From: an uncultured Mycoplasmatota bacterium
GTDB taxonomy: Bacteria > Bacillota_I > Bacilli_A > RF39 > UBA660
Direction: 5' to 3'
Length of the DNA stretch: 64,000 nt
Assembly (NCBI GenBank): GCA_947302655.1
Contig: CAMYVW010000003.1
Span: 12,280 to 76,279 of the forward strand
Shown here: positions 1 through 64,000 of the stretch, in pieces
Position numbering within the stretch: the first letter of the stretch is position 1
Layout of the letters: the number at the start of each line of letters is the position of its first letter
Made by a program: the position numbers and the translations under genes
The notes under the pieces: model-generated
The model's input: only the letters and a program-made list of their open reading frames with translations
Database searches by the model: none
Told to the model about the DNA's origin: nothing

Positions 1-568
1 TTCTTTTAATTATTTGTTTTTCATGATCATTAAGTAATACAGTGTTTGCAAATTGAACTACACCATAAAGTAGTGCAAAAATTCCACATTGTCGATTAAT
101 AGACATTACATTTAAAGGCCCAAATGTAACAACAGCACCAAGAATAATCAAAATTATAGATGTTACTAACGTTAATATAGCAGCTGTGTCCTTTACTTTA
201 AGTAGTTTTAATGCAACAACTAGTTTTTGAAAACCACATATAATAATAAATAAACCAAAATAAATCATAATAGCATTTGTTAAATTACCAGGATTTATTA
301 TTAAAAGTAAACCAGAAACAGCAGATAATATACCAAATATTACATCCATATTTGATAAAGAAATCTTTTTCTCTCTGCTACTCATCCAAACATACATTGT
401 ACCTGAAATAATTATAGTTATTCCTAAAGCTTTTTGAATAGTAGAAAATTTAATATACGTTTTATAGTATAAAACAGCTCCAATTATAATAAATGCGATA
501 TATAAAACTAATCTAGTTGCATTATTAAGTTTGTAATCATTTACTTCACTTTTTGATAGTTTAGCCAT
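1..568 (-). CDS. DUF308/HdeD-like multi-pass membrane protein, 3'-partial (continues beyond window start)
   Basis: Manual minus-strand translation from the ATG at 566-568, with AGGAGGA 8 nt upstream, gives MAKLSKSEVNDYKLNNATRLVLYIAFIIIGAVLYY...NPGNLTNAIMIYFGLFIII... with no stop down to nt 1. It shows repeated Gly-containing hydrophobic helices. It is absent from the ORF track because no stop codon falls in the window. Confidence 0.5.
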   Translation of the reverse strand, partial: MAKLSKSEVNDYKLNNATRLVLYIAFIIIGAVLYYKTYIKFSTIQKALGITIIISGTMYVWMSSREKKISLSNMDVIFGILSAVSGLLLIINPGNLTNAIMIYFGLFIIICGFQKLVVALKLLKVKDTAAILTLVTSIILIILGAVVTFGPLNVMSINRQCGIFALLYGVVQFANTVLLNDHEKQIIKR

Positions 569-678
569 ATTCCCTATCCTCCTATAGTAATTATACTAAA
601 TGTTGTTAATAAGTCAATTATCTTTTGTATTTTTAAGAGATTATGATATAATATATAACCCACAGGGGAGATGATTGT

Positions 679-1908
679 ATGATTACGGAAATAACCGCCA
701 ATGAATTTGATCGTTTTGCGATAAATCATTCCCTAGCTAACTTTCGCCAATCATCAAAATATGCAACCCTTATGGCTAAAAATGGATATGATAGAAAATA
801 TCTAGCTTACTATAATAAAAATAAAAAATTAGTTGGGGCAACAATGCTACTTACAAAAAAAATAAAACATATATTTAAGTATGGATATGCACCACTAGGG
901 TTTTTAATAGATTACAAGAATAAAAAAATGGTTAGTGATTTTACAGCAGAAATAAAAAAATATGCTAAAAAAAATCATATTATATTTATAAAAATAAATC
1001 CAGAAATACCTACATATATAATTGATGAAAAATTAGATAAACATGAATTATCAAACACTGAAATAATTAATACTTTAGAGGAAAATGGTTATACAAAATT
1101 AAAAGATAATTTAAATTTTGAATCAATGATGCCAAGATTCAATGGATTTATTAATTTAAAAAAATATGATGAGAAAAAAATAGATAAATCTACAAGAAAC
1201 AGAATTAATAATGCTATACGAAAGGGTCTTGAAATTGAAACCACACAAAAGAATAAAATAAAAGATCTTTACCCTTTTATTGAAAACAAGAAAAAATTAA
1301 GAAATTATTTATATTATAAAAACTATTTTCAAATATTTAATGAAGAATTAGATGCAGATATATTTTTAGTTAGTATAAACTTTGATAAATTTCTCAAAAA
1401 TAGTAAAGCTGTATTTGAAAACGAACTTGAAAATAACAAAATTATTACAGAACAACTATTTAAGAATAATACCGAAGAAAACATAAAGAGAAAAATGAAC
1501 TCAGATAGAGTTCTTTCTGATTTAAAAAAAGACGTTATTGATGCAACATATAGTATCAATAAACCGAATTACTATATAGCTGGAGCTATGTGTATCAAAT
1601 ATAAAAACAGAGTTCACATTGTTATTAGTGGTATTAATGAACTTTATAAGAAAATGAATGCCAACTATTTTTTACATAGTGAAATTATCAAATATTATAA
1701 AGACAATTTTGACTATCTAGATATGAACGGTTTTAGTGGTGACTTTAGTGAAACATCACCATACTATGGTTTAAACAAATTTAAACTTGGTTTTAAACCT
1801 AGACTATTTGAATATATTGGTGAGTTCGATTTAATTGTTAATAAAAGAATTTATAATTTCCTGTTATTAACAGGTTTTATTCAAAAAGAATTTAACAAAA
1901 AAGATTAG
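679..1908 (+). CDS. FemAB-family peptidoglycan interpeptide-bridge aminoacyltransferase
   Basis: 409 aa. The N-terminal and C-terminal patterns (…YAPLGFLID…, …DYLDMNGFSGD…YIGEFDLIVNKRIY) are typical of FemA/FemX. The RBS GGGGAG precedes the ATG. Confidence 0.6.
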   Translation: MITEITANEFDRFAINHSLANFRQSSKYATLMAKNGYDRKYLAYYNKNKKLVGATMLLTKKIKHIFKYGYAPLGFLIDYKNKKMVSDFTAEIKKYAKKNHIIFIKINPEIPTYIIDEKLDKHELSNTEIINTLEENGYTKLKDNLNFESMMPRFNGFINLKKYDEKKIDKSTRNRINNAIRKGLEIETTQKNKIKDLYPFIENKKKLRNYLYYKNYFQIFNEELDADIFLVSINFDKFLKNSKAVFENELENNKIITEQLFKNNTEENIKRKMNSDRVLSDLKKDVIDATYSINKPNYYIAGAMCIKYKNRVHIVISGINELYKKMNANYFLHSEIIKYYKDNFDYLDMNGFSGDFSETSPYYGLNKFKLGFKPRLFEYIGEFDLIVNKRIYNFLLLTGFIQKEFNKKD

Positions 1909-1986
1909 TTATTAAACTAATCTTTTTTTGTGACATAAAAAAATGTATGTTAGAAACATACATTTTTTAAAAGTCTTCTTAAATTA

Positions 1987-3156
1987 TTATTCAATAATTT
2001 CAGATACAACTCCAGCACCAACAGTACGTCCACCTTCACGAATAGAGAATTTAGTACCATTTTCAAGTGCTACAGGAGCAATTAGATCAACAGTCATGTC
2101 TACGTTATCACCAGGCATTACCATTTCAACTCCAGCAGGAAGTTCAATAACTCCTGTTACGTCTGTAGTTCTGAAATAGAATTGAGGACGATAATTTGAG
2201 AAGAATGGAGTATGACGTCCACCTTCTTCTTTGCTTAGTACATAAACTGAAGCTTTGAATTTATGATGAGGTGTAACAGATCCAGGTTTAGCTAGAACTT
2301 GTCCACGTTCAACGTCTTCACGAGCAATACCACGAAGTAATGCACCAGCGTTGTCACCAGCTTGAGCAAAGTCTAGAGATTTTCTAAACATTTCAATACC
2401 AGTTACAACAGTCTTTTTAGTAGGTCTTAAACCAACGATTTCAACTTCGTCATTTAATTTTAATACACCACGTTCAACACGTCCTGTAACAACAGTACCA
2501 CGTCCTGAAATAGTGAATACGTCTTCAATACTCATTAAGAATGGTTTGTCAGTATCACGAACTGGTGAATCAATGTAAGAGTCAACAGCAGCCATTAAAT
2601 CTCTAATAGATTGAGCAGCAGCTTCGTCTCCTTCAAGTGCTTTTAAAGCAGATCCACGAATAATAGGACATTCAGAATCAAATCCGTATTCTCCTAATAA
2701 TTCACGAATTTCCATTTCTACTAAATCAAGTAGTTCTGGATCATCAACTTGGTCACATTTGTTCATGTAAACAACAATTTTAGGTACACCAACTTGACGA
2801 GATAATAGGATATGCTCTCTAGTTTGAGGCATAGGTCCGTCTGAAGCAGAAACAACAAGGATAGCTCCGTCCATTTGAGCAGCACCTGTGATCATGTTTT
2901 TAACATAGTCAGCATGTCCTGGACAGTCAACGTGAGCATAGTGACGTTTTTCTGTTTCATATTCAATATGTGCAGTATTAATTGTAATACCACGTTCTCT
3001 TTCTTCTGGAGCGCTATCGATTGCAGCGTAATCCATGAATTCTTTTCCGAAATATTTAGAAATAGCAGCAGTTAATGTTGTTTTACCATGGTCAACGTGT
3101 CCAATAGTACCAATATTAACATGTTCTTTAGATCTATCAAATTTTTCTCTTGCCAT
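1987..3156 (-). CDS. tuf: translation elongation factor Tu
   Basis: 389 aa starting [32 protein letters not shown], with the GTPase motifs and a C-terminal beta-barrel region. Confidence 0.97.
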
Positions 3157-3250
3157 AATATTATTTTTCCTTTCCTTTTTCTACATATAATATTTTATCA
3201 AATATTGTACTTTTTTCAAGTACTTTTATTAAAGAGAACAAGCCTAACTG

Positions 3251-5326
3251 TTAAGCGTTAGAGCTGTTCTTCTTAATAATTTCTTCAGCAATTGATTTAG
3301 GTACTTCATCGTAGTGGTCTTTTTCCATTTGGAAGTTACCTCTACCTTGAGTATTACTTCTTAAATCAGTTGCGTAACCAAACATTTCTGAAAGTGGTAC
3401 AAGTGCAGTAATTCTTAGAGTATTACCAATAGATTCTTGTCCAAGTGGACGTCCACGTCTACTAGTTAAGTCACCCATTACATTACCCATGTATTCTTCA
3501 GGAACATCTACAACAACCTTCATTATAGGTTCAAGTAGAACTGGTTTACATTTATTTTTAGCTTCTTTTAAAGCTAAACTTGCAGCAACTTTGAATGCCA
3601 TTTCTGATGAGTCTACATCATGGTATGATCCATCAAATAATGTTGCTTTTACGTCTACCATTGGATAACCAGCAAGGATACCACCAGCCATAGCTTCTTG
3701 TAATCCTTTATCAGTTACTGGAATATATTCACGAGGAACTACACCACCAACGATAGCATCAACGAACTCATAACCTTTATCTTTATTTGGTTCGAATTTA
3801 ACCCAAACATGTCCATATTGTCCACGTCCACCTGATTGTTTAATGTATTTACCTTCACACTCAGCAGCTTCTGTGATAGTTTCACGGTAAGCAACTTGAG
3901 GTCTACCTTTATTACATTCAACGTTAAATTCTCTTTTCATACGATCAACGATTACATCTAAGTGAAGTTCTCCCATTCCTGATAAAACTGTTTGGCCAGT
4001 TTCAGCATCAGTTTTAACTCTTAGAGTTGGGTCCTCTTCAACAAGTTTTTGAATAGCAATTGCCATTTTATCTTGATCATTTTTACTCTTTGGTTCAATA
4101 GCAATATCAATAACTGGTTCTGGGAATTCCATACCTTTCATGATAACTGGTGATTTTTCATCACAAAGAGTATCAGCTGTTGTAGTATTTTTAAGACCTA
4201 CTGCAGCAGCAATTTCACCTGCATAAACCTCAGTAATTTCTTTTCTTTGGTTAGCATGCATTTGTAGGATACGTCCGATTCTTTCTTTTTCACCCTTAGT
4301 TGAGTTTAATACATAAGAACCAGATTTTAAAACTCCTGAATAAACACGGAAGAATGAAAGTCTACCAACAAATGGATCTGTCATAATCTTAAATGCAAGT
4401 GCAGTGAATGGTTCACTATCACTTGGATGACGTTTAACATCATTTCCGTTTTTATCTGTACAATCAATTGCTTCTACATCAGTCGGAGCTGGTAAGTAAT
4501 CTACGATTGCATCAAGTAAAGGTTTAATACCTTGATTAGATAAAGCATCAGCACAAAGTACTGGGAAGAATTCTACAGAAAGTGTAGCTGTACGAATAGC
4601 TTTCTTTAACATTTCTTCACTGATTTCTCCACCATCAAGGTAAGTCATCATTAAATCTTCATCAAAATCAGCTACAGCTTCAATTAATTTAGTTCTATAT
4701 TCATTAGCTTTATCAACTAAATCAGCAGGTATTTCAATTTCCTCTGCATTCTCTTGTTCAGTTCCATCAAATTTGTAAGCTTTCATTGTAACTAAGTTTA
4801 CAACTCCATGGAATTCATTTTCAGCACCAATTGGAAGTTCAATTGGAGCAGCATTAGCACCTAATCTATCTTTAATAGTACCTAAACTATAATAGAAGTC
4901 AGCACCAAGTTTACCCATCTTATTAGCACAAATCATTCTTGGAACCTTATATTCATTAGCTTGTCTCCAAACTGTTTCAGTTTGAGGTTCAACACCAGCT
5001 TGTGCATCAATTAGAGCAACAGCACCATCAAGTACTCTTAATGATCTTTGAACTTCAATAGTGAAGTCTACGTGACCTGGAGTATCAATGATATTTAAAC
5101 GGTATCCTTTCCAGTGAGCAGTTGTTGCAGCACTAGTAATTGTAATACCTCTTTCTTTTTCTTGTTCCATCCAGTCCATTTGTGATTCACCATCATGTGT
5201 TTCACCAATTTTATGAGTTATACCTGTATGGAATAAAATTCTTTCAGTAGTAGTTGTTTTACCAGCATCGATGTGAGCCATGATACCAATATTTCTAATT
5301 TTATCAATTGTAACGTCTCTTGCCAT
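3251..5326 (-). CDS. fusA: translation elongation factor G
   Basis: 691 aa starting [31 protein letters not shown]. It lies in the rpsL-rpsG-fusA-tuf arrangement. Confidence 0.97.
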
Positions 5327-5337
5327 AATTTAAACTC

Positions 5338-5805
5338 CTACCATTTATAATGAGCAAATGCCTTATTTGCTTCTGCCATCTTATGTGTATCTTCTTTTTT
5401 CTTAACAGCTCCACCAGTGTTATTGGCAGCATCCATTAATTCATTAGCTAAATTAATAGCCATTCCTTTACCATTTCTTGTTTTAGCATATGTAACTAAC
5501 CATCTTAAAGCAAGTGTTTGGCTTCTTTCTTCGGAAACTTCAATTGGCACTTGATAGTTTGATCCACCAACACGACGAGACTTAACTTCAAGAGCAGGTT
5601 TAATATTTTCCATAGCTGCCTCAAATACTTCAAGAGCAGGTTTTTTAGTTGTTTGTTCAATTTGTTCAAATGCTGAATATACTATTTTTTGTGCAGTACC
5701 TTTTTTACCATTTAACATAATTTGGTTTACTAATTTAGTAACTACTTTAGAGTTATAAATAGGATCAGGTAATACATCTCTTACTTCAGCTCTTCTTTTA
5801 CGCAT
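5338..5805 (-). CDS. rpsG: 30S ribosomal protein S7
   Basis: 155 aa starting [19 protein letters not shown] and ending …AFAHYKW. Confidence 0.95.
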
Positions 5806-5828
5806 ATATTATTTCCTCCTTCTTTCTA

Positions 5829-6242
5829 TTACTTTTTAGGTTTCTTAGCACCATATTTACTACGTCCTTGTTGACGATTTGCAACTCCTTGAGTATCAAG
5901 AGTACCACGAATAATGTGATATCTAACTCCGATTAAGTCTTTAACACGTCCTCCACGGATTAGTACAACGCTGTGTTCCTGAAGATTATGTCCTTCACCA
6001 GGAATATAAGCATCGATTTCTTTACCATTAGATAATCTAACACGAGCATATTTTCTTAAAGCTGAGTTTGGTTTCTTAGGTGTTCTTGTTCCTACACGAG
6101 TACAAACTCCTCTTTTTTGTGGACTAGTTTGATCAGTAGTCTTTCTTTCAAGTGTATTATAACCTACATTTAAAACTGGACTTTTACTTTTTCTAGTCTT
6201 TTTACTACGTTTTTTCTTAACTAATTGATTAATTGTTGGCAT
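5829..6242 (-). CDS. rpsL: 30S ribosomal protein S12
   Basis: 137 aa starting [12 protein letters not shown]…, with the K/R-rich S12 signature. Confidence 0.95.
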
Positions 6243-6329
6243 TAATATGTCCTCCTTCCAATGTACACATAACCAGGTGTATCATAAATACCATTAAATT
6301 TGGTCCTACGCATGGTAGAACCTAAATTT

Positions 6330-6372
6330 AAACGTAATAATAATTTAACATTAATATATGATTTTGTCAACG
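6330..6372 (-). promoter_or_regulatory. sigma-A-type promoter for the rpsL-rpsG-fusA-tuf operon
   Basis: Minus-strand TTGACA (6365-6370), a 17-nt spacer, then TAAATT/TTATTA, about 90 nt upstream of the rpsL start. A possible leader hairpin GGTTCTACC…GGTAGGACC follows it. Confidence 0.4.
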
Positions 6373-6380
6373 ATTTTTAG

Positions 6381-6743
6381 TTAGCGACTTTGAACTTTAT
6401 TTAACTTAATATTAAACTCTTGATTAAATAAATCATTAAAACAATCTTCAATGTTAACTACGTCGTTATCTCTGCCATCACTAATAGCATCTCTATTAGC
6501 AATTTGTTGTTCTAAAATGCCAGCAAGAATAACACCAATTCTGCGAGATACTACCTCGTTTTCAATATCAAAGTTATTCATGTAAGCAGCATTTTCAACT
6601 TTAATAACATATTCCTTAACTAAAGCAATATCTAATAAAACATCATTAGCAACTAAATTATTATAATAACCAGATGTAATAAATGATTCTATTACTCCGT
6701 AACGATCTCCATATAAAGTATCAGATAGTTTTGTTTGTTGCAT
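6381..6743 (-). CDS. hypothetical protein (120 aa, acidic, no TM)
   Basis: Intact ORF in the spot where rpoB/rpoC normally sit. I recognise no domain in it. Confidence 0.4.
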   Translation of the reverse strand: MQQTKLSDTLYGDRYGVIESFITSGYYNNLVANDVLLDIALVKEYVIKVENAAYMNNFDIENEVVSRRIGVILAGILEQQIANRDAISDGRDNDVVNIEDCFNDLFNQEFNIKLNKVQSR

Positions 6744-6810
6744 AAAATTACTCCTTCTATAAAATAGTAAGGCTTATTATATATATAGACCGTTCTTTAG
6801 TCAACAAAAA

Positions 6811-7161
6811 CTAATATGATTTATAATACTTACATTTAATTAAAGGTTTATATTTGATTAATTTTTTATTTTCAATTCTAACACTTCCATTACAGCTTTT
6901 AACAACATCTTTTTTCTTAATATAACCTTTATCTAATAAGGTAGAAATTTTAATGTCGATATAATCGCTATTAAAATCAACTATTCCTTCATCTAATACA
7001 TATGCCTTTGCAGCATTAATTATAACATTTTCGAAATCATGATATTCTTCTAAATTTCTTTTATACATAAATCCTATTGTACATAAACCTGCAAATATAA
7101 TTGTTGCTACAAAACACCAAACAATAAAAAGTCGATTAAAGTTTTTCATAATTAACTCCAA
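6811..7161 (-). CDS. small membrane-anchored protein (N-terminal TM, C-terminal Cys pair)
   Basis: 116 aa. It has an N-terminal hydrophobic helix FIVWCFVATIIFAGLCTIGF. It is paralogous to the next gene over the …DKGYI…SCNGS…/…NKGYIDD…SCDGF… region. Confidence 0.35.
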   Translation of the reverse strand: MELIMKNFNRLFIVWCFVATIIFAGLCTIGFMYKRNLEEYHDFENVIINAAKAYVLDEGIVDFNSDYIDIKISTLLDKGYIKKKDVVKSCNGSVRIENKKLIKYKPLIKCKYYKSY

Positions 7162-7571
7162 GAATCATAATTCTCAGTTTTATATTTTGAGCATTTAATA
7201 TATGATTTAACTTCTTTATTTGCGTAGACTATAACAAATCCATCACATGAAGAATTATCTACAGGATCAATAATATCATCAATGTATCCTTTATTTTTTA
7301 AAAAAGCTACAGTCATTTTTGTAGACTCACTTTTCTTATTAAAATATTCTTCGTTATTAGCTACATAATAATCACCAGAATTTTTTAATTTTTCTTCAAG
7401 AATCACGTACACTCTATCATAATTTTTCTTTGAATCTGATGATTCTGAATCTTTGTTATTTTTTGTAATATTACTTATAGCAATTGCAGCTCCTACTAAA
7501 ATTAAAATAAAAAGTGCAGCAAAGAAAAACAAAAAGCCATAACCCCATCCTTTTTCATTAAGTTTAAACAT
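7152..7571 (-). CDS. small membrane-anchored protein, paralogue of 6811-7161
   Basis: Strong RBS GAGGTGG followed by ATG (MFKLNEKGWGYGFLFFFAALFILILVGAAIA…). I trimmed the start from the longer ORF call on the basis of that RBS. Confidence 0.4.
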   Translation of the reverse strand: MFKLNEKGWGYGFLFFFAALFILILVGAAIAISNITKNNKDSESSDSKKNYDRVYVILEEKLKNSGDYYVANNEEYFNKKSESTKMTVAFLKNKGYIDDIIDPVDNSSCDGFVIVYANKEVKSYIKCSKYKTENYDSWS

Positions 7572-7654
7572 ATATACCACCTCAACATTAAAATATATTT
7601 TAGCAAAAAGGATAAAAAAAAACAATGCATTAAGCATTGTATTTTTTTATAGAA

Positions 7655-8023
7655 TTAAGCTAATTCTACTTCAGCACCAGCTTCAGTTAATTGAGTTTTA
7701 ATAGCTTCAGCTTCATCAGCAGCAACGTTTTCTTTAACGTTTCCACCATTATCAGCTAATGCTTTAGCTTCAACTAATCCTAAACCAGTAATTTCTTTAA
7801 GGATTTTAATAACAGCGATTTTGTTTCCACCTGCAGATTTTAATACTACAGTTTTAGTACTTGAACCAGCGTCTTCTTGAGCACCAGCAGCTGGAGCAGC
7901 AACAGCAACAGCAGTTGCGTCAATTCCAAGTTCATCTTTCATAGCGTCAACTAATTCTTTAAGTTCAAGAATAGTCATTTCGCTTATTCCTTTAATAAAT
8001 TCATCTTTTGTAAATTTTGCCAT
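7655..8023 (-). CDS. rplL: 50S ribosomal protein L7/L12
   Basis: 122 aa starting MAKFTKDEFIKGISEMTILEL, with the Ala-rich hinge and the C-terminal domain. Confidence 0.95.
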   Translation of the reverse strand: MAKFTKDEFIKGISEMTILELKELVDAMKDELGIDATAVAVAAPAAGAQEDAGSSTKTVVLKSAGGNKIAVIKILKEITGLGLVEAKALADNGGNVKENVAADEAEAIKTQLTEAGAEVELA

Positions 8024-8041
8024 AATATATTTTCCTCCTAA

Positions 8042-8539
8042 TTAATTATTTTTTTCCTTTTCTTCAGCATACATATTGATTGCTATAGCTAAATCGCGAG
8101 CATATTTCATCATGCCAGCAGCAATCATAGTAAGTAGTCCATCTCTTGATGGGATTGATGCATATTCTTTAATAGTATCAAGTTCAGCTCTATCGCCACT
8201 TATGATACCAACACGAATATCAAGTTTTTCATTTTCCTTAGCAAAGTCAGCAATTACTTTAATTGGTTCAAGTAAATTCTTACCAAATAAAATAGCGTTT
8301 GGACCTTCAAGGAATTCATCTAAGTTTACTTTAACTTCATCTAGTGCTCTTTTAAGTAAAGTATTCTTATAAACCTTAACTTCAGCATCAGTTGGTTTAA
8401 GTTTGTTTCTTAGATCACTAAGTTCACTAACTGTTAATCCTTGATATTGGAAAATTATAACAGATTCACTGTTTTTAATTTTATCAACAATCTCAGAAAC
8501 GATAGCTTTTTTAGAATCTAAAATCTTTTCGCTTGCCAT
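8042..8539 (-). CDS. rplJ: 50S ribosomal protein L10
   Basis: 165 aa, located between rplA and rplL. Confidence 0.92.
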   Translation of the reverse strand: MASEKILDSKKAIVSEIVDKIKNSESVIIFQYQGLTVSELSDLRNKLKPTDAEVKVYKNTLLKRALDEVKVNLDEFLEGPNAILFGKNLLEPIKVIADFAKENEKLDIRVGIISGDRAELDTIKEYASIPSRDGLLTMIAAGMMKYARDLAIAINMYAEEKEKNN

Positions 8540-8705
8540 ATTTCCTCCTTATGTATTATATAGAAAAAGCTTCCCAAAACGGAAAGCTAAAAATCACATT
8601 ATAAAAAGTATTTTTAGAATTCCCTCGGCTGGATTATTAAACTTTTAAAAGTCCCAGCTGTCTTTGGTAATTGCTTTAACTAACATGTATTATAACACCA
8701 TCTAA
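8540..8705 (-). promoter_or_regulatory. rplJ (L10) leader / putative autoregulatory structure
   Basis: 166-nt untranslated gap between rplA and rplJ containing the hairpins GCTTCCCAAAACGGAAAGC and CCCAGCTG…CAGCTGGGA. Firmicute L10 leaders occupy this position. Confidence 0.45.
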
Positions 8706-9404
8706 TTAAAATTCAATAGTATTTTTATCAATTTTAATTCCAGGACCCATTGTACTAGATACTGAAATATTAGAAACGAATTGTCCTTTAACTGTAGATG
8801 GTTTTGCTTTAACGATTGATTTAATAATAAAGTCTAAGTTTTCAGCTAATTTCTTAGCATCAAATGAAACTTTACCAAATACCATATGAATATTTCCATA
8901 AGTATCATTTTTATACTCAACCATACCAGATTTAATATCTTCGATTGCTTTTACAACATTAGTTGTAACTGTTCCAGTTTTAGGGTTTGGCATTAAACCT
9001 TTAGGTCCTAAAAGTTTACCAACCTTACCTAACAAAGGCATCATTTCTGGAGTAGCAACGATAACATCATAATCAAACCAGTTTTCTTTTTCAATCTTTT
9101 CGATCATATCTACATCACCAACAAAGTCAGCTCCAGCTTTCTTTGCTTCAGTAGCTTGAGTTCCTTTAGCTAAAACTAAAATAGATCTAGTTTTACCAGT
9201 ACCGTTAGGTAATTTTAAAGAACCTCTTAATTGTTGATCAGATTTTTTAGCATCAATATTAAGTTTAATAGCAACTTCAACAGTTGAATCAAATTTAGTA
9301 GTTGATGTTTCTTTAACTAGTTTAACTGCTTCATCAATAGTATAAGCTTTATTCTTATCTACTTTTTTAGAAGCTTCCACATATTTCTTTCCATATTTTT
9401 TCAT
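8706..9404 (-). CDS. rplA: 50S ribosomal protein L1
   Basis: 232 aa starting [26 protein letters not shown]…. Confidence 0.95.
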
Positions 9405-9452
9405 TGATTTACCTCCTAACTGTGGTATATTAGCGGATAATTAAAATTTATA

Positions 9453-10054
9453 TTAGTTCTCTTCTGAACTTTGTTCTTCTTCTTTATTTTCTCCAACAAC
9501 TTCAACATTAACGTCAACATCAGCTTTAGCTTCAGCTTCCATTTCTGCAAGTTCTGCATCTCTCTTAGCTTGTTCTGCTTCTTCAATTGCAGCTTCTTTA
9601 GCTTGTTCAGCCATTTCTTGATCGTTAACACCTTTAACAGCAACACCCATATTACGAGCAGTACCTTCAATGATATTCATTGCAGCATCAACGTCATAAG
9701 CATTAAGGTCTGGAAGTTTAGTTTCAGCAATTTTCTTAAGATCTTCTTTAGAAATTGTAGCAACTAATTCATTAGCACCTTTATGAGAACCTTTTTGAAT
9801 TTTAGCAGCTTTCTTAATTAAGAATGCAGCTGGTGGAGTTTTAAGTACAAAATCAAAACTTCTATCTTCATAAATAGAGATTTCAGTAGGTATTACATCA
9901 CCCATCTTATCACGAGTCTCTTCATTAAATTTAGAACAGAACTCTTGTAAGTTAATACCAGCAGGTCCTAAAACAGTACCAACTGGAGGAGCAGGTGTAG
10001 CTTTACCAGCTTCAATTTGTAATTTAATTTTCTTTACGACTTCCTTTGCCACGA
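9453..10054 (-). CDS. rplK: 50S ribosomal protein L11 with ~60-aa acidic/Ala-rich C-terminal extension
   Basis: The RBS AGGAGGTG is followed by a GTG start ([25 protein letters not shown]…). The canonical L11 ends near …NMGVAVKGV, and the same frame then continues …[57 protein letters not shown]. Confidence 0.85.
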
Positions 10055-10055
10055 A

Positions 10056-10150
10056 AACACCTCCTATAAAATGTTTATAATAATTTTCGCGTAAGTGGTA
10101 CAGGCGTAATCCGCAAGTATTCCCTCCCACTTAAACTAACACGGTTACAT
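10056..10150 (-). promoter_or_regulatory. rplK-rplA leader with putative L1-binding, rRNA-mimic structure
   Basis: The GC-rich structured stretch CGCGTAAGTGGTACAGGCGTAATCCGCAAGTATTCCCTCCCACTTA lies immediately 5' of rplK in otherwise AT-rich DNA, with GTAAGTGG/CCACTTA pairing. Confidence 0.35.
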
Positions 10151-10324
10151 CAAAAGACATAACTGCAATATAGATAATAGCATAAATGTTTTAATAAAAC
10201 AATAAGTTTTACCAGATAATCAGAAAAAATTATCATTTTTATGTAAAAAAATATAATTTAAATCACATCATAATATAAATATATGATATATTTATAAATA
10301 TAAGACGGATAAAAGGTGATAAAA

Positions 10325-11473
10325 ATGGTTAAGTTTGGGAGAAAATTCTTTTTTAGTGATATACCTAAAATCGAAGAAAAAAAACCTAAAAAAGTTAAAA
10401 CACCAAAAGCGAAGAAACCTAAAAAAGTTAAAAAACCAAGAAAGAAAATAAATATAAAAGAAAAGCTAAATTCAGTAATTGAAATTATAGTAAACATATT
10501 TAAAAGAGTTTGGCCAGTATTATTATTTATTGTTTTAGTTTTATTAATAGCTCTAGGTATCAATTCATGTTCAAAGAAATCGAAAAAGAATAAAGATAAA
10601 GAAAAAGAAATAAAACCAGCAATTGTTCAAGAGATTAAAATATCAATATTTGATAAAGTTCCAACAGTTGATAAGTTTATTACTAACATTGACAAGTTTA
10701 AAGATAAAAAACTAACAATTAGTTATGATGAGAATAAACTTGTAGTTGATCACTATGAAGAAGTTGGAGAATATATTGTAAACATAACAGTTGATGATAA
10801 AACTTACACTTCAAAACTAACAGTTGAAGATATCTTACCTCCAGAACTATTATTAAAAGGCATGATGATTGATGAAGGAACAACTTATTCCATAAATGAC
10901 TTTGTGTCAAAATGTGAAGATAATTCTAAAAAAGACTGCGTTATTAAGTATAGTGAAGATAAATATAGTAATATTACAGCTCCAGGAACTTACGATATAA
11001 AAATAACTGCAACTGATATAAATAATAATTCAGTTGAAAAAGTTGCAGTATTAACAATTAATAAAAAAGCAGAACCACAGCCAACACCAACTCCTACACC
11101 AACTCCAAAACCTGCAAATGTTTGTAAATATGGTGATGGTTCATATAATAATGATATCGTTTTAACATATAACATTGTTAAAAATAACTGTGCTCAAGAT
11201 CCTACAATTGCATATACAAATAATACTTATATAGATAAAGCAGAAAAAATGGGAATTGAAGAAGAAAAGAAATTACGTGAAGATCTACAAAAGAAAAAAT
11301 TAAATATTGTAATTAATCTTCAGTGGGATGCATATCCAGTATTTAATTCAACAAATAGTGGATTAGTTGGATACACAGTTAAATTCTTCCTAACATCAGG
11401 AAGTAAAAAAACCGAATATGCTTTAAAAAGTGATGGAACAAGATCATTTAAATCAAATGACTTTGGATTATAA
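10325..11473 (+). CDS. membrane-anchored surface protein: Lys-rich N-terminal tail, one TM, Ig-like domain, (PT)n linker
   Basis: KKPKKVKTPKAKKPKKVKKPRKK repeats are followed by a TM (VWPVLLFIVLVLLIALGI), then an Ig-like segment DHYEEVGEYIVNITVDDKTYTSKLTVED, then PQPTPTPTPTPKP. The RBS AAAAGGTGA precedes the ATG at 10325. Confidence 0.5.
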   Translation: MVKFGRKFFFSDIPKIEEKKPKKVKTPKAKKPKKVKKPRKKINIKEKLNSVIEIIVNIFKRVWPVLLFIVLVLLIALGINSCSKKSKKNKDKEKEIKPAIVQEIKISIFDKVPTVDKFITNIDKFKDKKLTISYDENKLVVDHYEEVGEYIVNITVDDKTYTSKLTVEDILPPELLLKGMMIDEGTTYSINDFVSKCEDNSKKDCVIKYSEDKYSNITAPGTYDIKITATDINNNSVEKVAVLTINKKAEPQPTPTPTPTPKPANVCKYGDGSYNNDIVLTYNIVKNNCAQDPTIAYTNNTYIDKAEKMGIEEEKKLREDLQKKKLNIVINLQWDAYPVFNSTNSGLVGYTVKFFLTSGSKKTEYALKSDGTRSFKSNDFGL

Positions 11474-11509
11474 AAAAAGGATTTAGTGAGTTATCACTAA
11501 ATCTTTTTT

Positions 11510-13321
11510 TTAATCATTATTTCTATTGTTTCTAAATCTATCTTTAGGATCTAAGAATTTCTTTCTAAGTCTGATATCATCAGGAGTAACTTCTACATAT
11601 TCATCTTCTTCAATAAATTCTAAAGCTTCTTCAAGTGTAAATGTTTTAGCTTTTGTTAAAACAATAGCTTCATCTGCTCCACTTGATCTTGTGTTAGTTA
11701 AGTTTTTATTTTTACAAGGGTTAACATCTAAGTCATTATCTCTATTGTGAATACCAACGATCATACCGCAGTAAACTTCAGTAGAAGGTTCAACAATAAG
11801 TGTTCCTCTATCTTGTAAATTAAATAGAGAATAACCTAATGCTTTACCATTTTCCATAGATACTAAAACACCATTTTTACGTCTAGTAATAGGTCCCACA
11901 TATGGTTTATAGTCATCAAATGATCTAACCATAACACCTTCACCTTTAGTATTAGTTATAAAAGCTGATCTATAACCTATTAAACCTCTAGTTGGAGCAC
12001 TAAATTCTAAATGCGAAAAATTATCTGAATCTGAAGAAACTGAAACTAGTATTCCTTTTCTTTCTTGAATATCGTTAATAACTGTTCCTGAATAGTCATT
12101 AGGACAATTAATAATAACTTTTTCAAATGGTTCACATTTAACACCATCTATTTCCTTAATTAATACTTCTGGTTTTGAAACAGATAATTCATAACCTTCT
12201 CTTCTCATATTTTCAAGAAGAATAGATAAGTGTAATTCTCCTCTTCCACTTACTTTATAACCATCGGCATTTTCTAGTGGTTCAACTTCTAGACCAACAT
12301 TTGTTTCAAGTTCTTTATCAAGTCTTTCTTTAATGTGTCTATTAGTTAAATATTTACCACTTTTTCCAGCAAACGGAGAACTATTAACTAAGAAGTTCAT
12401 AGATAATGTTGGTTTTTCTATTGTTATTGGAGGAAGTTGATTTGGTTTGTCTTTTTCACAAATTGTATCTCCAATAGATATTGTTGCGCATCCAGCAACT
12501 GATACTATATCACCATAGTAAGCTACATCTTTTTCTACTCTTTTAATACCTTCATTAACAAATAACTTAGAAATCTTAAACGAAGTTACAGTACCATCAT
12601 TTGTAACAAGTGTAACTGTTTCTCCATTTTTAATCTTACCTTTATTGATACGTCCAATACCAATACGTCCTATATAATCATCATAATCAAGAGCAGATAC
12701 TTGAAGTTGTAAATCATCATTTTCTTTTCCTTCAAAAGGTTTAACATGGTTAATAATTGTTTCAAGTAGAGGTGCTATAGAATCCGAATCATCATTCATA
12801 TCAAGTTTTGCAATTCCATCTCTTGCTATACCATATATAATTGGAAAATCTAATTGTTCATCAGTTGCATTAAGTTCTAAGAATAAATCAAATGTCATAT
12901 CAACAACTTCTTGAACTCTAGCATCTTTTTTATCAATTTTATTAATAAATAGAATTGGTCTTAAGTTTTGCTCTAGAGCTTTCTTTAATACAAATCTTGT
13001 TTGAGGCATAGGTCCTTCAGCTGAATCAACTAATAAAACAACTGTATCTACAGTTCTAATAACTCTTTCAACTTCACTAGAAAAATCAGCATGACCTGGA
13101 GTATCAACAATATTAATTTTATAATCTTTATATCTAATGGCGCAGTTCTTAGAATAAATAGTAATTCCTCTTTCTCTTTCAATATCATTACTATCCATTA
13201 CGCAGTCTACTACTTCTTCTCTTTCAGAAAAAACACCATTTTGTTCAAGTAGTGCATCAACTAAAGTACTTTTACCAGCATCAACGTGTGCAACAACTGC
13301 TATGTTTATTATTTTTTCCAT
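11510..13321 (-). CDS. typA: translational GTPase TypA/BipA
   Basis: MEKIINIAVVAHVDAGKSTLVDALLEQNGVF…, an EF-G-like domain series of about 600 aa. Confidence 0.9.
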   Translation of the reverse strand: MEKIINIAVVAHVDAGKSTLVDALLEQNGVFSEREEVVDCVMDSNDIERERGITIYSKNCAIRYKDYKINIVDTPGHADFSSEVERVIRTVDTVVLLVDSAEGPMPQTRFVLKKALEQNLRPILFINKIDKKDARVQEVVDMTFDLFLELNATDEQLDFPIIYGIARDGIAKLDMNDDSDSIAPLLETIINHVKPFEGKENDDLQLQVSALDYDDYIGRIGIGRINKGKIKNGETVTLVTNDGTVTSFKISKLFVNEGIKRVEKDVAYYGDIVSVAGCATISIGDTICEKDKPNQLPPITIEKPTLSMNFLVNSSPFAGKSGKYLTNRHIKERLDKELETNVGLEVEPLENADGYKVSGRGELHLSILLENMRREGYELSVSKPEVLIKEIDGVKCEPFEKVIINCPNDYSGTVINDIQERKGILVSVSSDSDNFSHLEFSAPTRGLIGYRSAFITNTKGEGVMVRSFDDYKPYVGPITRRKNGVLVSMENGKALGYSLFNLQDRGTLIVEPSTEVYCGMIVGIHNRDNDLDVNPCKNKNLTNTRSSGADEAIVLTKAKTFTLEEALEFIEEDEYVEVTPDDIRLRKKFLDPKDRFRNNRNND

Positions 13322-13411
13322 TATAGTCACTCCCAACAAATTACCAAAAGATAATACAACATAATAAGAAAATATGCAAGAAAAAAACTACCAAAAGGTA
13401 GTTTCATTTAA

Positions 13412-13933
13412 TTATTTAAACTTTTTAATAAATAACTTAACAAATAATAAAATTGCACAAGCAACATATATAACATTAAATGTAATAGAATATACCCTAT
13501 CTACAATACTATTAGTTGTTATCTCATCAAATATTTGTAAGCCTATATCTCTAATAAATATAAATACAACTTTTAATAAAATAACTAACAATATAAGATA
13601 AATAAAATATAATAATGCATTTCCAGCTTTTTTCTTATCTTTATTAGTAAGCAAACTATAAAAATTCTTTAATGCAACGAGAAATCCTTTACCTGATACT
13701 TTTCCGCTATAAATCTTTTTATAATCAAGACCATGAGAAAGATAAATAGAAAGAACTAAATCTTCAAGGTTACCAAGAGAATTAACAGCGTCTGTTTCAC
13801 TTTGACCCATATTTACATAGTTATCAATAACAGAAGAATACTTATTGATTTCTTTTTCTCTTTCAGATTCAACCAAATAATAAAGTTTATTATTTAATAA
13901 ATCAAGAAACTTCTTTTTATCCATAATATTCAT
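13412..13933 (-). CDS. DUF1700-family membrane protein
   Basis: N-terminus KKKFLDLLNNKLYYLVESEREKEINKYSSVIDNYVNMGQSETDAVNSLGNLEDL matches the DUF1700 signalling-type N-domain. C-terminal TM helices follow. Confidence 0.5.
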   Translation of the reverse strand: MNIMDKKKFLDLLNNKLYYLVESEREKEINKYSSVIDNYVNMGQSETDAVNSLGNLEDLVLSIYLSHGLDYKKIYSGKVSGKGFLVALKNFYSLLTNKDKKKAGNALLYFIYLILLVILLKVVFIFIRDIGLQIFDEITTNSIVDRVYSITFNVIYVACAILLFVKLFIKKFK

Positions 13934-14028
13934 CCCTTTTTATATGTTAATATTGTAGCATAATAAAATTAAAAAGACTATTGATTAATGGAGTTATTTA
14001 CAGGTATAATATAAAAGAGGTATGAAAA

Positions 14029-14526
14029 ATGAAAAATGATTTAATAATTAATCCTGAAAAGAAAAAAAAGACTCCATTACTACTTAATTTCTTAACCTTA
14101 ATTTTAGGATGTATGCTCCTAACTAATAATAATAAAGTAGTTGTATATACTTGTTATATTATTGGTGCTATATCTTTAGTAATTGGTTTATTTAATTTAT
14201 TTAGTAAGAAATTAACTAAAAGAGAAGGAAATATAAGTTTAGGAGTTTATGCAACAGTACTTGCTGTACTTTTATTTATACTAGCTCATACTATTGAAGT
14301 TACTCTTCGTATGATCATAGGTATATGGTTAATATTAGATGGTCTTGCTAAGTTAGCATTAGCATTTAAAGTAAAAGAAAAATTTATGCCATTTTTAATA
14401 TTAGCTATAATATTAATTGCAGCTGGTATGTACTGTATACTTGTATCAAATATATTATTAGTTGTTGTTGGTGCATTCTTAATTGCTAGTTCAACAATTG
14501 ATTTATATAATTATTTCTTTAATTAA
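14029..14526 (+). CDS. DUF308/HdeD-like membrane protein
   Basis: 165 aa with 4-5 hydrophobic helices and Gly-spaced motifs. Confidence 0.45.
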   Translation: MKNDLIINPEKKKKTPLLLNFLTLILGCMLLTNNNKVVVYTCYIIGAISLVIGLFNLFSKKLTKREGNISLGVYATVLAVLLFILAHTIEVTLRMIIGIWLILDGLAKLALAFKVKEKFMPFLILAIILIAAGMYCILVSNILLVVVGAFLIASSTIDLYNYFFN

Positions 14527-14569
14527 TAACAAACAAAAAAATCTATCAAACGATAGATTTTTTTATTTG

Positions 14570-15166
14570 TTAATTTTTCTTAGAAGCAAATATTAAAGCT
14601 CCAAATAAAGCAATAACTGCAGCAAATATTCCAGCAATCATAATTGTATCACTAGATTTAGATTCTTTTTTAGTTTTACGTTCTATATTTTCAGAATCCA
14701 TTGCTTCAGATAATGTAGTAGATTTTAAACTCTTGTATTTGTGTTTAGCGATTACTTCAGCAACTACATCTTTTTCTTGCGCTTCATAAGCATCATTTAA
14801 GAAGTTTAAGAATGATTCAGATATTGAATCAGCATATCCTGTAAAATGTTGTTTACCAACAACATTAAATGGAGCTCCTTCATATTCAATACCTAAAGCA
14901 TCAGCCACATCTACAACTAGATCTTTATTGCTACCTTCAAAAATATCATAAACAACAATATTAAATTTCTTCTTAATATCCCTGTAGTTTTCATCAAGGA
15001 ATGACATTTCATCAGCACAATGTGGACAACCTGTTTGTCTAAATAGATACAAAGTTACTTTTGATTTTTCACCTTTCTCTGCTTTTTCTTCTTTTGCTAA
15101 TGCAACTCCAGAGAATAATGAAAAAGCAAATACAAATGTAAAGACATATTTTAAAATATTTTTCAT
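14570..15166 (-). CDS. secreted/membrane-anchored thioredoxin-fold thiol-disulfide oxidoreductase
   Basis: Signal peptide, a CPHC active-site motif (TGCPHCADEM) and a C-terminal TM. Confidence 0.6.
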   Translation of the reverse strand: MKNILKYVFTFVFAFSLFSGVALAKEEKAEKGEKSKVTLYLFRQTGCPHCADEMSFLDENYRDIKKKFNIVVYDIFEGSNKDLVVDVADALGIEYEGAPFNVVGKQHFTGYADSISESFLNFLNDAYEAQEKDVVAEVIAKHKYKSLKSTTLSEAMDSENIERKTKKESKSSDTIMIAGIFAAVIALFGALIFASKKN

Positions 15167-15215
15167 AAATTACCTCCCATAAATAAATTATAACACTCAA
15201 GTATATAAATTAAAA

Positions 15216-16430
15216 TTATAAATCGCTATCATGAAGCTTCTTATGAGCTTGTTTTCCACCAGGTACACCAATATCGTATTTATAAATATCATTTATTTCT
15301 TCACTTTTATATGAATACCTTAATGATTTATCATTATCGATATCAATAAGTTTAGTTGATTTATCAATTCGTGATTCCATATTATCATTTGTTGGTACAA
15401 GTGGCTGACCTCCACCATTAATGCATCCTCCAGGGCATGCCATAACTTCAATCAGATGATATTTATGAATATCCATTTTCTGTAGCTCTTTCATGGTAGA
15501 AACCCTTGCTACTTTTAATTTTAACTTTTTAAAATCATATTCAGCTTCTTGGAAAAGTTCTTTGCTATCCATTAGTTTTCTCTCTAAATTTTTAGGAAAC
15601 TCTTCATTATTCATTAAATAATAAGTAGTTCTTAAAACAGATTCAAGAACTCCACCAGCAGTACCAAAAATTACACCAGATGATGATGCATTTCCAACAA
15701 GGGAATCAAAATCTTTTTCTTTTATACTTGATACATCTATTTTAGCTTCAGATATCATATATAAAAGTTCCCTAGTTGTAATTACATAATCTATATCATC
15801 AGTTTCATGTATTTCTATTTTTTTACTAACACAAGGCATTAATAAAACATTTATTACTTTATTTTTAACATCAATATACCTATTGAGATAGTTTTTAACC
15901 AAGTAACCTTGCATTTTAATAGGTGATTTCGTAGAAGAAACATATTTATCTAAATTATTCGTAATAGCATAGCTTTTCCATGAAGGACAGCAGGATGTCA
16001 TTAAAGGAAAATTATTTGTTTTAATTCTTTCAATAAATTCCATACTTTCTTCAACTGTAGTTAAATCAGCACCAACTGCAACATCATAGACATAATCAAA
16101 ACCTAACGCTTTTAATATACCTACAAGTTTTCTTGTAGGATCCCCAGTTATATTAAGTTCATTAATAAGTGAAACTCTTGTAGCAGGAGATATAGAAATA
16201 ATGCATGTATAATCAGTATCATTTAAATAATTAAGTACTTCTTGATAATTATAATATGGAACTAAAGCTCCCATAGGACAAGTTAATATACATTGTCCAC
16301 ATTTTATACAATCATTACCTATGTTTTGCACACTATCACATGTTTTTTTACATAATCCACAGTATGTACATTTTTCTTCTATACGAGTAATCGCACAGTT
16401 AATCCCAAATTCTACTCTTTCATTTTTCAT
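15216..16430 (-). CDS. [FeFe]-hydrogenase catalytic subunit (HydA-type) with N-terminal 2x[4Fe-4S] ferredoxin domain
   Basis: CxxCxxC…CP ferredoxin motifs are present. So are the three H-cluster motifs TSCCPSW, MPCVSKKIE and EVMACPGGCINGGGQP. Confidence 0.8.
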   Translation of the reverse strand: MKNERVEFGINCAITRIEEKCTYCGLCKKTCDSVQNIGNDCIKCGQCILTCPMGALVPYYNYQEVLNYLNDTDYTCIISISPATRVSLINELNITGDPTRKLVGILKALGFDYVYDVAVGADLTTVEESMEFIERIKTNNFPLMTSCCPSWKSYAITNNLDKYVSSTKSPIKMQGYLVKNYLNRYIDVKNKVINVLLMPCVSKKIEIHETDDIDYVITTRELLYMISEAKIDVSSIKEKDFDSLVGNASSSGVIFGTAGGVLESVLRTTYYLMNNEEFPKNLERKLMDSKELFQEAEYDFKKLKLKVARVSTMKELQKMDIHKYHLIEVMACPGGCINGGGQPLVPTNDNMESRIDKSTKLIDIDNDKSLRYSYKSEEINDIYKYDIGVPGGKQAHKKLHDSDL

Positions 16431-16975
16431 TTTACTAAATCCTTATAAACAGTAACAATTCTTTTAACAATATCATTACTATCAAGTTTCATATCGTTTG
16501 TTGCTAGTAAAGTAGCTAAACCATTTGAGTAAAGCCAGATATGCATAAATAGAATCTTAGCATTTTCAAATGTATAACCATGTTTATTAACCAAATTAAT
16601 AATAGCTGATTGATTCCATTTTTCATCTAAAACAGCATCTATTGTCTTCCAACTTAAATTATTAGATAAAAATAAAGTCTTAAATAAGTTTTTATGTTCC
16701 TGAGCAAACTCAATATATGCAACACATAATGTAATTAGTGCTTTATCTTTATCTATTCTGCTTGTTACAAATTCGTCATAAAACTTATATATTGATTCAT
16801 AAACAAGTTTTTTTACCTCTTCCATACCTTCAAACATACGGTATAGTGGCTTAGTAGACATACCAAGATCTTTTGCAAGGCCTCTTGCATTTAAAGATTC
16901 CCAGCCAGTTGAAGCAACAATATTTTTAGCTTTTACTACAACATCTTCCTTTGTTAAATTAACACTACTTGCCAT
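16427..16975 (-). CDS. TetR-family transcriptional regulator
   Basis: N-terminal HTH (…ASTGWESLNARGLAKDLGMSTKPLYRMF…), 182 aa. Confidence 0.6.
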   Translation of the reverse strand: MASSVNLTKEDVVVKAKNIVASTGWESLNARGLAKDLGMSTKPLYRMFEGMEEVKKLVYESIYKFYDEFVTSRIDKDKALITLCVAYIEFAQEHKNLFKTLFLSNNLSWKTIDAVLDEKWNQSAIINLVNKHGYTFENAKILFMHIWLYSNGLATLLATNDMKLDSNDIVKRIVTVYKDLVK

Positions 16976-17045
16976 ATAAAACCCTCCTTATGGTAACTTA
17001 TGTTTCCATTATAACACACTTTATAAAAAAAAGAAAACTATTAGA

Positions 17046-17870
17046 TTATCTAATAGCTAACATATAATAAATAATTAAAATTATACCAAGAGTTATTCTA
17101 TAAATACCAAATGGTTTAAAATCATGTTTTTTAATATAAGAAAGTAAATACTTTATAATAATTATTGATGCAATATATGCTACTAACATACCAGTAACTA
17201 AAATTAAGATTTCATTTCCAGAAAAATTAAATCCAAATTTTACTAATTTTAGTAAACTTGCACCAAACATTACAGGAATTGCTAAATAAAAAGTAAACTC
17301 TGTTGCAACAGTTCTATCAGTTCCAAGTATTAATGCACCTATAATTGTTGCTCCACTTCTAGAAGTACCAGGAATAAGAGCAAGAACTTGAAAAAGTCCT
17401 ATATATAAAGCAAGTTTATAACTCATTTTATTTATATCTGTATATAAAGGCTTTTTATGAGAAATATTATTTTCTACAATAATAAATAATATACCATAAA
17501 TTATAAGCATTAATGCTACTGTTGGAAAGTTAAAGAAATGTTTATCAATAAAATCATCTAATAATAGTCCAACTATAGCAGCAGGTAGACATCCAACAAT
17601 AATTTTTTTCCATAAATTAATAGAACGATTAAATCGGTCTTTTTCTTTCATATATAAGAAAAAATTAAGTTTTTTAAAATATATTGTACATACAGCAAGA
17701 ATTGCTCCAAGTTGTATTACAACTAAATAAACATTCCAAAAATCCTTACTTACTTTTAACTTCATAAAGTTTTCAAGCAAGATCATATGACCTGTACTAC
17801 TAATAGGAAGCCACTCTGTTACACCTTCAACTATACCAAATAGTATACTCTTAATAATTTGTATTAACAT
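17046..17870 (-). CDS. uppP: undecaprenyl-diphosphate phosphatase
   Basis: GVTEWLPISSTGHMIL motif, 274 aa, polytopic. Confidence 0.85.
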   Translation of the reverse strand: MLIQIIKSILFGIVEGVTEWLPISSTGHMILLENFMKLKVSKDFWNVYLVVIQLGAILAVCTIYFKKLNFFLYMKEKDRFNRSINLWKKIIVGCLPAAIVGLLLDDFIDKHFFNFPTVALMLIIYGILFIIVENNISHKKPLYTDINKMSYKLALYIGLFQVLALIPGTSRSGATIIGALILGTDRTVATEFTFYLAIPVMFGASLLKLVKFGFNFSGNEILILVTGMLVAYIASIIIIKYLLSYIKKHDFKPFGIYRITLGIILIIYYMLAIR

Positions 17871-17911
17871 AAAATATCTCCTTATGTAATATTATTCAAT
17901 TAAAAAAGAGA

Positions 17912-18304
17912 TTATTTTCTCTTTTTTAATAAGTCTCTAATTTCTTCAAGTAATAATACTTCTTCATTTTTTGCAGGAGCTTCTTCTTTAGCTTCTTCTT
18001 TATTTTTCTTTCTATTAAATCTATTAATAAATTTAATAACCATAAAAATACAGAAAGCAACAATTAAGAAGTTAACAACTTGTTGAATAAATAGTCCATA
18101 ACAAATAGTTGCATCTTTAACATTTATTGTAAGTCCACTGAAATTAATTCCACCAAGTATTAAACCTACTAAAGGCATAATTATATCATTAACTAAAGAT
18201 GTAACAATAGCACCAAAAGCACTACCTATTACAACACCTACAGCTAAATCAATAACATTTCCTTTACTAATAAATTCTTTAAACTCTTTTACCATATTTT
18301 TCAT
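17912..18304 (-). CDS. mscL: large-conductance mechanosensitive channel
   Basis: [44 protein letters not shown]…, 130 aa. Confidence 0.88.
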
Positions 18305-18306
18305 AA

Positions 18307-18573
18307 TTAAAACCTAAACAACTTATCTCCTTTCGTTAAACTTTTATTCAATTTTTCTAAATCCTTAATAGCTTCATCTTTAGTTTTATATAAACATAAC
18401 ACATCTTCAACACTTCCCCAAAAACTATGCGCATATTCACCCATAATAGCAAACTTGTAACCTTTTTGAGCATAGTATCTTGATATGTTAAAAGCATAAC
18501 AATTAAGAATTTTTTCTTTATTTTGTGATACAACCCACATATTAACATTCCTTTCAAATAAATTATAACACAA
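18307..18573 (-). CDS. hypothetical protein (88 aa)
   Basis: Intact ORF. I recognise no motif. Confidence 0.35.
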
Positions 18574-18589
18574 TAACTAATGAAAAGAA

Positions 18590-18626
18590 TAAAAAAAGAT
18601 TTCAATTTTTTGAAATCTTTTATTTA
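18590..18626. terminator. bidirectional intrinsic terminator
   Basis: Perfect inverted repeat AAGATTTCAA-TTTTT-TGAAATCTT flanked by A/T runs. Confidence 0.6.
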
Positions 18627-18730
18627 TTTTTCTTTTTAGTGTCTTTAGCTACATATTTAACTTTAACACCTTTATATAAACCAAATTGTTTTTTAACACC
18701 TTCTGGTAAATTTTTCTTTATTACTTTCAT
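18620..18730 (-). CDS. small Lys-rich protein (36 aa)
   Basis: MKVIKKNLPEGVKKQFGLYKGVKVKYVAKDTKKKNK, with the RBS GAGGAG upstream, ending in the terminator above. Confidence 0.3.
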   Translation of the reverse strand: MKVIKKNLPEGVKKQFGLYKGVKVKYVAKDTKKKNK

Positions 18731-18788
18731 TTCTTCCACTCCTCGCTTGTAAATTATAGCATCAATAATAATTATTGTAAATCATAAA

Positions 18789-19283
18789 TTAAAATATAAA
18801 CTCAGCTAACTTATTAGCAAGAGGAACCAAAGTTTCACCACATGATGAATATTTATCAACCATTGAAACTAAAAATGATTCTTTATATTTTGGAACACTT
18901 CTAAGTGTAAGTGGCCACATATGTTTTAAAATAATATCTTTTTCTTTACTATTTAAATTAAAATTATTAGATGCATTCATAAGTGCAGTTTTTGGATGTG
19001 TATAACCATGCTTCTCAAATAACTTTCTTTTGGGTTCTAAATGCCAATCATATAAAAATAAATCATGTAATAAACCTGCTCTTGCTGCAGATTTATAATC
19101 CATTTTAAATAATTTTGCTATTTTGTAACTTCTATAAGAAACTCTAATGCAATGATCAAGTGTAGAAGTTGTTCCATGCTGTATATATTCATCCATCTTT
19201 AAAACGACACTACTTTCAATTAAATCAGAAATAGCATCATAATAACCTTTTTTAGATAGTAACTTCTTAGATAATTGATTCAT
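18789..19283 (-). CDS. HD-domain phosphohydrolase
   Basis: …HCIRVSYRSYKIAKLFKMDYKSAARAGLLHDLFLYDWH… shows the H…HD motif. I chose the start at MNQLSKK because of the RBS AGGGGGAC. Confidence 0.55.
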   Translation of the reverse strand: MNQLSKKLLSKKGYYDAISDLIESSVVLKMDEYIQHGTTSTLDHCIRVSYRSYKIAKLFKMDYKSAARAGLLHDLFLYDWHLEPKRKLFEKHGYTHPKTALMNASNNFNLNSKEKDIILKHMWPLTLRSVPKYKESFLVSMVDKYSSCGETLVPLANKLAEFIF

Positions 19284-19412
19284 GCAGCAGGTCCCCCTTT
19301 CTTTAGTTACAACTATATTATACGACAAATTTATAAATATTACACATTATTTATAATTTCATATAGTTAACAAATGTATATAAATAAAAAAATAGGTTTT
19401 ATTAAACCTATT

Positions 19413-19856
19413 TTATAAAGTTCTAACACGTTTCTTTTGATTATTAATATTAACTTGTTTATATTTGATATTATATAAGGTATCATTAATAAAACTACAC
19501 TCTACTTCATAAACGCAACCACACTTTTGCATACTAAATTCCATTAATTTAAATGCTTCAACTAAATCAAATAAAGCTTTTCTTTTAGGAATAGTTCTAG
19601 TAAGGTCACGATAATTTAGAGTATATAAAATTTCATGTTTATCACTATAATTATCTAAATCTTCACAAAACTTAACAATATTAGTAGTATCAAGACTAGA
19701 TATAACTAAAAATCTAAATGTATCACTTTCATCAGCACTAACTAAGTCAACATCAGAACCATATACTTTTTTATGAATAAAAGATATAACTTCAGTTTTA
19801 GTTAATGAATAAACCTGAGATATGTTACTAGAGTCATAATTATTAATCATTCTCAT
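19413..19856 (-). CDS. hypothetical protein
   Basis: Start chosen after the RBS GGGGAGGAAACC (MRMINNYDSS…). Confidence 0.35.
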   Translation of the reverse strand: MRMINNYDSSNISQVYSLTKTEVISFIHKKVYGSDVDLVSADESDTFRFLVISSLDTTNIVKFCEDLDNYSDKHEILYTLNYRDLTRTIPKRKALFDLVEAFKLMEFSMQKCGCVYEVECSFINDTLYNIKYKQVNINNQKKRVRTL

Positions 19857-19977
19857 ATGGTTTCCTCCCCACGAGTGCAATATATTATCACATCCAAAAA
19901 CATTATGCAAGTCCCTAAACAATTAAAAATCTAATATGATATAATTAATTTAAATAATTATTAAAGGAGAAATAATT

Positions 19978-20649
19978 ATGAAACTAACTGATAGACTTAT
20001 AAAAATAAAAGATAATAAATACAAAGAGTTTCAATCAAAACTAGTCCCAAACATTAGTAAAGATACTATCTTAGGTATTAGAACCCCAGAAATGAGAAAA
20101 ATAGCTAAAGAAGTTTTTAAAAGTGAAGATAAGAATAAATTTCTAGATAGTTTACCACACAAATACTATGAAGAAAATTTAATTCATTTTTTTGTTATTT
20201 CACTCATAAAAGACTTTGATGAATGCATTAAAAGAGTTGAAGAATTTCTTCCATATGTTGATTGCTGGCCAGTATCTGATCAAGCAACTCCAAAATCTTT
20301 TAAAAATAATCATGAAAAACTGTTACCATACGTAAAAAAATGGATAAAATCAAAGCATATATATACTGCAAGATTTGGTATCCGAATGCTAATGAATGAA
20401 TATCTTGGAGATGATTTCAAAGAAGAATATTTAAAACTTATTGCTTCAATAAAAACTGATGATTATTACTTAAAAATGATGATAGCATGGTATTTTGCCA
20501 CAGCTTTAGCTAAAAGATATAATGAAACCATTCCATATTTAGAAAATCATTCTTTGGATGAATGGGTTCATAAAAAAACTATTCAAAAAGCTATAGAAAG
20601 CTACAGAGTAAGCGAAGAACATAAAAAATATTTATCAACCCTTAAATAA
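19978..20649 (+). CDS. DNA alkylation repair enzyme (AlkD-like HEAT-repeat family)
   Basis: 223 aa helical-repeat protein. N-terminus MKLTDRLIKIKDNKYKEFQSKLVPNISKDTILGIRTPEMRKIAKEV is typical of this family. Confidence 0.55.
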   Translation: MKLTDRLIKIKDNKYKEFQSKLVPNISKDTILGIRTPEMRKIAKEVFKSEDKNKFLDSLPHKYYEENLIHFFVISLIKDFDECIKRVEEFLPYVDCWPVSDQATPKSFKNNHEKLLPYVKKWIKSKHIYTARFGIRMLMNEYLGDDFKEEYLKLIASIKTDDYYLKMMIAWYFATALAKRYNETIPYLENHSLDEWVHKKTIQKAIESYRVSEEHKKYLSTLK

Positions 20650-20703
20650 TAAAATGACACACATATTAATATATAGTATACTATTTCTATTAGGAGGTTT
20701 CTT

Positions 20704-21057
20704 ATGGATAATGAAGAATATTTAGAACAGATTTTAAAAATAAAGATTGATAGGCCTTTTGGTTCTAAACATCCAAAACATGGATTTATATATCCAGTTA
20801 ATTATGGATATGTTCCAAACACTGTAAGTGGTGACGGTGAAGAACTTGATGCATACTTATTAGGTATATATGAACCAGTTGATGAATTTGAAGGAGAATG
20901 CATAGCTATTATTCATAGAACTAATGATAATGATGATAAACTAATTGTTGTTCCAAAAGGTAAATATTACTCAGATGATGCAATCAATGCACTAACAGAA
21001 TTCCAAGAACAATACTTTGAACATGAAATAATTAGAAAAAGAAAAAACACTAACTAA
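20704..21057 (+). CDS. short inorganic-pyrophosphatase-like protein (family I PPase core lacking the N-terminal strands)
   Basis: …YPVNYGYVPNTVSGDGEELDAYLL… aligns to the Asp-rich active-site segment of ppa (compare 60916-61401). It is only 117 aa. Confidence 0.5.
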   Translation: MDNEEYLEQILKIKIDRPFGSKHPKHGFIYPVNYGYVPNTVSGDGEELDAYLLGIYEPVDEFEGECIAIIHRTNDNDDKLIVVPKGKYYSDDAINALTEFQEQYFEHEIIRKRKNTN

Positions 21058-21075
21058 ATAGTTAGTGTTTTAATA
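21043..21075 (+). terminator. intrinsic terminator, copy 1 of a repeated hairpin
   Basis: AACACTAACT-AAAT-AGTTAGTGTT followed by a T-run. The stem overlaps the last codons NTN*. Confidence 0.55.
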
Positions 21076-21358
21076 TTTCAAATTGCACGATAATCATAGG
21101 GGGGTTAAAACTTATTATATAATAATTAGGAAATTGACAAAACTATAAAAAAATGTTACCGTATAAGCGTAATAAATCAATTAGTTATTCGCGTTTTATT
21201 ACCGTGACACTTTAAATAGTGAGGTTAATAATGATCAGAACCTAAGAATCTCATCATGAATGACAAAAAATATCGCAGAAAAAATCGTGGTAGTTTTTGC
21301 TGTTTATGAAAGGAGGTTCTTTTTTAATACCACAAAAAACAAAGAAAGAAGGTAAAAT

Positions 21359-22120
21359 ATGAAAACAAATGAATATGAATATTATAATAGTCTAGCAAAT
21401 TGGTCTTTCAGTGAAATCAAGTACACTTCTGAAAATTATACAAATTGGGTATATGAAGATCAAATAAAAAAATACGTAAATAAAAAATCAAAAGTATTGG
21501 ATCTAGGTACTGCTGCGGGAGAAAAAGTTTTGAAAACTTTTCCTGAATGTGCTGAAATATTAGGGACAGATTTTTCAAGCGAAATGATAAAAAATGCAAA
21601 TATAAATTTAGAGAAGAGCGGAAGAAAAAACATATCATTTAGAGTAATGAACAATTTAGAAATGGATACTCCTGATAATTACTTTGATGTAGTAACTGCA
21701 CGTCATACAATAACTAACAAAAAGCAAATCTATAAGACTTTAAAAGATGGAGGTTTTTTAATATTAAGGGGTGTAGACAAATTAGATTGTTGGAGTCTAA
21801 AAAGATTATTTAATAGAGGACAAGCTTTTTATGATAAAAAGCCAATTAGTTTAATTGATTATGAAGAAATATTAGATGCAGGTTTTAAAGATGTAGAATT
21901 AATTCCACTGCATGTAATTGAATTCTATGAAACAAGAAAAGATTTATATGCTTTATTATTAAAAACTCCAATTTTAGATGATTTTTCAGAAATAGATAAT
22001 AAAGAATATGAAAGAATTCCTGTAGAAAAAGAGTTATTTGAAAAGTACGTAAGTGAAAACACTACCGAAAAAGGAATAAAATTAATAAGAAGATATTATG
22101 GAATAATTGCTAGAAAATAA
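21359..22120 (+). CDS. class I SAM-dependent methyltransferase
   Basis: Motif I VLDLGTAAGEK; 253 aa. Confidence 0.6.
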   Translation: MKTNEYEYYNSLANWSFSEIKYTSENYTNWVYEDQIKKYVNKKSKVLDLGTAAGEKVLKTFPECAEILGTDFSSEMIKNANINLEKSGRKNISFRVMNNLEMDTPDNYFDVVTARHTITNKKQIYKTLKDGGFLILRGVDKLDCWSLKRLFNRGQAFYDKKPISLIDYEEILDAGFKDVELIPLHVIEFYETRKDLYALLLKTPILDDFSEIDNKEYERIPVEKELFEKYVSENTTEKGIKLIRRYYGIIARK

Positions 22121-22121
22121 C

Positions 22122-22157
22122 AAAAAAACACTAACTAGTAGTTAGTGTTTTTATTTT
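22122..22157 (+). terminator. intrinsic terminator, copy 2 of the same hairpin
   Basis: AACACTAACT-AGT-AGTTAGTGTT plus a T-run. Its stem is identical to the hairpin at 21043. Confidence 0.55.
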
Positions 22158-22163
22158 CTAAAT

Positions 22164-22236
22164 GGCAGGGGCGGAGAGAATCGAACTCCCATCAAAAGTT
22201 TTGGAGACTCCTATGCTACCATTGTACCACGCCCCT
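22164..22236 (-). tRNA. tRNA-Trp (anticodon CCA)
   Basis: 73-nt cloverleaf GGGGCGTGGTACAATGGTAGCATAGGAGTCTCCAAAACTTTTGATGGGAGTTCGATTCTCTCCGCCCCTGCCA (minus strand), with a T-loop GTTCGATTC and anticodon loop CTCCAAA. Confidence 0.85.
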
Positions 22237-22311
22237 AATAATAGGCAAATCAATTATAACATAGTAAATATCTATTATTCAAGCTATTTCATATACTATA
22301 CTGGTGATACA

Positions 22312-22734
22312 ATGTTAATTAATTATACACAAAATGATATAGACCTTCTTGCAAGAATAATGAGAGCAGAAGCTCTAAGCGAAGGAGATCTAGGAATGTT
22401 AATGGTTGGTAATGTCATTATAAATAGAGTATTAGCTAACTGTTTAACGTTTAAAAATATAACCAGTATATACCAAGCTATATACCAAAAAAATCAGTTT
22501 ACAGGTGTAAATTCATCATTATTTCAAGGTGCAGCAACTACAACAGAAAAACAACTTGCAAAAAGAATATTAGATGGAGAGTATTACTATCCTGCAACTC
22601 ATGCTTTATGGTTTTACTGCCCTAGTAAAGGATCTTCATGTAAAAATACATGGTATGATCAAAAATTATCAGGAAAATATAAAAATCATTGTTTTTATAA
22701 ACCAGATCCAGGAGTATGTAATCAATTATATTAA
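22312..22734 (+). CDS. SleB/CwlJ-family cell-wall hydrolase domain protein
   Basis: DLLARIMRAEALSEGDLGMLMVGNVIINRV matches the hydrolase_2 family. I moved the start to MLINY (RBS GGTGAT) because the longer ORF overlaps tRNA-Trp. Confidence 0.6.
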   Translation: MLINYTQNDIDLLARIMRAEALSEGDLGMLMVGNVIINRVLANCLTFKNITSIYQAIYQKNQFTGVNSSLFQGAATTTEKQLAKRILDGEYYYPATHALWFYCPSKGSSCKNTWYDQKLSGKYKNHCFYKPDPGVCNQLY

Positions 22735-22768
22735 AATAATCACTTCAAACATGAAGTGATTATTTTTA
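22735..22768. terminator. bidirectional terminator between convergent genes
   Basis: AATCACTTC-AAACAT-GAAGTGATT plus a T-run. Confidence 0.55.
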
Positions 22769-23986
22769 TAAATCAGATTTATTTACAGTTATAAGTGGAA
22801 TAACCTTACAAACAGCTGCTCCATCATCAATATCAATAGTTGATGTATTCTCATTATTTCTTATAACTTTAAAACCATTTTGATTAGATTCACTAGAATA
22901 AAGCCAGTAACAATTAGTATTAACAAGGTAACTATATTTATTATTCATAAAAGAAAAACTACCATTACTTGTTCTAACTTTATTTATAATATTATTGTAA
23001 TCAGCATTAGAATCCATATCTCCTATTATTTGTGGTGATATATTAGTGCCACTAAAAGTAGAATTAAATATATCATATGATAATACCTTAATAATAGTAT
23101 TAAGTGATAATTCACTTACTGTTGCATTCCAAGACGAAGTATAAGAACTTAAACTAGAACTATAGTTATTATATGTAGATGTAGGATAGTTATCATATAT
23201 ATTAGGTAATAAAGTAAGTGTTGCATTACCTTTTTTACTATCATAATCTAATACAGTTGTACTTAAACATGTTTGTGAAAGTGAATCACAACCTTTATTT
23301 TGAACTACATCATATAAAATAACATCACCAAGATTATATGTCATATCAGATGCTTCATTTGAATCAATATATTGTTCTGCAGCTAGTTCAATTACTATTT
23401 GAATAGAAGGTCTAATAGAATAACTATTATCACTGCTATGTCTTTGTTGTTCTTGATTTTGAAAAGTATATGAGTTTCTTCCCCAAGTTGAATCTAAAGC
23501 ATCATTTCCAGAATCAAGTGGCCATGAAATAGATACTTCAAATTGGGTTTCATCATTATTATTTTTAACATATCGTTTATTTAAATTTATATTTATATGA
23601 AACGGATAATCATGAGATAAAATATTCTCTAAACTTTTTTGATTCTGTCCTGTGGTAACAGCTGTTACGTTTGTATCAAATATTCTTGCAGATTGAATAT
23701 TATATGATAAAGCAGCATTTGAATCTCCTTTATTTTGTATCTTAACTAATTCAGTTACAGTCTCCATACCAGGATAAATATCATCAAGTGTAACAACTAT
23801 ATTATTAGTTACCACTTCATTATCCTTTTTCATTTCAATATACCATGACTGGATATCAACATCAGCAGATACTCTTTTTAATCCACTATATGCAAACCAT
23901 GCATATGTAGTAAATAGAAAAGTAGCTGCAACAAAAAAAAGTGGGATTATATAAATTTTAAGACGTTTCTTAAAAAGTTTTTTCAT
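22766..23986 (-). CDS. TasA/camelysin-like secreted protein with SipW-cognate signal peptide (distal gene of the array)
   Basis: N-terminal K-rich segment, TM, then TTYAWFAYSG (compare TasA GGTWAAFND). Next comes …LDDIYPGMETVTELVKIQNKGDSNAALSY (compare TasA NLKPGDKLTKDFQFENNGSLAI). Confidence 0.6.
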   Translation of the reverse strand: MKKLFKKRLKIYIIPLFFVAATFLFTTYAWFAYSGLKRVSADVDIQSWYIEMKKDNEVVTNNIVVTLDDIYPGMETVTELVKIQNKGDSNAALSYNIQSARIFDTNVTAVTTGQNQKSLENILSHDYPFHININLNKRYVKNNNDETQFEVSISWPLDSGNDALDSTWGRNSYTFQNQEQQRHSSDNSYSIRPSIQIVIELAAEQYIDSNEASDMTYNLGDVILYDVVQNKGCDSLSQTCLSTTVLDYDSKKGNATLTLLPNIYDNYPTSTYNNYSSSLSSYTSSWNATVSELSLNTIIKVLSYDIFNSTFSGTNISPQIIGDMDSNADYNNIINKVRTSNGSFSFMNNKYSYLVNTNCYWLYSSESNQNGFKVIRNNENTSTIDIDDGAAVCKVIPLITVNKSDL

Positions 23987-23998
23987 ATAATCACTCCT

Positions 23999-24562
23999 TT
24001 ATTTTTCTTCTTCTGTTCTTTTTTTCTCCTCTTTATTCATAAGTGTAGATATTATTTCTGTAGAAATAATGATTAATACAGGAATTATAATGAATAAATA
24101 AAATCCTACATTAGTACTAACTATTTTATATATAAAAGATATTATTAATGATTTATATATAACTTTACCATATAGTTGATCTTCAGATACAATTGGGTCT
24201 TCTACCATATTAGCAAGACCTTTTGCTCTAAAATATAACTTACCATCAACTTTCTCAATGCCAACAACTTGGTGAGTAATAACTTTATCTTTAAAACTGT
24301 TTCTCACTCCAAGATAACTAATAGTATCACCAACTTTAATGTCCTTTGGTTCAACTTCCTTAGCAATTAAAACATCACCAACTTTATATTTTGGTTCCAT
24401 TGATCCAGTAACAACAGTAAACATTCTAAAATTAAATATAGAAATTTTATTATTACTAAATCTTTGTAAACAAACACAGATAATAAAAGCAAACATAAAT
24501 ATAAAAAATATGGCTTTTAGAACTGTAAAACTAATCTTAAATACTTTATTGTCTTTTAACAT
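23999..24562 (-). CDS. sipW: SipW-type (archaeal/ER-type) signal peptidase I
   Basis: VVTGSMEPKYKVGDVLIAKEVEPKDIKVGDTISYL…VITHQVVG… matches B. subtilis SipW, with an N-terminal TM and a C-terminal TM anchor. Confidence 0.8.
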   Translation of the reverse strand: MLKDNKVFKISFTVLKAIFFIFMFAFIICVCLQRFSNNKISIFNFRMFTVVTGSMEPKYKVGDVLIAKEVEPKDIKVGDTISYLGVRNSFKDKVITHQVVGIEKVDGKLYFRAKGLANMVEDPIVSEDQLYGKVIYKSLIISFIYKIVSTNVGFYLFIIIPVLIIISTEIISTLMNKEEKKRTEEEK

Positions 24563-24573
24563 AATACAACCTC

Positions 24574-25710
24574 CTACAAGTACTCACTTGTTTTTGACAA
24601 ATAGTCTTCCATTTCTTTTTGAAATTTTTGTTTAATATCATTACTTCCAACTGCATTTGGATTTTTCTTTTTCTCCATTTCAGCACTTAAAAGCTTTAAT
24701 AGTTCAGATTCTTTAATTTTAATTCCATTTTTTAATAGTATATTTACGGCATTTTGAACCTGATTCATAACAATTAATAGAGCATAACTCTTAAGTTTTT
24801 CTTTTTCTACTTTTTTATCTCTTGTAATAGAATCTAAAGCATAATAATTCATTAAAAATGCCTCATCCATGATGCTTTTAATTAGTTTTCCACTTTTAAT
24901 TTTACCAGATTCTATATCATCTGCTTCACTGTTCATAACACTATATAAGTAGTCCCATAATTTTAAAGCCATTTGAAAGTTTGGATTCTTTAAAATTAAG
25001 TTAGTTTTTTTAATAGGCGGTGATACAAGTGGAGCATGAAGTTTTTTTAATGAAGTGATTAAAGTACTTGCAAGCCAAGGATTAATATAAGTCTTTTTTA
25101 TACTTGCAAGTTTCTTTTTAAGATTTTCAACTATTTTTTCAAAATCATTATCACCATTATTAACAATATTAGTTGGTACAGTTACTAAATTTAACTCTAC
25201 CATTACTTTATCTCTACCATTTGTAGTTTCAGCTCTATATTCTAAAGTTTTTTCATTCTTTGGAACAATATTTTTTAGAGCTTCTTCTTTCTCTTGAATA
25301 AACTTTAATAAATTTATAATTAAAGTATAAATAAATCTATTTTCATAAGTATTATATGTTTCTTCTCTAAATAAAACTAATAACTTAGATGGTAAAACAT
25401 CACCAGTTTTTTCATCTATTTTATCAATATAATCAGTATGTTTAGATAAATCTTTAATACTTTCAATACTAGTTTTTCTGGCTTTTTCAATTTTTGTAAC
25501 ATTAGTTTCACCAACTAGTACTACTTTGGGATTACGAACAATATTGTCAATATATGGGCAAACTTCTTCAATAATTTCAAGCCACTCTAATGAGTTAATA
25601 TCACTATTAAGTGAAGCATCAAACTTGATAGATGATTTGTTGTTTTTAAGAAAGTTTTGACTATTTTTCTTAAGCATCTCATCTACAGTTAAATTAATAA
25701 CCTTTCCCAT
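24574..25710 (-). CDS. McrC-like partner protein of the adjacent McrB-family GTPase; no obvious PD-(D/E)xK motif
   Basis: An 11-nt gap separates it from sipW and a 21-nt gap from the GTPase. The segment ETYNTYENRFIYTLIINLLKF resembles the McrC N-domain motif (…LPNRLIKSALLRLL…). The C-terminal half appears helical and has no recognisable nuclease signature. Confidence 0.35.
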   Translation of the reverse strand: MGKVINLTVDEMLKKNSQNFLKNNKSSIKFDASLNSDINSLEWLEIIEEVCPYIDNIVRNPKVVLVGETNVTKIEKARKTSIESIKDLSKHTDYIDKIDEKTGDVLPSKLLVLFREETYNTYENRFIYTLIINLLKFIQEKEEALKNIVPKNEKTLEYRAETTNGRDKVMVELNLVTVPTNIVNNGDNDFEKIVENLKKKLASIKKTYINPWLASTLITSLKKLHAPLVSPPIKKTNLILKNPNFQMALKLWDYLYSVMNSEADDIESGKIKSGKLIKSIMDEAFLMNYYALDSITRDKKVEKEKLKSYALLIVMNQVQNAVNILLKNGIKIKESELLKLLSAEMEKKKNPNAVGSNDIKQKFQKEMEDYLSKTSEYL

Positions 25711-25731
25711 ATTAATCCCTCTTTATTCTAA

Positions 25732-27273
25732 TTATGCAGACTTCTTAAGTCTTTCTAGGAACTCGATACATTCTTTCATATTTCCATTACCGAATTCTTT
25801 ATTTAAATATTTAATAAATCCATCAATTTCATCGCGTATTAATATTAAGTTTAATTGTTCAAATTTTCTTAATACTTTTTTAGCTAAGAAGTAATCGATA
25901 CCTGCAACTTCAGTACCTCCACAAGCTACATATACTGGAGCAAATACTTTTAACTGTTTCATAATACGATTACCGAAAGCAATTCTAAAATGTTCAATAA
26001 CATAATTATCAAGTTTATTAATAATATCTATACCTTTATCAGAAATAGCATACTTTTCAGTAGCTTCTTTAAATAGATCTTCTAAATAACTTGAGTTAAT
26101 ATCCATAGCTTCTTGTTCACGGCAAGTAAATGGATCAATTTTTTCGTTAATATCAATAGGCATTGCTCTATCGTAAACCTTATCTGTAACCATGAATGTT
26201 GAGTCATCGTTATTAATTGTACCAATATACCATAAGTTACCAGGAAGTCTCAATTTACCATGTTCTAGTAATTTAGGATCATCTGGCCATGTAGTTGTAA
26301 CAAGTTCAATAATCCATTCTTTACGGTTTGGAACTTCTAGAACTGATAACATTTCTGCAAAATAATATTCAACACGAGCAATATTCATTTCATCTAGAAT
26401 AATTGTATGGATATCATCATCAAATCTAGATAAGTATAATTCTTCAAGAACATTACTTTCATTAAACTTCTTTGTAAACTCATTGAAATATCCTAAAAGC
26501 TCTGTTTTATCACGCCAAGATGGTTGAACAGATGCAATACATGAGTTATGTTTAACGAATTTTCCCCATGCATATGCTAAGGAAGTTTTACCTGTTCCAG
26601 AAATACCTTGTAGGATTATAAGTTTACTACAGGCAAGTCCACCAAAGAAAGCTCTAAGTAAGCTTTCATTGTAATATAAATGTAATTGAGATGCTGCAAA
26701 ACATCTAAAGTTATCAATTAATTCTTCAAGATTAAAATTACCATTGTAATTTTTAGGTTTAAAGTTTTTCATAGCTTCATCAATACGAATTAATTTAGGG
26801 AATCTTGCAGTACCTGCATTTGGATCAGCATCTGGATTAGCGTTTTCTTCACCTGGAAGTCCAGATGAGTCTTCTCCTCCTTCTCCTGGTTTAAGTCCTA
26901 ACTGTGAAACCTTCATAGCCATAAGTTCATCTTTTTCTTTCATCAACTTACGAACTTTTTTATTAAGGTTATCTATTTCATCTAACAATTCATCTTGATT
27001 TAACTTTTGTTTTCTTAATCTAAAATATTTTCTTACTTTAGTAAATATTAAAAATAATACTCCAAGAATTATTACGACTAAGAAAAGAACTGTTATAACA
27101 ACAAAAATCCATTCAACAGCACCAAAACTACTTTTATAATTATCTAGTACTTTTTTGTAGTCAAAATAATTAAAGATTTCTTTAATACCATTAAACATAC
27201 CTTTAAATATCATACCTACGCCGTTAAAAAAAACAGAAGTAAATTCGTAAAAAAATCTAAAAAATGTATTCAT
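25732..27273 (-). CDS. membrane-anchored McrB-family (AAA_5) AAA+ GTPase
   Basis: Walker A LQGISGTGKTSLAYAWGKF. The McrB-type Walker B and downstream region IILDEMNIARVEYYFAEMLSVLE…WYIGTINNDDSTFMVTDKVYDRAMPIDI resembles McrB FIIDEINRANLSKVFGEVMMLME…GLMNTADRSL…DYALRRRF. The N-terminus has a TM helix EWIFVVITVLFLVVIILGVLFLIF, a coiled coil and a Gly/Pro/acidic linker. Confidence 0.7.
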   Translation of the reverse strand: MNTFFRFFYEFTSVFFNGVGMIFKGMFNGIKEIFNYFDYKKVLDNYKSSFGAVEWIFVVITVLFLVVIILGVLFLIFTKVRKYFRLRKQKLNQDELLDEIDNLNKKVRKLMKEKDELMAMKVSQLGLKPGEGGEDSSGLPGEENANPDADPNAGTARFPKLIRIDEAMKNFKPKNYNGNFNLEELIDNFRCFAASQLHLYYNESLLRAFFGGLACSKLIILQGISGTGKTSLAYAWGKFVKHNSCIASVQPSWRDKTELLGYFNEFTKKFNESNVLEELYLSRFDDDIHTIILDEMNIARVEYYFAEMLSVLEVPNRKEWIIELVTTTWPDDPKLLEHGKLRLPGNLWYIGTINNDDSTFMVTDKVYDRAMPIDINEKIDPFTCREQEAMDINSSYLEDLFKEATEKYAISDKGIDIINKLDNYVIEHFRIAFGNRIMKQLKVFAPVYVACGGTEVAGIDYFLAKKVLRKFEQLNLILIRDEIDGFIKYLNKEFGNGNMKECIEFLERLKKSA

Positions 27274-27275
27274 AT

Positions 27276-29282
27276 TTATTTATACTCTCCTATTCTTTTT
27301 AAAATATTATCAATAATTATTTTATCATAAATTTGTTTTGGTATGTTTTTTGATAACTTGCTTAAATCCATTTTTTTATCCGTAAAATAATAATCTGACA
27401 TAAAGATATAAGCTAGTTCTTCACTTGTGTATTCCTTATATTCGTCAAAAATCAAAGCAAATAAATATCCTTTTTTTCTTAATCTCATTATATCATCATT
27501 ATTTTGCAAAATATTAGAAACTGTAGAAGTAATTATAATATGATTTTTTGCATATTCATTATCAATAATAGATGCTATTCTATCTAGTTTCTTATCTTTT
27601 CCGTATAATGGATTAGGAATATAAACAAAATATTTAGCGTTGCTATTACCATTTAAAATATCTTTAACTACTCTACATAAAATTAGATTAAATAAAACAG
27701 ATAGTTTATCTTCTGATACAATTCCATCACTATAAGTTTTATCAACAATATATTTACTATAAACCTTGCTAAACTTAATATTATAGTTTAAATAAACACC
27801 GAAGTAATTAGGTTCATCTTTAAATCTATTATATATTGCTATAAAAGAATTTGTTTCAAATTTCTTAATAATTTCATTAATAATTTCACTTGAATATCTA
27901 ATAACAGCTTTAATATTATTTAGTAACAAGTCATTATCTACATCAAAATACTTATGTAATTCTTTCTCAAAATCAATATTTTTCTTATCTTCTATATCAT
28001 ATATAAATAATAATGCATTAGAGTAAAGTTCTATTGCTTTAGTCTTTGTATCATCATTTTGATTCTTCTTTATTAAAGCTTTCTTATTATCGTTAAAAAT
28101 CATCTTAAAAGATTTTCTTTCTTCAGGTAGTGAATAATATTTTAAATAAACATATTGTTTAATAAGTTCGCTTCTAAAAGAAGATTTTTTAATATAAGAA
28201 TATTCATCATCTAATAAAAGATCAATTATTTCGTTATACATTATATTTTTGATAATAAATAATTTATCAACGATATTTTTAGCCTTTTTAGCATTAATTT
28301 TTTCTCTTAAGTAATCCTTAGTAATTACTTTTTCTTCTTTCTCTTCTTCTATTTCTTCTGCTTCCAAAACTATATCATCTTGTTTAATTTTAACATCTAC
28401 TTTTTGATCATCTTCAACTGGTTTAATAGATGTATCACTATTTGGTTCTTCAATATCATCAACTTTAATGATCCTTAATACTGCAGTTTTAGATAAATCT
28501 TCTTCTTTTATCTTATTATCTTCATTAAATTCAACTACATTACCTGACTCACCATCAACAGTAACTTTTCTAAATAGAATAGTTTTACTCATTTCATCTT
28601 CAGGTTCATCATCTTCATCGTCATCAGATGCAAATACATCAGAATAATCAGGTTTAAATTTATTTTCTTCACTTGATGTAGTATTAGTAACATTAGTTAC
28701 TTTTATAGTATCATTTCGATGTTTAAAACTTCTAATCTTATTTTTAATTATTCCAATATACTTATTTAATATCTTATTAGAAGATTTCTTTCCAGCATTT
28801 AAATAAAGGTTAACAAAATACAATGTAATAATTAAGAAAATAATAACTATAGGATTAAAAATAGTTTTTTTAAGGAAACCAAAAGAGTGAAGAACTTTTT
28901 TTACTTTACCAACAATTTGGCTTCTATCAATTGGTTTATCTTTAGCATTATTAGCATCACCTTTAGTTACAAAAGAATCTTGGTAGGCTTCAACTACACG
29001 GTGTGTAATAAAATTATTATCCTGTTTATATGTAATAATATCACCTATTTTGATATTATTATCACTTTTAACTAAAATCCAATCTCCAATTTCAACTGAT
29101 CCATGCATACTGCCAGTTTGAATTTCAAATAGTGAATAACCAAATAAACTAGAATGATCATTTTTTAAGATTTTAACTTGAATAAAAGAATAAATAGAAG
29201 CAAGCAAAAAAAGGGCAAATAATACTATTAAAGCATTTAAAGCATAATCAGTAATTTTACTAAAAACTTTTACTTTCTTCAT
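27276..29282 (-). CDS. SipW-type signal peptidase fused to a ~450-aa C-terminal (predicted cytoplasmic) domain of unknown function
   Basis: N-terminal TM, then QTGSMHGSVEIGDWILVKSDNNIKIGDIITYKQDNNFITHRVVE…TKGDANNAKDKPIDRSQIVGKVKKV, which carries the SipW catalytic Ser/His boxes. A second TM follows, then an acidic linker DDDEDDEPEDE, then a 450-aa domain. The protein is 668 aa. Confidence 0.65.
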   Translation of the reverse strand: MKKVKVFSKITDYALNALIVLFALFLLASIYSFIQVKILKNDHSSLFGYSLFEIQTGSMHGSVEIGDWILVKSDNNIKIGDIITYKQDNNFITHRVVEAYQDSFVTKGDANNAKDKPIDRSQIVGKVKKVLHSFGFLKKTIFNPIVIIFLIITLYFVNLYLNAGKKSSNKILNKYIGIIKNKIRSFKHRNDTIKVTNVTNTTSSEENKFKPDYSDVFASDDDEDDEPEDEMSKTILFRKVTVDGESGNVVEFNEDNKIKEEDLSKTAVLRIIKVDDIEEPNSDTSIKPVEDDQKVDVKIKQDDIVLEAEEIEEEKEEKVITKDYLREKINAKKAKNIVDKLFIIKNIMYNEIIDLLLDDEYSYIKKSSFRSELIKQYVYLKYYSLPEERKSFKMIFNDNKKALIKKNQNDDTKTKAIELYSNALLFIYDIEDKKNIDFEKELHKYFDVDNDLLLNNIKAVIRYSSEIINEIIKKFETNSFIAIYNRFKDEPNYFGVYLNYNIKFSKVYSKYIVDKTYSDGIVSEDKLSVLFNLILCRVVKDILNGNSNAKYFVYIPNPLYGKDKKLDRIASIIDNEYAKNHIIITSTVSNILQNNDDIMRLRKKGYLFALIFDEYKEYTSEELAYIFMSDYYFTDKKMDLSKLSKNIPKQIYDKIIIDNILKRIGEYK

Positions 29283-29351
29283 AATTATCTACTATCCTAT
29301 ACTACATAATATTCTACCATAATCACGGTTTTTTTCCAAGAAAAAAAACTC

Positions 29352-29894
29352 TTACGAGTTTTCTATTTCATCATCATTTTTTCCATATTTTATCTCAATT
29401 ATTAATGTGTATAATTGATAAATAAATAGGAAGAAGTTAGGAACTAATATTATAAACAAAAAGCCCCATTTAGATTCAATAACTGAAAGATATGTACCAA
29501 TATTAGAATAAGACTTAGTTCCAGTTCCCATTATAAACTCTTTTGAATATGTTTCGCCATTTTCAAATGATATTGAATCTTGATCTTCAAATACTTGACC
29601 TACTTTACCATATTGAACAGATGCTCCACCTTGACCATCTAAATGATAAGTAAATACCATATCTCCAGCTTTATAATCCTTAATTAGTTTATTTTCAACA
29701 AAAACCAAAGATCCTTTTTTATAATTTTCAGATGAAAATTCTTTTTTTACTATTAATAACGAAGTATCACCAAATTGTGTTATTCCATACTTATTATGAT
29801 TTAAAACAAGCACTGTCATTGTTATTGTAAATGCAAGAAAAATAACAATTAATGTTGTTGTAAATATCTTTTTAACTAACTTAAATCCTTTCAA
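29352..29894 (-). CDS. SipW-like paralogue with degenerate catalytic motifs (possible pseudo-peptidase)
   Basis: Same N-TM, beta-domain, C-TM architecture and KKGSLVFVENKLIKDYKAGDMVFTYHLDG box as SipW. It has ITQFGDTSLLIV where GSMEP should be, and no THR box. Confidence 0.4.
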   Translation of the reverse strand: MKGFKLVKKIFTTTLIVIFLAFTITMTVLVLNHNKYGITQFGDTSLLIVKKEFSSENYKKGSLVFVENKLIKDYKAGDMVFTYHLDGQGGASVQYGKVGQVFEDQDSISFENGETYSKEFIMGTGTKSYSNIGTYLSVIESKWGFLFIILVPNFFLFIYQLYTLIIEIKYGKNDDEIENS

Positions 29895-29951
29895 TTTCGC
29901 ACCACCTATACTATAAAATTATCATAACATACAAGTTATTATTCTTCAACA

Positions 29952-30839
29952 CTAATTACACCCACTAGACTCTCGTATTACAAAATCATTTAAAGATAAA
30001 TCACTATTATTACTTCGTTTGAAAAATTTAATTTTAGAACTAGAATCTGCATTAACAATAGTTTTAAATCCATTAACATAATCATTAGCATCATACTGAA
30101 GATTAGTAGTTAAATTATTAATATCTAATACTCTATTAGTACTATCAAAAGTAATTTGTAAGCACTTATTTTGTGAATAAGTATTATTCAATATTAATTC
30201 ACTAAAATTTGAATAAACCTTATTTATATTAGTTATTTCTCCACTACTTTTAATATTTCTTTGTAACTTAAAAACACCAGATAAACTCTTTGAATAAGGA
30301 CTTGTACTAGTTGCAGTTATTCTAACATCAATTTCTTTATCTTGATCATTTTGATTATTAAAAACAATATTAAAATAGTTGTTTTGCGATACTTTTTGTT
30401 TTACCCAATTATATCCATCGACTTCACATTCAGTCTTATTATAAGATGTAACATCAGTTTCATCTTTCTCATTTACACATCTAGCATTACTTGATAAAAC
30501 AAGATTTAAAGTACTATTATTACTATCGTTAATTGTACAACTAGCATTAATATTCTCAGTTAAAACTTCACACGTTACAGTATATCTAATATCAAAATCA
30601 GTTATTAAGTTTTCACTAGCATAATTTTTCAAAGTAAATGTTGTACTACCACCATCCCACAGAAGATTGGTATTATTTTTATTGGTTTTTAATTCGTTAC
30701 TTTCGAAATAAAATCCCTTAGATTTTAAGTAGTATCCTTTCATATAACTAGAAGTATATCTACCAAAAGAAATGATTGCTAAAGAAAATGATATAGATAT
30801 AAGTATAAACATAATTAATACTTTTTTCTTTTTATTCAT
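29952..30839 (-). CDS. secreted Cys-containing Asn/Ser-rich protein with SipW-cognate-like signal (minor fibre/accessory component)
   Basis: MNKKKKVLIMFILISISFSLAIISFGRYTSSY…; 295 aa with six Cys. Confidence 0.45.
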   Translation of the reverse strand: MNKKKKVLIMFILISISFSLAIISFGRYTSSYMKGYYLKSKGFYFESNELKTNKNNTNLLWDGGSTTFTLKNYASENLITDFDIRYTVTCEVLTENINASCTINDSNNSTLNLVLSSNARCVNEKDETDVTSYNKTECEVDGYNWVKQKVSQNNYFNIVFNNQNDQDKEIDVRITATSTSPYSKSLSGVFKLQRNIKSSGEITNINKVYSNFSELILNNTYSQNKCLQITFDSTNRVLDINNLTTNLQYDANDYVNGFKTIVNADSSSKIKFFKRSNNSDLSLNDFVIRESSGCN

Positions 30840-30847
30840 AAAATCAC

Positions 30848-31375
30848 CTATATTTTTTGATAACTTTTGATTTCAACATTAATATAATCAATTAAGTTTT
30901 TATACTCTTCAGTGTTATAGTTTCCATCAAAAGTAATTCGAAGTTCAAATGTATTTAATTCATTTCTTGTATGAGATAGTTCAAACGAATTAGTTTTACA
31001 AACTAGTTCATTATTTTCATTTCTACTATAAGTCTCATCACAAGTTAGAACTAAAGTATTATCCTTGTATAAATTTATTACAAGTGGAGCATAATGTGGT
31101 GTTATAATTGACAATTCATATAAAATTGATACATCACTTCTTGTATTATTCTTCACGTTAGTAATAGAAAAATTATGACTCATACTCTCTCCAGGAGATA
31201 GCTCACCTACAGGTATTTCTAATCTGTCAGTTACCTCAGAGTTAAAGACAAAACCAGCAAGTTTTTGATCAACACTTGATGCAACTACACCTGAATTAAA
31301 ATAAGAGTATGTAATTCCAAGACTAAACGTTAAAATTAAGAGTGAAATAATAATTATTAATACTTTTATTCTCAT
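30848..31375 (-). CDS. compact TasA/CalY-like protein with SipW-cognate signal
   Basis: SLGITYSYFNSGVVASSVDQKLAGFVF… then …LSPGESMSHNFSITNVKNNTRSDVSILYELSI, which is the TasA-fold core. 175 aa. Confidence 0.5.
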   Translation of the reverse strand: MRIKVLIIIISLLILTFSLGITYSYFNSGVVASSVDQKLAGFVFNSEVTDRLEIPVGELSPGESMSHNFSITNVKNNTRSDVSILYELSIITPHYAPLVINLYKDNTLVLTCDETYSRNENNELVCKTNSFELSHTRNELNTFELRITFDGNYNTEEYKNLIDYINVEIKSYQKI

Positions 31376-31384
31376 ATTACACCT

Positions 31385-34300
31385 CTACCTAATTATAAAG
31401 TACTTATTAATAGTATTAATGTACTCATCACCATTATATAAATCAAATGCTAATCTATAATATCCTTTTAACATATTAGTTGTATTAATAAATAAATCTA
31501 AATTATTAACAGTTGCAGGATTATTAGCATTATATAATGTAGCCCTTCTTGCAAGATAATAGACATTATTTACATATTGATCAAGTTGTGTTGAAGTATA
31601 ATCTTGAATATCAACAAGTGTATACTGCTGATTATATGCAGATAAAGTATTCTTTTTATAAAGTGAATATTTAATATTAGGATTATTTAATCCACTAACT
31701 ATTACACTATAATCAAGCTCTGCAGTAGATGGCTTATTATATATCATATCTTTATTATTAGTAACATCAAATACATATGTATAATTCTTTTCTTCTGTAG
31801 AATTAATTAAAGGAATTAAAACTCTACTATTACTATTTTGTGAAATAATAGTTTCACCATCATACGAAATATATGGAGTTATAGTAATGCTATAATTTCC
31901 ATCTAATAGATTATTTAAAGATCTATATGTAGAAATCTTAAGAATAAAGCTAGAAGTAGTATTAGTATTAAGATTTATTTTTATATTACCATTATTATCA
32001 GGAACATAAATATTATCAGAAACGCTAAATATAATACTCTTATAATAGTCTCTATTTATTACATTACCATTACTATCAACAATATTAATTAAAACTCCAA
32101 TAGTTTTATCATTAAAGAAGGTATCAGTAGCTTGTGAATTTAAAACATTGTTATAAAGTGTAACATTAGTTACAGAATCTGTATTATAGTTAATATTTTG
32201 ATTAAAGTTTGTTGTTAAAGAGTAACTAGTATTATAACTATCAGATGTTAAAACACTAAATGTGGTTTCATTGATATATGGTCTTACAATATTCATATTG
32301 TTATCAAGACCAACAATATTTAAGTAAATATTATGCATATCAGAACTTATAGTTGAAGAACTAAAATCAATGATTAAAGAAAATTCTTCGCTCTGAACAG
32401 ATCCACTCTGATATAAATTATTATTTCTTTTTCCAACAAGATTAAATAAACCAAAACTATAATAATATTTATTATTTAAGCTAATTGCATCATTTTGATT
32501 AACAGTATATGAATATGTATTATTATTAGTTTTATCAAATAACATAATACGTGTGCCGGTTGGCAGTAATGCATTAGAAATTAAATAGTGATCGAAACTT
32601 TGTTGATTTGTTGATGCATATGTTATATTCATCATTATTGATGATTTTTTTGTAATGATATTTCCTGATTCAAAACCAACAGGTTTTAAATCAGAAACAG
32701 CATATCCATCATAAATAATAAGTGGTGTTGATGCATAAGACACATTTCCAGCCAAATCAGTTGATCTAACATATAAAATATACTTTCCAGAAGAAGTTAT
32801 ATCAATTGGATTTACATAATCAGTCCACTGAACTGAACTTAAATCATTAATATCATTGTTTAAAAAATAATTTAAAGAAATACTATCTTGTGAATTATCA
32901 GTGCTAGATGCACTAATAGTTGCACCAGTATTAATGTAAACTTCATTATTATTAATTGAAGAATAAATGTTATTATTAAAATCTATACTAATTAAAGGAC
33001 CAGTTTTATCAATAATAATATTATCAGAATTAATATATGTAACTTTACCAGATAAATCAACAAACTTAACATAAATTATATAAGAGCCTTCATTTTGAAC
33101 TACTACAGGATCTGTATATGAAGTCCATGAAACATTATTTAAATCACTTGTTGATAACACTTGATCTTGATTACTTATATAATAATACTTTGTAGTTTGA
33201 AGAAGCTGACTATCATCTGCGATTGTAAAAGTTATATTAGAAGATATATACTTCTTATCAATAAATAGTGAGTATGTATCATAAGTATCAAGGTTTAAAT
33301 ATAATTTTGTATGATTATCACTGTTATCATCAAAATATAAAAGAGGATAATCACTTCCATTAAATACCCATTTATTTTGACTATTTGAACTATAATTATT
33401 TAAAGATACAAACTCATTGTAACTAGTTAGATATGTTTTATCTTTTAAATTATTATCAATTACCATATTTGATAAAACTAAATTATTATTTCTTGCATAA
33501 GTATAATAAATATTTTGTGAATTTATATTACTATTATAAAGATGTGAAATTATATCATTATCAGTTGTTAAAAAACTGTTTTCAAAAACTAAATTTGAAT
33601 TTATTAAATATCCAATAAAGCCATTACTTATAGTTCCAGCATTATAAGAATTACTAATTGAACTATTGCCCTTTAAAACTCCTATTAAATTTGAATCATT
33701 TGAATAACCATTTCCATAACTATAAGAACTATCGATATTAGTATCAATCGCATAACCTATTAATAAACCAGTTATATCTCCACCATAAACGCTTGCTCTA
33801 TTAATAATATTTGAAATTGATGAACCTTCAGAATATGCAGCAACAGCACCATTTATTGATAATGATATTTGGTCATAGTCTGCATAAAGTGTTGTTTCAT
33901 CATAAAGACTAGCGCTAGATTCATCAATTAAAAGTCCACTTATATAAATACTATCAAGTGTTCCATTTGTTAAATTTGTAGTTAAAATAGCTTTATTCTT
34001 AACAACAATATTATTTAAATATAAGGATGATACATCACCACTTATATTTTCAAATAATGGAGAGTTGCTATAATAACCATATATAGTCTTAAAATTACCA
34101 TCTAAATAACCTTCAAAATTCGACATTGAAGGGAACATATTAAGAGTTCCTACTTCTTCTTGAGTAAAATCAGAAGAGCTATAATACTTATTATCATTAA
34201 CAAAATATGCATTACCATTTAAATTATATTTTAACGTATCATTTTCATAATAAAAATAACCGTCATTAATTACAATATCATTTATAATTTTAAAATATTT

Positions 34301-34555
34301 ACCATCATATGTATCATTTTCCAAGTTACTTGCAAAATAAGCAAATTCTTCAGGTGAAGAAATAATATACGGATTATTTCTTGTTCCACTACCAGATCTA
34401 TATGATGAAGCAACATTACCTGACCATACTCTAGCATCTGATAATGATGTTCCCTTTTTAAATCTGCCAAATGCCGGTAATATACAAAAAGGAAGTGATA
34501 TTAAAGCAACCATAAAAATAGCATAAATTATTTTTCTATTTTTACTTATACTCAT
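31385..34555 (-). CDS. 1056-aa secreted Asn/Ser/Tyr-rich protein (putative fibre tip/adhesin) with SipW-cognate-like signal
   Basis: Signal …LISLPFCILPAFGRFKKGTS. The GTRNNPYIISSPEEFAYF segment is typical of beta-helix surface proteins. Composition is extremely N/S/Y/T-rich throughout. Confidence 0.5.
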   Translation of the reverse strand: MSISKNRKIIYAIFMVALISLPFCILPAFGRFKKGTSLSDARVWSGNVASSYRSGSGTRNNPYIISSPEEFAYFASNLENDTYDGKYFKIINDIVINDGYFYYENDTLKYNLNGNAYFVNDNKYYSSSDFTQEEVGTLNMFPSMSNFEGYLDGNFKTIYGYYSNSPLFENISGDVSSLYLNNIVVKNKAILTTNLTNGTLDSIYISGLLIDESSASLYDETTLYADYDQISLSINGAVAAYSEGSSISNIINRASVYGGDITGLLIGYAIDTNIDSSYSYGNGYSNDSNLIGVLKGNSSISNSYNAGTISNGFIGYLINSNLVFENSFLTTDNDIISHLYNSNINSQNIYYTYARNNNLVLSNMVIDNNLKDKTYLTSYNEFVSLNNYSSNSQNKWVFNGSDYPLLYFDDNSDNHTKLYLNLDTYDTYSLFIDKKYISSNITFTIADDSQLLQTTKYYYISNQDQVLSTSDLNNVSWTSYTDPVVVQNEGSYIIYVKFVDLSGKVTYINSDNIIIDKTGPLISIDFNNNIYSSINNNEVYINTGATISASSTDNSQDSISLNYFLNNDINDLSSVQWTDYVNPIDITSSGKYILYVRSTDLAGNVSYASTPLIIYDGYAVSDLKPVGFESGNIITKKSSIMMNITYASTNQQSFDHYLISNALLPTGTRIMLFDKTNNNTYSYTVNQNDAISLNNKYYYSFGLFNLVGKRNNNLYQSGSVQSEEFSLIIDFSSSTISSDMHNIYLNIVGLDNNMNIVRPYINETTFSVLTSDSYNTSYSLTTNFNQNINYNTDSVTNVTLYNNVLNSQATDTFFNDKTIGVLINIVDSNGNVINRDYYKSIIFSVSDNIYVPDNNGNIKINLNTNTTSSFILKISTYRSLNNLLDGNYSITITPYISYDGETIISQNSNSRVLIPLINSTEEKNYTYVFDVTNNKDMIYNKPSTAELDYSVIVSGLNNPNIKYSLYKKNTLSAYNQQYTLVDIQDYTSTQLDQYVNNVYYLARRATLYNANNPATVNNLDLFINTTNMLKGYYRLAFDLYNGDEYINTINKYFIIR

Positions 34556-34571
34556 AACATCACCTTCTTAT

Positions 34572-35642
34572 CTAAAATTCATAACCTGCTAAATCTTTTT
34601 CAAGATCTAAACTTAAATTTAGTGGAGCTCCCTCAGAATGAACTTCTAAAGCATCTATATCTTGTCCTTCTATCCAAAGGTAAACTCTAACTTTAGTAAT
34701 TCCATTTGGTATTTGAAACAATGGTTCAGAAAATTCATCGTCTTTTCTTGTTTCCTGAAGAGCAAAGTGTTCTGTATCAAAAGAACCGCTAGAAGAAATA
34801 AGCCCACTTTTATGATCAAGTCTTCTTCCTTCTTTAATAACTGCATACGTAGGAACATATGTGTTATCAACAAGATCAATACCAAATTCTTTTACAGCAT
34901 CAATAGATTCTTGATTGTGCTTCAAACTATTTGGTTCATAAATAAGCGAAACGCATTCATTATTACACTGTAAATTTTGAATAGTATATACATCAGCTTT
35001 TAAATCCGTTTCTCCAATTTTTACAAATCCGAGTCTAATAGAGTTCATAATATCTTCCATTTTTTCCCTAGTTTCTTGATCTGCAGTTTCATCAAACTCA
35101 ATATAAGTTCCACTACTTAAATAAAGATTATCTTTATATGGAGATCCAGATACATTCTTTAAAAATATATCAAAAGCTATATAGTTACTATACTCACTTG
35201 GACTATCTTCTGAAATCAAATCAGTATTAACAAATCTTTTACCTCTTCTTGCTTTATCAGTATATTTTCCCATTGATCCTGAATAAACATCAAATTTATC
35301 ATTGTTTGGAGAAGAAATACCATTTGATGAAACTGACCAAAGACCATTAGTAGCCCATTGATTAGTATGATTAGGATAATTTTTCTTAACTTCATGTATA
35401 ACAGACTCTCTAGATATTTCAATAGAATCAGAAAAATTAACACCATCTAAAGAAATAAATAAACCTGTATCTGTTGATACTTTAACATTAAAGAATTTAA
35501 TTTTAACATTTAAGGATGCTGAAAACCATGCATAAGTTGCAAAAAGAAAAACTACACCAACAAAAAATGTAACAAGAAAGATATATTTAGTTTTCTTAGA
35601 AAACTTTGGAATATGAAGTTTTTCTTTTATGTTAGTTTTCAT
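34572..35642 (-). CDS. TasA-like fibre subunit paralogue (SipW-cognate signal)
   Basis: …FLFATYAWFSASLNVKIKFFNVKVSTDTGLFISLDG…, and a C-terminal motif KVRVYLWIEGQDIDALEV shared with the two major-subunit genes. The RBS GGAGGA precedes the ATG at 35642. Confidence 0.55.
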   Translation of the reverse strand: MKTNIKEKLHIPKFSKKTKYIFLVTFFVGVVFLFATYAWFSASLNVKIKFFNVKVSTDTGLFISLDGVNFSDSIEISRESVIHEVKKNYPNHTNQWATNGLWSVSSNGISSPNNDKFDVYSGSMGKYTDKARRGKRFVNTDLISEDSPSEYSNYIAFDIFLKNVSGSPYKDNLYLSSGTYIEFDETADQETREKMEDIMNSIRLGFVKIGETDLKADVYTIQNLQCNNECVSLIYEPNSLKHNQESIDAVKEFGIDLVDNTYVPTYAVIKEGRRLDHKSGLISSSGSFDTEHFALQETRKDDEFSEPLFQIPNGITKVRVYLWIEGQDIDALEVHSEGAPLNLSLDLEKDLAGYEF

Positions 35643-35654
35643 AATATCCTCCAT

Positions 35655-35734
35655 TAATAAATTAAGGAATAATCAGTAACCGACTATTCCTTAACTTTTA
35701 TTTGTAACAAAACATAAGCTTTGTTTATTAATTA
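35655..35734 (-). promoter_or_regulatory. inter-cistronic hairpin (partial terminator/attenuator) downstream of the major-subunit genes
   Basis: GGAATAATCAGTAACCGACTATTCC imperfect hairpin in an 80-nt gap. Confidence 0.3.
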
Positions 35735-37420
35735 TTATTCATTAGTAACAGTTACAGTTACAACTTCAGTAGCTACGTTTCCAGCTTCATCTGCTACTTC
35801 ATATAATACTCTGTATACACCAGGTACTGCATTATTTACAGTTCCTGTTATAGTAGCATGAATTCCAGATCCTTCTGGTCCATACCATTCATCTGCATCA
35901 TCTGCAGTGTCATGAGTATATGGAGTTAAGTTATCAGTAATAGCTGTAATTGTAGGTTGAGTGAATGTACCGTTCTTAGCTATAGTTTGATTTTGAGATC
36001 CGCTTAATGTAATAACAGGAGCAGTCTTATCTATAGTTTTTAACTTAGTAATAATTTGAGCTTCTGTTGGACTTACACCTTCACCAAGTTCTAATTCTGT
36101 AGCTAAAGCTTCAATTATTTCAGCTCTTGTTTGGTTAGGTCCTTCACCTTGATTTAGTACTGGTCCTTGATAGTTAATATCATCTTCAGTAAATCTTTCT
36201 TTAGTGAATCCGAAGTTAACAGCTATTTGTTTACCTATAGAAGCAAAGTCATAGTTATCAATGTCTTGTCCTTCAATATAGATATACACTCTAACTTTTG
36301 TAATACTATTTGGTGCTAAAGTAATGAATGTAGGTCTTTCAACACCAGTTTTTAATTTCATTGTATCAGTAAAGTATGGATATGCAAATAAGTATTTACC
36401 AGCATTTCCTTCAGCAGCACTAATAGCAATAGCCTCAGTATCAGCTATATCTCCAGTATAGCTATTAAATGCACTACCATCATAGATATCAACTGAATTC
36501 ATAGCAGTGATTTCTTTACCAATCGCATATGTTGGATATGTTTGACCATCAACTACTGTTCCACACGCACCTTCATAAGAAGCAGCTAAGCTTGTATCAG
36601 TTCCAGCAGCTTTTCTTGCTCTACAAGTAGTATTATACCAAGTTAGAGCATCTGGTACGTGGTTTGTATCATTTGGTTCCCAAATTTGAGCTGTACGGCA
36701 AATACCAGTTACAGTCGAATCAGTTGCACAAGTAATACCTTGAATTGTTGATGCATCTGTATTAGTTGCCTCTACACGACCAATTTGTGCAAATGCAACA
36801 CGAACAGAATTTTCAATACCAGTGTTTGCAACGCCTGTTGATCCAACTACAACCTTAGAATCATTTGTTAAATAAATTGCTTCTTCGTTAAGTGGATTAT
36901 TTGTCTGGTAATATTCAGCACCAGATGAGTTTTTAATAAATAAGTCGAATGCAACATAACCATCAGGTGTTGTAGAATCGTTATTAACTCTACTAGCCAT
37001 TAATCTATAACCACCTGCAGTAGTTGTTAAACTACCTTTTTCAAATAATGTTAAACGACTTGTTGTTGTATTAATAATACCAATTGATGACATAGGAATT
37101 AATCCACGTCCACCCCAAGTATTTGTATTAGTTGGGTATGGATTTCCTTGTGCAGTTAATGTATTATCTGCAGCAGTCTCTGCAGCAGGGTTTCTAAAGT
37201 TTGTACTGTTAATTGCTACTGTATCGCTCCAGTTTACACCATCAAGTGATAACTGTAAGTCTTCTGTTGCAGCAATACGAACTTCGAATGGAGAAACATT
37301 AACAGTTCTCATACCAATAAACCATGCATAAGTTGCTGTTCCTAGGACGATTGCCATAAAAGTAAATACTATAGCAAGTCGCAATATTCTTTTTTTCTTA
37401 CTAGAATTCTTCCTTTTCAT
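35735..37420 (-). CDS. TasA-like major fibre subunit with C-terminal Ig-like (DUF5011-type) domain
   Basis: …LGTATYAWFIGMRTVNVSPFEVRIAATEDLQLSLDG…VRVYIYIEGQDIDNYDFASIGKQIAVNFGFTKERFTE… followed by …NAVPGVYRVLYEVADEAGNVATEVVTVTVTNE. Its Thr/Ala/Gly-rich composition and GC-richer codon use resemble the ribosomal-protein genes in this window. Confidence 0.6.
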   Translation of the reverse strand: MKRKNSSKKKRILRLAIVFTFMAIVLGTATYAWFIGMRTVNVSPFEVRIAATEDLQLSLDGVNWSDTVAINSTNFRNPAAETAADNTLTAQGNPYPTNTNTWGGRGLIPMSSIGIINTTTSRLTLFEKGSLTTTAGGYRLMASRVNNDSTTPDGYVAFDLFIKNSSGAEYYQTNNPLNEEAIYLTNDSKVVVGSTGVANTGIENSVRVAFAQIGRVEATNTDASTIQGITCATDSTVTGICRTAQIWEPNDTNHVPDALTWYNTTCRARKAAGTDTSLAASYEGACGTVVDGQTYPTYAIGKEITAMNSVDIYDGSAFNSYTGDIADTEAIAISAAEGNAGKYLFAYPYFTDTMKLKTGVERPTFITLAPNSITKVRVYIYIEGQDIDNYDFASIGKQIAVNFGFTKERFTEDDINYQGPVLNQGEGPNQTRAEIIEALATELELGEGVSPTEAQIITKLKTIDKTAPVITLSGSQNQTIAKNGTFTQPTITAITDNLTPYTHDTADDADEWYGPEGSGIHATITGTVNNAVPGVYRVLYEVADEAGNVATEVVTVTVTNE

Positions 37421-37448
37421 ATATATTTCCTTTCCTTCTCAGTCTATA

Positions 37449-39056
37449 TTATTCTGTTACAGTAACAGTAGAAATTGCTTCAGCATAATTTCCTTGCCAG
37501 TCACTTACTAAGTACCTAACTACATATGTACCTGCAGTAGCAACTACTGGGTTAGTTACTTGAACCTTAGTAGTTAAATCAAATGTACACTTATTATTAG
37601 CCCATGTTCCTTGAGCAGTGTTACATTTAGCTTCAGTATCTTCAGCACCAACGTCTGATGCAGTTACACCAGCCATTGGGTTATAACTTGCAACTTGTGC
37701 AACTGTTAAGTTCTTAGTAGCTTCTACACCAGCTATAATAGGTTTAATCTCATCACCTGTTGGCATGTTAGGTCCATCTATACCTTGAGCTTCTTCTTCA
37801 GTAAATCTCTCTTTAGTAAATCCAAATGAAACATTTATTTGTTTTCCTATAGATGAGAAATCATAGTTATCAATATCTTGTCCTTCAATCCATACATAAA
37901 CTCTTATCTTAGTAATACTATTAGGAGCAAGTGTAATAAATGTTGGGCGATTAATACCAGTTAAATTTTTCTCGGTATCAGTAAAGTAATCGTAGGCATA
38001 TAGTGGTTGGCTATCACTATAATTTGTTCTTGTAGTAGCAGAATATCCATTATATTGAGTTCCATCATAAATATCAACTTTATCAGCTATATCAACAACA
38101 CGTCCTACAGCATAAGTATTTTTTGCAGTACCATTAGCAACTGCTGTACAAGCTCCATCTAATGTATAAGATGTTGCAAGTGTAATATCAGTTGGATCTG
38201 TTATTGGATCAACTGCAGCCTTTCTAGGTCTACAAGAAGTATTGTAATAACTTATAGCATTATTAACGTGAGCAATATCATTTGGTTCCCAAATTTGAGC
38301 TACACGGCAAATACCAGTTACAGGAGAGTTTTCTCCAGGAACACATTTAATTCCAGTTATTGTATTAACATCAGTTGTTTTTGCATTAACACGACCAATT
38401 TGTGCAAAAGCTACACGAACTGAATTTTCAAGTCCAGTATTAGCAACTCCAGTTGAACCAACACTAACTTGAGAATCTGTAGTTAAATAAATTGGTTCCT
38501 CATTCAAAATATTATCTTCTGTGTAGTATGCTTGACCTGAGAAGTTCTTAACAAATAAGTCAAATGCAATATATCCACCATTTTCAGTATTAAATCCATA
38601 AGCATTTACTGAATTTGCATACTGCTGATTAGTTTGATAATTGTGAATTCGGCTTGCAAGAAGTCTATAACCACCAGGTGTAGCAGTTAAACTACCCTTC
38701 TCATACATCTTCATTGTAGAAGATGCTGTGTCGATTTCACCAATTGAAGAAATTGGTTTTAGGCCAGGATTGACAGCTCCAGTACCAAGTCCTGCCCAGT
38801 TATTAACATTACCTGTATAAGATACTGAACTAAAGTTACCACTATCTATTGTAACAGTCGTATCCCAGGTATTTCCATCAAGAGATAAAAGCAAACTATC
38901 AGTACTTGCTATGTCAATTTCAAAGCTTTGAACATTAACAGCTCTCATACCGATAAACCATGCATAAGTTGATACTGCAAATACTATTAATAAAAGAAAT
39001 GAAATAACAACTAATCGCTTAACTCTTTTAGATTTTAGATTTTCATTTTTGTTCAT
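37449..39056 (-). CDS. TasA-like major fibre subunit, tandem paralogue of 35735-37420
   Basis: …AVSTYAWFIGMRAVNVQSFEIDIASTDSLLLSLDG…IRVYVWIEGQDIDNYDFSSIGKQINVSFGFTKERFTE…; it has the same architecture and codon bias. Confidence 0.6.
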   Translation of the reverse strand: MNKNENLKSKRVKRLVVISFLLLIVFAVSTYAWFIGMRAVNVQSFEIDIASTDSLLLSLDGNTWDTTVTIDSGNFSSVSYTGNVNNWAGLGTGAVNPGLKPISSIGEIDTASSTMKMYEKGSLTATPGGYRLLASRIHNYQTNQQYANSVNAYGFNTENGGYIAFDLFVKNFSGQAYYTEDNILNEEPIYLTTDSQVSVGSTGVANTGLENSVRVAFAQIGRVNAKTTDVNTITGIKCVPGENSPVTGICRVAQIWEPNDIAHVNNAISYYNTSCRPRKAAVDPITDPTDITLATSYTLDGACTAVANGTAKNTYAVGRVVDIADKVDIYDGTQYNGYSATTRTNYSDSQPLYAYDYFTDTEKNLTGINRPTFITLAPNSITKIRVYVWIEGQDIDNYDFSSIGKQINVSFGFTKERFTEEEAQGIDGPNMPTGDEIKPIIAGVEATKNLTVAQVASYNPMAGVTASDVGAEDTEAKCNTAQGTWANNKCTFDLTTKVQVTNPVVATAGTYVVRYLVSDWQGNYAEAISTVTVTE

Positions 39057-39119
39057 ATACTTTCCCTTCCATATATTTAATAGAGTAATAATTGCTTATA
39101 CATGTTGCCTACAATCTAC

Positions 39120-39175
39120 TATATTACATATAGATTTTAACCTTATATTTGTCAAAAGTCAATTAAAATGTCATA
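39120..39175 (-). promoter_or_regulatory. promoter of the major-subunit genes
   Basis: Minus-strand TTGACA (39151-39156), a 17-nt spacer, then TATATG/TAATAT, in the 160-nt gap 5' of 37449-39056. Confidence 0.4.
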
Positions 39176-39187
39176 TTTTGTAGAAAT

Positions 39188-39231
39188 AAAAGACGAAAAA
39201 TTATTACTATTCGTAACTATTTTTCGTCTTT
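39188..39231 (-). terminator. intrinsic terminator after the 538-aa gene
   Basis: 12-bp perfect stem AAGACGAAAAAT / ATTTTTCGTCTT followed, on the minus strand, by a U-run. The stem overlaps the last codons KDEK*. Confidence 0.55.
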
Positions 39232-40824
39232 ACTATTTAACAGTTTGGAATTTTGTACAATAAACCATATTTTTTCAACAGATAGTGTACTTTTTTCTAT
39301 TTTATAAATCCTTTTAATGAACTCTATTTTATTAACTAGTACATCTAAGTTATCTTCATCTAAATCTTCAGAATTAATGTTAATATTTTCCATACGATAT
39401 CTATCTGATATTATTGAAGAAATACTAGCATCATCATTTATGCTAATTCCTTTAATTATTACATTATTTGGATTAGAAGCAAAATCATCAAATTGATCGC
39501 AAAGTTCTACAAATTGATTAGGGTCATCATGATCAAATATTTCTTTAAAAATTTCAATTTTAAAGAAAGTATAACAATAAAACAAATTAACAATATCACT
39601 TACATGTATGTTTCTATCAGATTGAAGCAATGAAATTTGTTTTTCAAACAATAACTTATCTCTTTTTAAATACATATCAAACAATTTGTTAGCTTGTTCT
39701 AATGAGGCATCTGTTGATTTTGATACAGCCTTATTTTTCTTGTTAAATAATGAACCAACATTTTTTACAAAATCTAATTTATTTGATCCTGTTAGCTTTG
39801 AAATAATTGCATTAATATCCTTTTCAACTTTTTTGATCTCATTATCAACATCACTAACAGTTCTCTTCTTAGAATAGTTTTCTTTAAAATATTCAAATAA
39901 AGGCATAAATTTTAAATAATACTTATACTCTATTGCATTCTGTTTCAATTTTTCTAAAACTGCAAGTAACTTGTTCATAGTCGCTTCATCACTATAATCG
40001 ATTTCATTAATTGTTAAAGTAGAAAGGGTAGTACTTCTAAATTTACTATCTTCAAAATAATTATTTATATCAATATCATTTTTAATTGCTTTTTCAACAA
40101 TATCAGCAATATCTTCTTCTAAAGAACTAGAGTAATCATTATAAAGTTTAGAATATTTATCTTTTAAATCATCATTTGATGATGATTTAGTATCAGCAAG
40201 AATCTTCTTCTTTTCATTTGCAATATATTCTTCAAAGTTCTTCTTATACTTATCAATCAAAATTATAAAATTCAGTTCGATGTGTTTTATAATATCATGA
40301 TTTTTCCAATATATTTCTTCAAACACTTTTGATAAGCCATCATAATTGTTCTTTGATTCAAAGTAAACTGTCATATATTTATTAACATATGAGGTTAAAT
40401 TAAAATCATCACTTTTTAAAACGACACCGGCCTTTTTGAATTTTTCAATTATGTTACTTATAAATATATTTATGTCTTCAAAAGTGTATTCAGAGTAAGA
40501 ATTTATATCATAAATAGCTTCATCAAGCTTAAGTTTTTCTTTAAATGAATTGCATGTATTAAATAAAAATAGTTTATCTTTAAAATCATCTAAAGATTTT
40601 TTAATCTTTTCTATATCATGTTTTTCTGATGAATATTTAAATGATGAACTTTTAGCGTTTATATATTTTGTAACTGCATCTTTGTAGTAATTATAAGACT
40701 TTAAAATTTCATCAATTTTTTGATTATATTTTTTTTGATTTGTTTTGTTATTTGTTGGAAGCGATTGAATCAAGGTTTTCTTTGATTCAATATCATTATT
40801 TATAAAATCCAAAAAATTATTCAT
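39217..40824 (-). CDS. hypothetical cytoplasmic Lys/Glu/Asp-rich protein (no TM, coiled-coil-like)
   Basis: I chose the start at MNNFLDF because GGAAGGAG lies 9 nt upstream. I recognise no domain in its ~535 aa. Confidence 0.45.
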   Translation of the reverse strand: MNNFLDFINNDIESKKTLIQSLPTNNKTNQKKYNQKIDEILKSYNYYKDAVTKYINAKSSSFKYSSEKHDIEKIKKSLDDFKDKLFLFNTCNSFKEKLKLDEAIYDINSYSEYTFEDINIFISNIIEKFKKAGVVLKSDDFNLTSYVNKYMTVYFESKNNYDGLSKVFEEIYWKNHDIIKHIELNFIILIDKYKKNFEEYIANEKKKILADTKSSSNDDLKDKYSKLYNDYSSSLEEDIADIVEKAIKNDIDINNYFEDSKFRSTTLSTLTINEIDYSDEATMNKLLAVLEKLKQNAIEYKYYLKFMPLFEYFKENYSKKRTVSDVDNEIKKVEKDINAIISKLTGSNKLDFVKNVGSLFNKKNKAVSKSTDASLEQANKLFDMYLKRDKLLFEKQISLLQSDRNIHVSDIVNLFYCYTFFKIEIFKEIFDHDDPNQFVELCDQFDDFASNPNNVIIKGISINDDASISSIISDRYRMENININSEDLDEDNLDVLVNKIEFIKRIYKIEKSTLSVEKIWFIVQNSKLLNSKDEK

Positions 40825-40951
40825 TATTAGCATCTCCTTCCTCTAATTTAGAGTCTTCTAGAAATGCGATGAATGAATTGATTGCATCTAATGTTTCAAT
40901 TAACTCTTTTAAAGTTAAATAAGACATATCAAAGTCTTTCTTAGCTTCCAC
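40817..40951 (-). CDS. small acidic protein (44 aa), translationally coupled to the 538-aa gene
   Basis: RBS AAGGGTGA followed by a GTG start (VEAKKDFDMSYLTLKELIETLDAINSFIAFLEDSKLEEGDANNE). Its stop overlaps the next start (ATGAATAA). Confidence 0.3.
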   Translation of the reverse strand: MEAKKDFDMSYLTLKELIETLDAINSFIAFLEDSKLEEGDANNE

Positions 40952-40966
40952 TAGTCATCACCCTTT

Positions 40967-41686
40967 TTAAATTTCTTTATCATATTTTTTAACATCAATT
41001 TCTTTAAATTCAGAATTGAATTCCATATGTAATTTTATTTCTCCACCAAGTAAATTGTCTGTGCAGTCAATATCAGAACCTTCAAGCCAAACAACAATAG
41101 TATATTTATCAATATCACCAGGTTTAAAGTTTTCCCTGTGATCAAGAGTAACTAACTTATCATTTTGAAAAGGTATGGTTCCTTCTTCGGGATTCCCATT
41201 TATACCTATCTTAGCATATGTTGTAGGTTCACCATTTTTATATATTCTAATTCTTATGGCAGTATCAATATTTTTTATTACATCATCAATAATTGTTTCT
41301 GACCAATAATCAGATGTATCAGTACCTGTATTTTCAATGTAAAAAGTATAAGCTATATAATTATCACCATTATGGGAACCATCAATATTATCAATATTTT
41401 CAGGTAACCATTTATAAGATATGTTGTCAAAATAATCTACTGCTTTTGCATATAATTCACTTCTAAACACCTTATAATCCGGATCATCATATATGATTAT
41501 TCCTCTTTCAAAATAAAGGTTCTTATCTAGTGTAATAGTAAAATTTCCATTGTTGTAAATAATTCTCATAACAATATAGGCTAGAAGAAGTAATAAAAGT
41601 ATTACAAGAACAGTTAATCTAACAATTCGTCTAATTTTTTTCTTTTTGCTAAGTTTTTTTACGCTAACTTCAACTTCATGACTCAT
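40967..41686 (-). CDS. membrane-anchored protein sharing the C-terminal W-x-EG-x-DID motif of the TasA-like subunits
   Basis: KKKKIRRIVRLTVLVILLLLLLAYIV… is an uncleaved-looking anchor with no YAWF box. …KYTIVVWLEGSDIDCTDNLLGGEIKLHMEFNSEF compares with VYIWIEGQDIDNYDF…VNFGFTKE. Confidence 0.45.
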   Translation of the reverse strand: MSHEVEVSVKKLSKKKKIRRIVRLTVLVILLLLLLAYIVMRIIYNNGNFTITLDKNLYFERGIIIYDDPDYKVFRSELYAKAVDYFDNISYKWLPENIDNIDGSHNGDNYIAYTFYIENTGTDTSDYWSETIIDDVIKNIDTAIRIRIYKNGEPTTYAKIGINGNPEEGTIPFQNDKLVTLDHRENFKPGDIDKYTIVVWLEGSDIDCTDNLLGGEIKLHMEFNSEFKEIDVKKYDKEI

Positions 41687-41875
41687 GCCTACCATCACCA
41701 TACACTATTCTAGTTAATTATAGAAAAATTAAAATTGAATGTCAATTATATCTAATCAATTTTAAATTAACATATATATTTACAGTAATTTACAAAATTA
41801 TGTACAGTTTGCTTTGCAAATAAATTGTATAGAACTGTAAAATATACTATAATATTTACAAAAGGAGGATTATGT

Positions 41876-42499
41876 GTGAAAAAAGTTTATTTACTATTAA
41901 TACTAGTTTCTTTTTCATTCTGTCTTTCTTTTATGAGCAGCACATACTCTAGGTATGTAGCTGGAACAACAGGAAATATTGACATACCATTTGCCAAATG
42001 GCAAATTCTTTTAAATACCCAAGATATTACTAGTCAAAATAATTCACAGTTAACATTTACCCCTGTAATTGAAACATCAAATAATGTAAATAGTGGTACA
42101 ATAGCTCCTTCATCAAAAGGATACTTTGATATAAGTATTAACCCTGAAAATGTTGATGTATCATTTAGTTACGCTATTAGTTTATCAATAGATGAAGAAA
42201 ATCTACCTGACCTTATTATTACAAAATATGCTATATTACCAGATAATTTTCAAGAAGGAGATACATTACAATACTCTACAATCACAAACAATATTATTGA
42301 AAATAGTCTTTACTATAACAACAACATTCAAAACTTTAGTTTCTCAGAATTTACAATTAGAGTATATTTTGAATGGCTAGAAAATGATCAAAATGAAGTA
42401 ATGGATGATGATGATGATACACAAGTGGGATTGGACGCTGCAGATCAAGAGACAACATTTAATATCTCTGCAAATATATCATTTGAACAAATAGTATAA
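41876..42499 (+). CDS. TasA-like secreted protein with SipW-cognate-like signal (divergently transcribed)
   Basis: AGGAGG followed by a GTG start gives MKKVYLLLILVSFSFCLSFMSSTYSRYVAGTTGNIDIPFAKW…GTIAPSSKGYFDISINPENVDVSFSYAISL. Confidence 0.5.
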   Translation: MKKVYLLLILVSFSFCLSFMSSTYSRYVAGTTGNIDIPFAKWQILLNTQDITSQNNSQLTFTPVIETSNNVNSGTIAPSSKGYFDISINPENVDVSFSYAISLSIDEENLPDLIITKYAILPDNFQEGDTLQYSTITNNIIENSLYYNNNIQNFSFSEFTIRVYFEWLENDQNEVMDDDDDTQVGLDAADQETTFNISANISFEQIV

Positions 42500-42524
42500 A
42501 ACTTCGGTACTTATACCGAAGTTT

Positions 42525-43412
42525 TTATTTTGAAATAATTAATACTTGACCTATTTGTAAAGTACTACTTTTTAAATTGTTCAATTTAATTAAGTCAGAT
42601 ACTGTTGTATTAAATTTCCTTGATATACCATAAAGTGTATCGCCTTTTTTAACTATATATTTATTAGTAGATGGCAATATCAACTTCTGACCTATAGAAA
42701 TAAGATTGCTAGATAAATTATTTATTTCTTTTAATTTATTAACTGAAGTACCATATTTAGAAGCAATACTCCATAAAGTGTCACCTTTTTTCACAATATA
42801 ATAATTATTATTATCAATTTTTACAGGACTATAATTGTAACCCATATATTCAGCTAATGACTTAACAACTGCTTCAGCTAAAGTCTCATAATTATTCTTT
42901 ATTTGATTAACATCGTCTTTAGAGCTATCAACAAAACCATATTCCATAAGAATAGATTCATTATTTGCAGTGTCTCTTATAATAAAATAATAATCTTTTG
43001 AAGAGTTGCTTGGTAACCTTCTTTGATAATACTTTCTTACATTTTGACCACTAAGTAACATATTATCAGATATTTTTTTAGATAAAGCATCATTATTTCT
43101 TAAAGCATAAATAATTTCAGCTCCGTCTCCTCCACCGGAATTAAGATGATTTGAAATAACAATTACATCATTTCCAGTCCCATAAATATTTTTAATTCTA
43201 TTAACTCTTTCATTAGGAGATAAAGTCTCATCTTTAGTTCTAGTTAATGTATTTGGAATGCCTAGATCATTTAATCGTTTAGACATATATTGGCTAATTT
43301 TTAAATTATAATCTTTTTCAACTATTCCATTAGCACTTGTGCCCGGATCGGCTCCTCCATGTCCAGGATCAATAACTACTTTTTTAGGAACTCTTTCGTC
43401 CATGATTATCAC
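42525..43412 (-). CDS. N-acetylmuramoyl-L-alanine amidase (Amidase_3) with two C-terminal LysM domains
   Basis: VVIDPGHGGADPGTSANGIVEKDYNLKIS…, plus two KKGDTL(W/Y)…IGQ(K/V)L LysM repeats. Confidence 0.8.
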   Translation of the reverse strand: MIIMDERVPKKVVIDPGHGGADPGTSANGIVEKDYNLKISQYMSKRLNDLGIPNTLTRTKDETLSPNERVNRIKNIYGTGNDVIVISNHLNSGGGDGAEIIYALRNNDALSKKISDNMLLSGQNVRKYYQRRLPSNSSKDYYFIIRDTANNESILMEYGFVDSSKDDVNQIKNNYETLAEAVVKSLAEYMGYNYSPVKIDNNNYYIVKKGDTLWSIASKYGTSVNKLKEINNLSSNLISIGQKLILPSTNKYIVKKGDTLYGISRKFNTTVSDLIKLNNLKSSTLQIGQVLIISK

Positions 43413-43473
43413 CTAAAATAATATATGTATAATATTTTAATTCGTTAAAAAAATAGAAACTAGCGTTTCTATT

Positions 43474-44136
43474 TTATTTTTGATCAATAAAATACCATTC
43501 CATAAATCGATTGCTCATATATTTATCATCATATTTACGATCGATATATTTTTCTAAACGATTACTCGGTTTTAATTCTCTGTGCCTTTCCGACCATCTA
43601 TATATACATATAGAAGTAAATAACAAATTAAAAATCATGAATATAGTAAAAATTGGCAATATAATTTTAAAAAATTTGTTGTAGGTGATTTTTAAACACT
43701 TTTTTATTAATGGAATAAATTGTTCAAAAACAATTCCAAATAAACCCCAAACAATAAACATAAATAAACAAATATATCCTCTATAATTCAGAAAGGAATT
43801 TTCATAACTCCACGCTCTCATGCCTAAACCAAAATCAAGGAGTATGCCGCATACTAGCTCAACAAAAGTACCCAAAAAAGCATAGATTATAAATTGTAAA
43901 AATATATTCTTCTTTTTAAAATAATTACAAAAGATATAATAAAAAACAACACCTACACCATAAATAATACAAAAATGTCCATAAATAGAAACTACATGTG
44001 ATTCCCATTTACCAAACTTTATTAAACAATAAAAACCTTCAATTATTAATCCAAAATATGATGCAGCTATAAAAAGCCAAAATAAATCCGAATATGTAAT
44101 TTTACTTTTTTCTTCCACAATAACACCTATATTCAA
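43474..44136 (-). CDS. polytopic membrane protein (DUF1113-like)
   Basis: 220 aa with about six TM helices. Confidence 0.35.
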   Translation of the reverse strand: MNIGVIVEEKSKITYSDLFWLFIAASYFGLIIEGFYCLIKFGKWESHVVSIYGHFCIIYGVGVVFYYIFCNYFKKKNIFLQFIIYAFLGTFVELVCGILLDFGLGMRAWSYENSFLNYRGYICLFMFIVWGLFGIVFEQFIPLIKKCLKITYNKFFKIILPIFTIFMIFNLLFTSICIYRWSERHRELKPSNRLEKYIDRKYDDKYMSNRFMEWYFIDQK

Positions 44137-44160
44137 TATAAAAAAATAATGATTAAATCA

Positions 44161-44580
44161 TTATTTTTGATATACGTAACCTTGTTTTTCGAATCTTTCT
44201 ATGATTTCTTTTTTAGAAAAATTTGACACTTCTGATATATCTTTTTCACTATAATGCATAACTACTTTACTGCCTTCTTGTTTAACATCAAGATACTCGC
44301 CTTCATCTTTGTAGATGCTTGCAATTTCACCAGCAATATCTTTATCATCATAAATCAAAGTTACTATTACGTCGTTTACCTTTTTATTTTTATAAACTAC
44401 TTCGATTTCAGATAATAAAATATCATCACGCACTTGTTCAAATTTTAAAGTACTGTTTTCAGCCTTTTCATTATTTGATGTTTTATTTGCTTTTGTTGCA
44501 AATATAGTTATTAGAATAATCGCAATAATTAAAACTAAAATTGCTATTATTAGCTTAAAATTAAACTTTGTATTTTTCAT
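44161..44580 (-). CDS. membrane-anchored/lipoprotein-like hypothetical protein
   Basis: RBS GAGGTG followed by ATG (MKNTKFNFKLIIAILVLIIAIILI…). Confidence 0.4.
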   Translation of the reverse strand: MKNTKFNFKLIIAILVLIIAIILITIFATKANKTSNNEKAENSTLKFEQVRDDILLSEIEVVYKNKKVNDVIVTLIYDDKDIAGEIASIYKDEGEYLDVKQEGSKVVMHYSEKDISEVSNFSKKEIIERFEKQGYVYQK

Positions 44581-44648
44581 TGTACACCTCGTTATTAACG
44601 TATTAATTTTATCATATGATATATATTTATTCAAATTAACTAAACTAA

Positions 44649-45605
44649 TTATTTCATGTCAGAAATTTTTTTATAGTTTGGAGGAAATCCCATTCTATCA
44701 AGTACTTTTATAATATCAATGGTTTTAAGTTTTCCTTCAAGTATATCAATTTCATAAGATATTTCATGAAGCATCAAGTTGAAATTATCACTTCTTAACA
44801 CTTGTTTAAAAATAATAATTAATGAGAAAACATCATTTAGCCCATAGATATACTCTTCATCTTTTTTCGGAATGTTCAAAAGATGATGATAAGTTGTTGG
44901 TTTAATAAAAGTAAAACTTTTATGTTCATAACATATATCTTCATGTGCACATAAATTTCTATAATTACTTAATATAGGTAAATAAACCATTAATTCATCT
45001 ACTTTTACATTAAAATATGACGCTATTTCCTCTTGATCTTCTTTTTGCAAAATACTATATAATTCACTAACAATTCCAAATGATAATACTTTTACAACAA
45101 CCCAAAGTGGTAAATATCCATAATTATCAATATAATGTCTTGTCGCATTATGTTGTTTTCCATTTACTCTTATTTGTCTTTTCATTTTTTTAATCAAATC
45201 ATTAATTTGTCTGATTCTCTTTGGATCTTTAGTAAACATCGATGGATCTAAATATGTGCTTTCTTTATAACCATGATTTTTTGATATAACATAAGAAAAA
45301 ATACTCTTAACGTTGTTTTCAATAATCATTATGTTTTTAAAAAGAATATTTCTTAGTTGTCTATCAAAACAAAATAATCCATACAATTCTGAAAAATTAG
45401 TACCAGGAATAAATTGATTACTATTTGATGAAATTAAAAAAACATGTCTATAACCATTTATAAAAAAATAGTTTTCACGAATTAATACTTCTCCAGGGTT
45501 ATTAAAATCTGTAAAATCTAAACCTTTTCCTTTTAATATATCAATCTGTTCATCAATAGTTTTAAATATCTTCTTGCCCACTATGTTCACCCTACTTTTA
45601 TTCAT
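44649..45605 (-). CDS. Abi_2-family (AbiD/AbiF-like) abortive-infection protein
   Basis: …FKTIDEQIDILKGKGL…NILFKNIMIIENNVKSIF…YGYLPLWVVVKVLSFGIVSELY…NYRNLCAHEDICYEH… matches the Abi_2 signature. Confidence 0.6.
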   Translation of the reverse strand: MNKSRVNIVGKKIFKTIDEQIDILKGKGLDFTDFNNPGEVLIRENYFFINGYRHVFLISSNSNQFIPGTNFSELYGLFCFDRQLRNILFKNIMIIENNVKSIFSYVISKNHGYKESTYLDPSMFTKDPKRIRQINDLIKKMKRQIRVNGKQHNATRHYIDNYGYLPLWVVVKVLSFGIVSELYSILQKEDQEEIASYFNVKVDELMVYLPILSNYRNLCAHEDICYEHKSFTFIKPTTYHHLLNIPKKDEEYIYGLNDVFSLIIIFKQVLRSDNFNLMLHEISYEIDILEGKLKTIDIIKVLDRMGFPPNYKKISDMK

Positions 45606-45670
45606 TATAACACACATTAATAATTTCTACTCAGAAAAATAATGTGGTATAATCATCTTTGGTGATTAAC

Positions 45671-46651
45671 ATGCCATCAATATATTTACATAATTATTTT
45701 AGTAAAGATGTTTATAGCAAGCTTAAAAAAGAAAATGTTATGCTTCCAAAAGATAAATATGAATTTTTGATTTTTTCACAAAGTTTTGATTATTTATTTA
45801 GTTATAATTTTTTATCATTAAAAAGAGGAAAAAAAATCAGAAAGTTAGGTCACTATGCACACTTGCATAAAGTATGGCCTTATTTCGAAAATATTATTAC
45901 ATATATGAAAAAAAATAAACTATATGATGATGGTAACATAAGTTACTTATATGGTTCACTGTCTCACTATGCACTTGATAGTACATTTCATCCATACATT
46001 CATTATATAAGTGGAAGATTTTCAAAAAAACATAGAAAAGAAACCAAAAAATATATGGGTTACCACGCAATAAATGAAATAATGCTTGATGTAATTTATT
46101 ACTATAAAAACAACAACATAAAATATTATAATTATAAACTATATAATGATGCAGACTTCTTCAAAAAAGTATATTTTAGTCAGCCATTACAAAATACAAT
46201 AAATTATGCATTTAAAAATACCTTTAATTTAGAAAATGGTGCCAAAATATATAATGACGCATATTTACAATATAAAAATATATACAAATATCTAATGCAC
46301 GATAAAACAGGTTTAAAGAAAGTTTTCTACAAATTAATTGATTTAATAACTCCATTTAAAAACTTTAAATCATATTCTTACTCTCATCATATAAAAAAAA
46401 TTAATAATGATGTATTAAACCTAGAAAAAAACACATGGCTTCATCCAATAACTGGAGAAAAGCACAATGAATCAGTAGAAGAATTATATAAAATTGCATC
46501 AAAAAAACTTATATCGTACATAAAAGTAGTAAATGAATACTTTCAAGGAAAATGTAACATAAGTAAGGTCAAAAAAATAATAGGAAATAATTCATACTCA
46601 ACAAATTTAGATGCAGATGAACGTGTAACATTCCAATATTTTAGATATTAA
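45671..46651 (+). CDS. Zn-dependent phospholipase C-like domain protein (cytoplasmic)
   Basis: MPSIYLHNYF…HYAHLHKVWPYF…SHYALDSTFHPYIHY… resembles the His-rich Zn-ligand pattern of PF00882-type proteins. RBS GGTGAT. Confidence 0.4.
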   Translation: MPSIYLHNYFSKDVYSKLKKENVMLPKDKYEFLIFSQSFDYLFSYNFLSLKRGKKIRKLGHYAHLHKVWPYFENIITYMKKNKLYDDGNISYLYGSLSHYALDSTFHPYIHYISGRFSKKHRKETKKYMGYHAINEIMLDVIYYYKNNNIKYYNYKLYNDADFFKKVYFSQPLQNTINYAFKNTFNLENGAKIYNDAYLQYKNIYKYLMHDKTGLKKVFYKLIDLITPFKNFKSYSYSHHIKKINNDVLNLEKNTWLHPITGEKHNESVEELYKIASKKLISYIKVVNEYFQGKCNISKVKKIIGNNSYSTNLDADERVTFQYFRY

Positions 46652-46681
46652 AAAACTTAAGAATAAAAATTCTTAAGTTTT

Positions 46682-47806
46682 TTAATTTATTATATTTTCC
46701 CATTTTTTTACAACTTTATCAGGAATAAAATTTGAAGAAATACTTAATGAGGTGTTTCCATAACTTGAAAGGGTTTTTCTATCATCTAAAATTTGAATAA
46801 TCTCCCTAGCCATTTCCTCTTTATTTCGATCCTTAATTAATAATTCTTTATTATCTATCAACTCACAAGCACCTTCAGCACTGTCAAAAGCAATTGCAGG
46901 GACACCATGTGAAAATGACTCAAGTAAAGATATTCCAAAAGATTCAGTAAAAGATGTCATTACATAAAGAGCTGCTTTTGATAAATGATTATTTACAAAA
47001 TCAGAACTTTGAAAGCCATAAAAGATAACATTATCCTGAAGTTTTTTTTCTAAAACATATGATTTTATCTCATTAAATAAAGGTCCATCTCCAATAAGCT
47101 CTAATTTAATATTATTGATAGTATCCTTAATTATTTCAACCACATCAATTAAATCAAATAAACCTTTTTCCTTAGAAAACCTTGATACATTAATTAATAT
47201 GTTACTATCAAGTTTTGAAATAACAGGTTTTTTAATATCAATCATATTAGGAATATAAACACATTTACAATGACAATTTTTCATTGATTCAGCGTAGTCA
47301 TTATAAAGAGACTTTGAAACTAAGACGAAATAATCTAAATTTTCTGCCGACTTAATAACATCATTAAAATATTTATTATTATTTTGATGATGATTATGCT
47401 CCCAGGCAATTTTTTTAATATTACTTTTTCCATATTTAGAAAGAAGTCTATTATGATAAATTCTTGTTGAAATAATAACATCAGCATCAGAATTTTTAAT
47501 TTCTTTAATCATTAATTTCTTTTTTAGCATTATAATTTTAATCGATTTAATTCCCAAAATAAATGCTTTAAAAAAGCGAAATGATTTTACATACTTTTTA
47601 AAAAGGTCACGTTCTGGTTTCAAATTATTAATAAGATATCGCACTGTTACTTTATTATTGATATCATATGCTGGCTTATTATTAATATTATAGGTTGAAA
47701 TAATTTCTACATTAAAATATGGTGTTAAATTATTAGCAAGATCGACTATAGCTTTTTCTATACCACCATGATTTAAATGAAGCGCTAATATTTGTACTTT
47801 TTTCAC
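46682..47806 (-). CDS. GT4-family glycosyltransferase
   Basis: …TESFGISLLESFSHGVPAIAFD… shows the E-x7-E motif. Confidence 0.75.
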   Translation of the reverse strand: MKKVQILALHLNHGGIEKAIVDLANNLTPYFNVEIISTYNINNKPAYDINNKVTVRYLINNLKPERDLFKKYVKSFRFFKAFILGIKSIKIIMLKKKLMIKEIKNSDADVIISTRIYHNRLLSKYGKSNIKKIAWEHNHHQNNNKYFNDVIKSAENLDYFVLVSKSLYNDYAESMKNCHCKCVYIPNMIDIKKPVISKLDSNILINVSRFSKEKGLFDLIDVVEIIKDTINNIKLELIGDGPLFNEIKSYVLEKKLQDNVIFYGFQSSDFVNNHLSKAALYVMTSFTESFGISLLESFSHGVPAIAFDSAEGACELIDNKELLIKDRNKEEMAREIIQILDDRKTLSSYGNTSLSISSNFIPDKVVKKWENIIN

Positions 47807-47810
47807 AAAA

Positions 47811-48854
47811 TCACCTGTTATTAATAAAACTATCCAAAGTCTTTAATAGTTTTTGATTTTCTACCCAGAAATTATTATTACCATTATACATGACTTTTCT
47901 TAATATAATATCATTAACTTGATTAGCAATAATTTCGATATCTGGTGAAACAATATATGTATTGCTGTTTTTAAAATCAACACAAGTTGATATGATTGGT
48001 TTTTGTAGTACTCGCGCTTCAATCATAGTTGTCGAAGAATCAAAGGATTCAGATGTGTTAATAATATAATCAGCTAATTTCATATAAGGATATGGATTTG
48101 TTTTGTAACCAAAAAAGGAAACATATTCATTGATACCCAAATCTTTAACCAATATTTTTAAGTTAACTAAGTCTGGTCCGTCTCCAAGAATCCATAAATG
48201 TACATGTGTATTTAATTTAACAAGATTTGCCATCATTTTAATCATTAAAGTATAGTTTCTTGATCTATCATTTAAAGTACCAGCAGCTACCAAAAGAGTT
48301 GTATTATTTGGTTTAGTGGTTTCAATATGAGCATTACTTAATTTTATAATATGTTCATTATTTACTAAATAATCAAGAATATAGCTTTTGTTTTTTGTTT
48401 GCGGAAAATCATTTGTAAAAGTATTTAATAAATTTTCATTAGAGAAAATAATTCTTTTAAAACTTAAAACTCCATATTTGGAAATAAAATCATGAAATTT
48501 AGATTTAACCATATATATATTACTGTAATTCTTATGGATATATACAGCATTATTTTTTGAGGCTTTTTTAACTAAATCGCCAAGTTTAGCATTACCAATA
48601 TCATATAAAAGAGAAAATGAATACTTGTGAAACATTTTGATTTTATCGAAAAATTTTAAATTATCACCAGTAAATGGTGAATATATAATCCTAACAGACT
48701 TTGGAATTTGCGATAATAATGCGGACTGAGAATTACCAAATATTAAATCAACATCATATTTAGAATAATCTATGTTCACAAGTAAATTAATTAAACTAAT
48801 ACCGATGCTATTAGGATTAAGACTATTAACTCCTATTAGAACTCTCTTTTTCAT
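47811..48854 (-). CDS. glycosyltransferase (GT4-like)
   Basis: 347 aa, GT-B fold-like; …SESFDSSTTMIEARVLQKPIIST. Confidence 0.55.
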   Translation of the reverse strand: MKKRVLIGVNSLNPNSIGISLINLLVNIDYSKYDVDLIFGNSQSALLSQIPKSVRIIYSPFTGDNLKFFDKIKMFHKYSFSLLYDIGNAKLGDLVKKASKNNAVYIHKNYSNIYMVKSKFHDFISKYGVLSFKRIIFSNENLLNTFTNDFPQTKNKSYILDYLVNNEHIIKLSNAHIETTKPNNTTLLVAAGTLNDRSRNYTLMIKMMANLVKLNTHVHLWILGDGPDLVNLKILVKDLGINEYVSFFGYKTNPYPYMKLADYIINTSESFDSSTTMIEARVLQKPIISTCVDFKNSNTYIVSPDIEIIANQVNDIILRKVMYNGNNNFWVENQKLLKTLDSFINNR

Positions 48855-49413
48855 TTAAATTCCCTTTCTTTCTTACTAATTTAGGTCCTTCAGTAAAAAA
48901 TATATCATCTGTTTTCTCAACTAGAGTTGAATATTTTTCTTTTAGTTCATTTAATACTGATATTCTACTTACACCTTTTAAAATTTGACTAACAGAAATA
49001 AAAGCTAAAGCAGAATATAGAAATGGTTTCTTATTAAAATTATATACAGAATAAGTAAAAACTGGTGCAAAACCTAAGGAGATACAAATTTTGATTTTTT
49101 GTATGATTTCATCTGCCTTTACAGATGATAATGCATCGATATTGTTATCAAGTTGATTTGAAACCACAGGATCATGCAGAAAAATAAGATATGCATACAA
49201 ACTTCTCATCTGATCTTTTAATAATTCAGATGTCTTTTTATTATTTACATACTTTTTTTCTTCACTGCATACATTTAAATCATCGTCTATAAAAATATAA
49301 CGAGCTGTTACTTCACATGCTTCTTCATCAACAACAATATTATTAACAAGTTTACATGGAGTAGGTTTATTATCAAAAGCTTTTGTATCTACATCAAGTA
49401 ATACTTTTTTCAT
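48826..49413 (-). CDS. hypothetical protein
   Basis: 195-aa intact ORF. It overlaps the upstream gene by 29 nt. Confidence 0.3.
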   Translation of the reverse strand: MKKVLLDVDTKAFDNKPTPCKLVNNIVVDEEACEVTARYIFIDDDLNVCSEEKKYVNNKKTSELLKDQMRSLYAYLIFLHDPVVSNQLDNNIDALSSVKADEIIQKIKICISLGFAPVFTYSVYNFNKKPFLYSALAFISVSQILKGVSRISVLNELKEKYSTLVEKTDDIFFTEGPKLVRKKGNLNEKESSNRS

Positions 49414-49421
49414 GGTTCCTC

Positions 49422-49895
49422 CTAACCAATAAAATCTGTAATTAAATCAAGTATTTTTTTGTTGTTAAATACAGGTTTTCTTGGTTTAAATTTCTTCAAG
49501 TTTTTATATTCTTTAACAAAATCATCATAACTAGTAACCATTTTTATATAACCCAGATTTGAAAACTTTTCCACAAGTTGAATTTGATGATTATTTCTAT
49601 GTTCATTAAATTCTTTTAATCTTGGCATAGCAAAAACCTTTTTACCCATTTTTAAACTATCAGTAATAATACCAACACCACCATGGCAAACAATTAAATC
49701 CGCATCATTCATAAGACTTTCAAGTTTATCAGATGGTATATAATTATATAATTTCATATTATTACTTAAGTATTTTGTAGAACCAAGTTGAACAACAACT
49801 TCATCTTTTATAATGCCATTATTTATAGCATTATCAATTATTCTTACTAACCTATAAAATTGTTTATCTTGAGTTCCAAGCGCTACTAATATCAT
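49422..49895 (-). CDS. Alg13-like glycosyltransferase subunit (GT28 C-terminal domain; Cps14G/EpsF-type)
   Basis: MILVALGTQDKQF…CHGGVGIITDSLKMGKK…. Confidence 0.6.
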   Translation of the reverse strand: MILVALGTQDKQFYRLVRIIDNAINNGIIKDEVVVQLGSTKYLSNNMKLYNYIPSDKLESLMNDADLIVCHGGVGIITDSLKMGKKVFAMPRLKEFNEHRNNHQIQLVEKFSNLGYIKMVTSYDDFVKEYKNLKKFKPRKPVFNNKKILDLITDFIG

Positions 49896-50365
49896 ATTAT
49901 CCAACCCCCATACACAGCGTTTGGATACACTTTTAACATATCTTCCCACTGCACTATAAATAAGTCAGCAAATTTATAAATTCTTTTGCCCGTCTTAGTT
50001 GGAGTATTTATATTAGCCATTGTTTCTATATAAATAATTTTAGATCCAAATAACTTGCCAATACAAGAAATTGGACCAGCCGCAAAAGCACCTGTTGTAA
50101 CAATATATTTAGGTCTAATCATTATATAGTAAAATAAACTTATAAAACAATCTAAAAATAATTTAAATATATTAACTAATTTATAATTAGAACATTTAAG
50201 TAAAAAATGAATATTATATTTTTTATACTTATTTTTAAAATATTTCTTGTTATCTGGTTTTTCAGTTAAAATAGACACATCATATTTTTTGAATAGCGGT
50301 TCTAATTTCATAAGTTCATTAAAGTGTCCACCTTTACTTGAAACAAACATTACTCTTTTTTTCAT
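49892..50365 (-). CDS. Alg14-like membrane-anchoring glycosyltransferase subunit (Cps14F-type)
   Basis: RBS GTGAGGT followed by ATG; MKKRVMFVSSKGGHFNELMKL…IVTTGAFAAGPI…; ATGA overlap with the Alg13-like gene. Confidence 0.6.
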   Translation of the reverse strand: MKKRVMFVSSKGGHFNELMKLEPLFKKYDVSILTEKPDNKKYFKNKYKKYNIHFLLKCSNYKLVNIFKLFLDCFISLFYYIMIRPKYIVTTGAFAAGPISCIGKLFGSKIIYIETMANINTPTKTGKRIYKFADLFIVQWEDMLKVYPNAVYGGWII

Positions 50366-50375
50366 ATCGACCTCA

Positions 50376-50840
50376 CTAGTCCGTAGAACAAAGTCTTGAC
50401 TGAATATCAGAAGATTCTTCACCACAGTATAATGAAGCCTGTTCAGATGACTCTTCAACTAAACCTGAAGAAACAACCTCTGAATCATCAATAATATAAT
50501 GTCCATTACTTAACCATAGATTTGATAAATAAATATCACCACTTGTATAAACTAAAATGCTTCCTTTAATCTTTGTATTTGGGTCTAAATCTTGGGGAGA
50601 ATAACATTTGCAAATATTGTTCCCGTTAGCATTTTCAGCAAGCATTTGTAATTTAGTTACCTCATTTATAAAGTCATCACGACTTGGAACAACTTCACTT
50701 TCTTCAACTATTTTATCACTCTTCTCATCTTCAATTTTTTTATCTTCTTTTTGATTATATTTATATAGAAAAAAATACACTGCTGCCGCTCCAATTAAAA
50801 TAACCAATAAATATACAAAAAATTTTTTCATTAATACCAT
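50376..50840 (-). CDS. membrane-anchored hypothetical protein
   Basis: N-terminal TM (FVYLLVILIGAAAVYFFLY), 154 aa. Confidence 0.35.
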   Translation of the reverse strand: MVLMKKFFVYLLVILIGAAAVYFFLYKYNQKEDKKIEDEKSDKIVEESEVVPSRDDFINEVTKLQMLAENANGNNICKCYSPQDLDPNTKIKGSILVYTSGDIYLSNLWLSNGHYIIDDSEVVSSGLVEESSEQASLYCGEESSDIQSRLCSTD

Positions 50841-50952
50841 CCTCGCACATATAAATTATATCAAAAATATATTTGTTTGTAATCATGATAATATTATAAA
50901 AAGCAAAAAAGTTCGGAGAACCGAACTTTTGAAACAACAATATAAGTATATA

Positions 50953-51372
50953 TTAACGTTTTGAGAATTGTGGAGCACGACGTGCTTTTTTAAGACCATA
51001 TTTCTTACGTTCTTTACTACGTGAATCACGAGTAACAAAACCGTTTACTTTAAGAATCTTTCTGTAAGCTGTATCACTAGATTGATCAGTATTAGAATCA
51101 AATGCCATTAAAGCTCTTGTAATACCTAAACGAATAGCTCCAGTTTGACCAGAGAATCCGCCACCCTTAACTGTAACATCAATATCGAATCTATTTTCAT
51201 TATTAGTAACAACTAATGGTTGTTTAAGATCCATAACTAATGTTTCGTAAGGCATGTAATCATTAACATCTTGTCCGTTAACAGTGATTTTACCAGTTCC
51301 GCCAACCATTCTTACTTGAGCGATTGATCTTTTACGACGACCTGTAGCAGTCCAAACTTGTTTATTAGCCAT
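50953..51372 (-). CDS. rpsI: 30S ribosomal protein S9
   Basis: …GRRKRSIAQVRMVGGTGKITVNG…LKKARRAPQFSKR. Confidence 0.95.
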   Translation of the reverse strand: MANKQVWTATGRRKRSIAQVRMVGGTGKITVNGQDVNDYMPYETLVMDLKQPLVVTNNENRFDIDVTVKGGGFSGQTGAIRLGITRALMAFDSNTDQSSDTAYRKILKVNGFVTRDSRSKERKKYGLKKARRAPQFSKR

Positions 51373-51383
51373 TGTTAACCTCC

Positions 51384-51815
51384 CTATTTAACTTCCATTA
51401 CTTCTGGTTTTTGAGCTTCATGTTTATGATCAGCACCAGCATATACAAATAATTTCTTACCCATAGCTCTACCTAAAGCGTTATGAGGAAGCATTCCTTT
51501 GATAGCTCTTTCAACCATTTCTTCTGGATATTTTTCAATCATAGTTTTAGCATTACGTTCTCTTAGTCCTCCTGGGAATCCACTGTGGTTATAATACATT
51601 TTGTCTTCTAACTTATTACCAGTTAAAATAACTTTATCTGCATTAATAACAATTACATAATCTCCACAATCAACATATGGAGTATATGTAGGTTTATGTT
51701 TTCCTCTTAGAACTGTAGCAACTTTAGTAGCTAAACGTCCTAAAGTTTTTCCCTCTGCGTCAACAACATACCACTTACGATCTACTGTTTCTTTTTTTTG
51801 CATAAATGTACTCAT
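51384..51815 (-). CDS. rplM: 50S ribosomal protein L13
   Basis: [46 protein letters not shown]…. Confidence 0.92.
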
Positions 51816-51946
51816 TTTAAATCCTTTCATTGCTTTCAATGCTTCAACTTTCCCACGGTTTAACATATCAGGCAAATAAAATGTACCGCTATAAATTATA
51901 TGAAATTACATATAAAAAGTCAATTAAAAACAGCAAAAAACTCCTG

Positions 51947-52681
51947 TTATTTACTGTTTTTACACATTTTATAATAAATATTTACCAAAGTTAATCCTTT
52001 TGCAGGTGCAGTTGAAAGCATCTTATCAGTTTTCGGAGAGTTTAAAAGGCTTTGTATATCTTCTATTTTTGCTCTTCCTTTTCCAACATCAATTAATGCT
52101 CCAACCATATTCCTTACCATATACCTATAGAAACTCTTACCATAGAAATGAATTGTTAATTTATTGGATTGTCTTACAAAACGTATTTTATAAATTATGC
52201 ACTCATAATTATTTCGCTCTCCACTTACAAAGTTTTGAAAATTATGAACTCCAATAAAACACTTTGAAGCTTTTTTCATTTCATTTATATTCAATTTTTT
52301 TGAATATAATAAATAATCAGAGTTATAGTCTTTCTTACTAAAAGATATCTTATACATATAATGCTTCTTTATAACAGAAAAACGGGAATGAAAATCATCT
52401 GAAACACTTTTTATTTTTTTTACCTTAATATAAATTAAATTATGATTTAAATATTTTTTTAATCTTAATAAATCGACACTGTCATCATAATCAAAATGAA
52501 AGTGTTGTCCCTTAGCATGAACGCCTTTGTCTGTCCTTCCCGCACCCTTGATTAATATTTTTTGATTAAAATATGTTGATAAGTTTTTTTCTATTTCGCT
52601 TTGAACAGAATTTTTATCATTTTGTCTTTGAAATCCGTAAAACTTACTACCATCATAACTGATTTTTACAAGATATCTCAT
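51947..52681 (-). CDS. truA: tRNA pseudouridine(38-40) synthase
   Basis: MRYLVKISYDGSKFYGFQRQ…GAGRTDKGVHA…. Confidence 0.85.
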   Translation of the reverse strand: MRYLVKISYDGSKFYGFQRQNDKNSVQSEIEKNLSTYFNQKILIKGAGRTDKGVHAKGQHFHFDYDDSVDLLRLKKYLNHNLIYIKVKKIKSVSDDFHSRFSVIKKHYMYKISFSKKDYNSDYLLYSKKLNINEMKKASKCFIGVHNFQNFVSGERNNYECIIYKIRFVRQSNKLTIHFYGKSFYRYMVRNMVGALIDVGKGRAKIEDIQSLLNSPKTDKMLSTAPAKGLTLVNIYYKMCKNSK

Positions 52682-53262
52682 TTTAACTCCCTATAAATAG
52701 CTTTTAAAACTTCATTTATATCATAATAATCTTCATGAAGATGATTTAAGTTTCTAGATTTACATACAAAATCAATTAAATGATGATTGTTAAAATATTC
52801 ATATACTTTTTCTTTGTAAATATCTTTTTTAGATATTATATGTTCAACTTCTCCGTTTTTAAAAATATGATACTCATCAACTAGATTCAAACAAAAAGAA
52901 AAATCATTCGTATTAATTAAAAAGGTAAATTTATAATCTTTTGATAGTTTTTTAAAAAGCTTTTTAAAATACTCTCTTTCTTTATAACACATACCTTTTT
53001 CAAAAAAATCGAGAAATATAACTTTTGAATCCATAATCAAGTCTTTTGCGAGAAGCAACTTATTATATTCAACATTTGATAAATCATTTGATTTTTTTAA
53101 TATATAATCTTCATTTAAATTTACCATTTTAAGAGCTTCAAGCACTTTATCTTTTTTTATAGAACGCGGTAGATTATCAAATATATATATTTCTTTTTTA
53201 TAATGTCTATATGAATTAAAACTATTGTCGATTATAGCAATAACTTTACCTTCTATTTCCAT
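52678..53262 (-). CDS. degenerate EcfA-like ABC ATPase domain protein (all catalytic motifs mutated)
   Basis: GKVIAIIDNSFNSYRH sits where Walker A belongs. DLSNVEYNKLLLAKDLIMDSKVIFLDFFEKGM replaces LSGGQ…ILLDEPT. FTFLINTNDF replaces the H-loop. It occupies the conserved ecfA position 5' of truA. Confidence 0.45.
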   Translation of the reverse strand: MEIEGKVIAIIDNSFNSYRHYKKEIYIFDNLPRSIKKDKVLEALKMVNLNEDYILKKSNDLSNVEYNKLLLAKDLIMDSKVIFLDFFEKGMCYKEREYFKKLFKKLSKDYKFTFLINTNDFSFCLNLVDEYHIFKNGEVEHIISKKDIYKEKVYEYFNNHHLIDFVCKSRNLNHLHEDYYDINEVLKAIYRELK

Positions 53263-53894
53263 AAAGCACTCACCAGCCCATCAACATCAGTATAAGTTTT
53301 TTTAACTAAATCATATGACTTCAATTTTAAGGATAAATCAAAAATAAAAGGTAAATTAAAACCTAACCTTTTTAAAAGTTTCTCCTCTGATAATACATCT
53401 TCAGTTTTTCCTTCAATGGCAACCCCAGATTCTGTTAAAACCATAAGATTCTTGGTCATAAAAACATCTTCAATATCTGATGTAATATTAATATAAATAA
53501 TATGATTTTCACTTAAATACTTTTTAATAATTTGTTTTTGCTCATCAGATAAGTAAGTAAAAACATTATCAAATATAACTATTCCTTCATTACTACTTAA
53601 AGCTGAAAGAACTTTTATATATATAATAGAAGATAAATCTAAAGAAGATATTATTTTATTTGTAATTGTTTGAAGATTAAAATAAGGAATTAAATTCATT
53701 TTAAATCCATTTAATTCAAGATATTTTTTTACAGAAATATTAAATGGTATTACATCAGAATTAATAAAAATATAATCTTCAAGAGGTAAAATATTTAATA
53801 ATCTATTTTTTATCTTTTCATCATTATAAATAATTGTTGAACAAACATCATACAATGTTAATTTGTATTTATCATATGTAAAAATCTTCTTCAT
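53253..53894 (-). CDS. degenerate EcfA-like ABC ATPase domain protein, second copy
   Basis: DLSSIIYIKVLSALSSNEGIVIFDNVFTYLSDEQK…IIYINITSDIEDVFMTKNLMVLTESGVAIEGKTEDVL aligns to the ABC signature, Walker B and H-loop regions, with every catalytic residue replaced. The C-terminus LLKRLGFNLPFIFDLSLKL resembles the EcfA C-terminal helix. There is no P-loop. Confidence 0.45.
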   Translation of the reverse strand: MKKIFTYDKYKLTLYDVCSTIIYNDEKIKNRLLNILPLEDYIFINSDVIPFNISVKKYLELNGFKMNLIPYFNLQTITNKIISSLDLSSIIYIKVLSALSSNEGIVIFDNVFTYLSDEQKQIIKKYLSENHIIYINITSDIEDVFMTKNLMVLTESGVAIEGKTEDVLSEEKLLKRLGFNLPFIFDLSLKLKSYDLVKKTYTDVDGLVSALWK

Positions 53895-53997
53895 AACTAA
53901 AATCTCCGTTTACTTATTATACTAAAACTAATTCAAAAGAAAAAGAATTAATATTAAATATTAATTCATTTGTTTAGTATTTATATAAAAACAATAG

Positions 53998-54297
53998 TTA
54001 GTTTGCTCTAATAATTATCTCATCTGGAGCTGAATATAGATATTTTTCCCTAGCATACCTTGCAACATACTCAGGGTTTTCAAGTTTTGTTGTTTCTGCT
54101 TTAAGAGATGCTTCTTCATCAAGAAGAACTTTCTTTTGATCATTCAATAAATGAATCTGGCGGTTATTATTTAGAATTTGTACCCAATCAGAAAAGACGC
54201 TTTTTACTAAAAAAGCTGATAAAGAAACCACTAAAAAAGATATCATAATAATACGTCTTTTTTCTTTTTTGCTCTTTCTTTTCTCCATACATACCAC
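53998..54297 (-). CDS. septum formation initiator (DivIC/FtsB family)
   Basis: One TM plus a coiled coil (…LLNDQKKVLLDEEASLKAETTKLENPEYVARYAREKY…). Confidence 0.6.
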   Translation of the reverse strand: MVCMEKRKSKKEKRRIIMISFLVVSLSAFLVKSVFSDWVQILNNNRQIHLLNDQKKVLLDEEASLKAETTKLENPEYVARYAREKYLYSAPDEIIIRAN

Positions 54298-54318
54298 CTA
54301 TTATTAGTAATTATATCA

Positions 54319-54621
54319 TTATTTCTTTAAAAAAATCGTCTTTTTTAGTCGCTTTACACCATTATTGACTTTTCTTGATATAAAATAACCTATAGCAAAA
54401 AATAAAAGATAACCATAATGAATATACCCTCCATTAAAATAATAATAAGTCTTTATTATTAAAAATGATGAAATAAAAATATAAAATATATCAATAAAAA
54501 TTCTTATAAAAATATTATTTGAATTTATTTTTAAAATTATAAACTTTAAAACAAAATAATAAATAATCCCAATAATTATAGCTATTAACCAACTACCAAG
54601 TTGTGTAACATTATTGATCAT
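54319..54621 (-). CDS. YabQ-like small membrane protein
   Basis: 100-aa polytopic protein lying between yabP and divIC, as in Bacillus. Confidence 0.45.
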   Translation of the reverse strand: MINNVTQLGSWLIAIIIGIIYYFVLKFIILKINSNNIFIRIFIDIFYIFISSFLIIKTYYYFNGGYIHYGYLLFFAIGYFISRKVNNGVKRLKKTIFLKK

Positions 54622-54896
54622 TATTTAAACAACTTCGTAAAAATAGATTCCTTACCTTCTTTTTTACTATCCAAATAAGAAATACTATTTATCTTTCCTT
54701 TTATTTTTATATCTCCTTTGTCAGTATCTAACTGAAGTACTTCAAGATTCTTTCCCTTAATATATATATTACCCATAACAGAATTGAGTAAGAATTCATC
54801 AATATCAAAATTAGATATTTTTGTAATTCCAGTTAAAGATAATAAATCTCTATTAACAATTTTTACCTCATGGGTTTTATATAAAACTTCATTCAT
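54621..54896 (-). CDS. yabP: sporulation protein YabP
   Basis: …VNRDLLSLTGITKISNFDIDEFLLNSVMGNIYIKGKNLEVLQLDTDKGDIKIKGKINSISY…. Confidence 0.7.
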   Translation of the reverse strand: MNEVLYKTHEVKIVNRDLLSLTGITKISNFDIDEFLLNSVMGNIYIKGKNLEVLQLDTDKGDIKIKGKINSISYLDSKKEGKESIFTKLFK

Positions 54897-54962
54897 ATTA
54901 TCACCTAATACATTATATTAAGGCAAAATAAAAAAAATGCTTTAAAAGCATTTTTAAATTCA

Positions 54963-55232
54963 CTATTCTGCTGCATCTGGAGCATTATTATACTCTTCTA
55001 AAATAGCATCTTGAAATTCTTTACGTACATCAGAATTTAGAGGATGACATATATCACTAAATCCACCAGTAGCTTTTTTCTTGCTAGGCATAGCGATGAA
55101 TAAACCATTTTCTCCTTCTATAATTCTTATGTCATGAATGGCAAATGCATCGTCTAGTACAACAGAAGCAAAACCTTTCACGTTTGAACCTTCACGGTCA
55201 AACTTTCTAACAGTAACTGATGTAATTTTCAT
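54963..55232 (-). CDS. spoVG: septation/sporulation regulator SpoVG
   Basis: MKITSVTVRKFDREGSNVKGFASVVLDDAFAIHDIRIIEGENGLFIAMPSKK…. Confidence 0.9.
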   Translation of the reverse strand: MKITSVTVRKFDREGSNVKGFASVVLDDAFAIHDIRIIEGENGLFIAMPSKKKATGGFSDICHPLNSDVRKEFQDAILEEYNNAPDAAE

Positions 55233-55288
55233 TATATCCTCCTATCTATGTAATAATTATATCATATTTTTTAAAATACAATAAAAAA

Positions 55289-55501
55289 TTATACATATTC
55301 AATTAAAATATCTTTAATAGCAACATCAGCATAAGAAAAAGACTTCTCCCCACTTTTTGTCATTATACTAAATATATTTGGGTATAATCTAAATATTTTT
55401 CCTTCATATATTTGTTTTTTATTTCGAATACCTCTAACAGTAATGACAACGTCAGAATTTATTTTCCTTGAGATATTCTTTTTTATAACATCAAGATTCA
55501 T
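55289..55501 (-). CDS. veg: Veg family protein
   Basis: 70-aa protein with …VITVRGIRNKKQIYEGKIFRLYPNIFSIM…SFSYADVAIKDI… It sits between yabG and spoVG, as in Bacillus. Confidence 0.65.
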   Translation of the reverse strand: MNLDVIKKNISRKINSDVVITVRGIRNKKQIYEGKIFRLYPNIFSIMTKSGEKSFSYADVAIKDILIEYV

Positions 55502-56268
55502 GATCTTGGAAACCCCACATACATTAATCCATTACAAATAATTCCACCCATGCCGTCAGGTCCATATTTTGTTTTATTAAGTAAATTTACTATATCAATA
55601 TTTTTGTTTCTTTCAGTTATAGCAACACTTGTTGCTATAATAGCTGGATCAAGTGCATGAATATTAATTCTTTTTGGACTTGATGCAAAGTTAGAACCAG
55701 CTTTTATTAAATCTTCATAATCGCTTTGACATGCCCCAGATATTATTACCAGTTTATCTTGACTTCTTTCATATTTTCTTGCAGATTTTACAGCTTTAAC
55801 AAAATTATTTGAATTTTTATAATTTTTAATATCGTGAATATCTCCTGATTTTTTGTTATAAGCATCATGCCCAGTTATAACAAGAATATCAGGTTTATAA
55901 TTTTTTAACAGTGCCGGTATTTGATCAGCCATGTTTTCTTCTTTTACTTTCTTACCTATAGCAAACACTTTTTTATCTTTATAAAATTTTAAACATCTAT
56001 CTAAATATTCACCATCTCCATCAAGATGAAGAATTTTTCCAGGAAGATAAAAGTAATTTCCACGATCTATATTTTCCTCTTCAATATCAACATTAAACTC
56101 TTCTATATTATTATCAGCCAAATTAATATCCATAATAGGAGCATCTGCTAGAAGTCTAACGTCGACTCCTTTTAAATAAACTATATCATCTTCGATACTT
56201 ATTATCTTAAAAATAATATCATTATTATAACTTTTCCTTGTTACAAAATCCCCCAAATTAAAATTCAT
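55498..56268 (-). CDS. yabG: sporulation-specific protease YabG (peptidase U57)
   Basis: 256 aa with …PDILVITGHDAYNKK…, positioned between rsmA and veg. Confidence 0.7.
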   Translation of the reverse strand: MNFNLGDFVTRKSYNNDIIFKIISIEDDIVYLKGVDVRLLADAPIMDINLADNNIEEFNVDIEEENIDRGNYFYLPGKILHLDGDGEYLDRCLKFYKDKKVFAIGKKVKEENMADQIPALLKNYKPDILVITGHDAYNKKSGDIHDIKNYKNSNNFVKAVKSARKYERSQDKLVIISGACQSDYEDLIKAGSNFASSPKRINIHALDPAIIATSVAITERNKNIDIVNLLNKTKYGPDGMGGIICNGLMYVGFPRS

Positions 56269-56299
56269 AGAATCACCTATTTAATTCTATGAATTCTTT

Positions 56300-57073
56300 T
56301 TAAAGTAAATTACTTAAATCTATAAAAATATCCGCAGATAGTTCTTCTGCTCGTGCATTTAGATTTATATTATTATTTACTAAATATGGTAATATCTTTT
56401 CCCATGTTTCATTAGATAAATTATTCTTTAATGTTTTTCTTTTGTGTGAAAAAGCAGCTGAAATTAATTTATCGAATTTTTCCTTATTAACCAACTTGTT
56501 GTTTTCTTTTTTTAATTCTAATTTAACAACTGCAGAATCAACTTTTGGAACTGGATTAAAGCAGGTATTTTTCACTATAAATAATTTTTTAACATTATAT
56601 AAGGCATTAAGTTTTACTGTCATGTAACCATATTCCTTCGTTCTAGGTAAGGCAGAAAATCTTTCTGCTACTTCTTTTTGAACCATAACAACCATTGAGC
56701 CAATCTTAACATTCAACGTAATTAATTTCTCAATAATAGGAGTTGTAATATAATATGGAAGATTAGCAACAACATAAATATTTTTATATGGAAATATAGA
56801 AATTTCTTTGATTATATCAACATTTAAAATATCATTATAAACAATCTTTGTTCTATCATCCTCAAGAGTATCCAAACATTCATGCATTCTTTCATCTATT
56901 TCAAATGCTATTAAAAATGATTTTTTGTTTTTAAGTTTTCTTGTTAAAGCCCCTTGACCAGGACCAATTTCTATAATTAAATCGTTTTCTTTAACATCAA
57001 CCGACTCAACAATTTTATCAATTATATTCTCATCTTGTAAAAAATTTTGACCTAAAGATTTTTTTGCTTTCAT
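56300..57073 (-). CDS. rsmA: 16S rRNA (adenine1518/1519-N6)-dimethyltransferase
   Basis: MKAKKSLGQNFLQDENIIDKIV…IGPGQGALT…. Confidence 0.9.
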   Translation of the reverse strand: MKAKKSLGQNFLQDENIIDKIVESVDVKENDLIIEIGPGQGALTRKLKNKKSFLIAFEIDERMHECLDTLEDDRTKIVYNDILNVDIIKEISIFPYKNIYVVANLPYYITTPIIEKLITLNVKIGSMVVMVQKEVAERFSALPRTKEYGYMTVKLNALYNVKKLFIVKNTCFNPVPKVDSAVVKLELKKENNKLVNKEKFDKLISAAFSHKRKTLKNNLSNETWEKILPYLVNNNINLNARAEELSADIFIDLSNLL

Positions 57074-57106
57074 AAATAAACCTTTCTATTAATAAAACAG
57101 AATGTT

Positions 57107-57646
57107 TTACCATCCTGTTCTAAGCACATCATAAGTTACAGTTGATCTTCCTATAAATCTTGATGCATATTCTTCTGTCTCTACAAGTAAATCTAAATTA
57201 TTACCAGGAACTCCTCTATCTAGTACAATTGCAAAAATTGGTTCACTTGAAATCTTTGGTTGATTAAATCTAATAATTGTTCCACATGGTAAATTTTTTG
57301 AAGATGCAACTATTTTTACAATACCATATTCCTGATCTGGATAATAATCTCTTCGATCTCTAACATTATAACTTGGAGCACATGCTAAAGTTCCTCCACA
57401 TAGAGGGCAATCATGAGAATATCCTGTTAGAGAACCTGTTAAGGTATCAACTGGAGTATATAAATCATTTTCGGCCATCTCAGTTACTTTAAGTGCCATT
57501 GTAGTTAAATCCACATTTCTATTAAAGTTATCATTCTCAACACGACCTAATACCTTAGAAGAGCTAGATTCAATGATAAAAATTGCAATTAAAAACAAAC
57601 AAACTTTTATAGTTCTTGTAAGAATTTTAAAGCTTCTTTTAATCAT
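57107..57646 (-). CDS. secreted 3D-domain (MltA-like) cell-wall protein
   Basis: Signal peptide plus a C-terminal CGTIIRFNQ…VLDRGVPGNNLDL… 3D domain. Confidence 0.6.
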   Translation of the reverse strand: MIKRSFKILTRTIKVCLFLIAIFIIESSSSKVLGRVENDNFNRNVDLTTMALKVTEMAENDLYTPVDTLTGSLTGYSHDCPLCGGTLACAPSYNVRDRRDYYPDQEYGIVKIVASSKNLPCGTIIRFNQPKISSEPIFAIVLDRGVPGNNLDLLVETEEYASRFIGRSTVTYDVLRTGW

Positions 57647-57689
57647 TTTATCACCTCTTTAAATTGCAATTATTTTAGCATAAACACAG

Positions 57690-58439
57690 TTATATGTCAA
57701 AAATGTCCATAACATTTTTATTGGTAATTTCTGAGAGATTTTCTAAAGAAATATCAAATACAGTTGATATCTTTTTTGCTATATAAACAATATTTTTACT
57801 CTCATTTTTTTGACCTCTAAAAGGTTCAGGAGTTAAATATGGAGAATCTGTTTCTAAAACAATATCGTTAGGTGATAATTTAGACAAAGTATCTGGTAGA
57901 TTACTATTTTTAAATGTAACTATACCATTAATTCCAAGTTTAAATCCCATACCTATATATATTTTAGCAGTTTCATAAGAGCCACTGAAAGAATGGATAA
58001 CTCCTTTTACTTTAAACTTTTTTAAAATATTAATAGTATCTTGAGTAGCATCTCTACTATGAATTACAACGGGAAGATGAAGTTCTTCGGCTAAAGATAA
58101 TTGTTTATAAAATAATTCTTTCTGTCTTTCTTTATTAAAGCCTTCATAGTGGTAATCTAGTCCAATCTCACCAACACCTATTACTTTTTTGTTTTTTAAT
58201 TGTTCTTTTAATATTTCAATATCTTCATCCTTATATACGTCAGCCTGATCTGGATGATAGCCAATAGTTGAATATACATTATCAAATTTTGAAGATAACT
58301 CGATAGATTCAATATTCGTTTTTATGGAATATCCTGAAGCTATAAATCTATTAATACCATTTTCAAATGCACTATCAAACATTTCTTTATAATCATCACA
58401 GTACTGTTTTTCTAAATGACAATGTGTATCAGTAAACAT
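57690..58439 (-). CDS. tatD: TatD-family metal-dependent DNase/hydrolase
   Basis: MFTDTHCHLE…, 249 aa. Confidence 0.85.
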   Translation of the reverse strand: MFTDTHCHLEKQYCDDYKEMFDSAFENGINRFIASGYSIKTNIESIELSSKFDNVYSTIGYHPDQADVYKDEDIEILKEQLKNKKVIGVGEIGLDYHYEGFNKERQKELFYKQLSLAEELHLPVVIHSRDATQDTINILKKFKVKGVIHSFSGSYETAKIYIGMGFKLGINGIVTFKNSNLPDTLSKLSPNDIVLETDSPYLTPEPFRGQKNESKNIVYIAKKISTVFDISLENLSEITNKNVMDIFDI

Positions 58440-58503
58440 GTATATCACCACAAACATTATATCAAAAAAATATTTCCCGGGAAATTATTTCTCCGGGAAA
58501 TAT

Positions 58504-60036
58504 CTATTTAACATCAATTCTATCAAATAAATGAACAGGTTCATTTAAAACTATATTTTCTTCTAATAATCCAAATTCAATAGTTTGATCAAATAATGTA
58601 TTTTTTGTATTCAACTGTTCAAATATTTTTGAAGCTGTGTTAGGAATAAAAGCTTGAAGATAAATTGTTGTTATTCTTATTACTTCAAGTAAATTATATA
58701 AAACAGTTCTTAATCTATCATGACTTGACTCATCTTTAGCAAGAATCCATGGAGTAGTATCATCGATGTATTTATTAGCTTTCTTTAATACTTCAAAGAT
58801 TTCTTGTAATGCTTCTCCCACTTTAAGTTCATCAACTTTAGAACATACAATATCATGTAGTTGTAAGCAAGAACTTATTAAATCATCATCAATAGATTCA
58901 TTAACTTTAGGATTAGTAACAATTCCATCAAAATATTTTTTTGACATGCTTATGGTTCTATTAACTAAATTTCCTAAATTGTTAACTAAATCAGCATTAG
59001 TTCTATTAATAAGTGATTCTTCAGTGAAGGCACCATCACTACCAAAAGGAACTTCTCTTAAAACATAATATCTAACAGCATCAACACCATATGAATTAAT
59101 AAATTCTCTAGGATCTTTACCATTTCCAAAACTCTTAGATATTTTGCCACCATTTATAACAAGCCAACCATGACCAAACACCTTCTTTGGTAAAGGTATA
59201 TTTAATGCCATTAGTATTATAGGCCATATAATAACATGAAATCTGACTATTTCTTTTCCTACTACATGAACATCAGCTGGCCAGAACTTTTTAAAAAGTG
59301 AATCATCATCAGAATTATAACCTAATGCAGAAATATAATTTGATAATGCATCAAGCCATACATAAACAACATGTTTTTCATCAAAAGTTACAGGAATACC
59401 CCAATCAAAACTAGTTCTAGATACGCATAAATCGTCTAAACCTGGTTTTAAAAAGTTGTTTATCATTTCATTTTTTCTTGATAAAGGTTCAATAAAATCT
59501 GGATTTTCATCATAGTATTCTTCTAATCGTTTTTGATATTTAGATAATTTTAAAAAGTAAGCTTCTTCAGATACTTCATATACATCTCTTCCGCAATCTG
59601 GACACTTTCCATCAACTAGTTGAGATTCTGTCCAGAAAGACTCACATGGAGTACAATATAATCCTTTGTACTCACCTTTATATATATCTCCTTGATCATA
59701 TAACTGTTTAAATATTTTTTGAACACATGAAATATGTTCTTCATCTGTTGTTCTTATAAACTTGTCATAAGATATATTTAAAGATTTCCAAAGATCCTTA
59801 GCATTAGCAACAATTTTATCAACATATTCTTGTGGAGAAACACCAGCAGCTTCTGCTTTCTTTTGAATCTTTTGACCGTGTTCATCAGTTCCAGTTAAAT
59901 AAAAAACATCATATCCTTGTAGTCTTTTAAATCTTGCTATAGCATCGCAAATAATTGTTGTATAACAATGTCCAATATGAAAATTATCACTTGGATAATA
60001 AATTGGTGTTGTTATATAGTATGTTTTATCTTTCAT
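58504..60036 (-). CDS. metG: methionyl-tRNA synthetase (short form without C-terminal tRNA-binding domain)
   Basis: MKDKTYYITTPIYYPSDNFHIGH (HIGH motif), the KISKS motif (GGKISKSFGN) and the CxxC…CPDC zinc knuckle. Confidence 0.9.
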   Translation of the reverse strand: MKDKTYYITTPIYYPSDNFHIGHCYTTIICDAIARFKRLQGYDVFYLTGTDEHGQKIQKKAEAAGVSPQEYVDKIVANAKDLWKSLNISYDKFIRTTDEEHISCVQKIFKQLYDQGDIYKGEYKGLYCTPCESFWTESQLVDGKCPDCGRDVYEVSEEAYFLKLSKYQKRLEEYYDENPDFIEPLSRKNEMINNFLKPGLDDLCVSRTSFDWGIPVTFDEKHVVYVWLDALSNYISALGYNSDDDSLFKKFWPADVHVVGKEIVRFHVIIWPIILMALNIPLPKKVFGHGWLVINGGKISKSFGNGKDPREFINSYGVDAVRYYVLREVPFGSDGAFTEESLINRTNADLVNNLGNLVNRTISMSKKYFDGIVTNPKVNESIDDDLISSCLQLHDIVCSKVDELKVGEALQEIFEVLKKANKYIDDTTPWILAKDESSHDRLRTVLYNLLEVIRITTIYLQAFIPNTASKIFEQLNTKNTLFDQTIEFGLLEENIVLNEPVHLFDRIDVK

Positions 60037-60039
60037 AAA

Positions 60040-60262
60040 TCCTCCTCCTAAATAAAAAAATTCATAAATAAAGGACGAACAATACATATCCGCGGTACCA
60101 CCTTAATTTATGAATTATATTCATACACTTTAATTCTTAACGCGAATTATACGATTAAGCTCCAGAGCCATTTTCGAAACAATTTAAATGTGAATTTTCA
60201 CCTTACATCACTCTCTTATAATTTAAATTATATGTTTCTCTCTTTCCTTCATCACTTAAATT
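60040..60262 (-). promoter_or_regulatory. T-box leader upstream of metG
   Basis: Canonical T-box sequence AATTAAGGTGGTACCGCGG on the minus strand at 60090-60108. An ATG lies in an AGAGA-flanked upstream stem region. A promoter TTGAAA, 17 nt, TAAAAT sits around 60265-60298. I could not resolve the terminator/antiterminator pairing by eye. Confidence 0.6.
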
Positions 60263-60298
60263 AATATGATTTTAGCATAGCAATATACATTTTTCAAG

Positions 60299-60820
60299 CT
60301 ATAAACTAAGCTTATCATGTATATAATTGGTTAAGAACTTAATTAATTTTGTATATTTATCAATGGACTCAATATTATATAGAACAATAAAACCTGCTAT
60401 ATCGCTTTCTATATGATATGGAAATATTCTAAATGTATCTTTTAATATAATATCTTCAAACTGAAGATTTGTGTTTCTTAATTCTGTATATTCATGAACC
60501 ATAACTAGATTGGATAGCTCTCTTGGTATTACTTTACCAATAATTGCATTAAAATTCGATTTATATACTTTTCCTCTATCTGTAATTATGTAGTAACCAT
60601 TTTCAATTACTTCACCAAGTTTATCACCTATTAAATCAAAAAAAATATTATTATTTTCTACAACTGATTTTTTTCTTAATAATATTTCATTATTATTAAT
60701 TATAAATTCTAAATTTTCTCCCTCTTTAATATTTATCAATCTTCTAATTTCTGCTGGAATGACAATCCTTCCAAGTTCATCAACTCTTCTGATAATACCA
60801 CTAAAATTCAAAGCAACCAC
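60299..60820 (-). CDS. spoVT: stage V sporulation protein T (AbrB-type N-domain plus GAF)
   Basis: GIIRRVDELGRIVIPAEIRRLINIKEGENLEF…, 173 aa, immediately 3' of mfd as in Bacillus. Confidence 0.8.
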   Translation of the reverse strand: MVALNFSGIIRRVDELGRIVIPAEIRRLINIKEGENLEFIINNNEILLRKKSVVENNNIFFDLIGDKLGEVIENGYYIITDRGKVYKSNFNAIIGKVIPRELSNLVMVHEYTELRNTNLQFEDIILKDTFRIFPYHIESDIAGFIVLYNIESIDKYTKLIKFLTNYIHDKLSL

Positions 60821-60915
60821 TCCTATAAATATTTTTTGTTATGTAAAGATATTTATACAATTAATTGACTTTTTACAAAAAAAATCACATACTTTAATAG
60901 AAAAGAGGTAAATAA

Positions 60916-61401
60916 ATGCAAGTAGAAGCAACAATTGAAATACCAATGGGTACTCAAAATAAATATGAAGTAGATCCAAAAACTAGAAGAATTAAATTAG
61001 ATAGAGTATTGTCATCCAGTGTTAGCTATCCAAGTGAATATGGTTTTATAGAAAATACTCTTGCCGGAGATAAAGACCCACTAGATATTTTAGTATTAAC
61101 AACATATCCAACATTTCCAGGTTGTATTATAAAAAGTAGAATTTTGGGATACCTAGAACTTATTGATAATGGCTATACAGATGAAAAAGTAATTTCCGTA
61201 AATGCAACCGATCCTAGATATGATCACATAAAAACAATTGATGATCTTCCTGAACATATAATCGAAGAAATAAAAGAATTCTTTAAAACCTATAAACACC
61301 TACAAGGAATAAACGTAACTGTTGGTAACGTATATGGTCTTGAAGAAACACTAAAACTAATAGATGAATGCAAAAAAAGATTTACAGAGAATAACCTGTA
61401 A
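60916..61401 (+). CDS. ppa: inorganic pyrophosphatase, family I
   Basis: …IEIPMGTQNKYEVD…YPSEYGFIENTLAGDKDPLDILVL…, 161 aa. Confidence 0.85.
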   Translation: MQVEATIEIPMGTQNKYEVDPKTRRIKLDRVLSSSVSYPSEYGFIENTLAGDKDPLDILVLTTYPTFPGCIIKSRILGYLELIDNGYTDEKVISVNATDPRYDHIKTIDDLPEHIIEEIKEFFKTYKHLQGINVTVGNVYGLEETLKLIDECKKRFTENNL

Positions 61402-61408
61402 ATCTTTT

Positions 61409-64000
61409 CTATATTATCTTTTCAAGAAGAGGGACTAAATAATACAAGAAATGTTTATCATCTTTTTTTATAAAAAACTGTATAACAATACAATCATTTA
61501 AATATTTAAACTTAAAATTGGTTGATATTTGCATAGCTTCTATAAAAAGTGTATCTCCTTTAATATTTTCGGAAATATTTTTAGGAAGTGTAATTTCAAC
61601 AAATCTTTCATTCTGTATTACTTTTGAAATATTGCATGATTTGGCCATACTATCAAACCACTCTTCATACATATATATTTCAAGATTTTCTGGAAGTTTT
61701 CCAAATCTATTTTCCAACTCAGCTTTAACATTATTAAAAGTTTGACTTGAAACAACCGTATTAATAAGTTGATGTATTTCAATTTTAATATCATCATCAC
61801 TTACATAATCATCACTTATGTGTGTTTCTACATTTATTAAACTATTTCCCTCTTTACTTTCTTCAAGTAGATCAGAATCATTTCCAGATAAACTCTCTGA
61901 AATAAGTTTAGTATATAAGCTGATACCAATAGAATCAATAAATCCAGCTTGTTCACTTCCAATTAAATCTCCTGCTCCCCTTATTGATAAATCTTTCATT
62001 GCTATTCTGTATCCACTACCTAGTTCTGTATATTCTTTTATAGCTTCAAGTCTCTTGGTTGCAGTTTCTGATAATAACTTACCCGGTTTATAAAGAAGAT
62101 AAGTATAAGCTATTCTATTTGTTCTTCCAACTCTACCTCTAAGCTGATATAGTTGGCTTAATCCGAATTTATCAGCATCATAAACAATTAATGTATTAGC
62201 ATTTGGAATATCAATACCAGTTTCAATAATTGTTGTACACAATAAAACATCAAACTCATGGTTTATGAATCTTTCCATAATAGATTCAAGTTCATTTTTA
62301 TTCATTTGACCATGGGCAACACAGATATTAGCATCAGGTACTAATTTTTTTATTAATGTGGCTTTTGAAATAATATGTTCAACAGAATTATATAGAATAA
62401 ATACTTGACCATTTCTGGATAATTCCTTATATATAGCATCTTTTACTAATAAATCATTATCTTCAATAACATATGTTTGAATAGGATATCTATCAACTGG
62501 AGGCGTATCAATAATCGACATATCTCTTACTCCAGATAAAGCCATCTTCATTGTTCTAGGTATTGGAGTAGCTGATAATGTTAAAACATTAATATTTGTT
62601 TTTACTTCTTTTATTTTTTCTTTATGGGTAACACCAAATCTTTGTTCCTCATCGATTACTAATAAACCTAATTTTTTTAGCTTTATTTCATCATTTAATA
62701 AGCGATGTGTACCAATAACTATATCAATGGATCCTGATAATAATCCATTTACAATTCTTTTATATTCTTTCTGAGTAGTAAACCTATTGATTAAAGCAAT
62801 TTCAACAGGAAAGTTTTTAAAACGTTGTACTGCACTTTCATATTGTTGCTTAGATAATATTGTTGTTGGACATAAATACATAACTTGAGAACCATTATAA
62901 ACAGTTTTAAACATTGCCCTAAATGCAACTTCCGTCTTTCCAAAACCTACATCACCGCATAAAAGTCGATCCATTGGTTTAGAACTTCTTAAATCATTGT
63001 TTACATCATCAATTGCTTTTAATTGATCCTTAGTTAATTCATAAATAAACTCTGAAGCAAATATTTCTTCTTCTGGAAAATCTTTATAAAAATCACTACT
63101 AACTTGAGATCTTTCCCGATAAAGTTTAATTAATTTTTCAGAGATATCATTAATTTTTTTCTTTATAGTAGCTTTAGTCTTCGCCCATAACGTTGAATTT
63201 AAATGATTAAGTTTTGGAGCAGTACCATCTGCATCTCCATACTTATATAAATTACTAATATTTTCAACAGGAACATATATTTTATCGTTGCCTGCAAAGT
63301 TTAATTGTAGGTAATCTTTTGCCAAGCCATTTTTTGTAATACTCATAATTCCTACATACTGACAAATACCATATCCAACATGAACAACATAATCTCCAAC
63401 TTCAAGCTGATTAGCAGATTTTACTTTTTTTCCAAAATGATATTTGTTTTTATATACTATTTTATCATCATTTTTACTATATAAATCATTTGTAGAAAAA
63501 ACAGCAAATTTATCAAACATAAAACCTTTATTAATTTCAAGGGAAATAAAAGTAATATTATTATTAAAAATAGAAGCTAATTGATTTTTTAATTCATTAT
63601 TTTTAGTACAAAAATAAATACTAAAGTTTGATAGTAAAAGCTTTTGTATATCCAATTTTAAGTTATCAAAATTTCCGTGATAATTAATAATTTCTTTTGA
63701 ATTCAAATCAATATCAGATGTTGAATAATCAAATTTATCTAAATTATTATGGTGTTTAAAATGAATATCATCAAAATCAAACATTAATTTATGATATTTC
63801 TCATCTTTACGTTCAAAATACTCAGTAATATCATCCTGTAGTTTCTTATAAGCTGCATCTATTTGAGGTCTATCAATAAAGAATGTCCAATTAGGTTTTA
63901 TATAATCATATAAAGAACTGCTGGAATTAGAAAATAATTCAGAAAACGGTGTTATTAAAAAACTATCAAGTACTTTTGTTGATAACTGCGTTTCTGAGTC
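61409..64000 (-). CDS. mfd: transcription-repair coupling factor Mfd, 5'-partial (N-terminus beyond window end)
   Basis: RecG-like helicase motifs GDVGFGKTEVA and LVIDEEQRFGV, plus the C-terminal TRG/D7 region. The reading frame stays open from the ATG at 63784 to nt 64000, so the real start lies outside the window. Confidence 0.9.
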   Translation of the reverse strand, partial: DSETQLSTKVLDSFLITPFSELFSNSSSSLYDYIKPNWTFFIDRPQIDAAYKKLQDDITEYFERKDEKYHKLMFDFDDIHFKHHNNLDKFDYSTSDIDLNSKEIINYHGNFDNLKLDIQKLLLSNFSIYFCTKNNELKNQLASIFNNNITFISLEINKGFMFDKFAVFSTNDLYSKNDDKIVYKNKYHFGKKVKSANQLEVGDYVVHVGYGICQYVGIMSITKNGLAKDYLQLNFAGNDKIYVPVENISNLYKYGDADGTAPKLNHLNSTLWAKTKATIKKKINDISEKLIKLYRERSQVSSDFYKDFPEEEIFASEFIYELTKDQLKAIDDVNNDLRSSKPMDRLLCGDVGFGKTEVAFRAMFKTVYNGSQVMYLCPTTILSKQQYESAVQRFKNFPVEIALINRFTTQKEYKRIVNGLLSGSIDIVIGTHRLLNDEIKLKKLGLLVIDEEQRFGVTHKEKIKEVKTNINVLTLSATPIPRTMKMALSGVRDMSIIDTPPVDRYPIQTYVIEDNDLLVKDAIYKELSRNGQVFILYNSVEHIISKATLIKKLVPDANICVAHGQMNKNELESIMERFINHEFDVLLCTTIIETGIDIPNANTLIVYDADKFGLSQLYQLRGRVGRTNRIAYTYLLYKPGKLLSETATKRLEAIKEYTELGSGYRIAMKDLSIRGAGDLIGSEQAGFIDSIGISLYTKLISESLSGNDSDLLEESKEGNSLINVETHISDDYVSDDDIKIEIHQLINTVVSSQTFNNVKAELENRFGKLPENLEIYMYEEWFDSMAKSCNISKVIQNERFVEITLPKNISENIKGDTLFIEAMQISTNFKFKYLNDCIVIQFFIKKDDKHFLYYLVPLLEKII

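Follow-up and report, generated by a model that had tools for sequence, protein, structure and literature searches.

A conserved locus of SipW-type signal peptidases, box-bearing secreted proteins and a McrB-type GTPase, possibly a surface-fibre system of uncultured gut Bacilli

Introduction

The tapA-sipW-tasA operon of Bacillus subtilis and the sipW-tasA-calY genes of B. cereus encode a dedicated archaeal/ER-type signal peptidase beside its substrates, and accessory subunits alongside the major one. TasA is cut at TWA/AF (the slash marks cleavage here and below), where P1 is small and P2' aromatic; the aromatic P2' is a SipW-specific feature (PMC10269814). The sipW-bsaA-bsaB-bsaC operon of Clostridium perfringens, an anaerobic Firmicute, likewise combines SipW with TasA-like polymerising proteins; donor-strand exchange has been proposed for BsaA, and secretion of the BsaA/TasA-like polymer depends in part on an NTPase-driven T4P-like apparatus, which efficient export needs (PMC11580942). 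Filaments dependent on signal peptidase I are also found in archaea, as Sulfolobus threads (Saci_0406), Pyrobaculum ABP, Pyrodictium cannulae and haloarchaeal tafi (tafA-G, with peptidase TafD). In Streptococcus pyogenes, polymerisation of the pilus requires SipA/LepA, a homologue of signal peptidase that is itself inactive, and type IV filaments are made with the prepilin peptidase PilD, the ATPase PilB, the platform PilC and major and minor pilins. Finally, Bell et al. 2024 named an association of McrB with a signal peptidase CoCoPALM, in two sentences that defer its analysis (PMC11090510).

Results

Locus layout. Within the window, the whole 64,000-nucleotide stretch of DNA that was analysed, 14 closely packed genes occupied the minus strand (22766-41701) and a single divergent gene the plus strand (41825-42499), for a total of 15 (Table 1). 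A sequence-only reading had described seventeen co-oriented genes plus one divergent gene; the arrangement stood and the count did not, because the intergenic gaps have no space for three further genes. The 2-28 nt gaps that it placed in the 3' half were found at most downstream-half junctions, including 2 nt between sipfus668 and mcrB513, and the remaining gaps were 57, 69, 80, 133 and 160 nt. Its McrB-like and DUF2357 pair, SipW fusion, N/S/Y-rich 1056-aa protein and cytoplasmic 538-aa protein were each present. The promoter-like site upstream of the 244-aa gene was the sole perfect match in the region, but the total of promoter-like sites was not above shuffled expectation, so this candidate promoter is suggestive only.

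Table 1. Genes and candidate promoter of the locus, with positions in the window
Feature	Position	Strand	Basis or remark
g406, TYAWF-box secreted protein, candidate minor subunit	22766..23986	-	always last gene of the core block
sip187, stand-alone archaeal/SipW-type signal peptidase I, catalytic motifs intact	23999..24562	-	TIGR02228
duf2357_378, McrC N-terminal domain homologue	24574..25710	-	PF09823, 49.5 bits vs cut-off 23.3, residues 24-157
mcrB513, membrane-anchored McrB-family AAA+ GTPase	25732..27273	-	McrB profile, motifs, TM helix
sipfus668, archaeal-type signal peptidase I fusion, catalytic motifs intact	27276..29282	-	peptidase at residues ~18-156
sip180, SipW-like pseudo-peptidase, two-TM architecture kept	29352..29894	-	catalytic Ser and His absent
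g295, secreted, related to g175, degenerate box RYTSSY, candidate minor subunit	29952..30839	-	N-terminal signal anchor
g175, TYSYF box, distant TasA/camelysin/BsaA-like relative, candidate minor subunit	30848..31375	-	PF12389, TIGR04090, hhalign
g1056, N/S/Y-rich secreted protein, signal anchor, degenerate box AFGRF, candidate tip protein or adhesin	31385..34555	-	NCBIfam NF047446
g360, TYAWF box, core only, no Ig domain	34572..35654	-	28% identity to g561
g561, large TYAWF-box protein, candidate major subunit	35735..37420	-	signal-anchor helix, beta-rich core, C-terminal PF16403 Ig-like domain
g535, large TYAWF-box protein, C-terminal Ig-like domain, candidate major subunit	37449..39056	-	g561 paralogue, 51% identity
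g538, cytoplasmic, K/E/N-rich	39217..40833	-	conserved in the locus
g244, signal-anchored, degenerate box IIYNNGNF, candidate base, anchor or minor subunit	40967..41701	-	short large-subunit-family relative
Promoter-like site TTGACA-17-TATAAT (12/12)	41717..41745	-	divergent intergenic region, upstream of the 244-aa gene
g224, small TYSRY-box secreted protein, divergent	41825..42499	+	opposite strand to the array

Conservation. Gene order was kept in 80 related loci. Presence was counted in the 36 loci with full flanks, all of which contained the core block sipfus-mcrB-duf2357-sip187-g406 (36/36); sip180, g175, g295 and g1056 were each found in 78-86% and g538 in 24/36 (28-46% identity). The shared order and the core block bear out the expectation of one dedicated, conserved system and not a mosaic of islands. 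Flanks varied from genome to genome while the block stayed intact. No gene of the locus was better conserved than that of the GTPase: identity ran from 51 to 84% across genome loci (median 65%), and metagenome homologues reached 95%. The GTPase was encoded by at least 573 species genomes. Orthologues of g244 were 46-74% identical, and those of g1056 27-43% with lengths of 490-1240 aa. All relatives were uncultured MAGs, mostly labelled as Bacilli, Mollicutes or Tenericutes bacterium, with largest contigs of 1.2-1.5 Mb and thus apparently small genomes. The flanks contained no sporulation-specific gene, leaving the proposed spore-forming Erysipelotrichia/Clostridia-like host unsupported. Cell-wall hydrolase genes adjoined the locus in the window, and an Abi_2 gene lay ~2 kb outside it.

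Secreted proteins. Nine locus proteins had a K/R-rich N-terminus followed by one TM helix, and six of the nine carried a T-Y-[AS]-x-[FY] box at the outer end of the helix: exact TYAWF directly after the K-rich segment and helix in the 406-, 360-, 561- and 535-aa proteins (n = 4), with variants in the 175- and 224-aa proteins. The box occurred in 6/16 locus ORFs vs 0/55 ORFs elsewhere in the window, and even the most divergent loci retained it (STYAWF, TTYAKY, GTLARY). The "at least eight" box proteins reported earlier are reached only by counting the three degenerate boxes; strictly there were six. Locus proteins contained no LPXTG or other wall-anchor motif, no sortase motif and no type IV prepilin motif (G/FTLxE).

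The 561-aa protein had a beta-rich core of ~370 aa in which four Cys and an EGQDxD motif were invariant. An Ig-like domain had been ascribed to the 535-561 aa class; PF16403 scored above its cut-off in g561 (29.4 vs 27 bits) and sub-threshold in g535. The g360 protein aligned with the g561 family at 100% (hhalign). The g244 protein, whose true start is probably M6, shared the family's C-terminal W-x-EG-x-D-x-D strand, matched the C-terminal parts of g535 and g561 in blastp, and aligned with g561 at 79% (hhalign). The putative major subunits had no profile similarity to TasA. Their core matched none of the solved filament subunits significantly, and their C-terminal domain gave Ig-like and SlpX/SbsC-type matches. 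An AF2 monomer packed the putative donor strand (46-51) inside its own core, which weighs neither way on strand exchange. Paralogue number and Ig decoration varied among loci. From a shift in GC and composition, the putative major subunits are probably abundant.

The small proteins provided the link to TasA. PF12389 matched 23/44 g175 orthologues (best E 1e-5) and g175 itself at 18.4 bits, under the cut-off of 22.5; its N-terminus resembled TIGR04090 (BsaA family) weakly (E 0.04). The g175 family aligned with TasA over residues 1-83 (hhalign 76.5%), including the PGD...F.F.N.G strand, with its box in register with the TasA cleavage site. Further hhalign links joined g295 to g175 (95%), g175 to g224 (76%) and g406 to g224 (65%), and g406 carried a TasA-like strand motif (YPGMET..E.V.I.N.GDS). 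The SipW-cognate signal profile TIGR04088 matched nothing in the locus, and a Pfam search of 46 g224 orthologues returned no match. The TasA beta-core signature noted before is thus visible as a motif, with profile support confined to the 175-aa family, and the TasA label for the locus is only partly supported: the 175-aa family alone is distantly TasA/BsaA-like. Most genomes placed the g224 homologue on the opposite strand directly after the g406 homologue; translation of g224 probably begins at the internal V/M that precedes KKVYLLL.

The g1056 protein contained two OmpL47/Big_13-type Ig-like domains, and NF047446 matched two stretches (43 bits vs cut-off 40). No TM or hydrophobic segment was found in g538, and family profile searches including PADLOC gave no match; it is possibly a scaffold.

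Signal peptidases. Three SipW homologues had been reported. Two passed TIGR02228 (cut-off 51.85), sip187 at 83 bits and the fusion at 72.9, and retained GSM and TH(Q/R)V motifs, with conserved SGSMEP and ITHEVV in sip187. The third, sip180, was a homologue at profile level (hhalign 97-98% to the sip187 family, NCBIfam E 0.016-0.03 only) in which the GSM and THxV positions were not conserved. C-terminal to its SipA-like peptidase domain, sipfus668 had a TM helix and then an acidic, disordered linker in which (D/E)(D/E)LSKTxxFRxIxV motifs were conserved at two places. Two cytoplasmic domains came after the linker, a helical bundle at residues 322-475 and, at 480-668, a degenerate domain with the EAL fold. 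The EAL resemblance was one of fold; there was no sequence-level EAL match and no recognisable catalytic motif.

GTPase module. The N-terminal part of mcrB513 comprised a conserved hydrophobic segment, a TM helix (55-78) and an FtsB/FtsL-like coiled coil. Walker A (GISGTGKT), Walker B (LDEMN) and the NxD motif (GTINNDDS) were intact and invariant. Profiles matched were McrB (E 8e-5), FtsL_Actino (E 6e-5) and the PADLOC phage-defence candidate PDC-M26A (1e-37), and E. coli McrB gave the only matches in a PDB search (E 3e-5). The FtsL match was well under its cut-off (22.9 vs 55 bits) and spanned generic TM and coiled-coil sequence. Its partner, duf2357_378, had a conserved TYENRF; profile searches detected no nuclease domain and no PADLOC match.

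Discussion

The combination of SipW-type peptidases with many secreted proteins sharing a TasA-cleavage-site-like box, which the earlier reading had proposed, was confirmed. As in tasA operons, the peptidases are encoded beside their putative substrates, the box (TYA/WF or TYS/YF) has a small P1 and an aromatic P2' residue, and candidate accessory subunits accompany the major ones. Unlike the three-gene tasA operons, the locus has 15 genes, putative major subunits from a different and much larger family, two active-type peptidases plus an inactive one, and a GTPase module and EAL-like domain without counterpart there. The C. perfringens bsa operon lacks a pseudo-peptidase and a large TYAWF family, and relies for energy on a distinct type IV pilus system in place of a McrB GTPase within the operon. 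The archaeal filaments differ in host, show weak structural similarity and have loci without an NTPase (the word 'ATPase' is absent from the tafi paper). S. pyogenes SipA serves sortase-linked LPXTG pilins, whereas the sortase motif is absent here. Type IV filaments follow the same logic: the subunits of a family share an N-terminal TM helix and a motif for processing, one peptidase is dedicated to them, a hexameric NTPase works in the cytoplasm, and several minor subunits are joined by an adhesin. No component is homologous, however, and processing occurs on the cytoplasmic and not the outer side of the helix, so the resemblance is analogy only. LapD, FimX and YdiV are degenerate EAL receptors or adaptors; the domain here differs in lacking a sequence-level EAL match. 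We know of no description of an EAL fusion to a signal peptidase.

We lean, with somewhat better than even confidence, towards a dedicated machine that builds a cell-surface fibre or other polymeric surface structure. The peptidases would cut behind the small box residue, as SipW does on TasA, exposing an N-terminal strand of alternating hydrophobics that would insert into the next subunit by donor-strand exchange. The shaft would consist of the 535-, 561- and 360-aa proteins, conserved and probably abundant, and would display the Ig-like domain externally where that domain is present. Initiator, adaptor or anchor roles may fall to the 244-aa protein and to the small proteins of TasA-like kind (175, 295, 224 and 406 aa), and the adhesin may be the 1056-aa protein. 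The inactive peptidase might hold precursors, as SipA does for S. pyogenes pili. With the McrC-like protein as activator, the GTPase ring could use its TM helix and coiled coil to couple GTP hydrolysis to the peptidase complex, releasing or feeding subunits in order or pushing the polymer through the wall, with the EAL-like domain as a regulatory or docking module. In favour of this reading, besides the gene linkage, are the independent naming of the association as CoCoPALM (PMC11090510) and the partial dependence of BsaA/TasA-like polymer secretion on an NTPase-driven apparatus in C. perfringens (PMC11580942). Against it, no TasA, thread, cannula or tafi system is to our knowledge dependent on an NTPase, the McrB-like domain also resembles a phage-defence candidate, and the EAL-like domain has no recognisable catalytic motif.

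The same secreted proteins could instead form something non-filamentous on the surface, be it a sheath, a coat resembling an S-layer or an adhesin complex anchored in the membrane, which the peptidases merely mature and the GTPase module regulates or remodels. We regard this as unlikely, though it accords with large, highly conserved and probably abundant major proteins, a core unmatched among solved filament subunits, C-terminal matches typical of surface-layer proteins and the absence of wall anchors.

That the SipW-like peptidases and the FtsB/FtsL-like GTPase serve envelope biogenesis or division-associated secretion, processing and placing proteins of the wall or septum and not an appendage, is a very unlikely reading. 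The weak FtsL/FtsB-like similarity (also noted in PMC11090510) lies in generic sequence far under the cut-off, and the hydrolase genes belong to flanks that are not conserved. Retention across apparently small genomes does suggest an important cellular role, but varying paralogue number and Ig decoration are expected of exposed, host-interacting structures. It is most unlikely that a matrix operon of the TasA/SipW type happens to have received an unrelated McrBC-like defence module (type IV restriction or CoCoNuT-like) by insertion. The GTPase does belong to the McrB family, with a DUF2357 partner and a defence-candidate match, and Abi_2 lies nearby; yet linkage is in fixed order in 36/36 loci although the GTPases of those genomes share only 59-84% identity, and the block persists amid differing flanks. 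Moreover, defence genes are patchy and fast-evolving while this GTPase is better conserved than any other gene here, a TM anchor and conserved membrane segment replace the DNA-binding domain, the McrC partner has no detectable nuclease, and translation of the GTPase is coupled to that of the peptidase fusion.

The GTPase/peptidase architecture fits CoCoPALM, with membership of that exact clade inferred from the brief description by Bell et al., whose two sentences on it contain no box-protein families, pseudo-peptidase, EAL-like fusion, 538-aa protein, gene order or host range (PMC11090510). The earlier term "undescribed" therefore holds in essence, the association itself having been named there without analysis. 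A fibre system that joins signal-peptidase-processed subunits to a McrB-type GTPase, mentioned in passing in that literature and uncharacterised, would be essentially undescribed, and the gene cluster is conserved lineage-wide in uncultured, small-genome gut Bacilli.

Organization of the locus

The locus (22766-42499) contained 14 co-oriented ORFs on the minus strand and one divergent ORF, g224, on the plus strand. Secreted and other products are named g plus their length in aa; sip180 and sip187 are stand-alone SipW-like proteins, sipfus668 is a signal peptidase followed by a linker, a helical bundle, and a degenerate EAL-fold domain, mcrB513 is a GTPase, and duf2357_378 is an McrC-N protein. 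The transcription order of the minus-strand genes was g244, g538, g535, g561, g360, g1056, g175, g295, sip180, sipfus668, mcrB513, duf2357_378, sip187, g406, with intergenic gaps in the locus of 2, 8, 9, 11, 12, 16, 21, 28, 57, 69, 80, 133, and 160 nt. A sequence-only reading of this DNA had reported a fibre locus with 18 genes. The observation was largely real and its interpretation was partly supported, but the gene count is corrected here to 15, because the gaps leave no space for further genes.

The GC content of the window was ~25% except over g561/g535. The increase there probably stems from a composition rich in Ala, Gly, and Thr and fits abundant structural proteins. A promoter/terminator scan performed overall no better than shuffled sequences and returned a single 12/12 promoter-like site. 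Alignment of orthologues suggests that g244 really begins at its sixth codon (M at 41686), so that a leader would have space after this site. The genes just past the locus were not kept beside it in other genomes.

Coordinates of individual features within and next to the locus
Feature	Position	Strand	Remarks
g224		+	divergent; upstream of g244
tRNA-Trp (CCA)	22163-22236	-	borders the locus on its downstream side, directly after the last gene
SleB-type cell-wall hydrolase (PF07486)	22162-22734	+	mechanically called 190-aa ORF; overlaps tRNA-Trp, so the true start of the gene is further downstream
mcrB513, residues 1-54	25732-27273 (gene)	-	hydrophobic/amphipathic segment before the TM helix; strongly conserved
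sipfus668, residues ~228-243 and ~259-274	27276-29282 (gene)	-	two copies of (D/E)(D/E)(L/M)SKTxxFRxIxV in a disordered acidic linker
Raised GC over g561/g535	36001-38000		35% GC
Promoter-like site TTGACA-17-TATAAT	41717-41745	-	perfect (12/12); 16 nt upstream of the annotated g244 ATG
Genes just past the locus	42525-46651		Amidase_3 gene with two LysM domains; CmpB-type membrane protein; Abi_2 (abortive-infection-like) gene; zinc phospholipase C-like gene

Conservation across genomes

When one genome per GTDB species was scanned with a degenerate pattern, at least 573 of these genomes encoded a relative of the GTPase. All 80 loci retained came from MAGs, most of them titled Bacilli, Mollicutes, Tenericutes, or Erysipelotrichia bacterium and some bearing evidently unreliable labels (Muribaculaceae, Ignavibacteriales, Actinomycetes). 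Their sources were human, pig, chicken, rabbit, goat, and cattle gut as well as anaerobic digesters, and the largest contigs of the relatives point to small genomes, of 1.2-1.5 Mb or more. The organism had been taken for a spore-forming, Erysipelotrichia/Clostridia-like bacterium; its lineage is instead one of uncultured Bacilli, and sporulation was unsupported.

Mapping the 15 window proteins onto the ORFs of the 80 loci gave a near-universal gene order. In 36 loci the sequence extended 10 kb to either side, and every one of these contained sipfus668, mcrB513, duf2357, sip187, and g406. In these 36 loci, sip180 and g224 were found in 86%, g175 and g295 in 83%, and g1056 in 78%. The commonest order (23 loci) was that of the window, save that g224 was on the opposite strand after g406. 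In several genomes the structural part of the locus (g244, two genes of the g561 type, g360, and g538) lay after g224 and not before g1056, and the locus is therefore made up of two modules that stay adjacent. No gene of the locus was as conserved as that of the GTPase, whose identity had a median of 65% among genome loci and reached 95% among homologues from metagenomes. The genes flanking the locus differed among genomes.

Two loci, L083 and L084 (about 5.6-21.4 kb), from MAGs labelled Clostridia, represented a divergent version of the system that still kept the N-terminal box (below). Their large-subunit genes were shorter (335-357 aa), and they had a second g224-like gene and, at the far end, an extra gene for a SipW-like peptidase.

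We considered whether the array is a mosaic of unrelated islands, an incidental insertion of defence genes, or part of a prophage or plasmid. A mosaic is excluded by the order kept over related loci, with its core block in 36/36, together with the strongly conserved GTPase and the differing flanks. The same pattern argues against an incidental defence insertion. A prophage or plasmid origin was rejected since the window is chromosomal, with ORFs the size of EF-Tu and EF-G, ribosomal-protein genes, and an L10 leader close by, upstream of the locus.

Signal peptidases

Both sip187 (83 bits) and the N-terminal part of sipfus668 (72.9 bits) exceeded the cut-off (51.85) of TIGR02228, the archaeal/ER-type signal peptidase I model, and both kept the catalytic Ser (GSM) and His (THxV), as SGSMEP/ITHEVV and TGSMHG/ITHRVV. 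By score and catalytic residues these are archaeal/ER-type signal peptidases I. On its own sip180 reached an E value of only about 0.02, although its family profile aligned to the sip187 family at 97-98% (hhalign), and its catalytic Ser and His positions were not conserved. With neither the score nor the catalytic pair, sip180 is a predicted pseudo-peptidase. The equivalog model for Bacillus SipW, NF046067 (≥190 bits), gave the three homologues 69, 50, and 15 bits, and judged by sequence they are SipW-like and not SipW orthologues.

The C-terminal part of sipfus668 had an EAL fold. PF00563 (EAL) had no Pfam match there at E ≤ 0.1, and the EAL, ExxE, DDFG, and KxD motifs were unseen in the sequence or the consensus. 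In L083 and L084 one gene encodes the peptidase and the gene next to it the helical/EAL-like part, so the latter is an independent module. Within the linker, T234, R238, L263, K265, T266, R270, and I272 were ≥90% conserved in 46 homologues, and the adjacent AAA+ GTPase may dock or engage at its repeated motifs.

GTPase module

The GTPase was flanked by sipfus668 (2-nt gap) and sip187. A TM helix (residues 55-78) preceded a K/E-rich charged helix, and residues 56-110 matched FtsL_Actino weakly, under the cut-off (E 6e-5). The PDB matches of the AAA+ domain were to E. coli McrB only (E 3e-5), and the NCBIfam McrB model gave 21.5 bits (E 8e-5) against a cut-off of 637, so mcrB513 is not an equivalog of the E. 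coli protein. Walker A (GISGTGKT), Walker B (LDEMN), and the signature GTINNDD were invariant in 21 homologues. This signature is a shortened NxD with a second Asp, as in the NxD branch of McrB GTPases, which Bell et al. (PMC11090510) describe as having a shortened NxD followed by D/E. The N-terminal segment had twelve residues invariant in the same number of homologues (M1, F4, R6, Y9, E10, S13, G18, G25, G29, Y39, Y46, and W55), a level of conservation that suggests a specific intramembrane or interfacial partner.

The neighbouring duf2357_378 had the McrC N-terminal domain (PF09823, 49.5 bits against a cut-off of 23.3). A nuclease was not detected in duf2357_378 by Pfam, NCBIfam, or PADLOC families, nor as a conserved D...(D/E)xK pattern in 61 orthologues. 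The cytoplasmic g538 did not match any family.

The same source (Bell, Makarova, Wolf, Koonin, eLife 2024, PMC11090510) outlines a large clade of NxD McrB GTPases that carry a fused FtsB-like TM and coiled-coil domain, and names their association with signal peptidases CoCoPALM. Our locus had these features: an NxD McrB GTPase with an FtsB-like TM/coiled coil, associated with signal peptidases in all 36 full-flank loci. We found no later paper using the name and no mention in a supplement search, and the GTPase-peptidase link is thus known by name only. The description of the system as undescribed holds in that it is essentially uncharacterised, but the McrB-peptidase association had already been named (PMC11090510).

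N-terminal box

Six locus products shared a K/R-rich start, one TM helix, and, immediately at its outer end, the box T-Y-[AS]-x-[FY]: TYAWF in g406, g360, g561, and g535, TYSYF in g175, and TYSRY in g224. This combination occurred in 0/55 other window ORFs of ≥100 aa. Degenerate forms followed the signal anchor of g295 (RYTSSY), g1056 (AFGRF), and g244 (IIYNNGNF). The box was invariant in 50 g561-family sequences (Y31, A32, W33, F34) and kept in orthologues of every family; the most divergent loci still had STYAWF, NTYAWF, TTYAKY, and, in L084, GTLARY.

The box resembles the TasA site TWA↓AF in its Thr at P3, small P1, and aromatic P2', the last of which makes TasA a SipW-specific substrate (PMC10269814). 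It had been equated with the SipW-cognate signal TIGR04088 (34 positions, cut-off 19 bits), and this did not hold: none of five window N-termini matched the model even at E ≤ 10, with TasA as positive control at 38 bits. The likeness to the T-[WYF]-A-x-F core of that model was seen by eye and in the hhalign register only.

Other known surface appendages were also weighed. Sortase-assembled Gram-positive pili were rejected, as an LPXTG-like motif was absent near the C-terminus of every locus product. Type IV pilins were likewise rejected, since a regex search found no class III signal (G↓F/M-T-L-x-E) before a TM helix and the box sits after the helix.

Secreted proteins

Small proteins. PF12389 (Peptidase_M73, TasA/camelysin) matched the N-terminal 68 residues of g175 only, at 18.4 bits (E 0.002) against a threshold of 22.5 bits, and matched 23/44 g175 orthologues at E ≤ 0.1 (best 1e-5). 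The g175 N-terminus also matched TIGR04090 (BsaA family) weakly (E 0.04). In hhalign the g175 family profile aligned to TasA residues 1-83 with 76.5% probability, placing GITYSYF of g175 over GGTWAAF of TasA and an L.PG....F.φ.N strand over TasA LKPGDKLTKDFQFENNG. The same method linked g295 to g175 (95%), g224 to g175 (76%), and g224 to g406 (65%). PF12389 did not match g561, g535, g360, g406, g295, g224, or g244, none of 46 g224-family members matched camelysin, and PDB sequences gave nothing useful for the g175 and g224 family profiles.

Large proteins. g561 and g535 were 51% identical, g360 was 28% identical to both, and g244 appeared as a short, distant relative of the family (hhalign 79%). 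Apart from the C-terminal Ig-like domain PF16403, the large proteins had no Pfam or NCBIfam match, and they did not match TIGR04088. The g561 family profile had no similarity to TasA (hhalign 0.2%) and matched PDB sequences by the Ig domain alone; the PDB matches of g1056 were spurious hits to GFP at E > 0.1. These comparisons indicate that g175 is a distant TasA relative at best and that the large proteins are not TasA/camelysin members. The TasA-type label given to the whole array thus fits the small subunits but not the large ones.

The g561 family comprised >2300 proteins at E ≤ 0.001, with and without the Ig domain and with up to 89% identity among the matches listed, and carried no name beyond the DUF5011/Ig-domain label. 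An alignment search of a representative library returned 13,589 matches, which we do not take as the family size because giant Ig-repeat proteins matching by the C-terminal domain alone inflate the count; the core was covered in ~70 of the best 150 of these. Homologues had four invariant cysteines (C231, C241, C266, and C286) and an invariant E-G-Q-D-x-D motif (g561 residues 383-388) that is common to g360 and g244 and echoed in g224 as FEWxEG..DD. By analogy with cannulae, the cysteines could form disulfides and the motif a metal (Ca2+) site. These putative major subunits represent a new family, with no Pfam or NCBIfam model for the core.

A proposed mechanism

To our knowledge, every SipW/TasA-type fibre described so far, and every archaeal counterpart, is regarded as self-assembling outside the cell with no energy source. 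Known systems related to the locus are tapA-sipW-tasA and the archaeal threads, ABP, cannulae, and tafi, whose seven-gene locus encodes a signal peptidase of its own, TafD (PMC11821415). Efficient export of the C. perfringens sipW-bsaABC polymer needs a T4P-like NTPase-driven system (PMC11580942).

In our proposal, box proteins would insert via Sec as signal-anchored precursors and be cleaved after the small residue of the box by sip187 and sipfus668. The new N-terminus would act as a donor strand; in g561 the box is followed by alternating conserved hydrophobics (V40, V42, F45, V47, and I49). The shaft would consist of g561 and g535, perhaps with g360, and carry species-variable Ig decoration, with g175, g295, g224, g406, and g244 as minor, initiator, or anchor subunits, g1056 as an adhesin, and sip180 as a SipA-like holder. 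An McrB-like hexamer with its McrC-like activator would use GTP to gate or drive the ordered release and incorporation of subunits; its contact with the peptidase would be the membrane segment, the linker motifs, or the EAL-like domain.

This mechanism is inferred as a whole, and its parts differ in strength. The locus is a dedicated, conserved, essentially uncharacterised surface-structure system around SipW-type peptidases. We think it likely that the product is a secreted, peptidase-dependent, multi-subunit surface structure, and we lean slightly toward the full statement in which that structure is a filament. A true motor role for the GTPase is possible and rather doubtful. We see a substantial chance of a new class of NTPase-coupled filament machinery. 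Its most far-reaching form seems unlikely to us: an unrecognised class of NTP-powered surface-filament machinery in which a membrane-anchored McrB-type GTPase ring and McrC-like plunger, recruited from restriction systems, would drive ordered, possibly dynamic, assembly of subunits processed by signal peptidase I, with gating by the degenerate EAL-fold domain on the peptidase, as a non-homologous functional analogue of the T4P motor, peptidase, and pilin. The major subunit would then be a new family of filament proteins, and a large clade of uncultured gut Bacilli may rely on the structure as their main adhesion organelle.

Implications

If the fibre version is always coupled to a restriction-derived GTPase, the picture of energy-free self-assembly would change, and a large branch of the McrBC family would have a non-defence function. 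The peptidase-EAL fusion offers a concrete experimental handle, and the family of the putative major subunit runs to thousands of proteins, with no core model and no significant Foldseek match of the large-subunit core to solved structures. Few multi-gene features of this widespread group of uncultured gut and rumen Bacilli are as conserved as the system. Its conservation, with the GTPase in at least 573 species-level genomes, together with their apparently small size, makes it a prime candidate for attachment to hosts, particles, or partner cells.

What the first reader, a model, noticed from the sequence alone, without database searches (positions are those of the whole stretch)
24574..27273. 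Membrane-anchored McrB-family AAA+ GTPase with a nuclease-less McrC-like partner embedded inside the fibre operon
The 513-aa protein has the diagnostic McrB/AAA_5 motifs: a GTGKT P-loop, and IILDEMNIARVEYYFAEMLSVLE…NDDSTFMVTDKVYDRAMP aligning to McrB DEINRAN…NTADRS…ALRRRF. In place of a DNA-binding N-domain it has an amphipathic N-terminus, a TM helix, a coiled coil and an acidic Gly/Pro linker. The downstream 378-aa protein shares the McrC N-domain NR-(L/F)-I-x-x-L-I motif, but shows no PD-(D/E)xK catalytic triad in its helical C-terminal half. Both sit between sipW and the SipW-fusion gene with 2-21 nt intergenic gaps, so they are co-transcribed with secretion and processing genes. A McrBC-like GTPase module attached to a protein-fibre secretion system is not a described arrangement. 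It could act as a membrane motor or remodelling component for fibre export, or it could be a defence module repurposed or hitch-hiking in the operon.
Basis: partly seen in the sequence, partly recalled or inferred. Interest (0 to 1): 0.8.

Follow-up and report, generated by a model that had tools for sequence, protein, structure and literature searches.

The report
Membrane McrBC-like motor in fibre operon
A pair of proteins descended from a DNA-cutting defence enzyme has lost its DNA-binding and cutting parts, is anchored in the membrane, and is a fixed part of a surface-fibre gene cluster in uncultured gut Bacilli; the arrangement was named (CoCoPALM) in 2024 but has never been studied.

Summary
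ORF 25732-27273(-) is a McrB-family AAA+ NTPase of the NxD clade. It has a conserved N-terminal tail, one TM helix, a coiled coil and an acidic linker in place of a DNA-binding domain. ORF 24574-25710(-) is a DUF2357 (McrC N-domain) protein with no detectable PD-(D/E)xK nuclease.

In 82 related loci the order is always SipW-fusion > ATPase > DUF2357 > SipW > 406-aa secreted protein. The ATPase is the most conserved gene of the cluster. No relative was found on viral contigs, and no nuclease was detected in the operon proteins scanned. A hitch-hiking restriction module is therefore effectively excluded.

The claim that the arrangement is undescribed is wrong. Bell et al. [quoted passage not shown]

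Most likely function: a cytoplasmic NTP-driven switch or motor coupled to SipW-dependent fibre assembly. This is inferred, not shown.

The parts
25732..27273 (-). McrB-like AAA+ NTPase, NxD clade, 513 aa. Layout: conserved N-terminal tail (res 1-54, nt 27112-27273); TM helix (res 55-78, nt 27040-27111); basic stretch plus coiled coil (res 79-127, nt 26893-27039); acidic Gly/Pro linker (res 128-155, nt 26809-26892); AAA+ core and lid (res 156-513, nt 25735-26808).
24574..25710 (-). McrC-like partner, 378 aa. The DUF2357 module contains invariant YENRF (R125), a predicted beta-hairpin (res 154-177) and a PPIKKTNLILKNPNF motif (res 231-245). The C-terminal ~120 residues are predicted helical. No nuclease domain was detected.
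27276..29282 (-). SipW/Sec11-type signal peptidase (res ~18-156; S58, H94, D109, D115 invariant), a second TM, an acidic low-complexity region, then a cytoplasmic helical bundle and a degenerate EAL-like domain (C-terminal 341 aa, nt 27279-28301).
23999..24562 (-). Stand-alone SipW-type signal peptidase I, 187 aa.
   Evidence: TIGR02228 83 bits, cut-off 51.85
22766..23986 (-). 406-aa secreted protein, last gene of the five-gene core. It has an N-terminal hydrophobic anchor with invariant T-x-A-W-F and four invariant cysteines. No family match.
29352..29894 (-). 180-aa membrane protein weakly similar to SipW, with the catalytic Ser motif not conserved. Possible pseudo-peptidase.
29952..30839 (-). 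295-aa secreted protein of the fibre block. No family match.
30848..31375 (-). 175-aa putative TasA/camelysin-like fibre subunit with an N-terminal GITYSYF motif.
   Evidence: Peptidase_M73 E=0.002, below cut-off; 7 of 25 orthologues, best 8.6e-5; TasA 5of1 E=1.8, not significant
31385..34555 (-). 1056-aa large surface protein with an OmpL47-type/Ig-like beta domain. Candidate adhesin or tip component.
34572..39056 (-). Three further secreted proteins (360, 561 and 535 aa) sharing the TYAWF signal motif. The two larger ones are paralogues with a C-terminal Bact_surface_Ig-like domain.
41825..42499 (+). Small secreted protein (~205 aa) of TasA-like size with an SSTYSRYVAG signal motif. It is encoded on the opposite strand, is present in 57 of 82 related loci, and lies next to the 406-aa gene in L001 and L002.

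Best explanation
The pair is a CoCoPALM-type module, derived from McrBC and lacking both the DNA-binding domain and the nuclease.

The 513-aa protein is predicted to form the usual McrB-type hexameric ring in the cytoplasm, tethered to the membrane by six TM helices and coiled-coil stalks. The 378-aa DUF2357 protein is predicted to insert its helical-bundle and hairpin 'finger' into the ring and stimulate NTP hydrolysis, as McrC does for McrB. Its invariant R125 in YENRF is the candidate for the basic residue that McrC inserts.

In place of a nuclease, the output is proposed to be the SipW machinery encoded on either side. The gene immediately upstream, 2 nt away, is a SipW peptidase whose cytoplasmic tail is a helical bundle plus a catalytically dead EAL-like domain. 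That tail is a likely docking or regulatory partner.

The NTPase cycle would then gate or power the processing, release and polymerisation of secreted fibre subunits. At least some of these resemble TasA/camelysin, and they stay membrane-anchored by their SipW-type signal peptides until cleaved. The role would be comparable to that of the hexameric ATPase in type IV pilus assembly.

Shown: homology, architecture, lack of a detectable nuclease, invariant linkage to SipW, vertical conservation.
Inferred: hexamer formation, activation by the partner, contact with the EAL-like domain, and the role in fibre assembly.
For: McrB homology and intact catalytic motifs.

NxD-[D/E] signature, exactly as Bell et al. 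describe for the clade that contains CoCoPALM.

TM plus coiled coil, with a weak FtsL-type match at residues 56-110 (E=6e-5).

Partner is DUF2357 without a nuclease, while a plasmid relative has DUF2357 plus PDDEXK_7.

Synteny: SipW-fusion > ATPase > DUF2357 > SipW > 406-aa gene in all untruncated loci among 82. This five-gene core stands alone in L022 (gene content checked), and eight further loci with about 7-8 kb of upstream DNA have no BLAST match to the fibre genes..

The ATPase is the most conserved gene of the cluster: median 65% identity, against 30-59% for the other cluster genes.

At least 165 species-level genomes carry it. None was found in 2.9 M viral contigs.

A SipW-type peptidase lies immediately upstream of the ATPase in 61 of 79 loci of the 4-TM subtype, and in locus L162 of a distant 1-TM subtype. 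Both are flanked by small secreted proteins with similar signal motifs..

The rotary, McrC-in-pore mechanism of McrBC is taken from PMC7680126.
Against: - No experiment exists for any NxD-clade McrB homologue (PMC11090510). Nucleotide preference is open, because non-canonical McrB homologues do not discriminate between nucleotides (bioRxiv 10.64898/2026.08.31.748284).
- B. subtilis TasA fibres need only TapA, SipW and TasA (review PMC4551309), so a motor is not an obvious requirement.
- TasA-likeness of the 175-aa subunit is below family thresholds.
- No physical link between the ATPase, the partner and the EAL-like domain has been tested.
Confidence: 0.6

Rival explanations
1. A conventional or CoCoNuT-like Type IV restriction or defence module that happens to sit in, or was recently inserted into, the fibre operon and still acts on nucleic acids.
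For: The nearest non-membrane relatives are large soluble ATPase plus DUF2357 pairs on plasmids in defence-island-like contexts. The ATPase matches the PADLOC candidate model PDC-M26A at E=1e-37.
Against: - No DNA-binding N-domain, and no PD-(D/E)xK, HEPN or other nuclease domain detected in the partner or in the nine operon proteins scanned.
- Bell et al. state that nuclease-less CoCoNuT McrC homologues are always next to another nuclease; none was detected here.
- Fixed gene order and orientation in 82 loci, with the highest conservation in the cluster.
- Absent from viral contigs.
- Membrane tether.
- The PADLOC match covers only the ATPase core (residues 183-321 against profile positions 300-438 of 724).
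Confidence: 0.05
2. A regulatory nucleotide sensor rather than a motor. The ring, the partner and the EAL-like domain read the cell's GTP or cyclic-dinucleotide state and switch SipW activity, and so fibre production, on or off. This would be inside-out signalling analogous to LapD controlling the LapG protease.
For: A degenerate EAL-like domain is fused to a peptidase whose catalytic domain is extracytoplasmic. LapD and FimX, both c-di-GMP receptors that control adhesin or pilus output, are among the top structural matches. McrB-type enzymes have low basal activity and depend on a partner. B. subtilis SipW is reported to be bifunctional, with a regulatory role (Terra et al. 2012, cited in PMC4551309).
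Against: - All canonical EAL catalytic and binding motifs appear to be replaced (my manual mapping). The profile shows no sequence similarity to the EAL protein PdeL.
- No GGDEF, EAL or DDFG motif occurs in about 457,000 aa of ORFs from the 82 lineage loci. This is a weak test, because whole genomes were not examined.
- The full set of catalytic AAA+ residues is strictly conserved. That fits repeated hydrolysis at least as well as sensing.
Confidence: 0.2
3. A membrane protein extraction or quality-control AAA+ machine. It would remove cleaved SipW-type signal peptides or stalled precursors from the membrane, or hold the cytoplasmic N-termini of precursors in place for cleavage.
For: The cluster encodes at least seven proteins with long hydrophobic SipW-type signal anchors. 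The ATPase is a membrane-tethered AAA+ ring. Its N-terminal 11 residues are nearly invariant, which suggests a specific intramembrane or juxtamembrane contact.
Against: In solved McrBC complexes the central pore is filled by the McrC finger and does not thread substrates (PMC7680126). The DUF2357 partner is retained in every locus. No pore-loop analysis was possible.
Confidence: 0.1

Closest known systems
[quoted passage not shown]
   Same: NxD-clade McrB-like NTPase fused to an FtsB-like TM plus coiled-coil domain; DUF2357 partner; association with signal-peptidase-family genes interpreted as pilus assembly factors.
   Different: The published description gives no gene-by-gene anatomy. Not mentioned there, in the text available to me: the SipW peptidase with a degenerate EAL-like tail, the five-gene core, the fully nuclease-less 378-aa partner, and the restriction of this family to a lineage of uncultured Bacilli. 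Extensive coiled coil in the partner could not be confirmed.
E. coli / Thermococcus gammatolerans McrBC Type IV restriction enzyme
   Same: AAA+ core with Walker A/B, an Nx(x)D signature in place of sensor 1, a trans-acting Arg, and an adjacent downstream partner gene with a finger-type N-domain.
   Different: No DNA-reader domain and no PD-(D/E)xK nuclease. NxD rather than NxxD. One Arg where McrB has RRR. Membrane-anchored. Chromosomal, vertically conserved and embedded in a secretion operon.
CoCoNuT systems (CnuB/CnuC) and PADLOC candidate PDC-M26
   Same: Same NxD clade, with 36-39% identity over the ATPase domain to plasmid-borne members. The McrC homologue often lacks an active nuclease.
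   Different: CoCoNuTs are soluble, carry very long coiled coils, and are always paired with HEPN or other nucleases. This module is membrane-bound and no nuclease was detected in the operon.
tapA-sipW-tasA (Bacillus subtilis) and sipW-bsaABC (Clostridium perfringens) matrix-fibre operons
   Same: A dedicated SipW-type signal peptidase encoded with several small secreted subunits that carry a characteristic signal motif. The 406-aa core protein has conserved cysteines, as TapA does.
   Different: Those operons encode no cytoplasmic NTPase. BsaC secretion borrows type IV pilus proteins (PMC11580942). Here two SipW copies, a pseudo-SipW-like protein and a dedicated McrBC-like NTPase are built into the operon.
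LapD / FimX / YdiV-type degenerate EAL domains
   Same: The cytoplasmic domain of the SipW-fusion has the EAL fold without the catalytic motifs. LapD controls an extracytoplasmic protease, and FimX controls a pilus ATPase.
   Different: No sequence similarity and no GGDEF partner domain. The barrel appears truncated, ligand binding is unknown, and the domain is fused directly to the peptidase.

Membership tests
McrB-family AAA+ NTPase | AAA+ core with Walker A and Walker B | tested here: met
   GISGTGKTS and ILDEMN are invariant in 80 orthologues and in the 140 nearest cluster representatives.
McrB-family AAA+ NTPase | Nx(x)D signature replacing sensor 1 | tested here: met
   GTIN354-N-D356-D357-ST aligns to E. 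coli MNTADRS. N and D(+2) are invariant, and +3 is D, E or Q in 104, 33 and 3 sequences. This is the NxD variant.
McrB-family AAA+ NTPase | Closer to McrB than to other AAA+ clades such as MoxR | tested here: met
   Only McrB chains are matched in the PDB. hhalign gives 96.4% against E. coli McrB. NCBIfam McrB E=8e-5, well below that model's cut-off.
McrB-family AAA+ NTPase | GTP-specific hydrolysis by a hexamer, stimulated by McrC | not testable with these tools
   Biochemistry is needed. Non-canonical homologues are not GTP-specific.
McrC / DUF2357 | DUF2357 N-terminal (finger/helical bundle) domain | tested here: met
   Pfam PF09823, 49.5 bits against a cut-off of 23.3. The YENRF and TN-ILKN motifs are shared with DUF2357 proteins of plasmid systems.
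McrC / DUF2357 | Beta stalk and inserted basic residue that activates McrB | tested here: inconclusive
   A hairpin at residues 154-177 is predicted only at low confidence. R125 is invariant but could not be mapped onto TgMcrC R263 / EcMcrC K157.
McrC / DUF2357 | C-terminal PD-(D/E)xK endonuclease | tested here: not met
   No PDDEXK hit, whereas a relative scores PDDEXK_7 at E=2e-7. No acidic/Lys triad is conserved. The C-terminal region is predicted all-helical, at low confidence.
Type IV restriction system (McrBC sensu stricto) | DNA or modified-base reader domain on McrB | tested here: not met
   The N-terminus is a TM helix, a coiled coil and an acidic linker.
Type IV restriction system (McrBC sensu stricto) | Patchy, mobile, defence-island distribution | tested here: not met
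   Fixed synteny in 82 loci, at least 165 species-level genomes, and none on viral contigs.
CoCoPALM | McrB-like GTPase of the NxD clade | tested here: met
CoCoPALM | Fusion to an FtsB-like TM plus coiled-coil domain | tested here: met
   The architecture is present. The only family-level support is a sub-threshold FtsL_Actino match, E=6e-5, residues 56-110.
CoCoPALM | Association with signal-peptidase-family genes | tested here: met
   SipW-type genes flank the pair in all untruncated loci, and also in the 4-TM and distant 1-TM subtypes.
CoCoPALM | Coiled coil also in the McrC homologue ('usually') | tested here: inconclusive
   Helices of 25-29 residues are predicted in a low-confidence model. 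No coiled-coil predictor was available.
CoCoNuT | Tandem or adjacent HEPN or other nuclease, and long coiled coils | tested here: not met
   No nuclease domain in the nine operon proteins scanned. The SipW-fusion tail is EAL-like, not a nuclease.
TasA/SipW fibre system | Dedicated SipW (Sec11/archaeal-type) signal peptidase | tested here: met
   TIGR02228 scores 83 and 73 bits against a cut-off of 51.85. Sec11 structures match at E=4e-6. Ser, His and Asp are conserved.
TasA/SipW fibre system | TasA/camelysin (Peptidase_M73) fold subunits | tested here: inconclusive
   Sub-threshold Peptidase_M73 hits in the window protein and in 7 of 25 orthologues. TasA 5of1 E=1.8. No structure was predicted.
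EAL domain (C-terminus of the SipW-fusion) | EAL (beta/alpha) barrel fold | tested here: met
   [not shown]
EAL domain (C-terminus of the SipW-fusion) | Catalytic EAL / N / ExxE / DDFG / KxD motifs | tested here: not met
   No Pfam EAL hit. hhalign against PdeL found nothing. The motifs are absent by inspection of alignment A3; the residue mapping is my own inference.

The most novel reading that the evidence does not exclude
The McrBC-derived ring and its DUF2357 'rotor' would be the engine of a previously unrecognised, NTP-driven pilus assembly machine of Gram-positive bacteria. Stepwise hydrolysis around the membrane-tethered hexamer would be transmitted, through the EAL-like tail of a SipW peptidase, to time signal-peptide cleavage and donor-strand polymerisation of TasA-like subunits. 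This would be an energised fibre-assembly principle distinct from type IV, chaperone-usher, sortase and curli systems. It would also be a clear case of a restriction enzyme motor exapted for cell-surface biogenesis.
Probability: 0.25. Interest if true: 0.85.

Novelty: new member of a known kind. Interest (0 to 1): 0.55.

Why it matters
McrBC motors are known only as nucleic-acid-directed defence enzymes. If this reading is right, the same AAA+/DUF2357 pair has been stripped of its DNA-handling parts, anchored in the membrane and built into a surface-fibre operon. The operon is conserved in at least 165 species-level genomes of uncultured Bacilli, many of them from gut, rumen and digester samples. 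Related forms are common in human-gut metagenomes.

If it powers or gates SipW-dependent fibre assembly, that would change the view that TasA-type fibres assemble without cellular energy. It would also give a tractable example of defence-to-housekeeping exaptation. The degenerate EAL-like domain on the peptidase suggests an inside-out control route for adhesion structures in abundant gut bacteria about which almost nothing is known.

Tried and rejected
1. MoxR or another AAA+ clade for the ATPase. Rejected: only McrB is matched in the PDB, and hhalign gives 96%.
2. A hidden PD-(D/E)xK nuclease in the partner. D282 and D298-K-K looked suggestive, but D298 is not conserved and the region is predicted helical.
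5. The third homologue search, on the SipW-fusion tail, returned only 5 proteins.
6. The afdb50 fold library was unavailable.
7. hhalign of the SipW-fusion profile against the E. coli PdeL EAL protein found nothing.
8. PDB profile searches for the 406-aa protein and the TasA-like subunit gave nothing significant.
9. Supplementary files of Bell et al. held as text do not mention CoCoPALM.
10. A SipW + McrB literature search gave only an E. coli genotype mention.
11. The promoter scan was no better than chance (159 found against 153 expected). No intrinsic terminator lies on the minus strand between 22.8 and 41.7 kb.
12. A motif search for GGDEF, EAL and DDFG in the lineage loci found none.
Full report
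OBSERVATION. The two ORFs are present as described: 25732-27273(-), 513 aa, and 24574-25710(-), 378 aa. They sit in a run of same-strand genes with gaps of 2, 21, 11 and 12 nt between the SipW-fusion (27276-29282), the ATPase, the partner, a stand-alone SipW (23999-24562) and a 406-aa gene (22766-23986). The window is AT-rich, about 26% G+C.

THE ATPase. Pfam gives only sub-threshold AAA/AAA_5 hits. E. coli McrB is the only family of solved structures matched, by the single sequence (E=1e-3) and by a family profile (E=5e-5). hhalign of the family alignment against E. coli McrB gives 96.4% probability and E=1.2e-9 over residues 196-401.

Across the 140 nearest 50%-identity cluster representatives, four elements are conserved. 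These are Walker A (G-x-S-G-T-G-K-[ST]-S), Walker B (LDEMN), the signature GT[AI]-N-x-D-[D/E]-S-T, and a single Arg (DKVYDR369A). N and D(+2) are invariant, and the next residue is D, E or Q. Bell et al. describe the NxD clade of McrB-like GTPases in exactly these terms: 'usually followed by a glutamate or a second aspartate' (PMC11090510).

The PADLOC candidate model PDC-M26A matches the ATPase core at E=1e-37. This reflects the soluble defence-type relatives in the same clade.

Residues 1-155 replace the DNA-reader domain:
- a tail whose first 11 residues (MNTFxRFFYEF) are nearly invariant;
- a TM helix at about residues 55-78;
- a basic stretch;
- a conserved coiled-coil-like segment, residues 79-127;
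- a variable acidic Gly/Pro linker.
NCBIfam gives a sub-threshold FtsL-type match to residues 56-110 (E=6e-5).

THE PARTNER. Pfam DUF2357, the McrC N-terminal domain family, scores 49.5 bits against a cut-off of 23.3 over residues 24-157. An alignment with DUF2357 proteins of plasmid systems and of other subtypes shows two shared motifs, YENRF(I)xxL(I) and PPIxKTNxILKN. Homology therefore runs to about residue 260.

No PDDEXK family is hit, whereas the Lactiplantibacillus plantarum plasmid relative scores PDDEXK_7 at E=2e-7 in the same type of scan. In 75 orthologues no acidic-acidic-Lys arrangement is conserved in the C-terminal half.

CONTEXT AND DISTRIBUTION. The ATPase has thousands of homologues. 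The top 120 are full-length at 66-95% identity, and the few named by their source are MAGs labelled Bacilli or Mollicutes. A scan of one genome per species found at least 165 carriers, and the best 80 are 60-84% identical.

I called ORFs in 82 loci and matched them to the window's nine operon proteins. The order SipW-fusion > ATPase > DUF2357 > SipW > 406-aa gene is invariant. Forty loci show the full nine-gene order, and the deviations are mostly contig ends. Nine loci with about 7-8 kb of upstream DNA have no match to the fibre genes, and in the one examined (L022) the upstream genes are unrelated metabolic genes. This defines a five-gene core.

Median identity to the window is 65% for the ATPase. 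The other genes score as follows:
- SipW, 59%;
- the 180-aa protein, 50%;
- the partner, the 406-aa protein and the TasA-like subunit, 41-42%;
- the SipW-fusion, 34%;
- the 1056-aa protein, 30%.

No relative is present in 2.9 M viral contigs. The phage collection gave only two weak hits.

WIDER CLADE. An exhaustive search of 50%-identity representatives gives 738 clusters at E<=1e-30. The nearest fall into four groups: 1-TM forms with the same N-terminal tail; 2-TM forms; forms with four or five TM helices; and soluble Lys-rich or coiled-coil forms of 700-870 aa.

The soluble forms correspond to plasmid systems with an ~800-aa ATPase and a 611-705-aa DUF2357 protein in defence-like neighbourhoods.

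A metagenome scan seeded with the 4-TM forms gave 80 loci. In 61 of 79 of them, the gene immediately upstream of the ATPase is a ~335-aa SipW-type peptidase (NCBIfam SipW E=4e-13). It is preceded by two or three ~230-aa secreted proteins with a GFAAW signal motif. The ATPase is followed by the partner, an ABC ATPase, an ABC-2-like permease and an 810-aa secreted protein.

A distant 1-TM locus (L162, 41% identity) reads SipW > ATPase > DUF2357 > two ~200-aa secreted proteins > SipW. The link between SipW and a membrane-anchored NxD ATPase is therefore general.

THE SipW-FUSION. Its N-terminus is a Sec11/SipW-type peptidase with invariant Ser, His and Asp residues. I suspected that its conserved C-terminal motif (D514...E524-D-K526) might hide the missing nuclease.

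No EAL family hit or sequence similarity is detectable. By my manual mapping every catalytic motif is replaced and the barrel is shortened. The domain is therefore a degenerate EAL-like module of the receptor or protein-interaction type. No nuclease domain was detected in any of the nine operon proteins scanned.

SUBSTRATES. At least seven cluster proteins carry an N-terminal hydrophobic anchor followed by a (T/S)Y(A/S)(W/Y)F-type motif. An 18-nt repeat encoding TYAWF recurs in four genes. The 175-aa protein gives sub-threshold camelysin/TasA (Peptidase_M73) hits. The larger proteins carry Ig-like or OmpL47-type domains.

WHAT IS KNOWN. Bell et al. [quoted passage not shown] They name these CoCoPALM and defer them to a future paper. 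I found no follow-up.

This locus meets the NxD, TM plus coiled-coil and signal-peptidase criteria. The coiled coil in the partner is unconfirmed. It is therefore a member of a named but uncharacterised class.

MECHANISM. Solved McrBC complexes show a McrB hexamer with the McrC finger in the pore. A basic residue of McrC remodels the NxxD loop, and hydrolysis is proposed to proceed sequentially and rotary-fashion around the ring (PMC7680126).

By inference, the ring here is tethered under the membrane and the DUF2357 protein acts as its activator. The output would go not to a nuclease but to the neighbouring SipW machinery, most plausibly through the EAL-like cytoplasmic tail of the SipW-fusion. 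The NTPase cycle would gate or drive cleavage and polymerisation of fibre subunits.

Rivals are a pure nucleotide-sensing switch, a membrane extraction or quality-control role, and a residual defence function. The last is the least likely. Nucleotide preference is open.

VERDICT. This is a new member of a known kind (CoCoPALM). The useful additions are the EAL-like peptidase fusion, the five-gene core, strict vertical conservation, and the generality of the SipW link across subtypes.

Noticed in passing
[not shown]
   Followed up: yes
L004, L005, L008, L013, L016, L017, L023, L031, L042, L046, L053, L054, L057, L066, L078, L079 (locus starts): In 16 of 82 related MAG loci the contig ends 0-250 bp upstream of the SipW-fusion gene. 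Assemblies break at the border between the variable fibre-subunit block and the conserved core, which hints at strain-level variability or rearrangement there.
   Followed up: no
window 29283-29351: The intergenic region before the SipW-fusion gene has an AT-rich hairpin (GTTTTTTTT-CTTGG-AAAAAAAC) followed by a TGgTAGAAT extended -10-like element. This may be an internal promoter for the five-gene core.
   Followed up: no
window 23894-23911, 35523-35540, 37319-37336, 38955-38972: An 18-nt repeat (AAACCATGCATAAGTTGC and variants) encodes a shared TYAWF signal motif in four secreted proteins. The 561-aa and 535-aa genes are paralogues, 72-81% identical over repeats of 63-239 nt.
   Followed up: partly
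window 29352-29894 (-): A 180-aa membrane protein is only weakly SipW-like (NCBIfam E=0.016) and lacks a conserved catalytic Ser motif, but has a strongly conserved C-terminal TM. It may be a pseudo-peptidase.
   Followed up: partly
window 41825-42499 (+): A small secreted gene of TasA-like size lies at the far end of the cluster here. In L001 and L002 it lies directly after the 406-aa gene on the opposite strand, and a homologue is present in 57 of 82 loci. This is a local rearrangement.
   Followed up: partly
window 22166-22236 (-) and 22381-22734 (+): A tRNA gene overlaps the 5' part of a mechanically listed 190-aa ORF. The real product is a shorter SleB-type cell-wall hydrolase (Hydrolase_2, E=7e-19).
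   Followed up: partly
L119:10236-13607; the corresponding partner genes in L130 and L132: In metagenome loci an 800-870-aa McrB-like ATPase is paired with a 1047-1190-aa partner. In L119 the partner combines DUF2357 with a GNAT acetyltransferase domain; the partners in L130 and L132 fall in the same cluster but were not scanned.
   Followed up: no
L092:10986-13327 (representative of about 46-49 loci): The 4-TM subtype operon carries an ABC transporter ATPase and an ABC-2-like permease directly after the DUF2357 partner.
   Followed up: partly
window 8554-8685 (-): Ribosomal protein L10 leader (Rfam RF00557, 74 bits), showing that the window is ordinary chromosomal sequence.
   Followed up: no

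Follow-up and report, generated by a model that had tools for sequence, protein, structure and literature searches.

A SipW-class signal peptidase fused to a predicted cytoplasmic EAL-like module in a CoCoPALM-type gene cassette of an uncultured Mycoplasmatota bacterium

The window analysed here, a stretch of 64,000 nucleotides from an uncultured Mycoplasmatota bacterium, contains a cassette of about ten genes on the reverse strand, with housekeeping genes (ribosomal genes, an L10 leader and tRNA-Trp) as its neighbours. The cassette encodes TasA/camelysin-like subunits, a second SipW, a pseudo-SipW, an McrB-like GTPase and an McrC-like (DUF2357) protein without a nuclease domain, and in their midst lies a single reading frame that joins a SipW-class signal peptidase to a large C-terminal extension. 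In the direction of reading, its genes are:

35735..40833, reverse strand: three further ORFs of 561, 535 and 538 aa (the first two with PF16403, the third by position only)
29952..35654, reverse strand: four putative fibre or surface subunits of 295, 175, 1056 and 360 aa, each with a hydrophobic segment at the N-terminus (motifs, synteny)
29352..29894, reverse strand: pseudo-signal-peptidase of 180 aa with SipW-like topology (weak SipW matches; jackhmmer link to SipW families)
27276..29282, reverse strand: SipW-class signal peptidase joined by a disordered linker to a helical and an EAL-like lobe (uninterrupted ATG-start ORF, 668 aa plus stop)
25732..27273, reverse strand: McrB-like GTPase of 513 aa with a TM helix (residues 58-76) and a coiled coil (PADLOC PDC-M26A, 1.1e-37)
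24574..25710, reverse strand: McrC N-terminal-domain (DUF2357) protein, 378 aa (PF09823, 4.4e-13)
23999..24562, reverse strand: second SipW-class signal peptidase, 187 aa (TIGR02228, 83 bits; Ser and His retained in the alignment)
22766..23986, reverse strand: putative secreted subunit, 406 aa; hydrophobic N-terminal segment, TYAWF motif (position conserved in cassettes)

The putative subunits are assigned largely from their N-termini. TasA/camelysin-like motifs are clear in the 175-aa and 360-aa proteins (GITYSYF and ATYAWF), and looser equivalents occur in the 295-aa and 1056-aa proteins (ISFGRYTSSY and LPAFGRFKKG); we take such TYSYF and TYAWF motifs to resemble the leader of TasA. The camelysin family PF12389 gave only sub-threshold matches (best E 0.002), found for 8 of the 13 members in the family of the 175-aa protein, and a PDB search with the presumed subunits returned no match. 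A bacterial Ig-like domain (PF16403) lies at the C-terminus of the 561-aa and 535-aa proteins; the 538-aa protein has no Pfam match. The 360-aa and 561-aa proteins are related to each other (BLASTP E 5e-37) and share the ATYAWF N-terminus; at other loci, extra copies of the 360-aa type occupy the position of the three ORFs at 35735..40833. In the pseudo-SipW both catalytic boxes are lost, the alignment placing KKEFSS opposite TGSM and QYGK opposite THR.

The fusion had originally been proposed with the caution that a frameshift or assembly artefact might lie between positions 28600 and 28800, and with the advice to look for orthologues. A frameshift is needed nowhere in this interval, and the same architecture runs without interruption through 107 distinct sequences from independent projects and assemblies, at 33-99% identity. 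The linkers of these orthologues vary in length and sequence, and a stop codon occurs in none of them. At two MAG loci (L015 and L033) the gene is split into two ORFs, the opposite of merging. The full-length architecture is found in 77 loci, nearly all from 80 species-representative genome loci, and it recurs in at least 120 database clusters among the matches listed, down to 33% identity. Since the fusion is kept uninterrupted in more than 100 orthologues from independent assemblies, we rejected the idea that a sequencing or assembly error joined two genes, to which we attach a negligible probability. The claim that no known SipW has such an appendage stands for characterised SipWs. It does not extend to uncultured Bacilli, in which the family is common under the database label 'signal peptidase I'; carriers of the fusion are uncultured MAGs throughout.

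Within the fusion protein the following parts can be distinguished, all on the reverse strand:

29175..29231, reverse strand: TM helix 1, residues 18-36, N-in (Kyte-Doolittle peak 2.45; AF2 helix 2-38; N-tail with 4 K/R)
28863..29174, reverse strand: extracytoplasmic peptidase core, residues 37-140 (TIGR02228; LexA/UmuD/signal-peptidase fold)
29109-29111, reverse strand: catalytic Ser58, within the core
29001-29003, reverse strand: catalytic His94, within the core
28797..28862, reverse strand: TM helix 2, residues 141-162, then a K/R-rich stop-transfer stretch (hydropathy peak 141-159; AF2 helix 144-162)
28326..28796, reverse strand: acidic, intrinsically disordered linker, residues 163-319 (pLDDT below 50 for residues 187-316)
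28554..28601, reverse strand: linker motif copy 1, EDEMSKTILFRKVTVD, residues 228-243 (motif search)
28458..28505, reverse strand: linker motif copy 2, EEDLSKTAVLRIIKVD, residues 260-275 (orthologue alignment, motif search)
27858..28325, reverse strand: all-alpha lobe, residues 320-475, with no assigned family
27279..27857, reverse strand: degenerate, truncated EAL-like beta/alpha barrel, residues 476-668 (predicted: seven strands, no eighth strand or helix)
27705..27785, reverse strand: most conserved segment of the module, residues 500-526 (at least 90% conservation at 15 positions)

By its sequence, the region of residues 1-165 is an ER/archaeal-type (S26B; SipW-class) signal peptidase I flanked by two predicted TM helices. 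Residues 18-156 match TIGR02228, the archaeal/ER-type signal peptidase I model, with 72.9 bits against a cut-off of 51.85, and the SipW boxes pointed out earlier (QTGSMHGS, FITHRVVE and TKGDANNAKD) are all found. Ser58, His94, Asp109, Asn111 and Asp115 are invariant in the 107 distinct orthologues, the catalytic pair being Ser and His, not Ser and Lys, together with conserved Asp residues. The equivalog model of Bacillus SipW, NF046067, gave 50.2 bits against a cut-off of 190; on sequence grounds the fusion peptidase is of the same class as Bacillus SipW and of a different orthologous group. The predicted cytoplasmic placement of the appendage agrees with the presence of two TM helices, with the four K/R residues of the N-tail, and with nine K/R and no D/E among the 31 residues that follow TM helix 2 (160-190). 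The acidic, disordered linker and two obligatory neighbours of cytoplasmic type are a further fit. From these observations, with a charge pattern that follows the positive-inside rule, we predict that residues 320-668 lie in the cytoplasm.

The linker contains 41 D/E against 18 K/R over residues 187-316; both the DDDEDDEPEDE run and the Lys/Glu-rich stretch noted in the original prediction are present, and the low pLDDT indicates that they are disordered. Embedded in it is a repeated motif, E-E-L-S-K-T-x-x-F-R-x-I-x-V-D, of which orthologues have one to four copies (as ELSKTxxFRxIxVD). It is found in 103 of the 107 fusions; its copies total 173, where shuffled sequences would lead one to expect 8.5. 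In copy 2, Lys265 and Thr266 do not vary in A1 and are kept in 90% or more of the 107 fusions. A strict version of the pattern matched 66 ORFs bearing the C-terminal domain and 0 of the other ~1,300 cassette ORFs.

The ~350-residue globular region beyond the linker proved to be a predicted folded domain: modelled alone, residues 320-668 gave a pLDDT of 87.6 and a pTM of 0.85. A profile search of 1.84 billion representatives yielded 370 proteins containing this module. Residues 190-668 had no match in Pfam, NCBIfam or PADLOC, nor in a PDB profile search; none of ten module relatives scanned reached a Pfam family threshold, and 23 members searched against Pfam at E up to 10 gave no match, EAL (PF00563) included. 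Comparison by hhalign with an E. coli EAL profile of four sequences likewise returned nothing in local or global mode (probability 0.1%), and a database search with E. coli PdeH yields close orthologues only (at least 67% identity), a set unsuited to residue-level EAL mapping. At the level of predicted structure, an EAL-type beta/alpha barrel was found by two methods in two models, and Foldseek returned the same families, with the c-di-GMP receptors FimX and LapD among the best structural matches. The EAL-type resemblance, offered at first as speculation, thus holds for the predicted fold but not for the sequence, in which a profile match is lacking and the catalytic motifs are missing: a regular-expression search of the last 200 residues found ExLxR and EGVE in 0 of the 107 sequences, DDFG in one and hydrophobic-K-hydrophobic-D in three. 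Most predicted strand ends, mapped onto EAL inferentially by strand order, hold aromatic or aliphatic residues; acidic or amide residues stay at 613, 635 and 658. Since the EAL catalytic motifs are absent, 'EAL-type' can here only mean a degenerate, non-enzymatic domain, and the module is most likely a catalytically dead EAL-like barrel, not a phosphodiesterase. An active c-di-GMP phosphodiesterase was rejected on the motif counts and on the predicted barrel, which stops after the seventh strand.

Such a domain could be a second-messenger receptor, in which c-di-GMP or another cyclic or linear nucleotide switches the outer peptidase on or off from the inside in the manner of LapD-LapG, with the GTPase serving a separate purpose. 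FimX and LapD, both among the best structural matches, bind c-di-GMP, and LapD is a precedent for a degenerate EAL domain that controls an extracytoplasmic protease. A few polar residues are kept at predicted strand ends: His500 and Asn501 are conserved at 94% or more, Lys562 and Lys565 at 100%, and position 658 is acidic in 106 of 107 sequences. A ligand-binding pocket formed by His500, Asn501, Lys562, Lys565 and Asp/Glu658 is conceivable. However, no EAL nucleotide- or metal-binding motif survives, profile similarity to EAL is lacking and the barrel is without its eighth strand and helix, while similarly degenerate EAL-like proteins of the YdiV type do not bind c-di-GMP. The region before the barrel is the all-alpha lobe, with no GGDEF motif and hence no adjacent GGDEF domain. 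GGDEF, DDFGTG and PilZ-like motifs were also absent from 1,396 ORFs of ~85 cassette loci and from the 64-kb window, a weak test since only ~20 kb per genome was seen. We consider a receptor function rather unlikely; it could coexist with the adaptor role discussed below.

The most conserved segment of the module, residues 500-526, has the consensus (H/Y)N-I-x-F-S-K-V-Y-S-x-Y-I-V-D-K-T-Y-x-E-G-I-V-x-E-D-K and is without confident structure (pLDDT below 50 for residues 502-522). Its conservation makes it a candidate partner-binding surface. Since AF2 left both the linker motifs and this loop unplaced, any interaction surface of the module is a guess.

The module is not tied to one form. It is fused to an active SipW in the window gene and in 77 loci, to the pseudo-SipW in P0226/L089 and P0239, and it is free-standing, with ~335-350 aa, in L005, L090 and L091; all these forms sit in the same type of cassette. 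Its linkage to the McrB-like gene is invariant. The McrB-like gene is the next gene downstream of the module in 86 of the 86 loci with room for it, at distances of -4 to +13 nt (in the window it starts 2 nt past the stop codon of the fusion), and it is followed by the DUF2357 gene in 71 of 72 loci. No terminator-like site was found within the cassette on its own strand, and a promoter scan was at chance level (150 matches against 145 expected). The original prediction overlooked these two downstream genes and, with them, the type of the cassette.

The varied forms bear on whether module and peptidase have anything to do with each other. Were the module independent, for example as a scaffold of the GTPase, SipW would be a mere membrane anchor and the peptidase unregulated. 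Since the module also occurs free-standing or joined to a catalytically dead SipW paralogue, peptidase activity in cis is evidently not required. However, wherever the module is fused, its partner is a SipW-family protein from its own cassette, and unrelated membrane anchors do not occur in this place. The conserved linker motif is confined to the tether of fusion proteins, which speaks for a specific tie to the peptidase complex. We regard an absence of coupling as very unlikely.

The gene set is one that has been named before. CoCoPALM systems were introduced in a single paragraph, with their description deferred, in a census of Type IV restriction relatives where they stand beside the CoCoNuT systems (Bell et al, 2024, eLife, PMC11090510). 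That paragraph defines them by an McrB-like GTPase fused to an FtsB-like TM/coiled-coil segment and by a DUF2357 McrC homologue, and associates them with proteins of the signal-peptidase family that are regarded as pilus assembly factors. As far as this brief account goes, the window cassette matches the CoCoPALM type. Besides its PADLOC hit, the GTPase matches E. coli McrB structures weakly over 186 aa (E 1e-3); the alignment pairs its Walker A motif (GISGTGKT) and its Walker B motif (ILDEMN) with those of E. coli McrB, and INNDDS with MNTADRS. This last signature can be read as NxD, in place of NxxD, followed by a second D, the pattern suggested by the published outline, but HMMER aligns it ungapped to N-T-A-D. 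The TM helix at residues 58-76 is overlapped by an FtsL-like match below cut-off (residues 56-110, E 6e-5) and followed by a heptad-like, K/E-rich stretch (80-125). In the 378-aa protein PF09823 is the sole family, and no nuclease domain was detected. Signal-peptidase-family proteins are represented by the fusion, the 187-aa SipW and the 180-aa pseudo-SipW, and the same set is found in ~80 loci. By comparison, the text and supplements of Bell et al (PMC11090510), as far as covered here, mention no peptidase fusion, no pseudo-peptidase and no set of TasA-like subunits, nor a third conserved component such as the helical and EAL-like lobes form here. The literature searched yielded no follow-up description of CoCoPALM, and nothing relevant on SipW with McrB or with an EAL domain.

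This ancestry raises the possibility of an McrBC-derived conflict or anti-phage system, in which the module would be an infection sensor or an effector replacing the lost McrC nuclease, and the fibre and peptidase genes would themselves be immune components that might, for instance, mask receptors or bring about abortive infection by remodelling the membrane or envelope. The match of the GTPase to a PADLOC defence candidate and the census in which CoCoPALM was defined are both in keeping with it. However, searches of the cassette proteins revealed no nuclease or other toxin domain. PADLOC gave no match for the module, the pseudo-peptidase or the DUF2357 protein, and for the second SipW only one at chance level (Csx3, E 0.01). 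Furthermore, gene order is almost invariant across ~80 species loci, and in the window the cassette lies amid housekeeping genes, so that it looks like a core cell-surface structure and not a variable defence island. A defence function is in our view quite unlikely.

These results point to a barely described machine for the building of surface fibres, and they suggest that the module is most likely a protein-protein adaptor or regulator. Precedents for such a role exist among degenerate EAL domains: FimX, whose target is the hexameric pilus ATPase PilB with PilZ as intermediary; LapD, which governs a protease outside the cytoplasm; and YdiV, a binding partner of FlhD. The model that we favour, with somewhat better than even confidence, is that the fusion is a two-faced membrane protein forming the hub of the CoCoPALM-type cassette, its inner module being an adaptor between peptidase and GTPase. 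On the outer face, the SipW-class peptidase would cut the N-terminal hydrophobic leaders, which end in TYAWF- or TYSYF-type motifs, off the TasA/camelysin-like subunits encoded around it. Inside, TM helix 2 would lead through an acidic disordered tether of ~150 residues to the helical lobe and the truncated EAL-like barrel. This module would dock the peptidase complex onto a ring of the membrane-anchored, coiled-coil McrB-like GTPase and onto the ring's McrC-N-type activator, which is without a nuclease domain; both are translated immediately downstream of the fusion. GTP binding and hydrolysis in the cytoplasm would then gate or drive the processing of fibre subunits and their hand-over at the membrane. 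The physical coupling of the module to the GTPase, and any effect of the module on the activity of the peptidase, are suggested by gene linkage, and we infer the substrates and the direction of control.

More tentatively, the cassette might be a Gram-positive fibre-biogenesis machine in the full sense, with an McrBC-derived membrane GTPase motor or gate wired through the EAL-like module to a complex of active SipW, pseudo-SipW and second SipW. A GTPase ring exapted from restriction would then hydrolyse nucleotide inside the cell, and this would power or permit the cleavage of TasA-like subunits and their polymerisation on the outside. To our knowledge, the assembly of TasA-type fibres has so far been thought to need no energy input, and we hold this extended version to be doubtful, if possible.

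The fusion is in effect a Rosetta-stone link between the two halves of CoCoPALM, the signal-peptidase and fibre genes on the one hand and the McrBC-derived GTPase on the other, and the module would be a third core component, one that has no family annotation. It would also represent a highly diverged, probably non-enzymatic branch of the EAL superfamily, present in lineages for which no importance of c-di-GMP signalling is known. Provided that the coupling is real, this would be the first ER-type signal peptidase directly controlled by a cytoplasmic NTPase, and the first restriction-type GTPase recruited for building a surface structure. The carriers are abundant uncultured Bacilli of gut and rumen, and their surface structures may matter for attachment to the host.

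Several known systems resemble parts of this arrangement. Like the fusion, B. subtilis SipW (tapA-sipW-tasA) is a signal peptidase I of ER/archaeal type that has two TM helices and uses Ser/His chemistry. Each is encoded in the company of secreted fibre subunits with leaders that end in aromatic-rich motifs; SipW has ~190 aa, to which the window protein adds a cytoplasmic extension of ~500 aa. A second, peptidase-independent role has been reported for SipW (Terra et al, 2012). The Bacillus operon is without the GTPase pair that is present in the window operon. The peptidase-independent role is said to map to the short C-terminal tail of SipW. Streptococcus pyogenes SipA, a structural match of the N-terminal domain, is a signal-peptidase homologue needed for pilus polymerisation, and it serves pilus assembly without catalytic residues, which the 180-aa pseudo-peptidase of the cassette lacks as well. 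SipA differs from the fusion in lacking a cytoplasmic domain and in working with pili built by sortase. The GTPase and its partner resemble E. coli McrBC in combining an AAA+ GTPase, with aligned Walker A, Walker B and N..D elements, and a protein with the McrC N-terminal domain; they differ in having neither a DNA-binding domain nor a PD-(D/E)xK nuclease, and in that the GTPase is membrane-anchored.

For the module itself, one comparison is with the anti-FlhDC factors YdiV/RflP and STM1697; unlike the fusion, these are soluble, single-domain proteins that are EAL-like by sequence and have an unrelated partner. FimX of the FimX-PilZ-PilB system (type IV pili of Xanthomonas and Pseudomonas) is another, a degenerate EAL protein among the top structural matches that regulates a hexameric pilus NTPase by protein contacts. 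However, it has a full barrel and a GGDEF domain, binds c-di-GMP, is soluble with no peptidase attached, and acts on an ATPase of the PilB type, whereas the partner proposed here is an McrB-type GTPase. LapD-LapG of Pseudomonas fluorescens shares the transmembrane layout, with a cytoplasmic degenerate EAL domain that is a structural match to the module and that controls an extracytoplasmic protease whose substrate is a surface adhesin. LapD possesses HAMP and GGDEF domains, binds c-di-GMP and sequesters a separate protease, whereas the window protein carries its protease in the same polypeptide.

The gene at 27276-29282 on the minus strand encodes a protein of 668 amino acids with no interruption in the ORF listing. 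Residues 18-156 match TIGR02228, the model for archaeal/ER-type signal peptidase I, with 72.9 bits against a curated cut-off of 51.85, whereas the Bacillus SipW equivalog model gave only a partial match (50 bits, cut-off 190); the fusion protein is therefore a member of the SipW class but not a SipW orthologue. The protein has a Ser box (TGSM), a His box (THR) and a GDxN...D box, and across 107 distinct orthologues there is no variation at Ser58, His94, Asp109, Asn111 or Asp115, in agreement with the original prediction of a SipW-like N-terminal part with Ser and His boxes. When the full-length model was used as a Foldseek query, the LexA/UmuD/signal-peptidase fold was returned for the peptidase part. 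The matches included SipA of Streptococcus pyogenes, a signal-peptidase homologue that is required for pilus polymerisation.

The large C-terminal extension is genuine, and orthologues with the same fusion were readily found. A database search returned 382 relatives, and among the 120 listed almost all were 620-800 aa long and covered the whole query, with identities down to 33%. A scan of one genome per species gave 111 stretches encoding the C-terminal domain, with 80 loci retained, and the fusion was uninterrupted in 77 loci, nearly all among these 80 species-representative loci. Nothing was found in support of the idea that the long ORF is an artefact, which we consider exceedingly improbable. 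The carriers are all metagenome-assembled genomes (MAGs). They derive from samples of gut, rumen and digesters, and most bear the label Bacilli, Bacillales, Mollicutes or Erysipelotrichia. At two MAG loci the gene was split into two ORFs, with a SipW part of 107 aa followed by 592 aa (L015) or 187 aa followed by 518 aa (L033); these splits could be frameshift errors or pseudogenes. Several Bacilli-type cassette contigs (L013, L016, L019, L024 and others) were labelled Muribaculaceae, Actinomycetes or Ignavibacteriales, which is probably due to mis-binned or mislabelled MAGs and not to a genuine spread across phyla.

Hydropathy and an AlphaFold2 (AF2) model place transmembrane helices at residues 18-36 and ~141-162. 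The N-terminal tail contains four Lys/Arg residues, and the 31 residues past the second helix contain nine and no acidic residue. By the positive-inside rule, this distribution predicts that the catalytic domain lies outside the cell and that everything past residue 162 is cytoplasmic, consistent with the proposal that the appendage is intracellular.

AF2 modelling of the full protein on a 37-sequence alignment distinguished three zones in the appendage. The linker (residues 187-316) is disordered (pLDDT ~30), and its 41 Asp/Glu against 18 Lys/Arg make it strongly acidic. The linker varies in length and sequence across orthologues, yet no stop was found in any of them. It contains a motif with the consensus E-[ED]-[ED]-L-[SED]-K-T-x-[LMF]-[FY]-R-[VIM]-[IV]-x-V-D, present in the window in two copies:

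28554-28601, minus strand: linker motif copy 1, residues 228-243
28458-28505, minus strand: linker motif copy 2, residues 260-275

Between one and four copies occur in 103 of the 107 fusion orthologues, with a total of 173 against 8.5 expected from shuffled sequences. Moreover, the strict pattern matched 66 ORFs encoding the C-terminal domain and none of the other ~1,300 ORFs of the cassette loci. Phosphorylation or docking could take place at the invariant Thr.

The folded module (residues 320-668) was not recognised by Pfam, NCBIfam, PADLOC, a PDB profile search or a Pfam search with 23 members at E values up to 10. Modelled alone on a 23-sequence alignment, it reached a pLDDT of 87.6 and a pTM of 0.85. 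Its first lobe (~320-475) is all-alpha and its second (476-668) beta/alpha; the latter starts with a beta-hairpin, followed by five more strand-helix units, and ends past the seventh strand. Foldseek matched the module to EAL-domain structures with E values down to 6.6e-5 and a probability of 1.00, including the degenerate non-enzymatic EAL domains of FimX, LapD, YdiV and STM1697, and the full-length model gave the same families. The EAL likeness originally offered as speculation is thus supported as a fold, since the structure comparison is clear. It does not hold for an enzyme: in 107 sequences ExLxR was found in none, DDFG in one, EGVE in none and the KxD strand in three. An E. coli EAL alignment gave no match to the module when the two were compared profile to profile, and the eighth strand and helix of the EAL barrel are absent from the AF2 model. 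Mapped by strand order on the model, the EAL metal-ligand positions would mostly correspond to Tyr554, Leu585, Phe612 and Phe633; among the positions mapped in this way, all that is kept is an acidic residue at 658, in 106 of the 107 sequences, and Asp/Asn at 613 and 635. Lys562 and Lys565 are invariant and His500 and Asn501 nearly so in the same set, and these four have no obvious EAL counterpart.

The matches to FimX and LapD, together with the few polar residues conserved in the module, would fit a receptor for a second messenger, a role compatible with that of an adaptor. However, all nucleotide-site motifs have been lost, and no GGDEF-type motifs were found in the window or in 1,396 ORFs of the cassette loci, although this is a weak test; we consider a receptor function unlikely. 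The most conserved stretch of the appendage lies at residues 500-526 (27705-27785, minus strand; consensus HNISFSKVYSDYIVDKTYxEGIVxEDK), where 15 positions are at least 90% conserved. This stretch is also the sole low-confidence part of the module (pLDDT <50 in both AF2 models). Such a combination is as expected for partner-induced folding, and suggests that residues 500-526 may gain order on a partner.

The fusion gene belongs to a tightly packed minus-strand cassette, the gene order of which is nearly invariant in ~80 species loci. No terminator-like sites were found on the cassette strand between 40.8 kb and 22.8 kb. The features of the cassette and its surroundings are as follows:

35735-40833, minus strand: three large ORFs (561, 535 and 538 aa), upstream end of the cassette
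Minus strand: four putative subunits (360, 1056, 175 and 295 aa) with N-terminal hydrophobic leaders
31385-34555, minus strand: the 1056-aa protein, Asn/Ser/Tyr-rich, with N-terminal leader
29352-29894, minus strand: pseudo-peptidase, a SipW-like membrane protein of 180 aa, catalytic Ser and His lost
25732-27273, minus strand: McrB-like protein of 513 aa, starting 2 nt past the fusion stop codon
Minus strand: second SipW, 187 aa, TIGR02228 at 83 bits
Minus strand: 406-aa protein with TYAWF leader, last gene of the cassette
22162-22734, plus strand: SleB-type cell-wall hydrolase ORF, 190 aa, domain at residues 74-179
22163-22236, minus strand: tRNA-Trp, overlapped by the start of the SleB-type ORF
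8554-8685, minus strand: ribosomal protein L10 leader (Rfam RF00557, 74 bits)

Pfam identified a C-terminal bacterial Ig-like domain in the 561-aa and 535-aa proteins and gave no match to the 538-aa protein. The G+C content is 0.35 at 36-38 kb, against 0.24-0.29 in adjacent 2-kb bins. The 561-aa protein and the 360-aa subunit are paralogues that share an ATYAWF leader; the leader of the 175-aa protein ends in GITYSYF, and 8 of 13 members of its family gave weak matches to camelysin/TasA (PF12389). The 1056-aa protein, which had no match in Pfam or NCBIfam, keeps its position in almost all cassettes with lengths of ~490-1240 aa, and is a candidate for a tip adhesin or shaft component. In the pseudo-peptidase, KKEFSS replaces TGSM and QYGK replaces THR. 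Its gene immediately precedes the fusion gene in virtually every cassette, and the protein recalls the pilus factor SipA of Streptococcus pyogenes. As the SleB-type ORF begins inside the tRNA-Trp gene of the opposite strand, translation probably starts further downstream than listed; the presence of such a hydrolase points to a walled and possibly spore-forming organism, not a wall-less Mollicute. The L10 leader, beside which short minus-strand ORFs follow one another closely, and the nearby tRNA-Trp suggest that the cassette is located in a core part of the chromosome.

Downstream of the fusion gene, the McrB-like protein has a transmembrane helix (residues 58-76) and a Lys/Glu-rich heptad-like stretch. 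In PADLOC, the AAA+ domain of this protein hits the 'phage defence candidate' model PDC-M26A (1.1e-37). The domain also matches E. coli McrB structures (E 1e-3), in an alignment that pairs both Walker motifs (A and B) and sets INNDDS against MNTADRS; the signature INNDDS is compatible with both NxD(D) and NxxD. A 378-aa protein carries the McrC N-terminal domain DUF2357 (4.4e-13), and a nuclease domain was detected neither in this protein nor elsewhere in the cassette. The cassette matches CoCoPALM as set out in the text of Bell et al (2024, eLife, PMC11090510), a class in which an McrB GTPase of the NxD type is joined to an FtsB-like transmembrane and coiled-coil segment; the authors named the class while deferring its description. 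The text and two supplementary files of that paper mention neither the peptidase fusion nor the C-terminal module, and our literature search found no follow-up publication on CoCoPALM. SipW-class peptidases, degenerate EAL domains and McrBC-derived GTPases are each already known, and the cassette class has a name; the search returned no description of a peptidase fused to an EAL-like module, of the module as a third core component of CoCoPALM, of its EAL-like fold or of the linker motif. Both the PADLOC match and the origin of the class would speak for an McrBC-derived defence system, but no nuclease or toxin was detected in the cassette, its architecture is nearly fixed across species and in the window it sits amid housekeeping genes, which makes this quite unlikely.

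When 1.84 billion representative proteins were searched by profile, 370 proved to be related to the module, which occurs in three architectures: on an active SipW, as in the window; on a pseudo-SipW in some lineages (P0226, P0239; locus L089); and free-standing, with ~320-350 aa (P0205, P0213, P0228 and others). In all three loci examined for the free-standing form (L005, L090, L091), it occupies the same type of cassette directly upstream of the TM-McrB-like gene, with active and dead SipW encoded as separate genes nearby; the strict linker motif was not found in the examined cassettes of this kind. In all 86 loci with room downstream, the gene after the module gene is the McrB-like one (gaps of -4 to +13 nt), and the DUF2357 gene comes next in 71 of 72, so that the module, McrB-like and McrC-N-like proteins form a conserved triad, which fusion to either SipW paralogue links physically to the peptidase complex. 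Since the module also exists free-standing and on a dead paralogue, peptidase activity in cis is not required, and SipW might be regarded as a mere membrane anchor. This is very unlikely, however, because every fusion partner is a SipW-family protein belonging to the same cassette, and the tether has a specific motif of its own.

We therefore favour, as somewhat the most likely mechanism, a model whereby the peptidase works outside the cell and the module couples it to the GTPase inside. The analysis shows the anatomy of the protein, the fold of the module, its loss of motifs and the gene linkage; the substrates, contacts and direction of control that we infer are these. Outside, the peptidase would cut the TYAWF-type leaders of neighbouring subunits; inside, the helical and EAL-like module on its tether would act as a non-enzymatic adaptor or regulator, docking the peptidase complex onto a membrane-hung ring of the McrB-like GTPase with its McrC-N activator, and GTP turnover might gate or drive the processing and hand-over of subunits. 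More tentatively, the whole could be a GTP-powered assembly machine for TasA-like fibres, of restriction-system origin. Degenerate EAL domains have comparable jobs in known systems: FimX acts via PilZ on PilB, the hexameric ATPase of the pilus, LapD has an extracytoplasmic protease under its control and YdiV binds FlhD.
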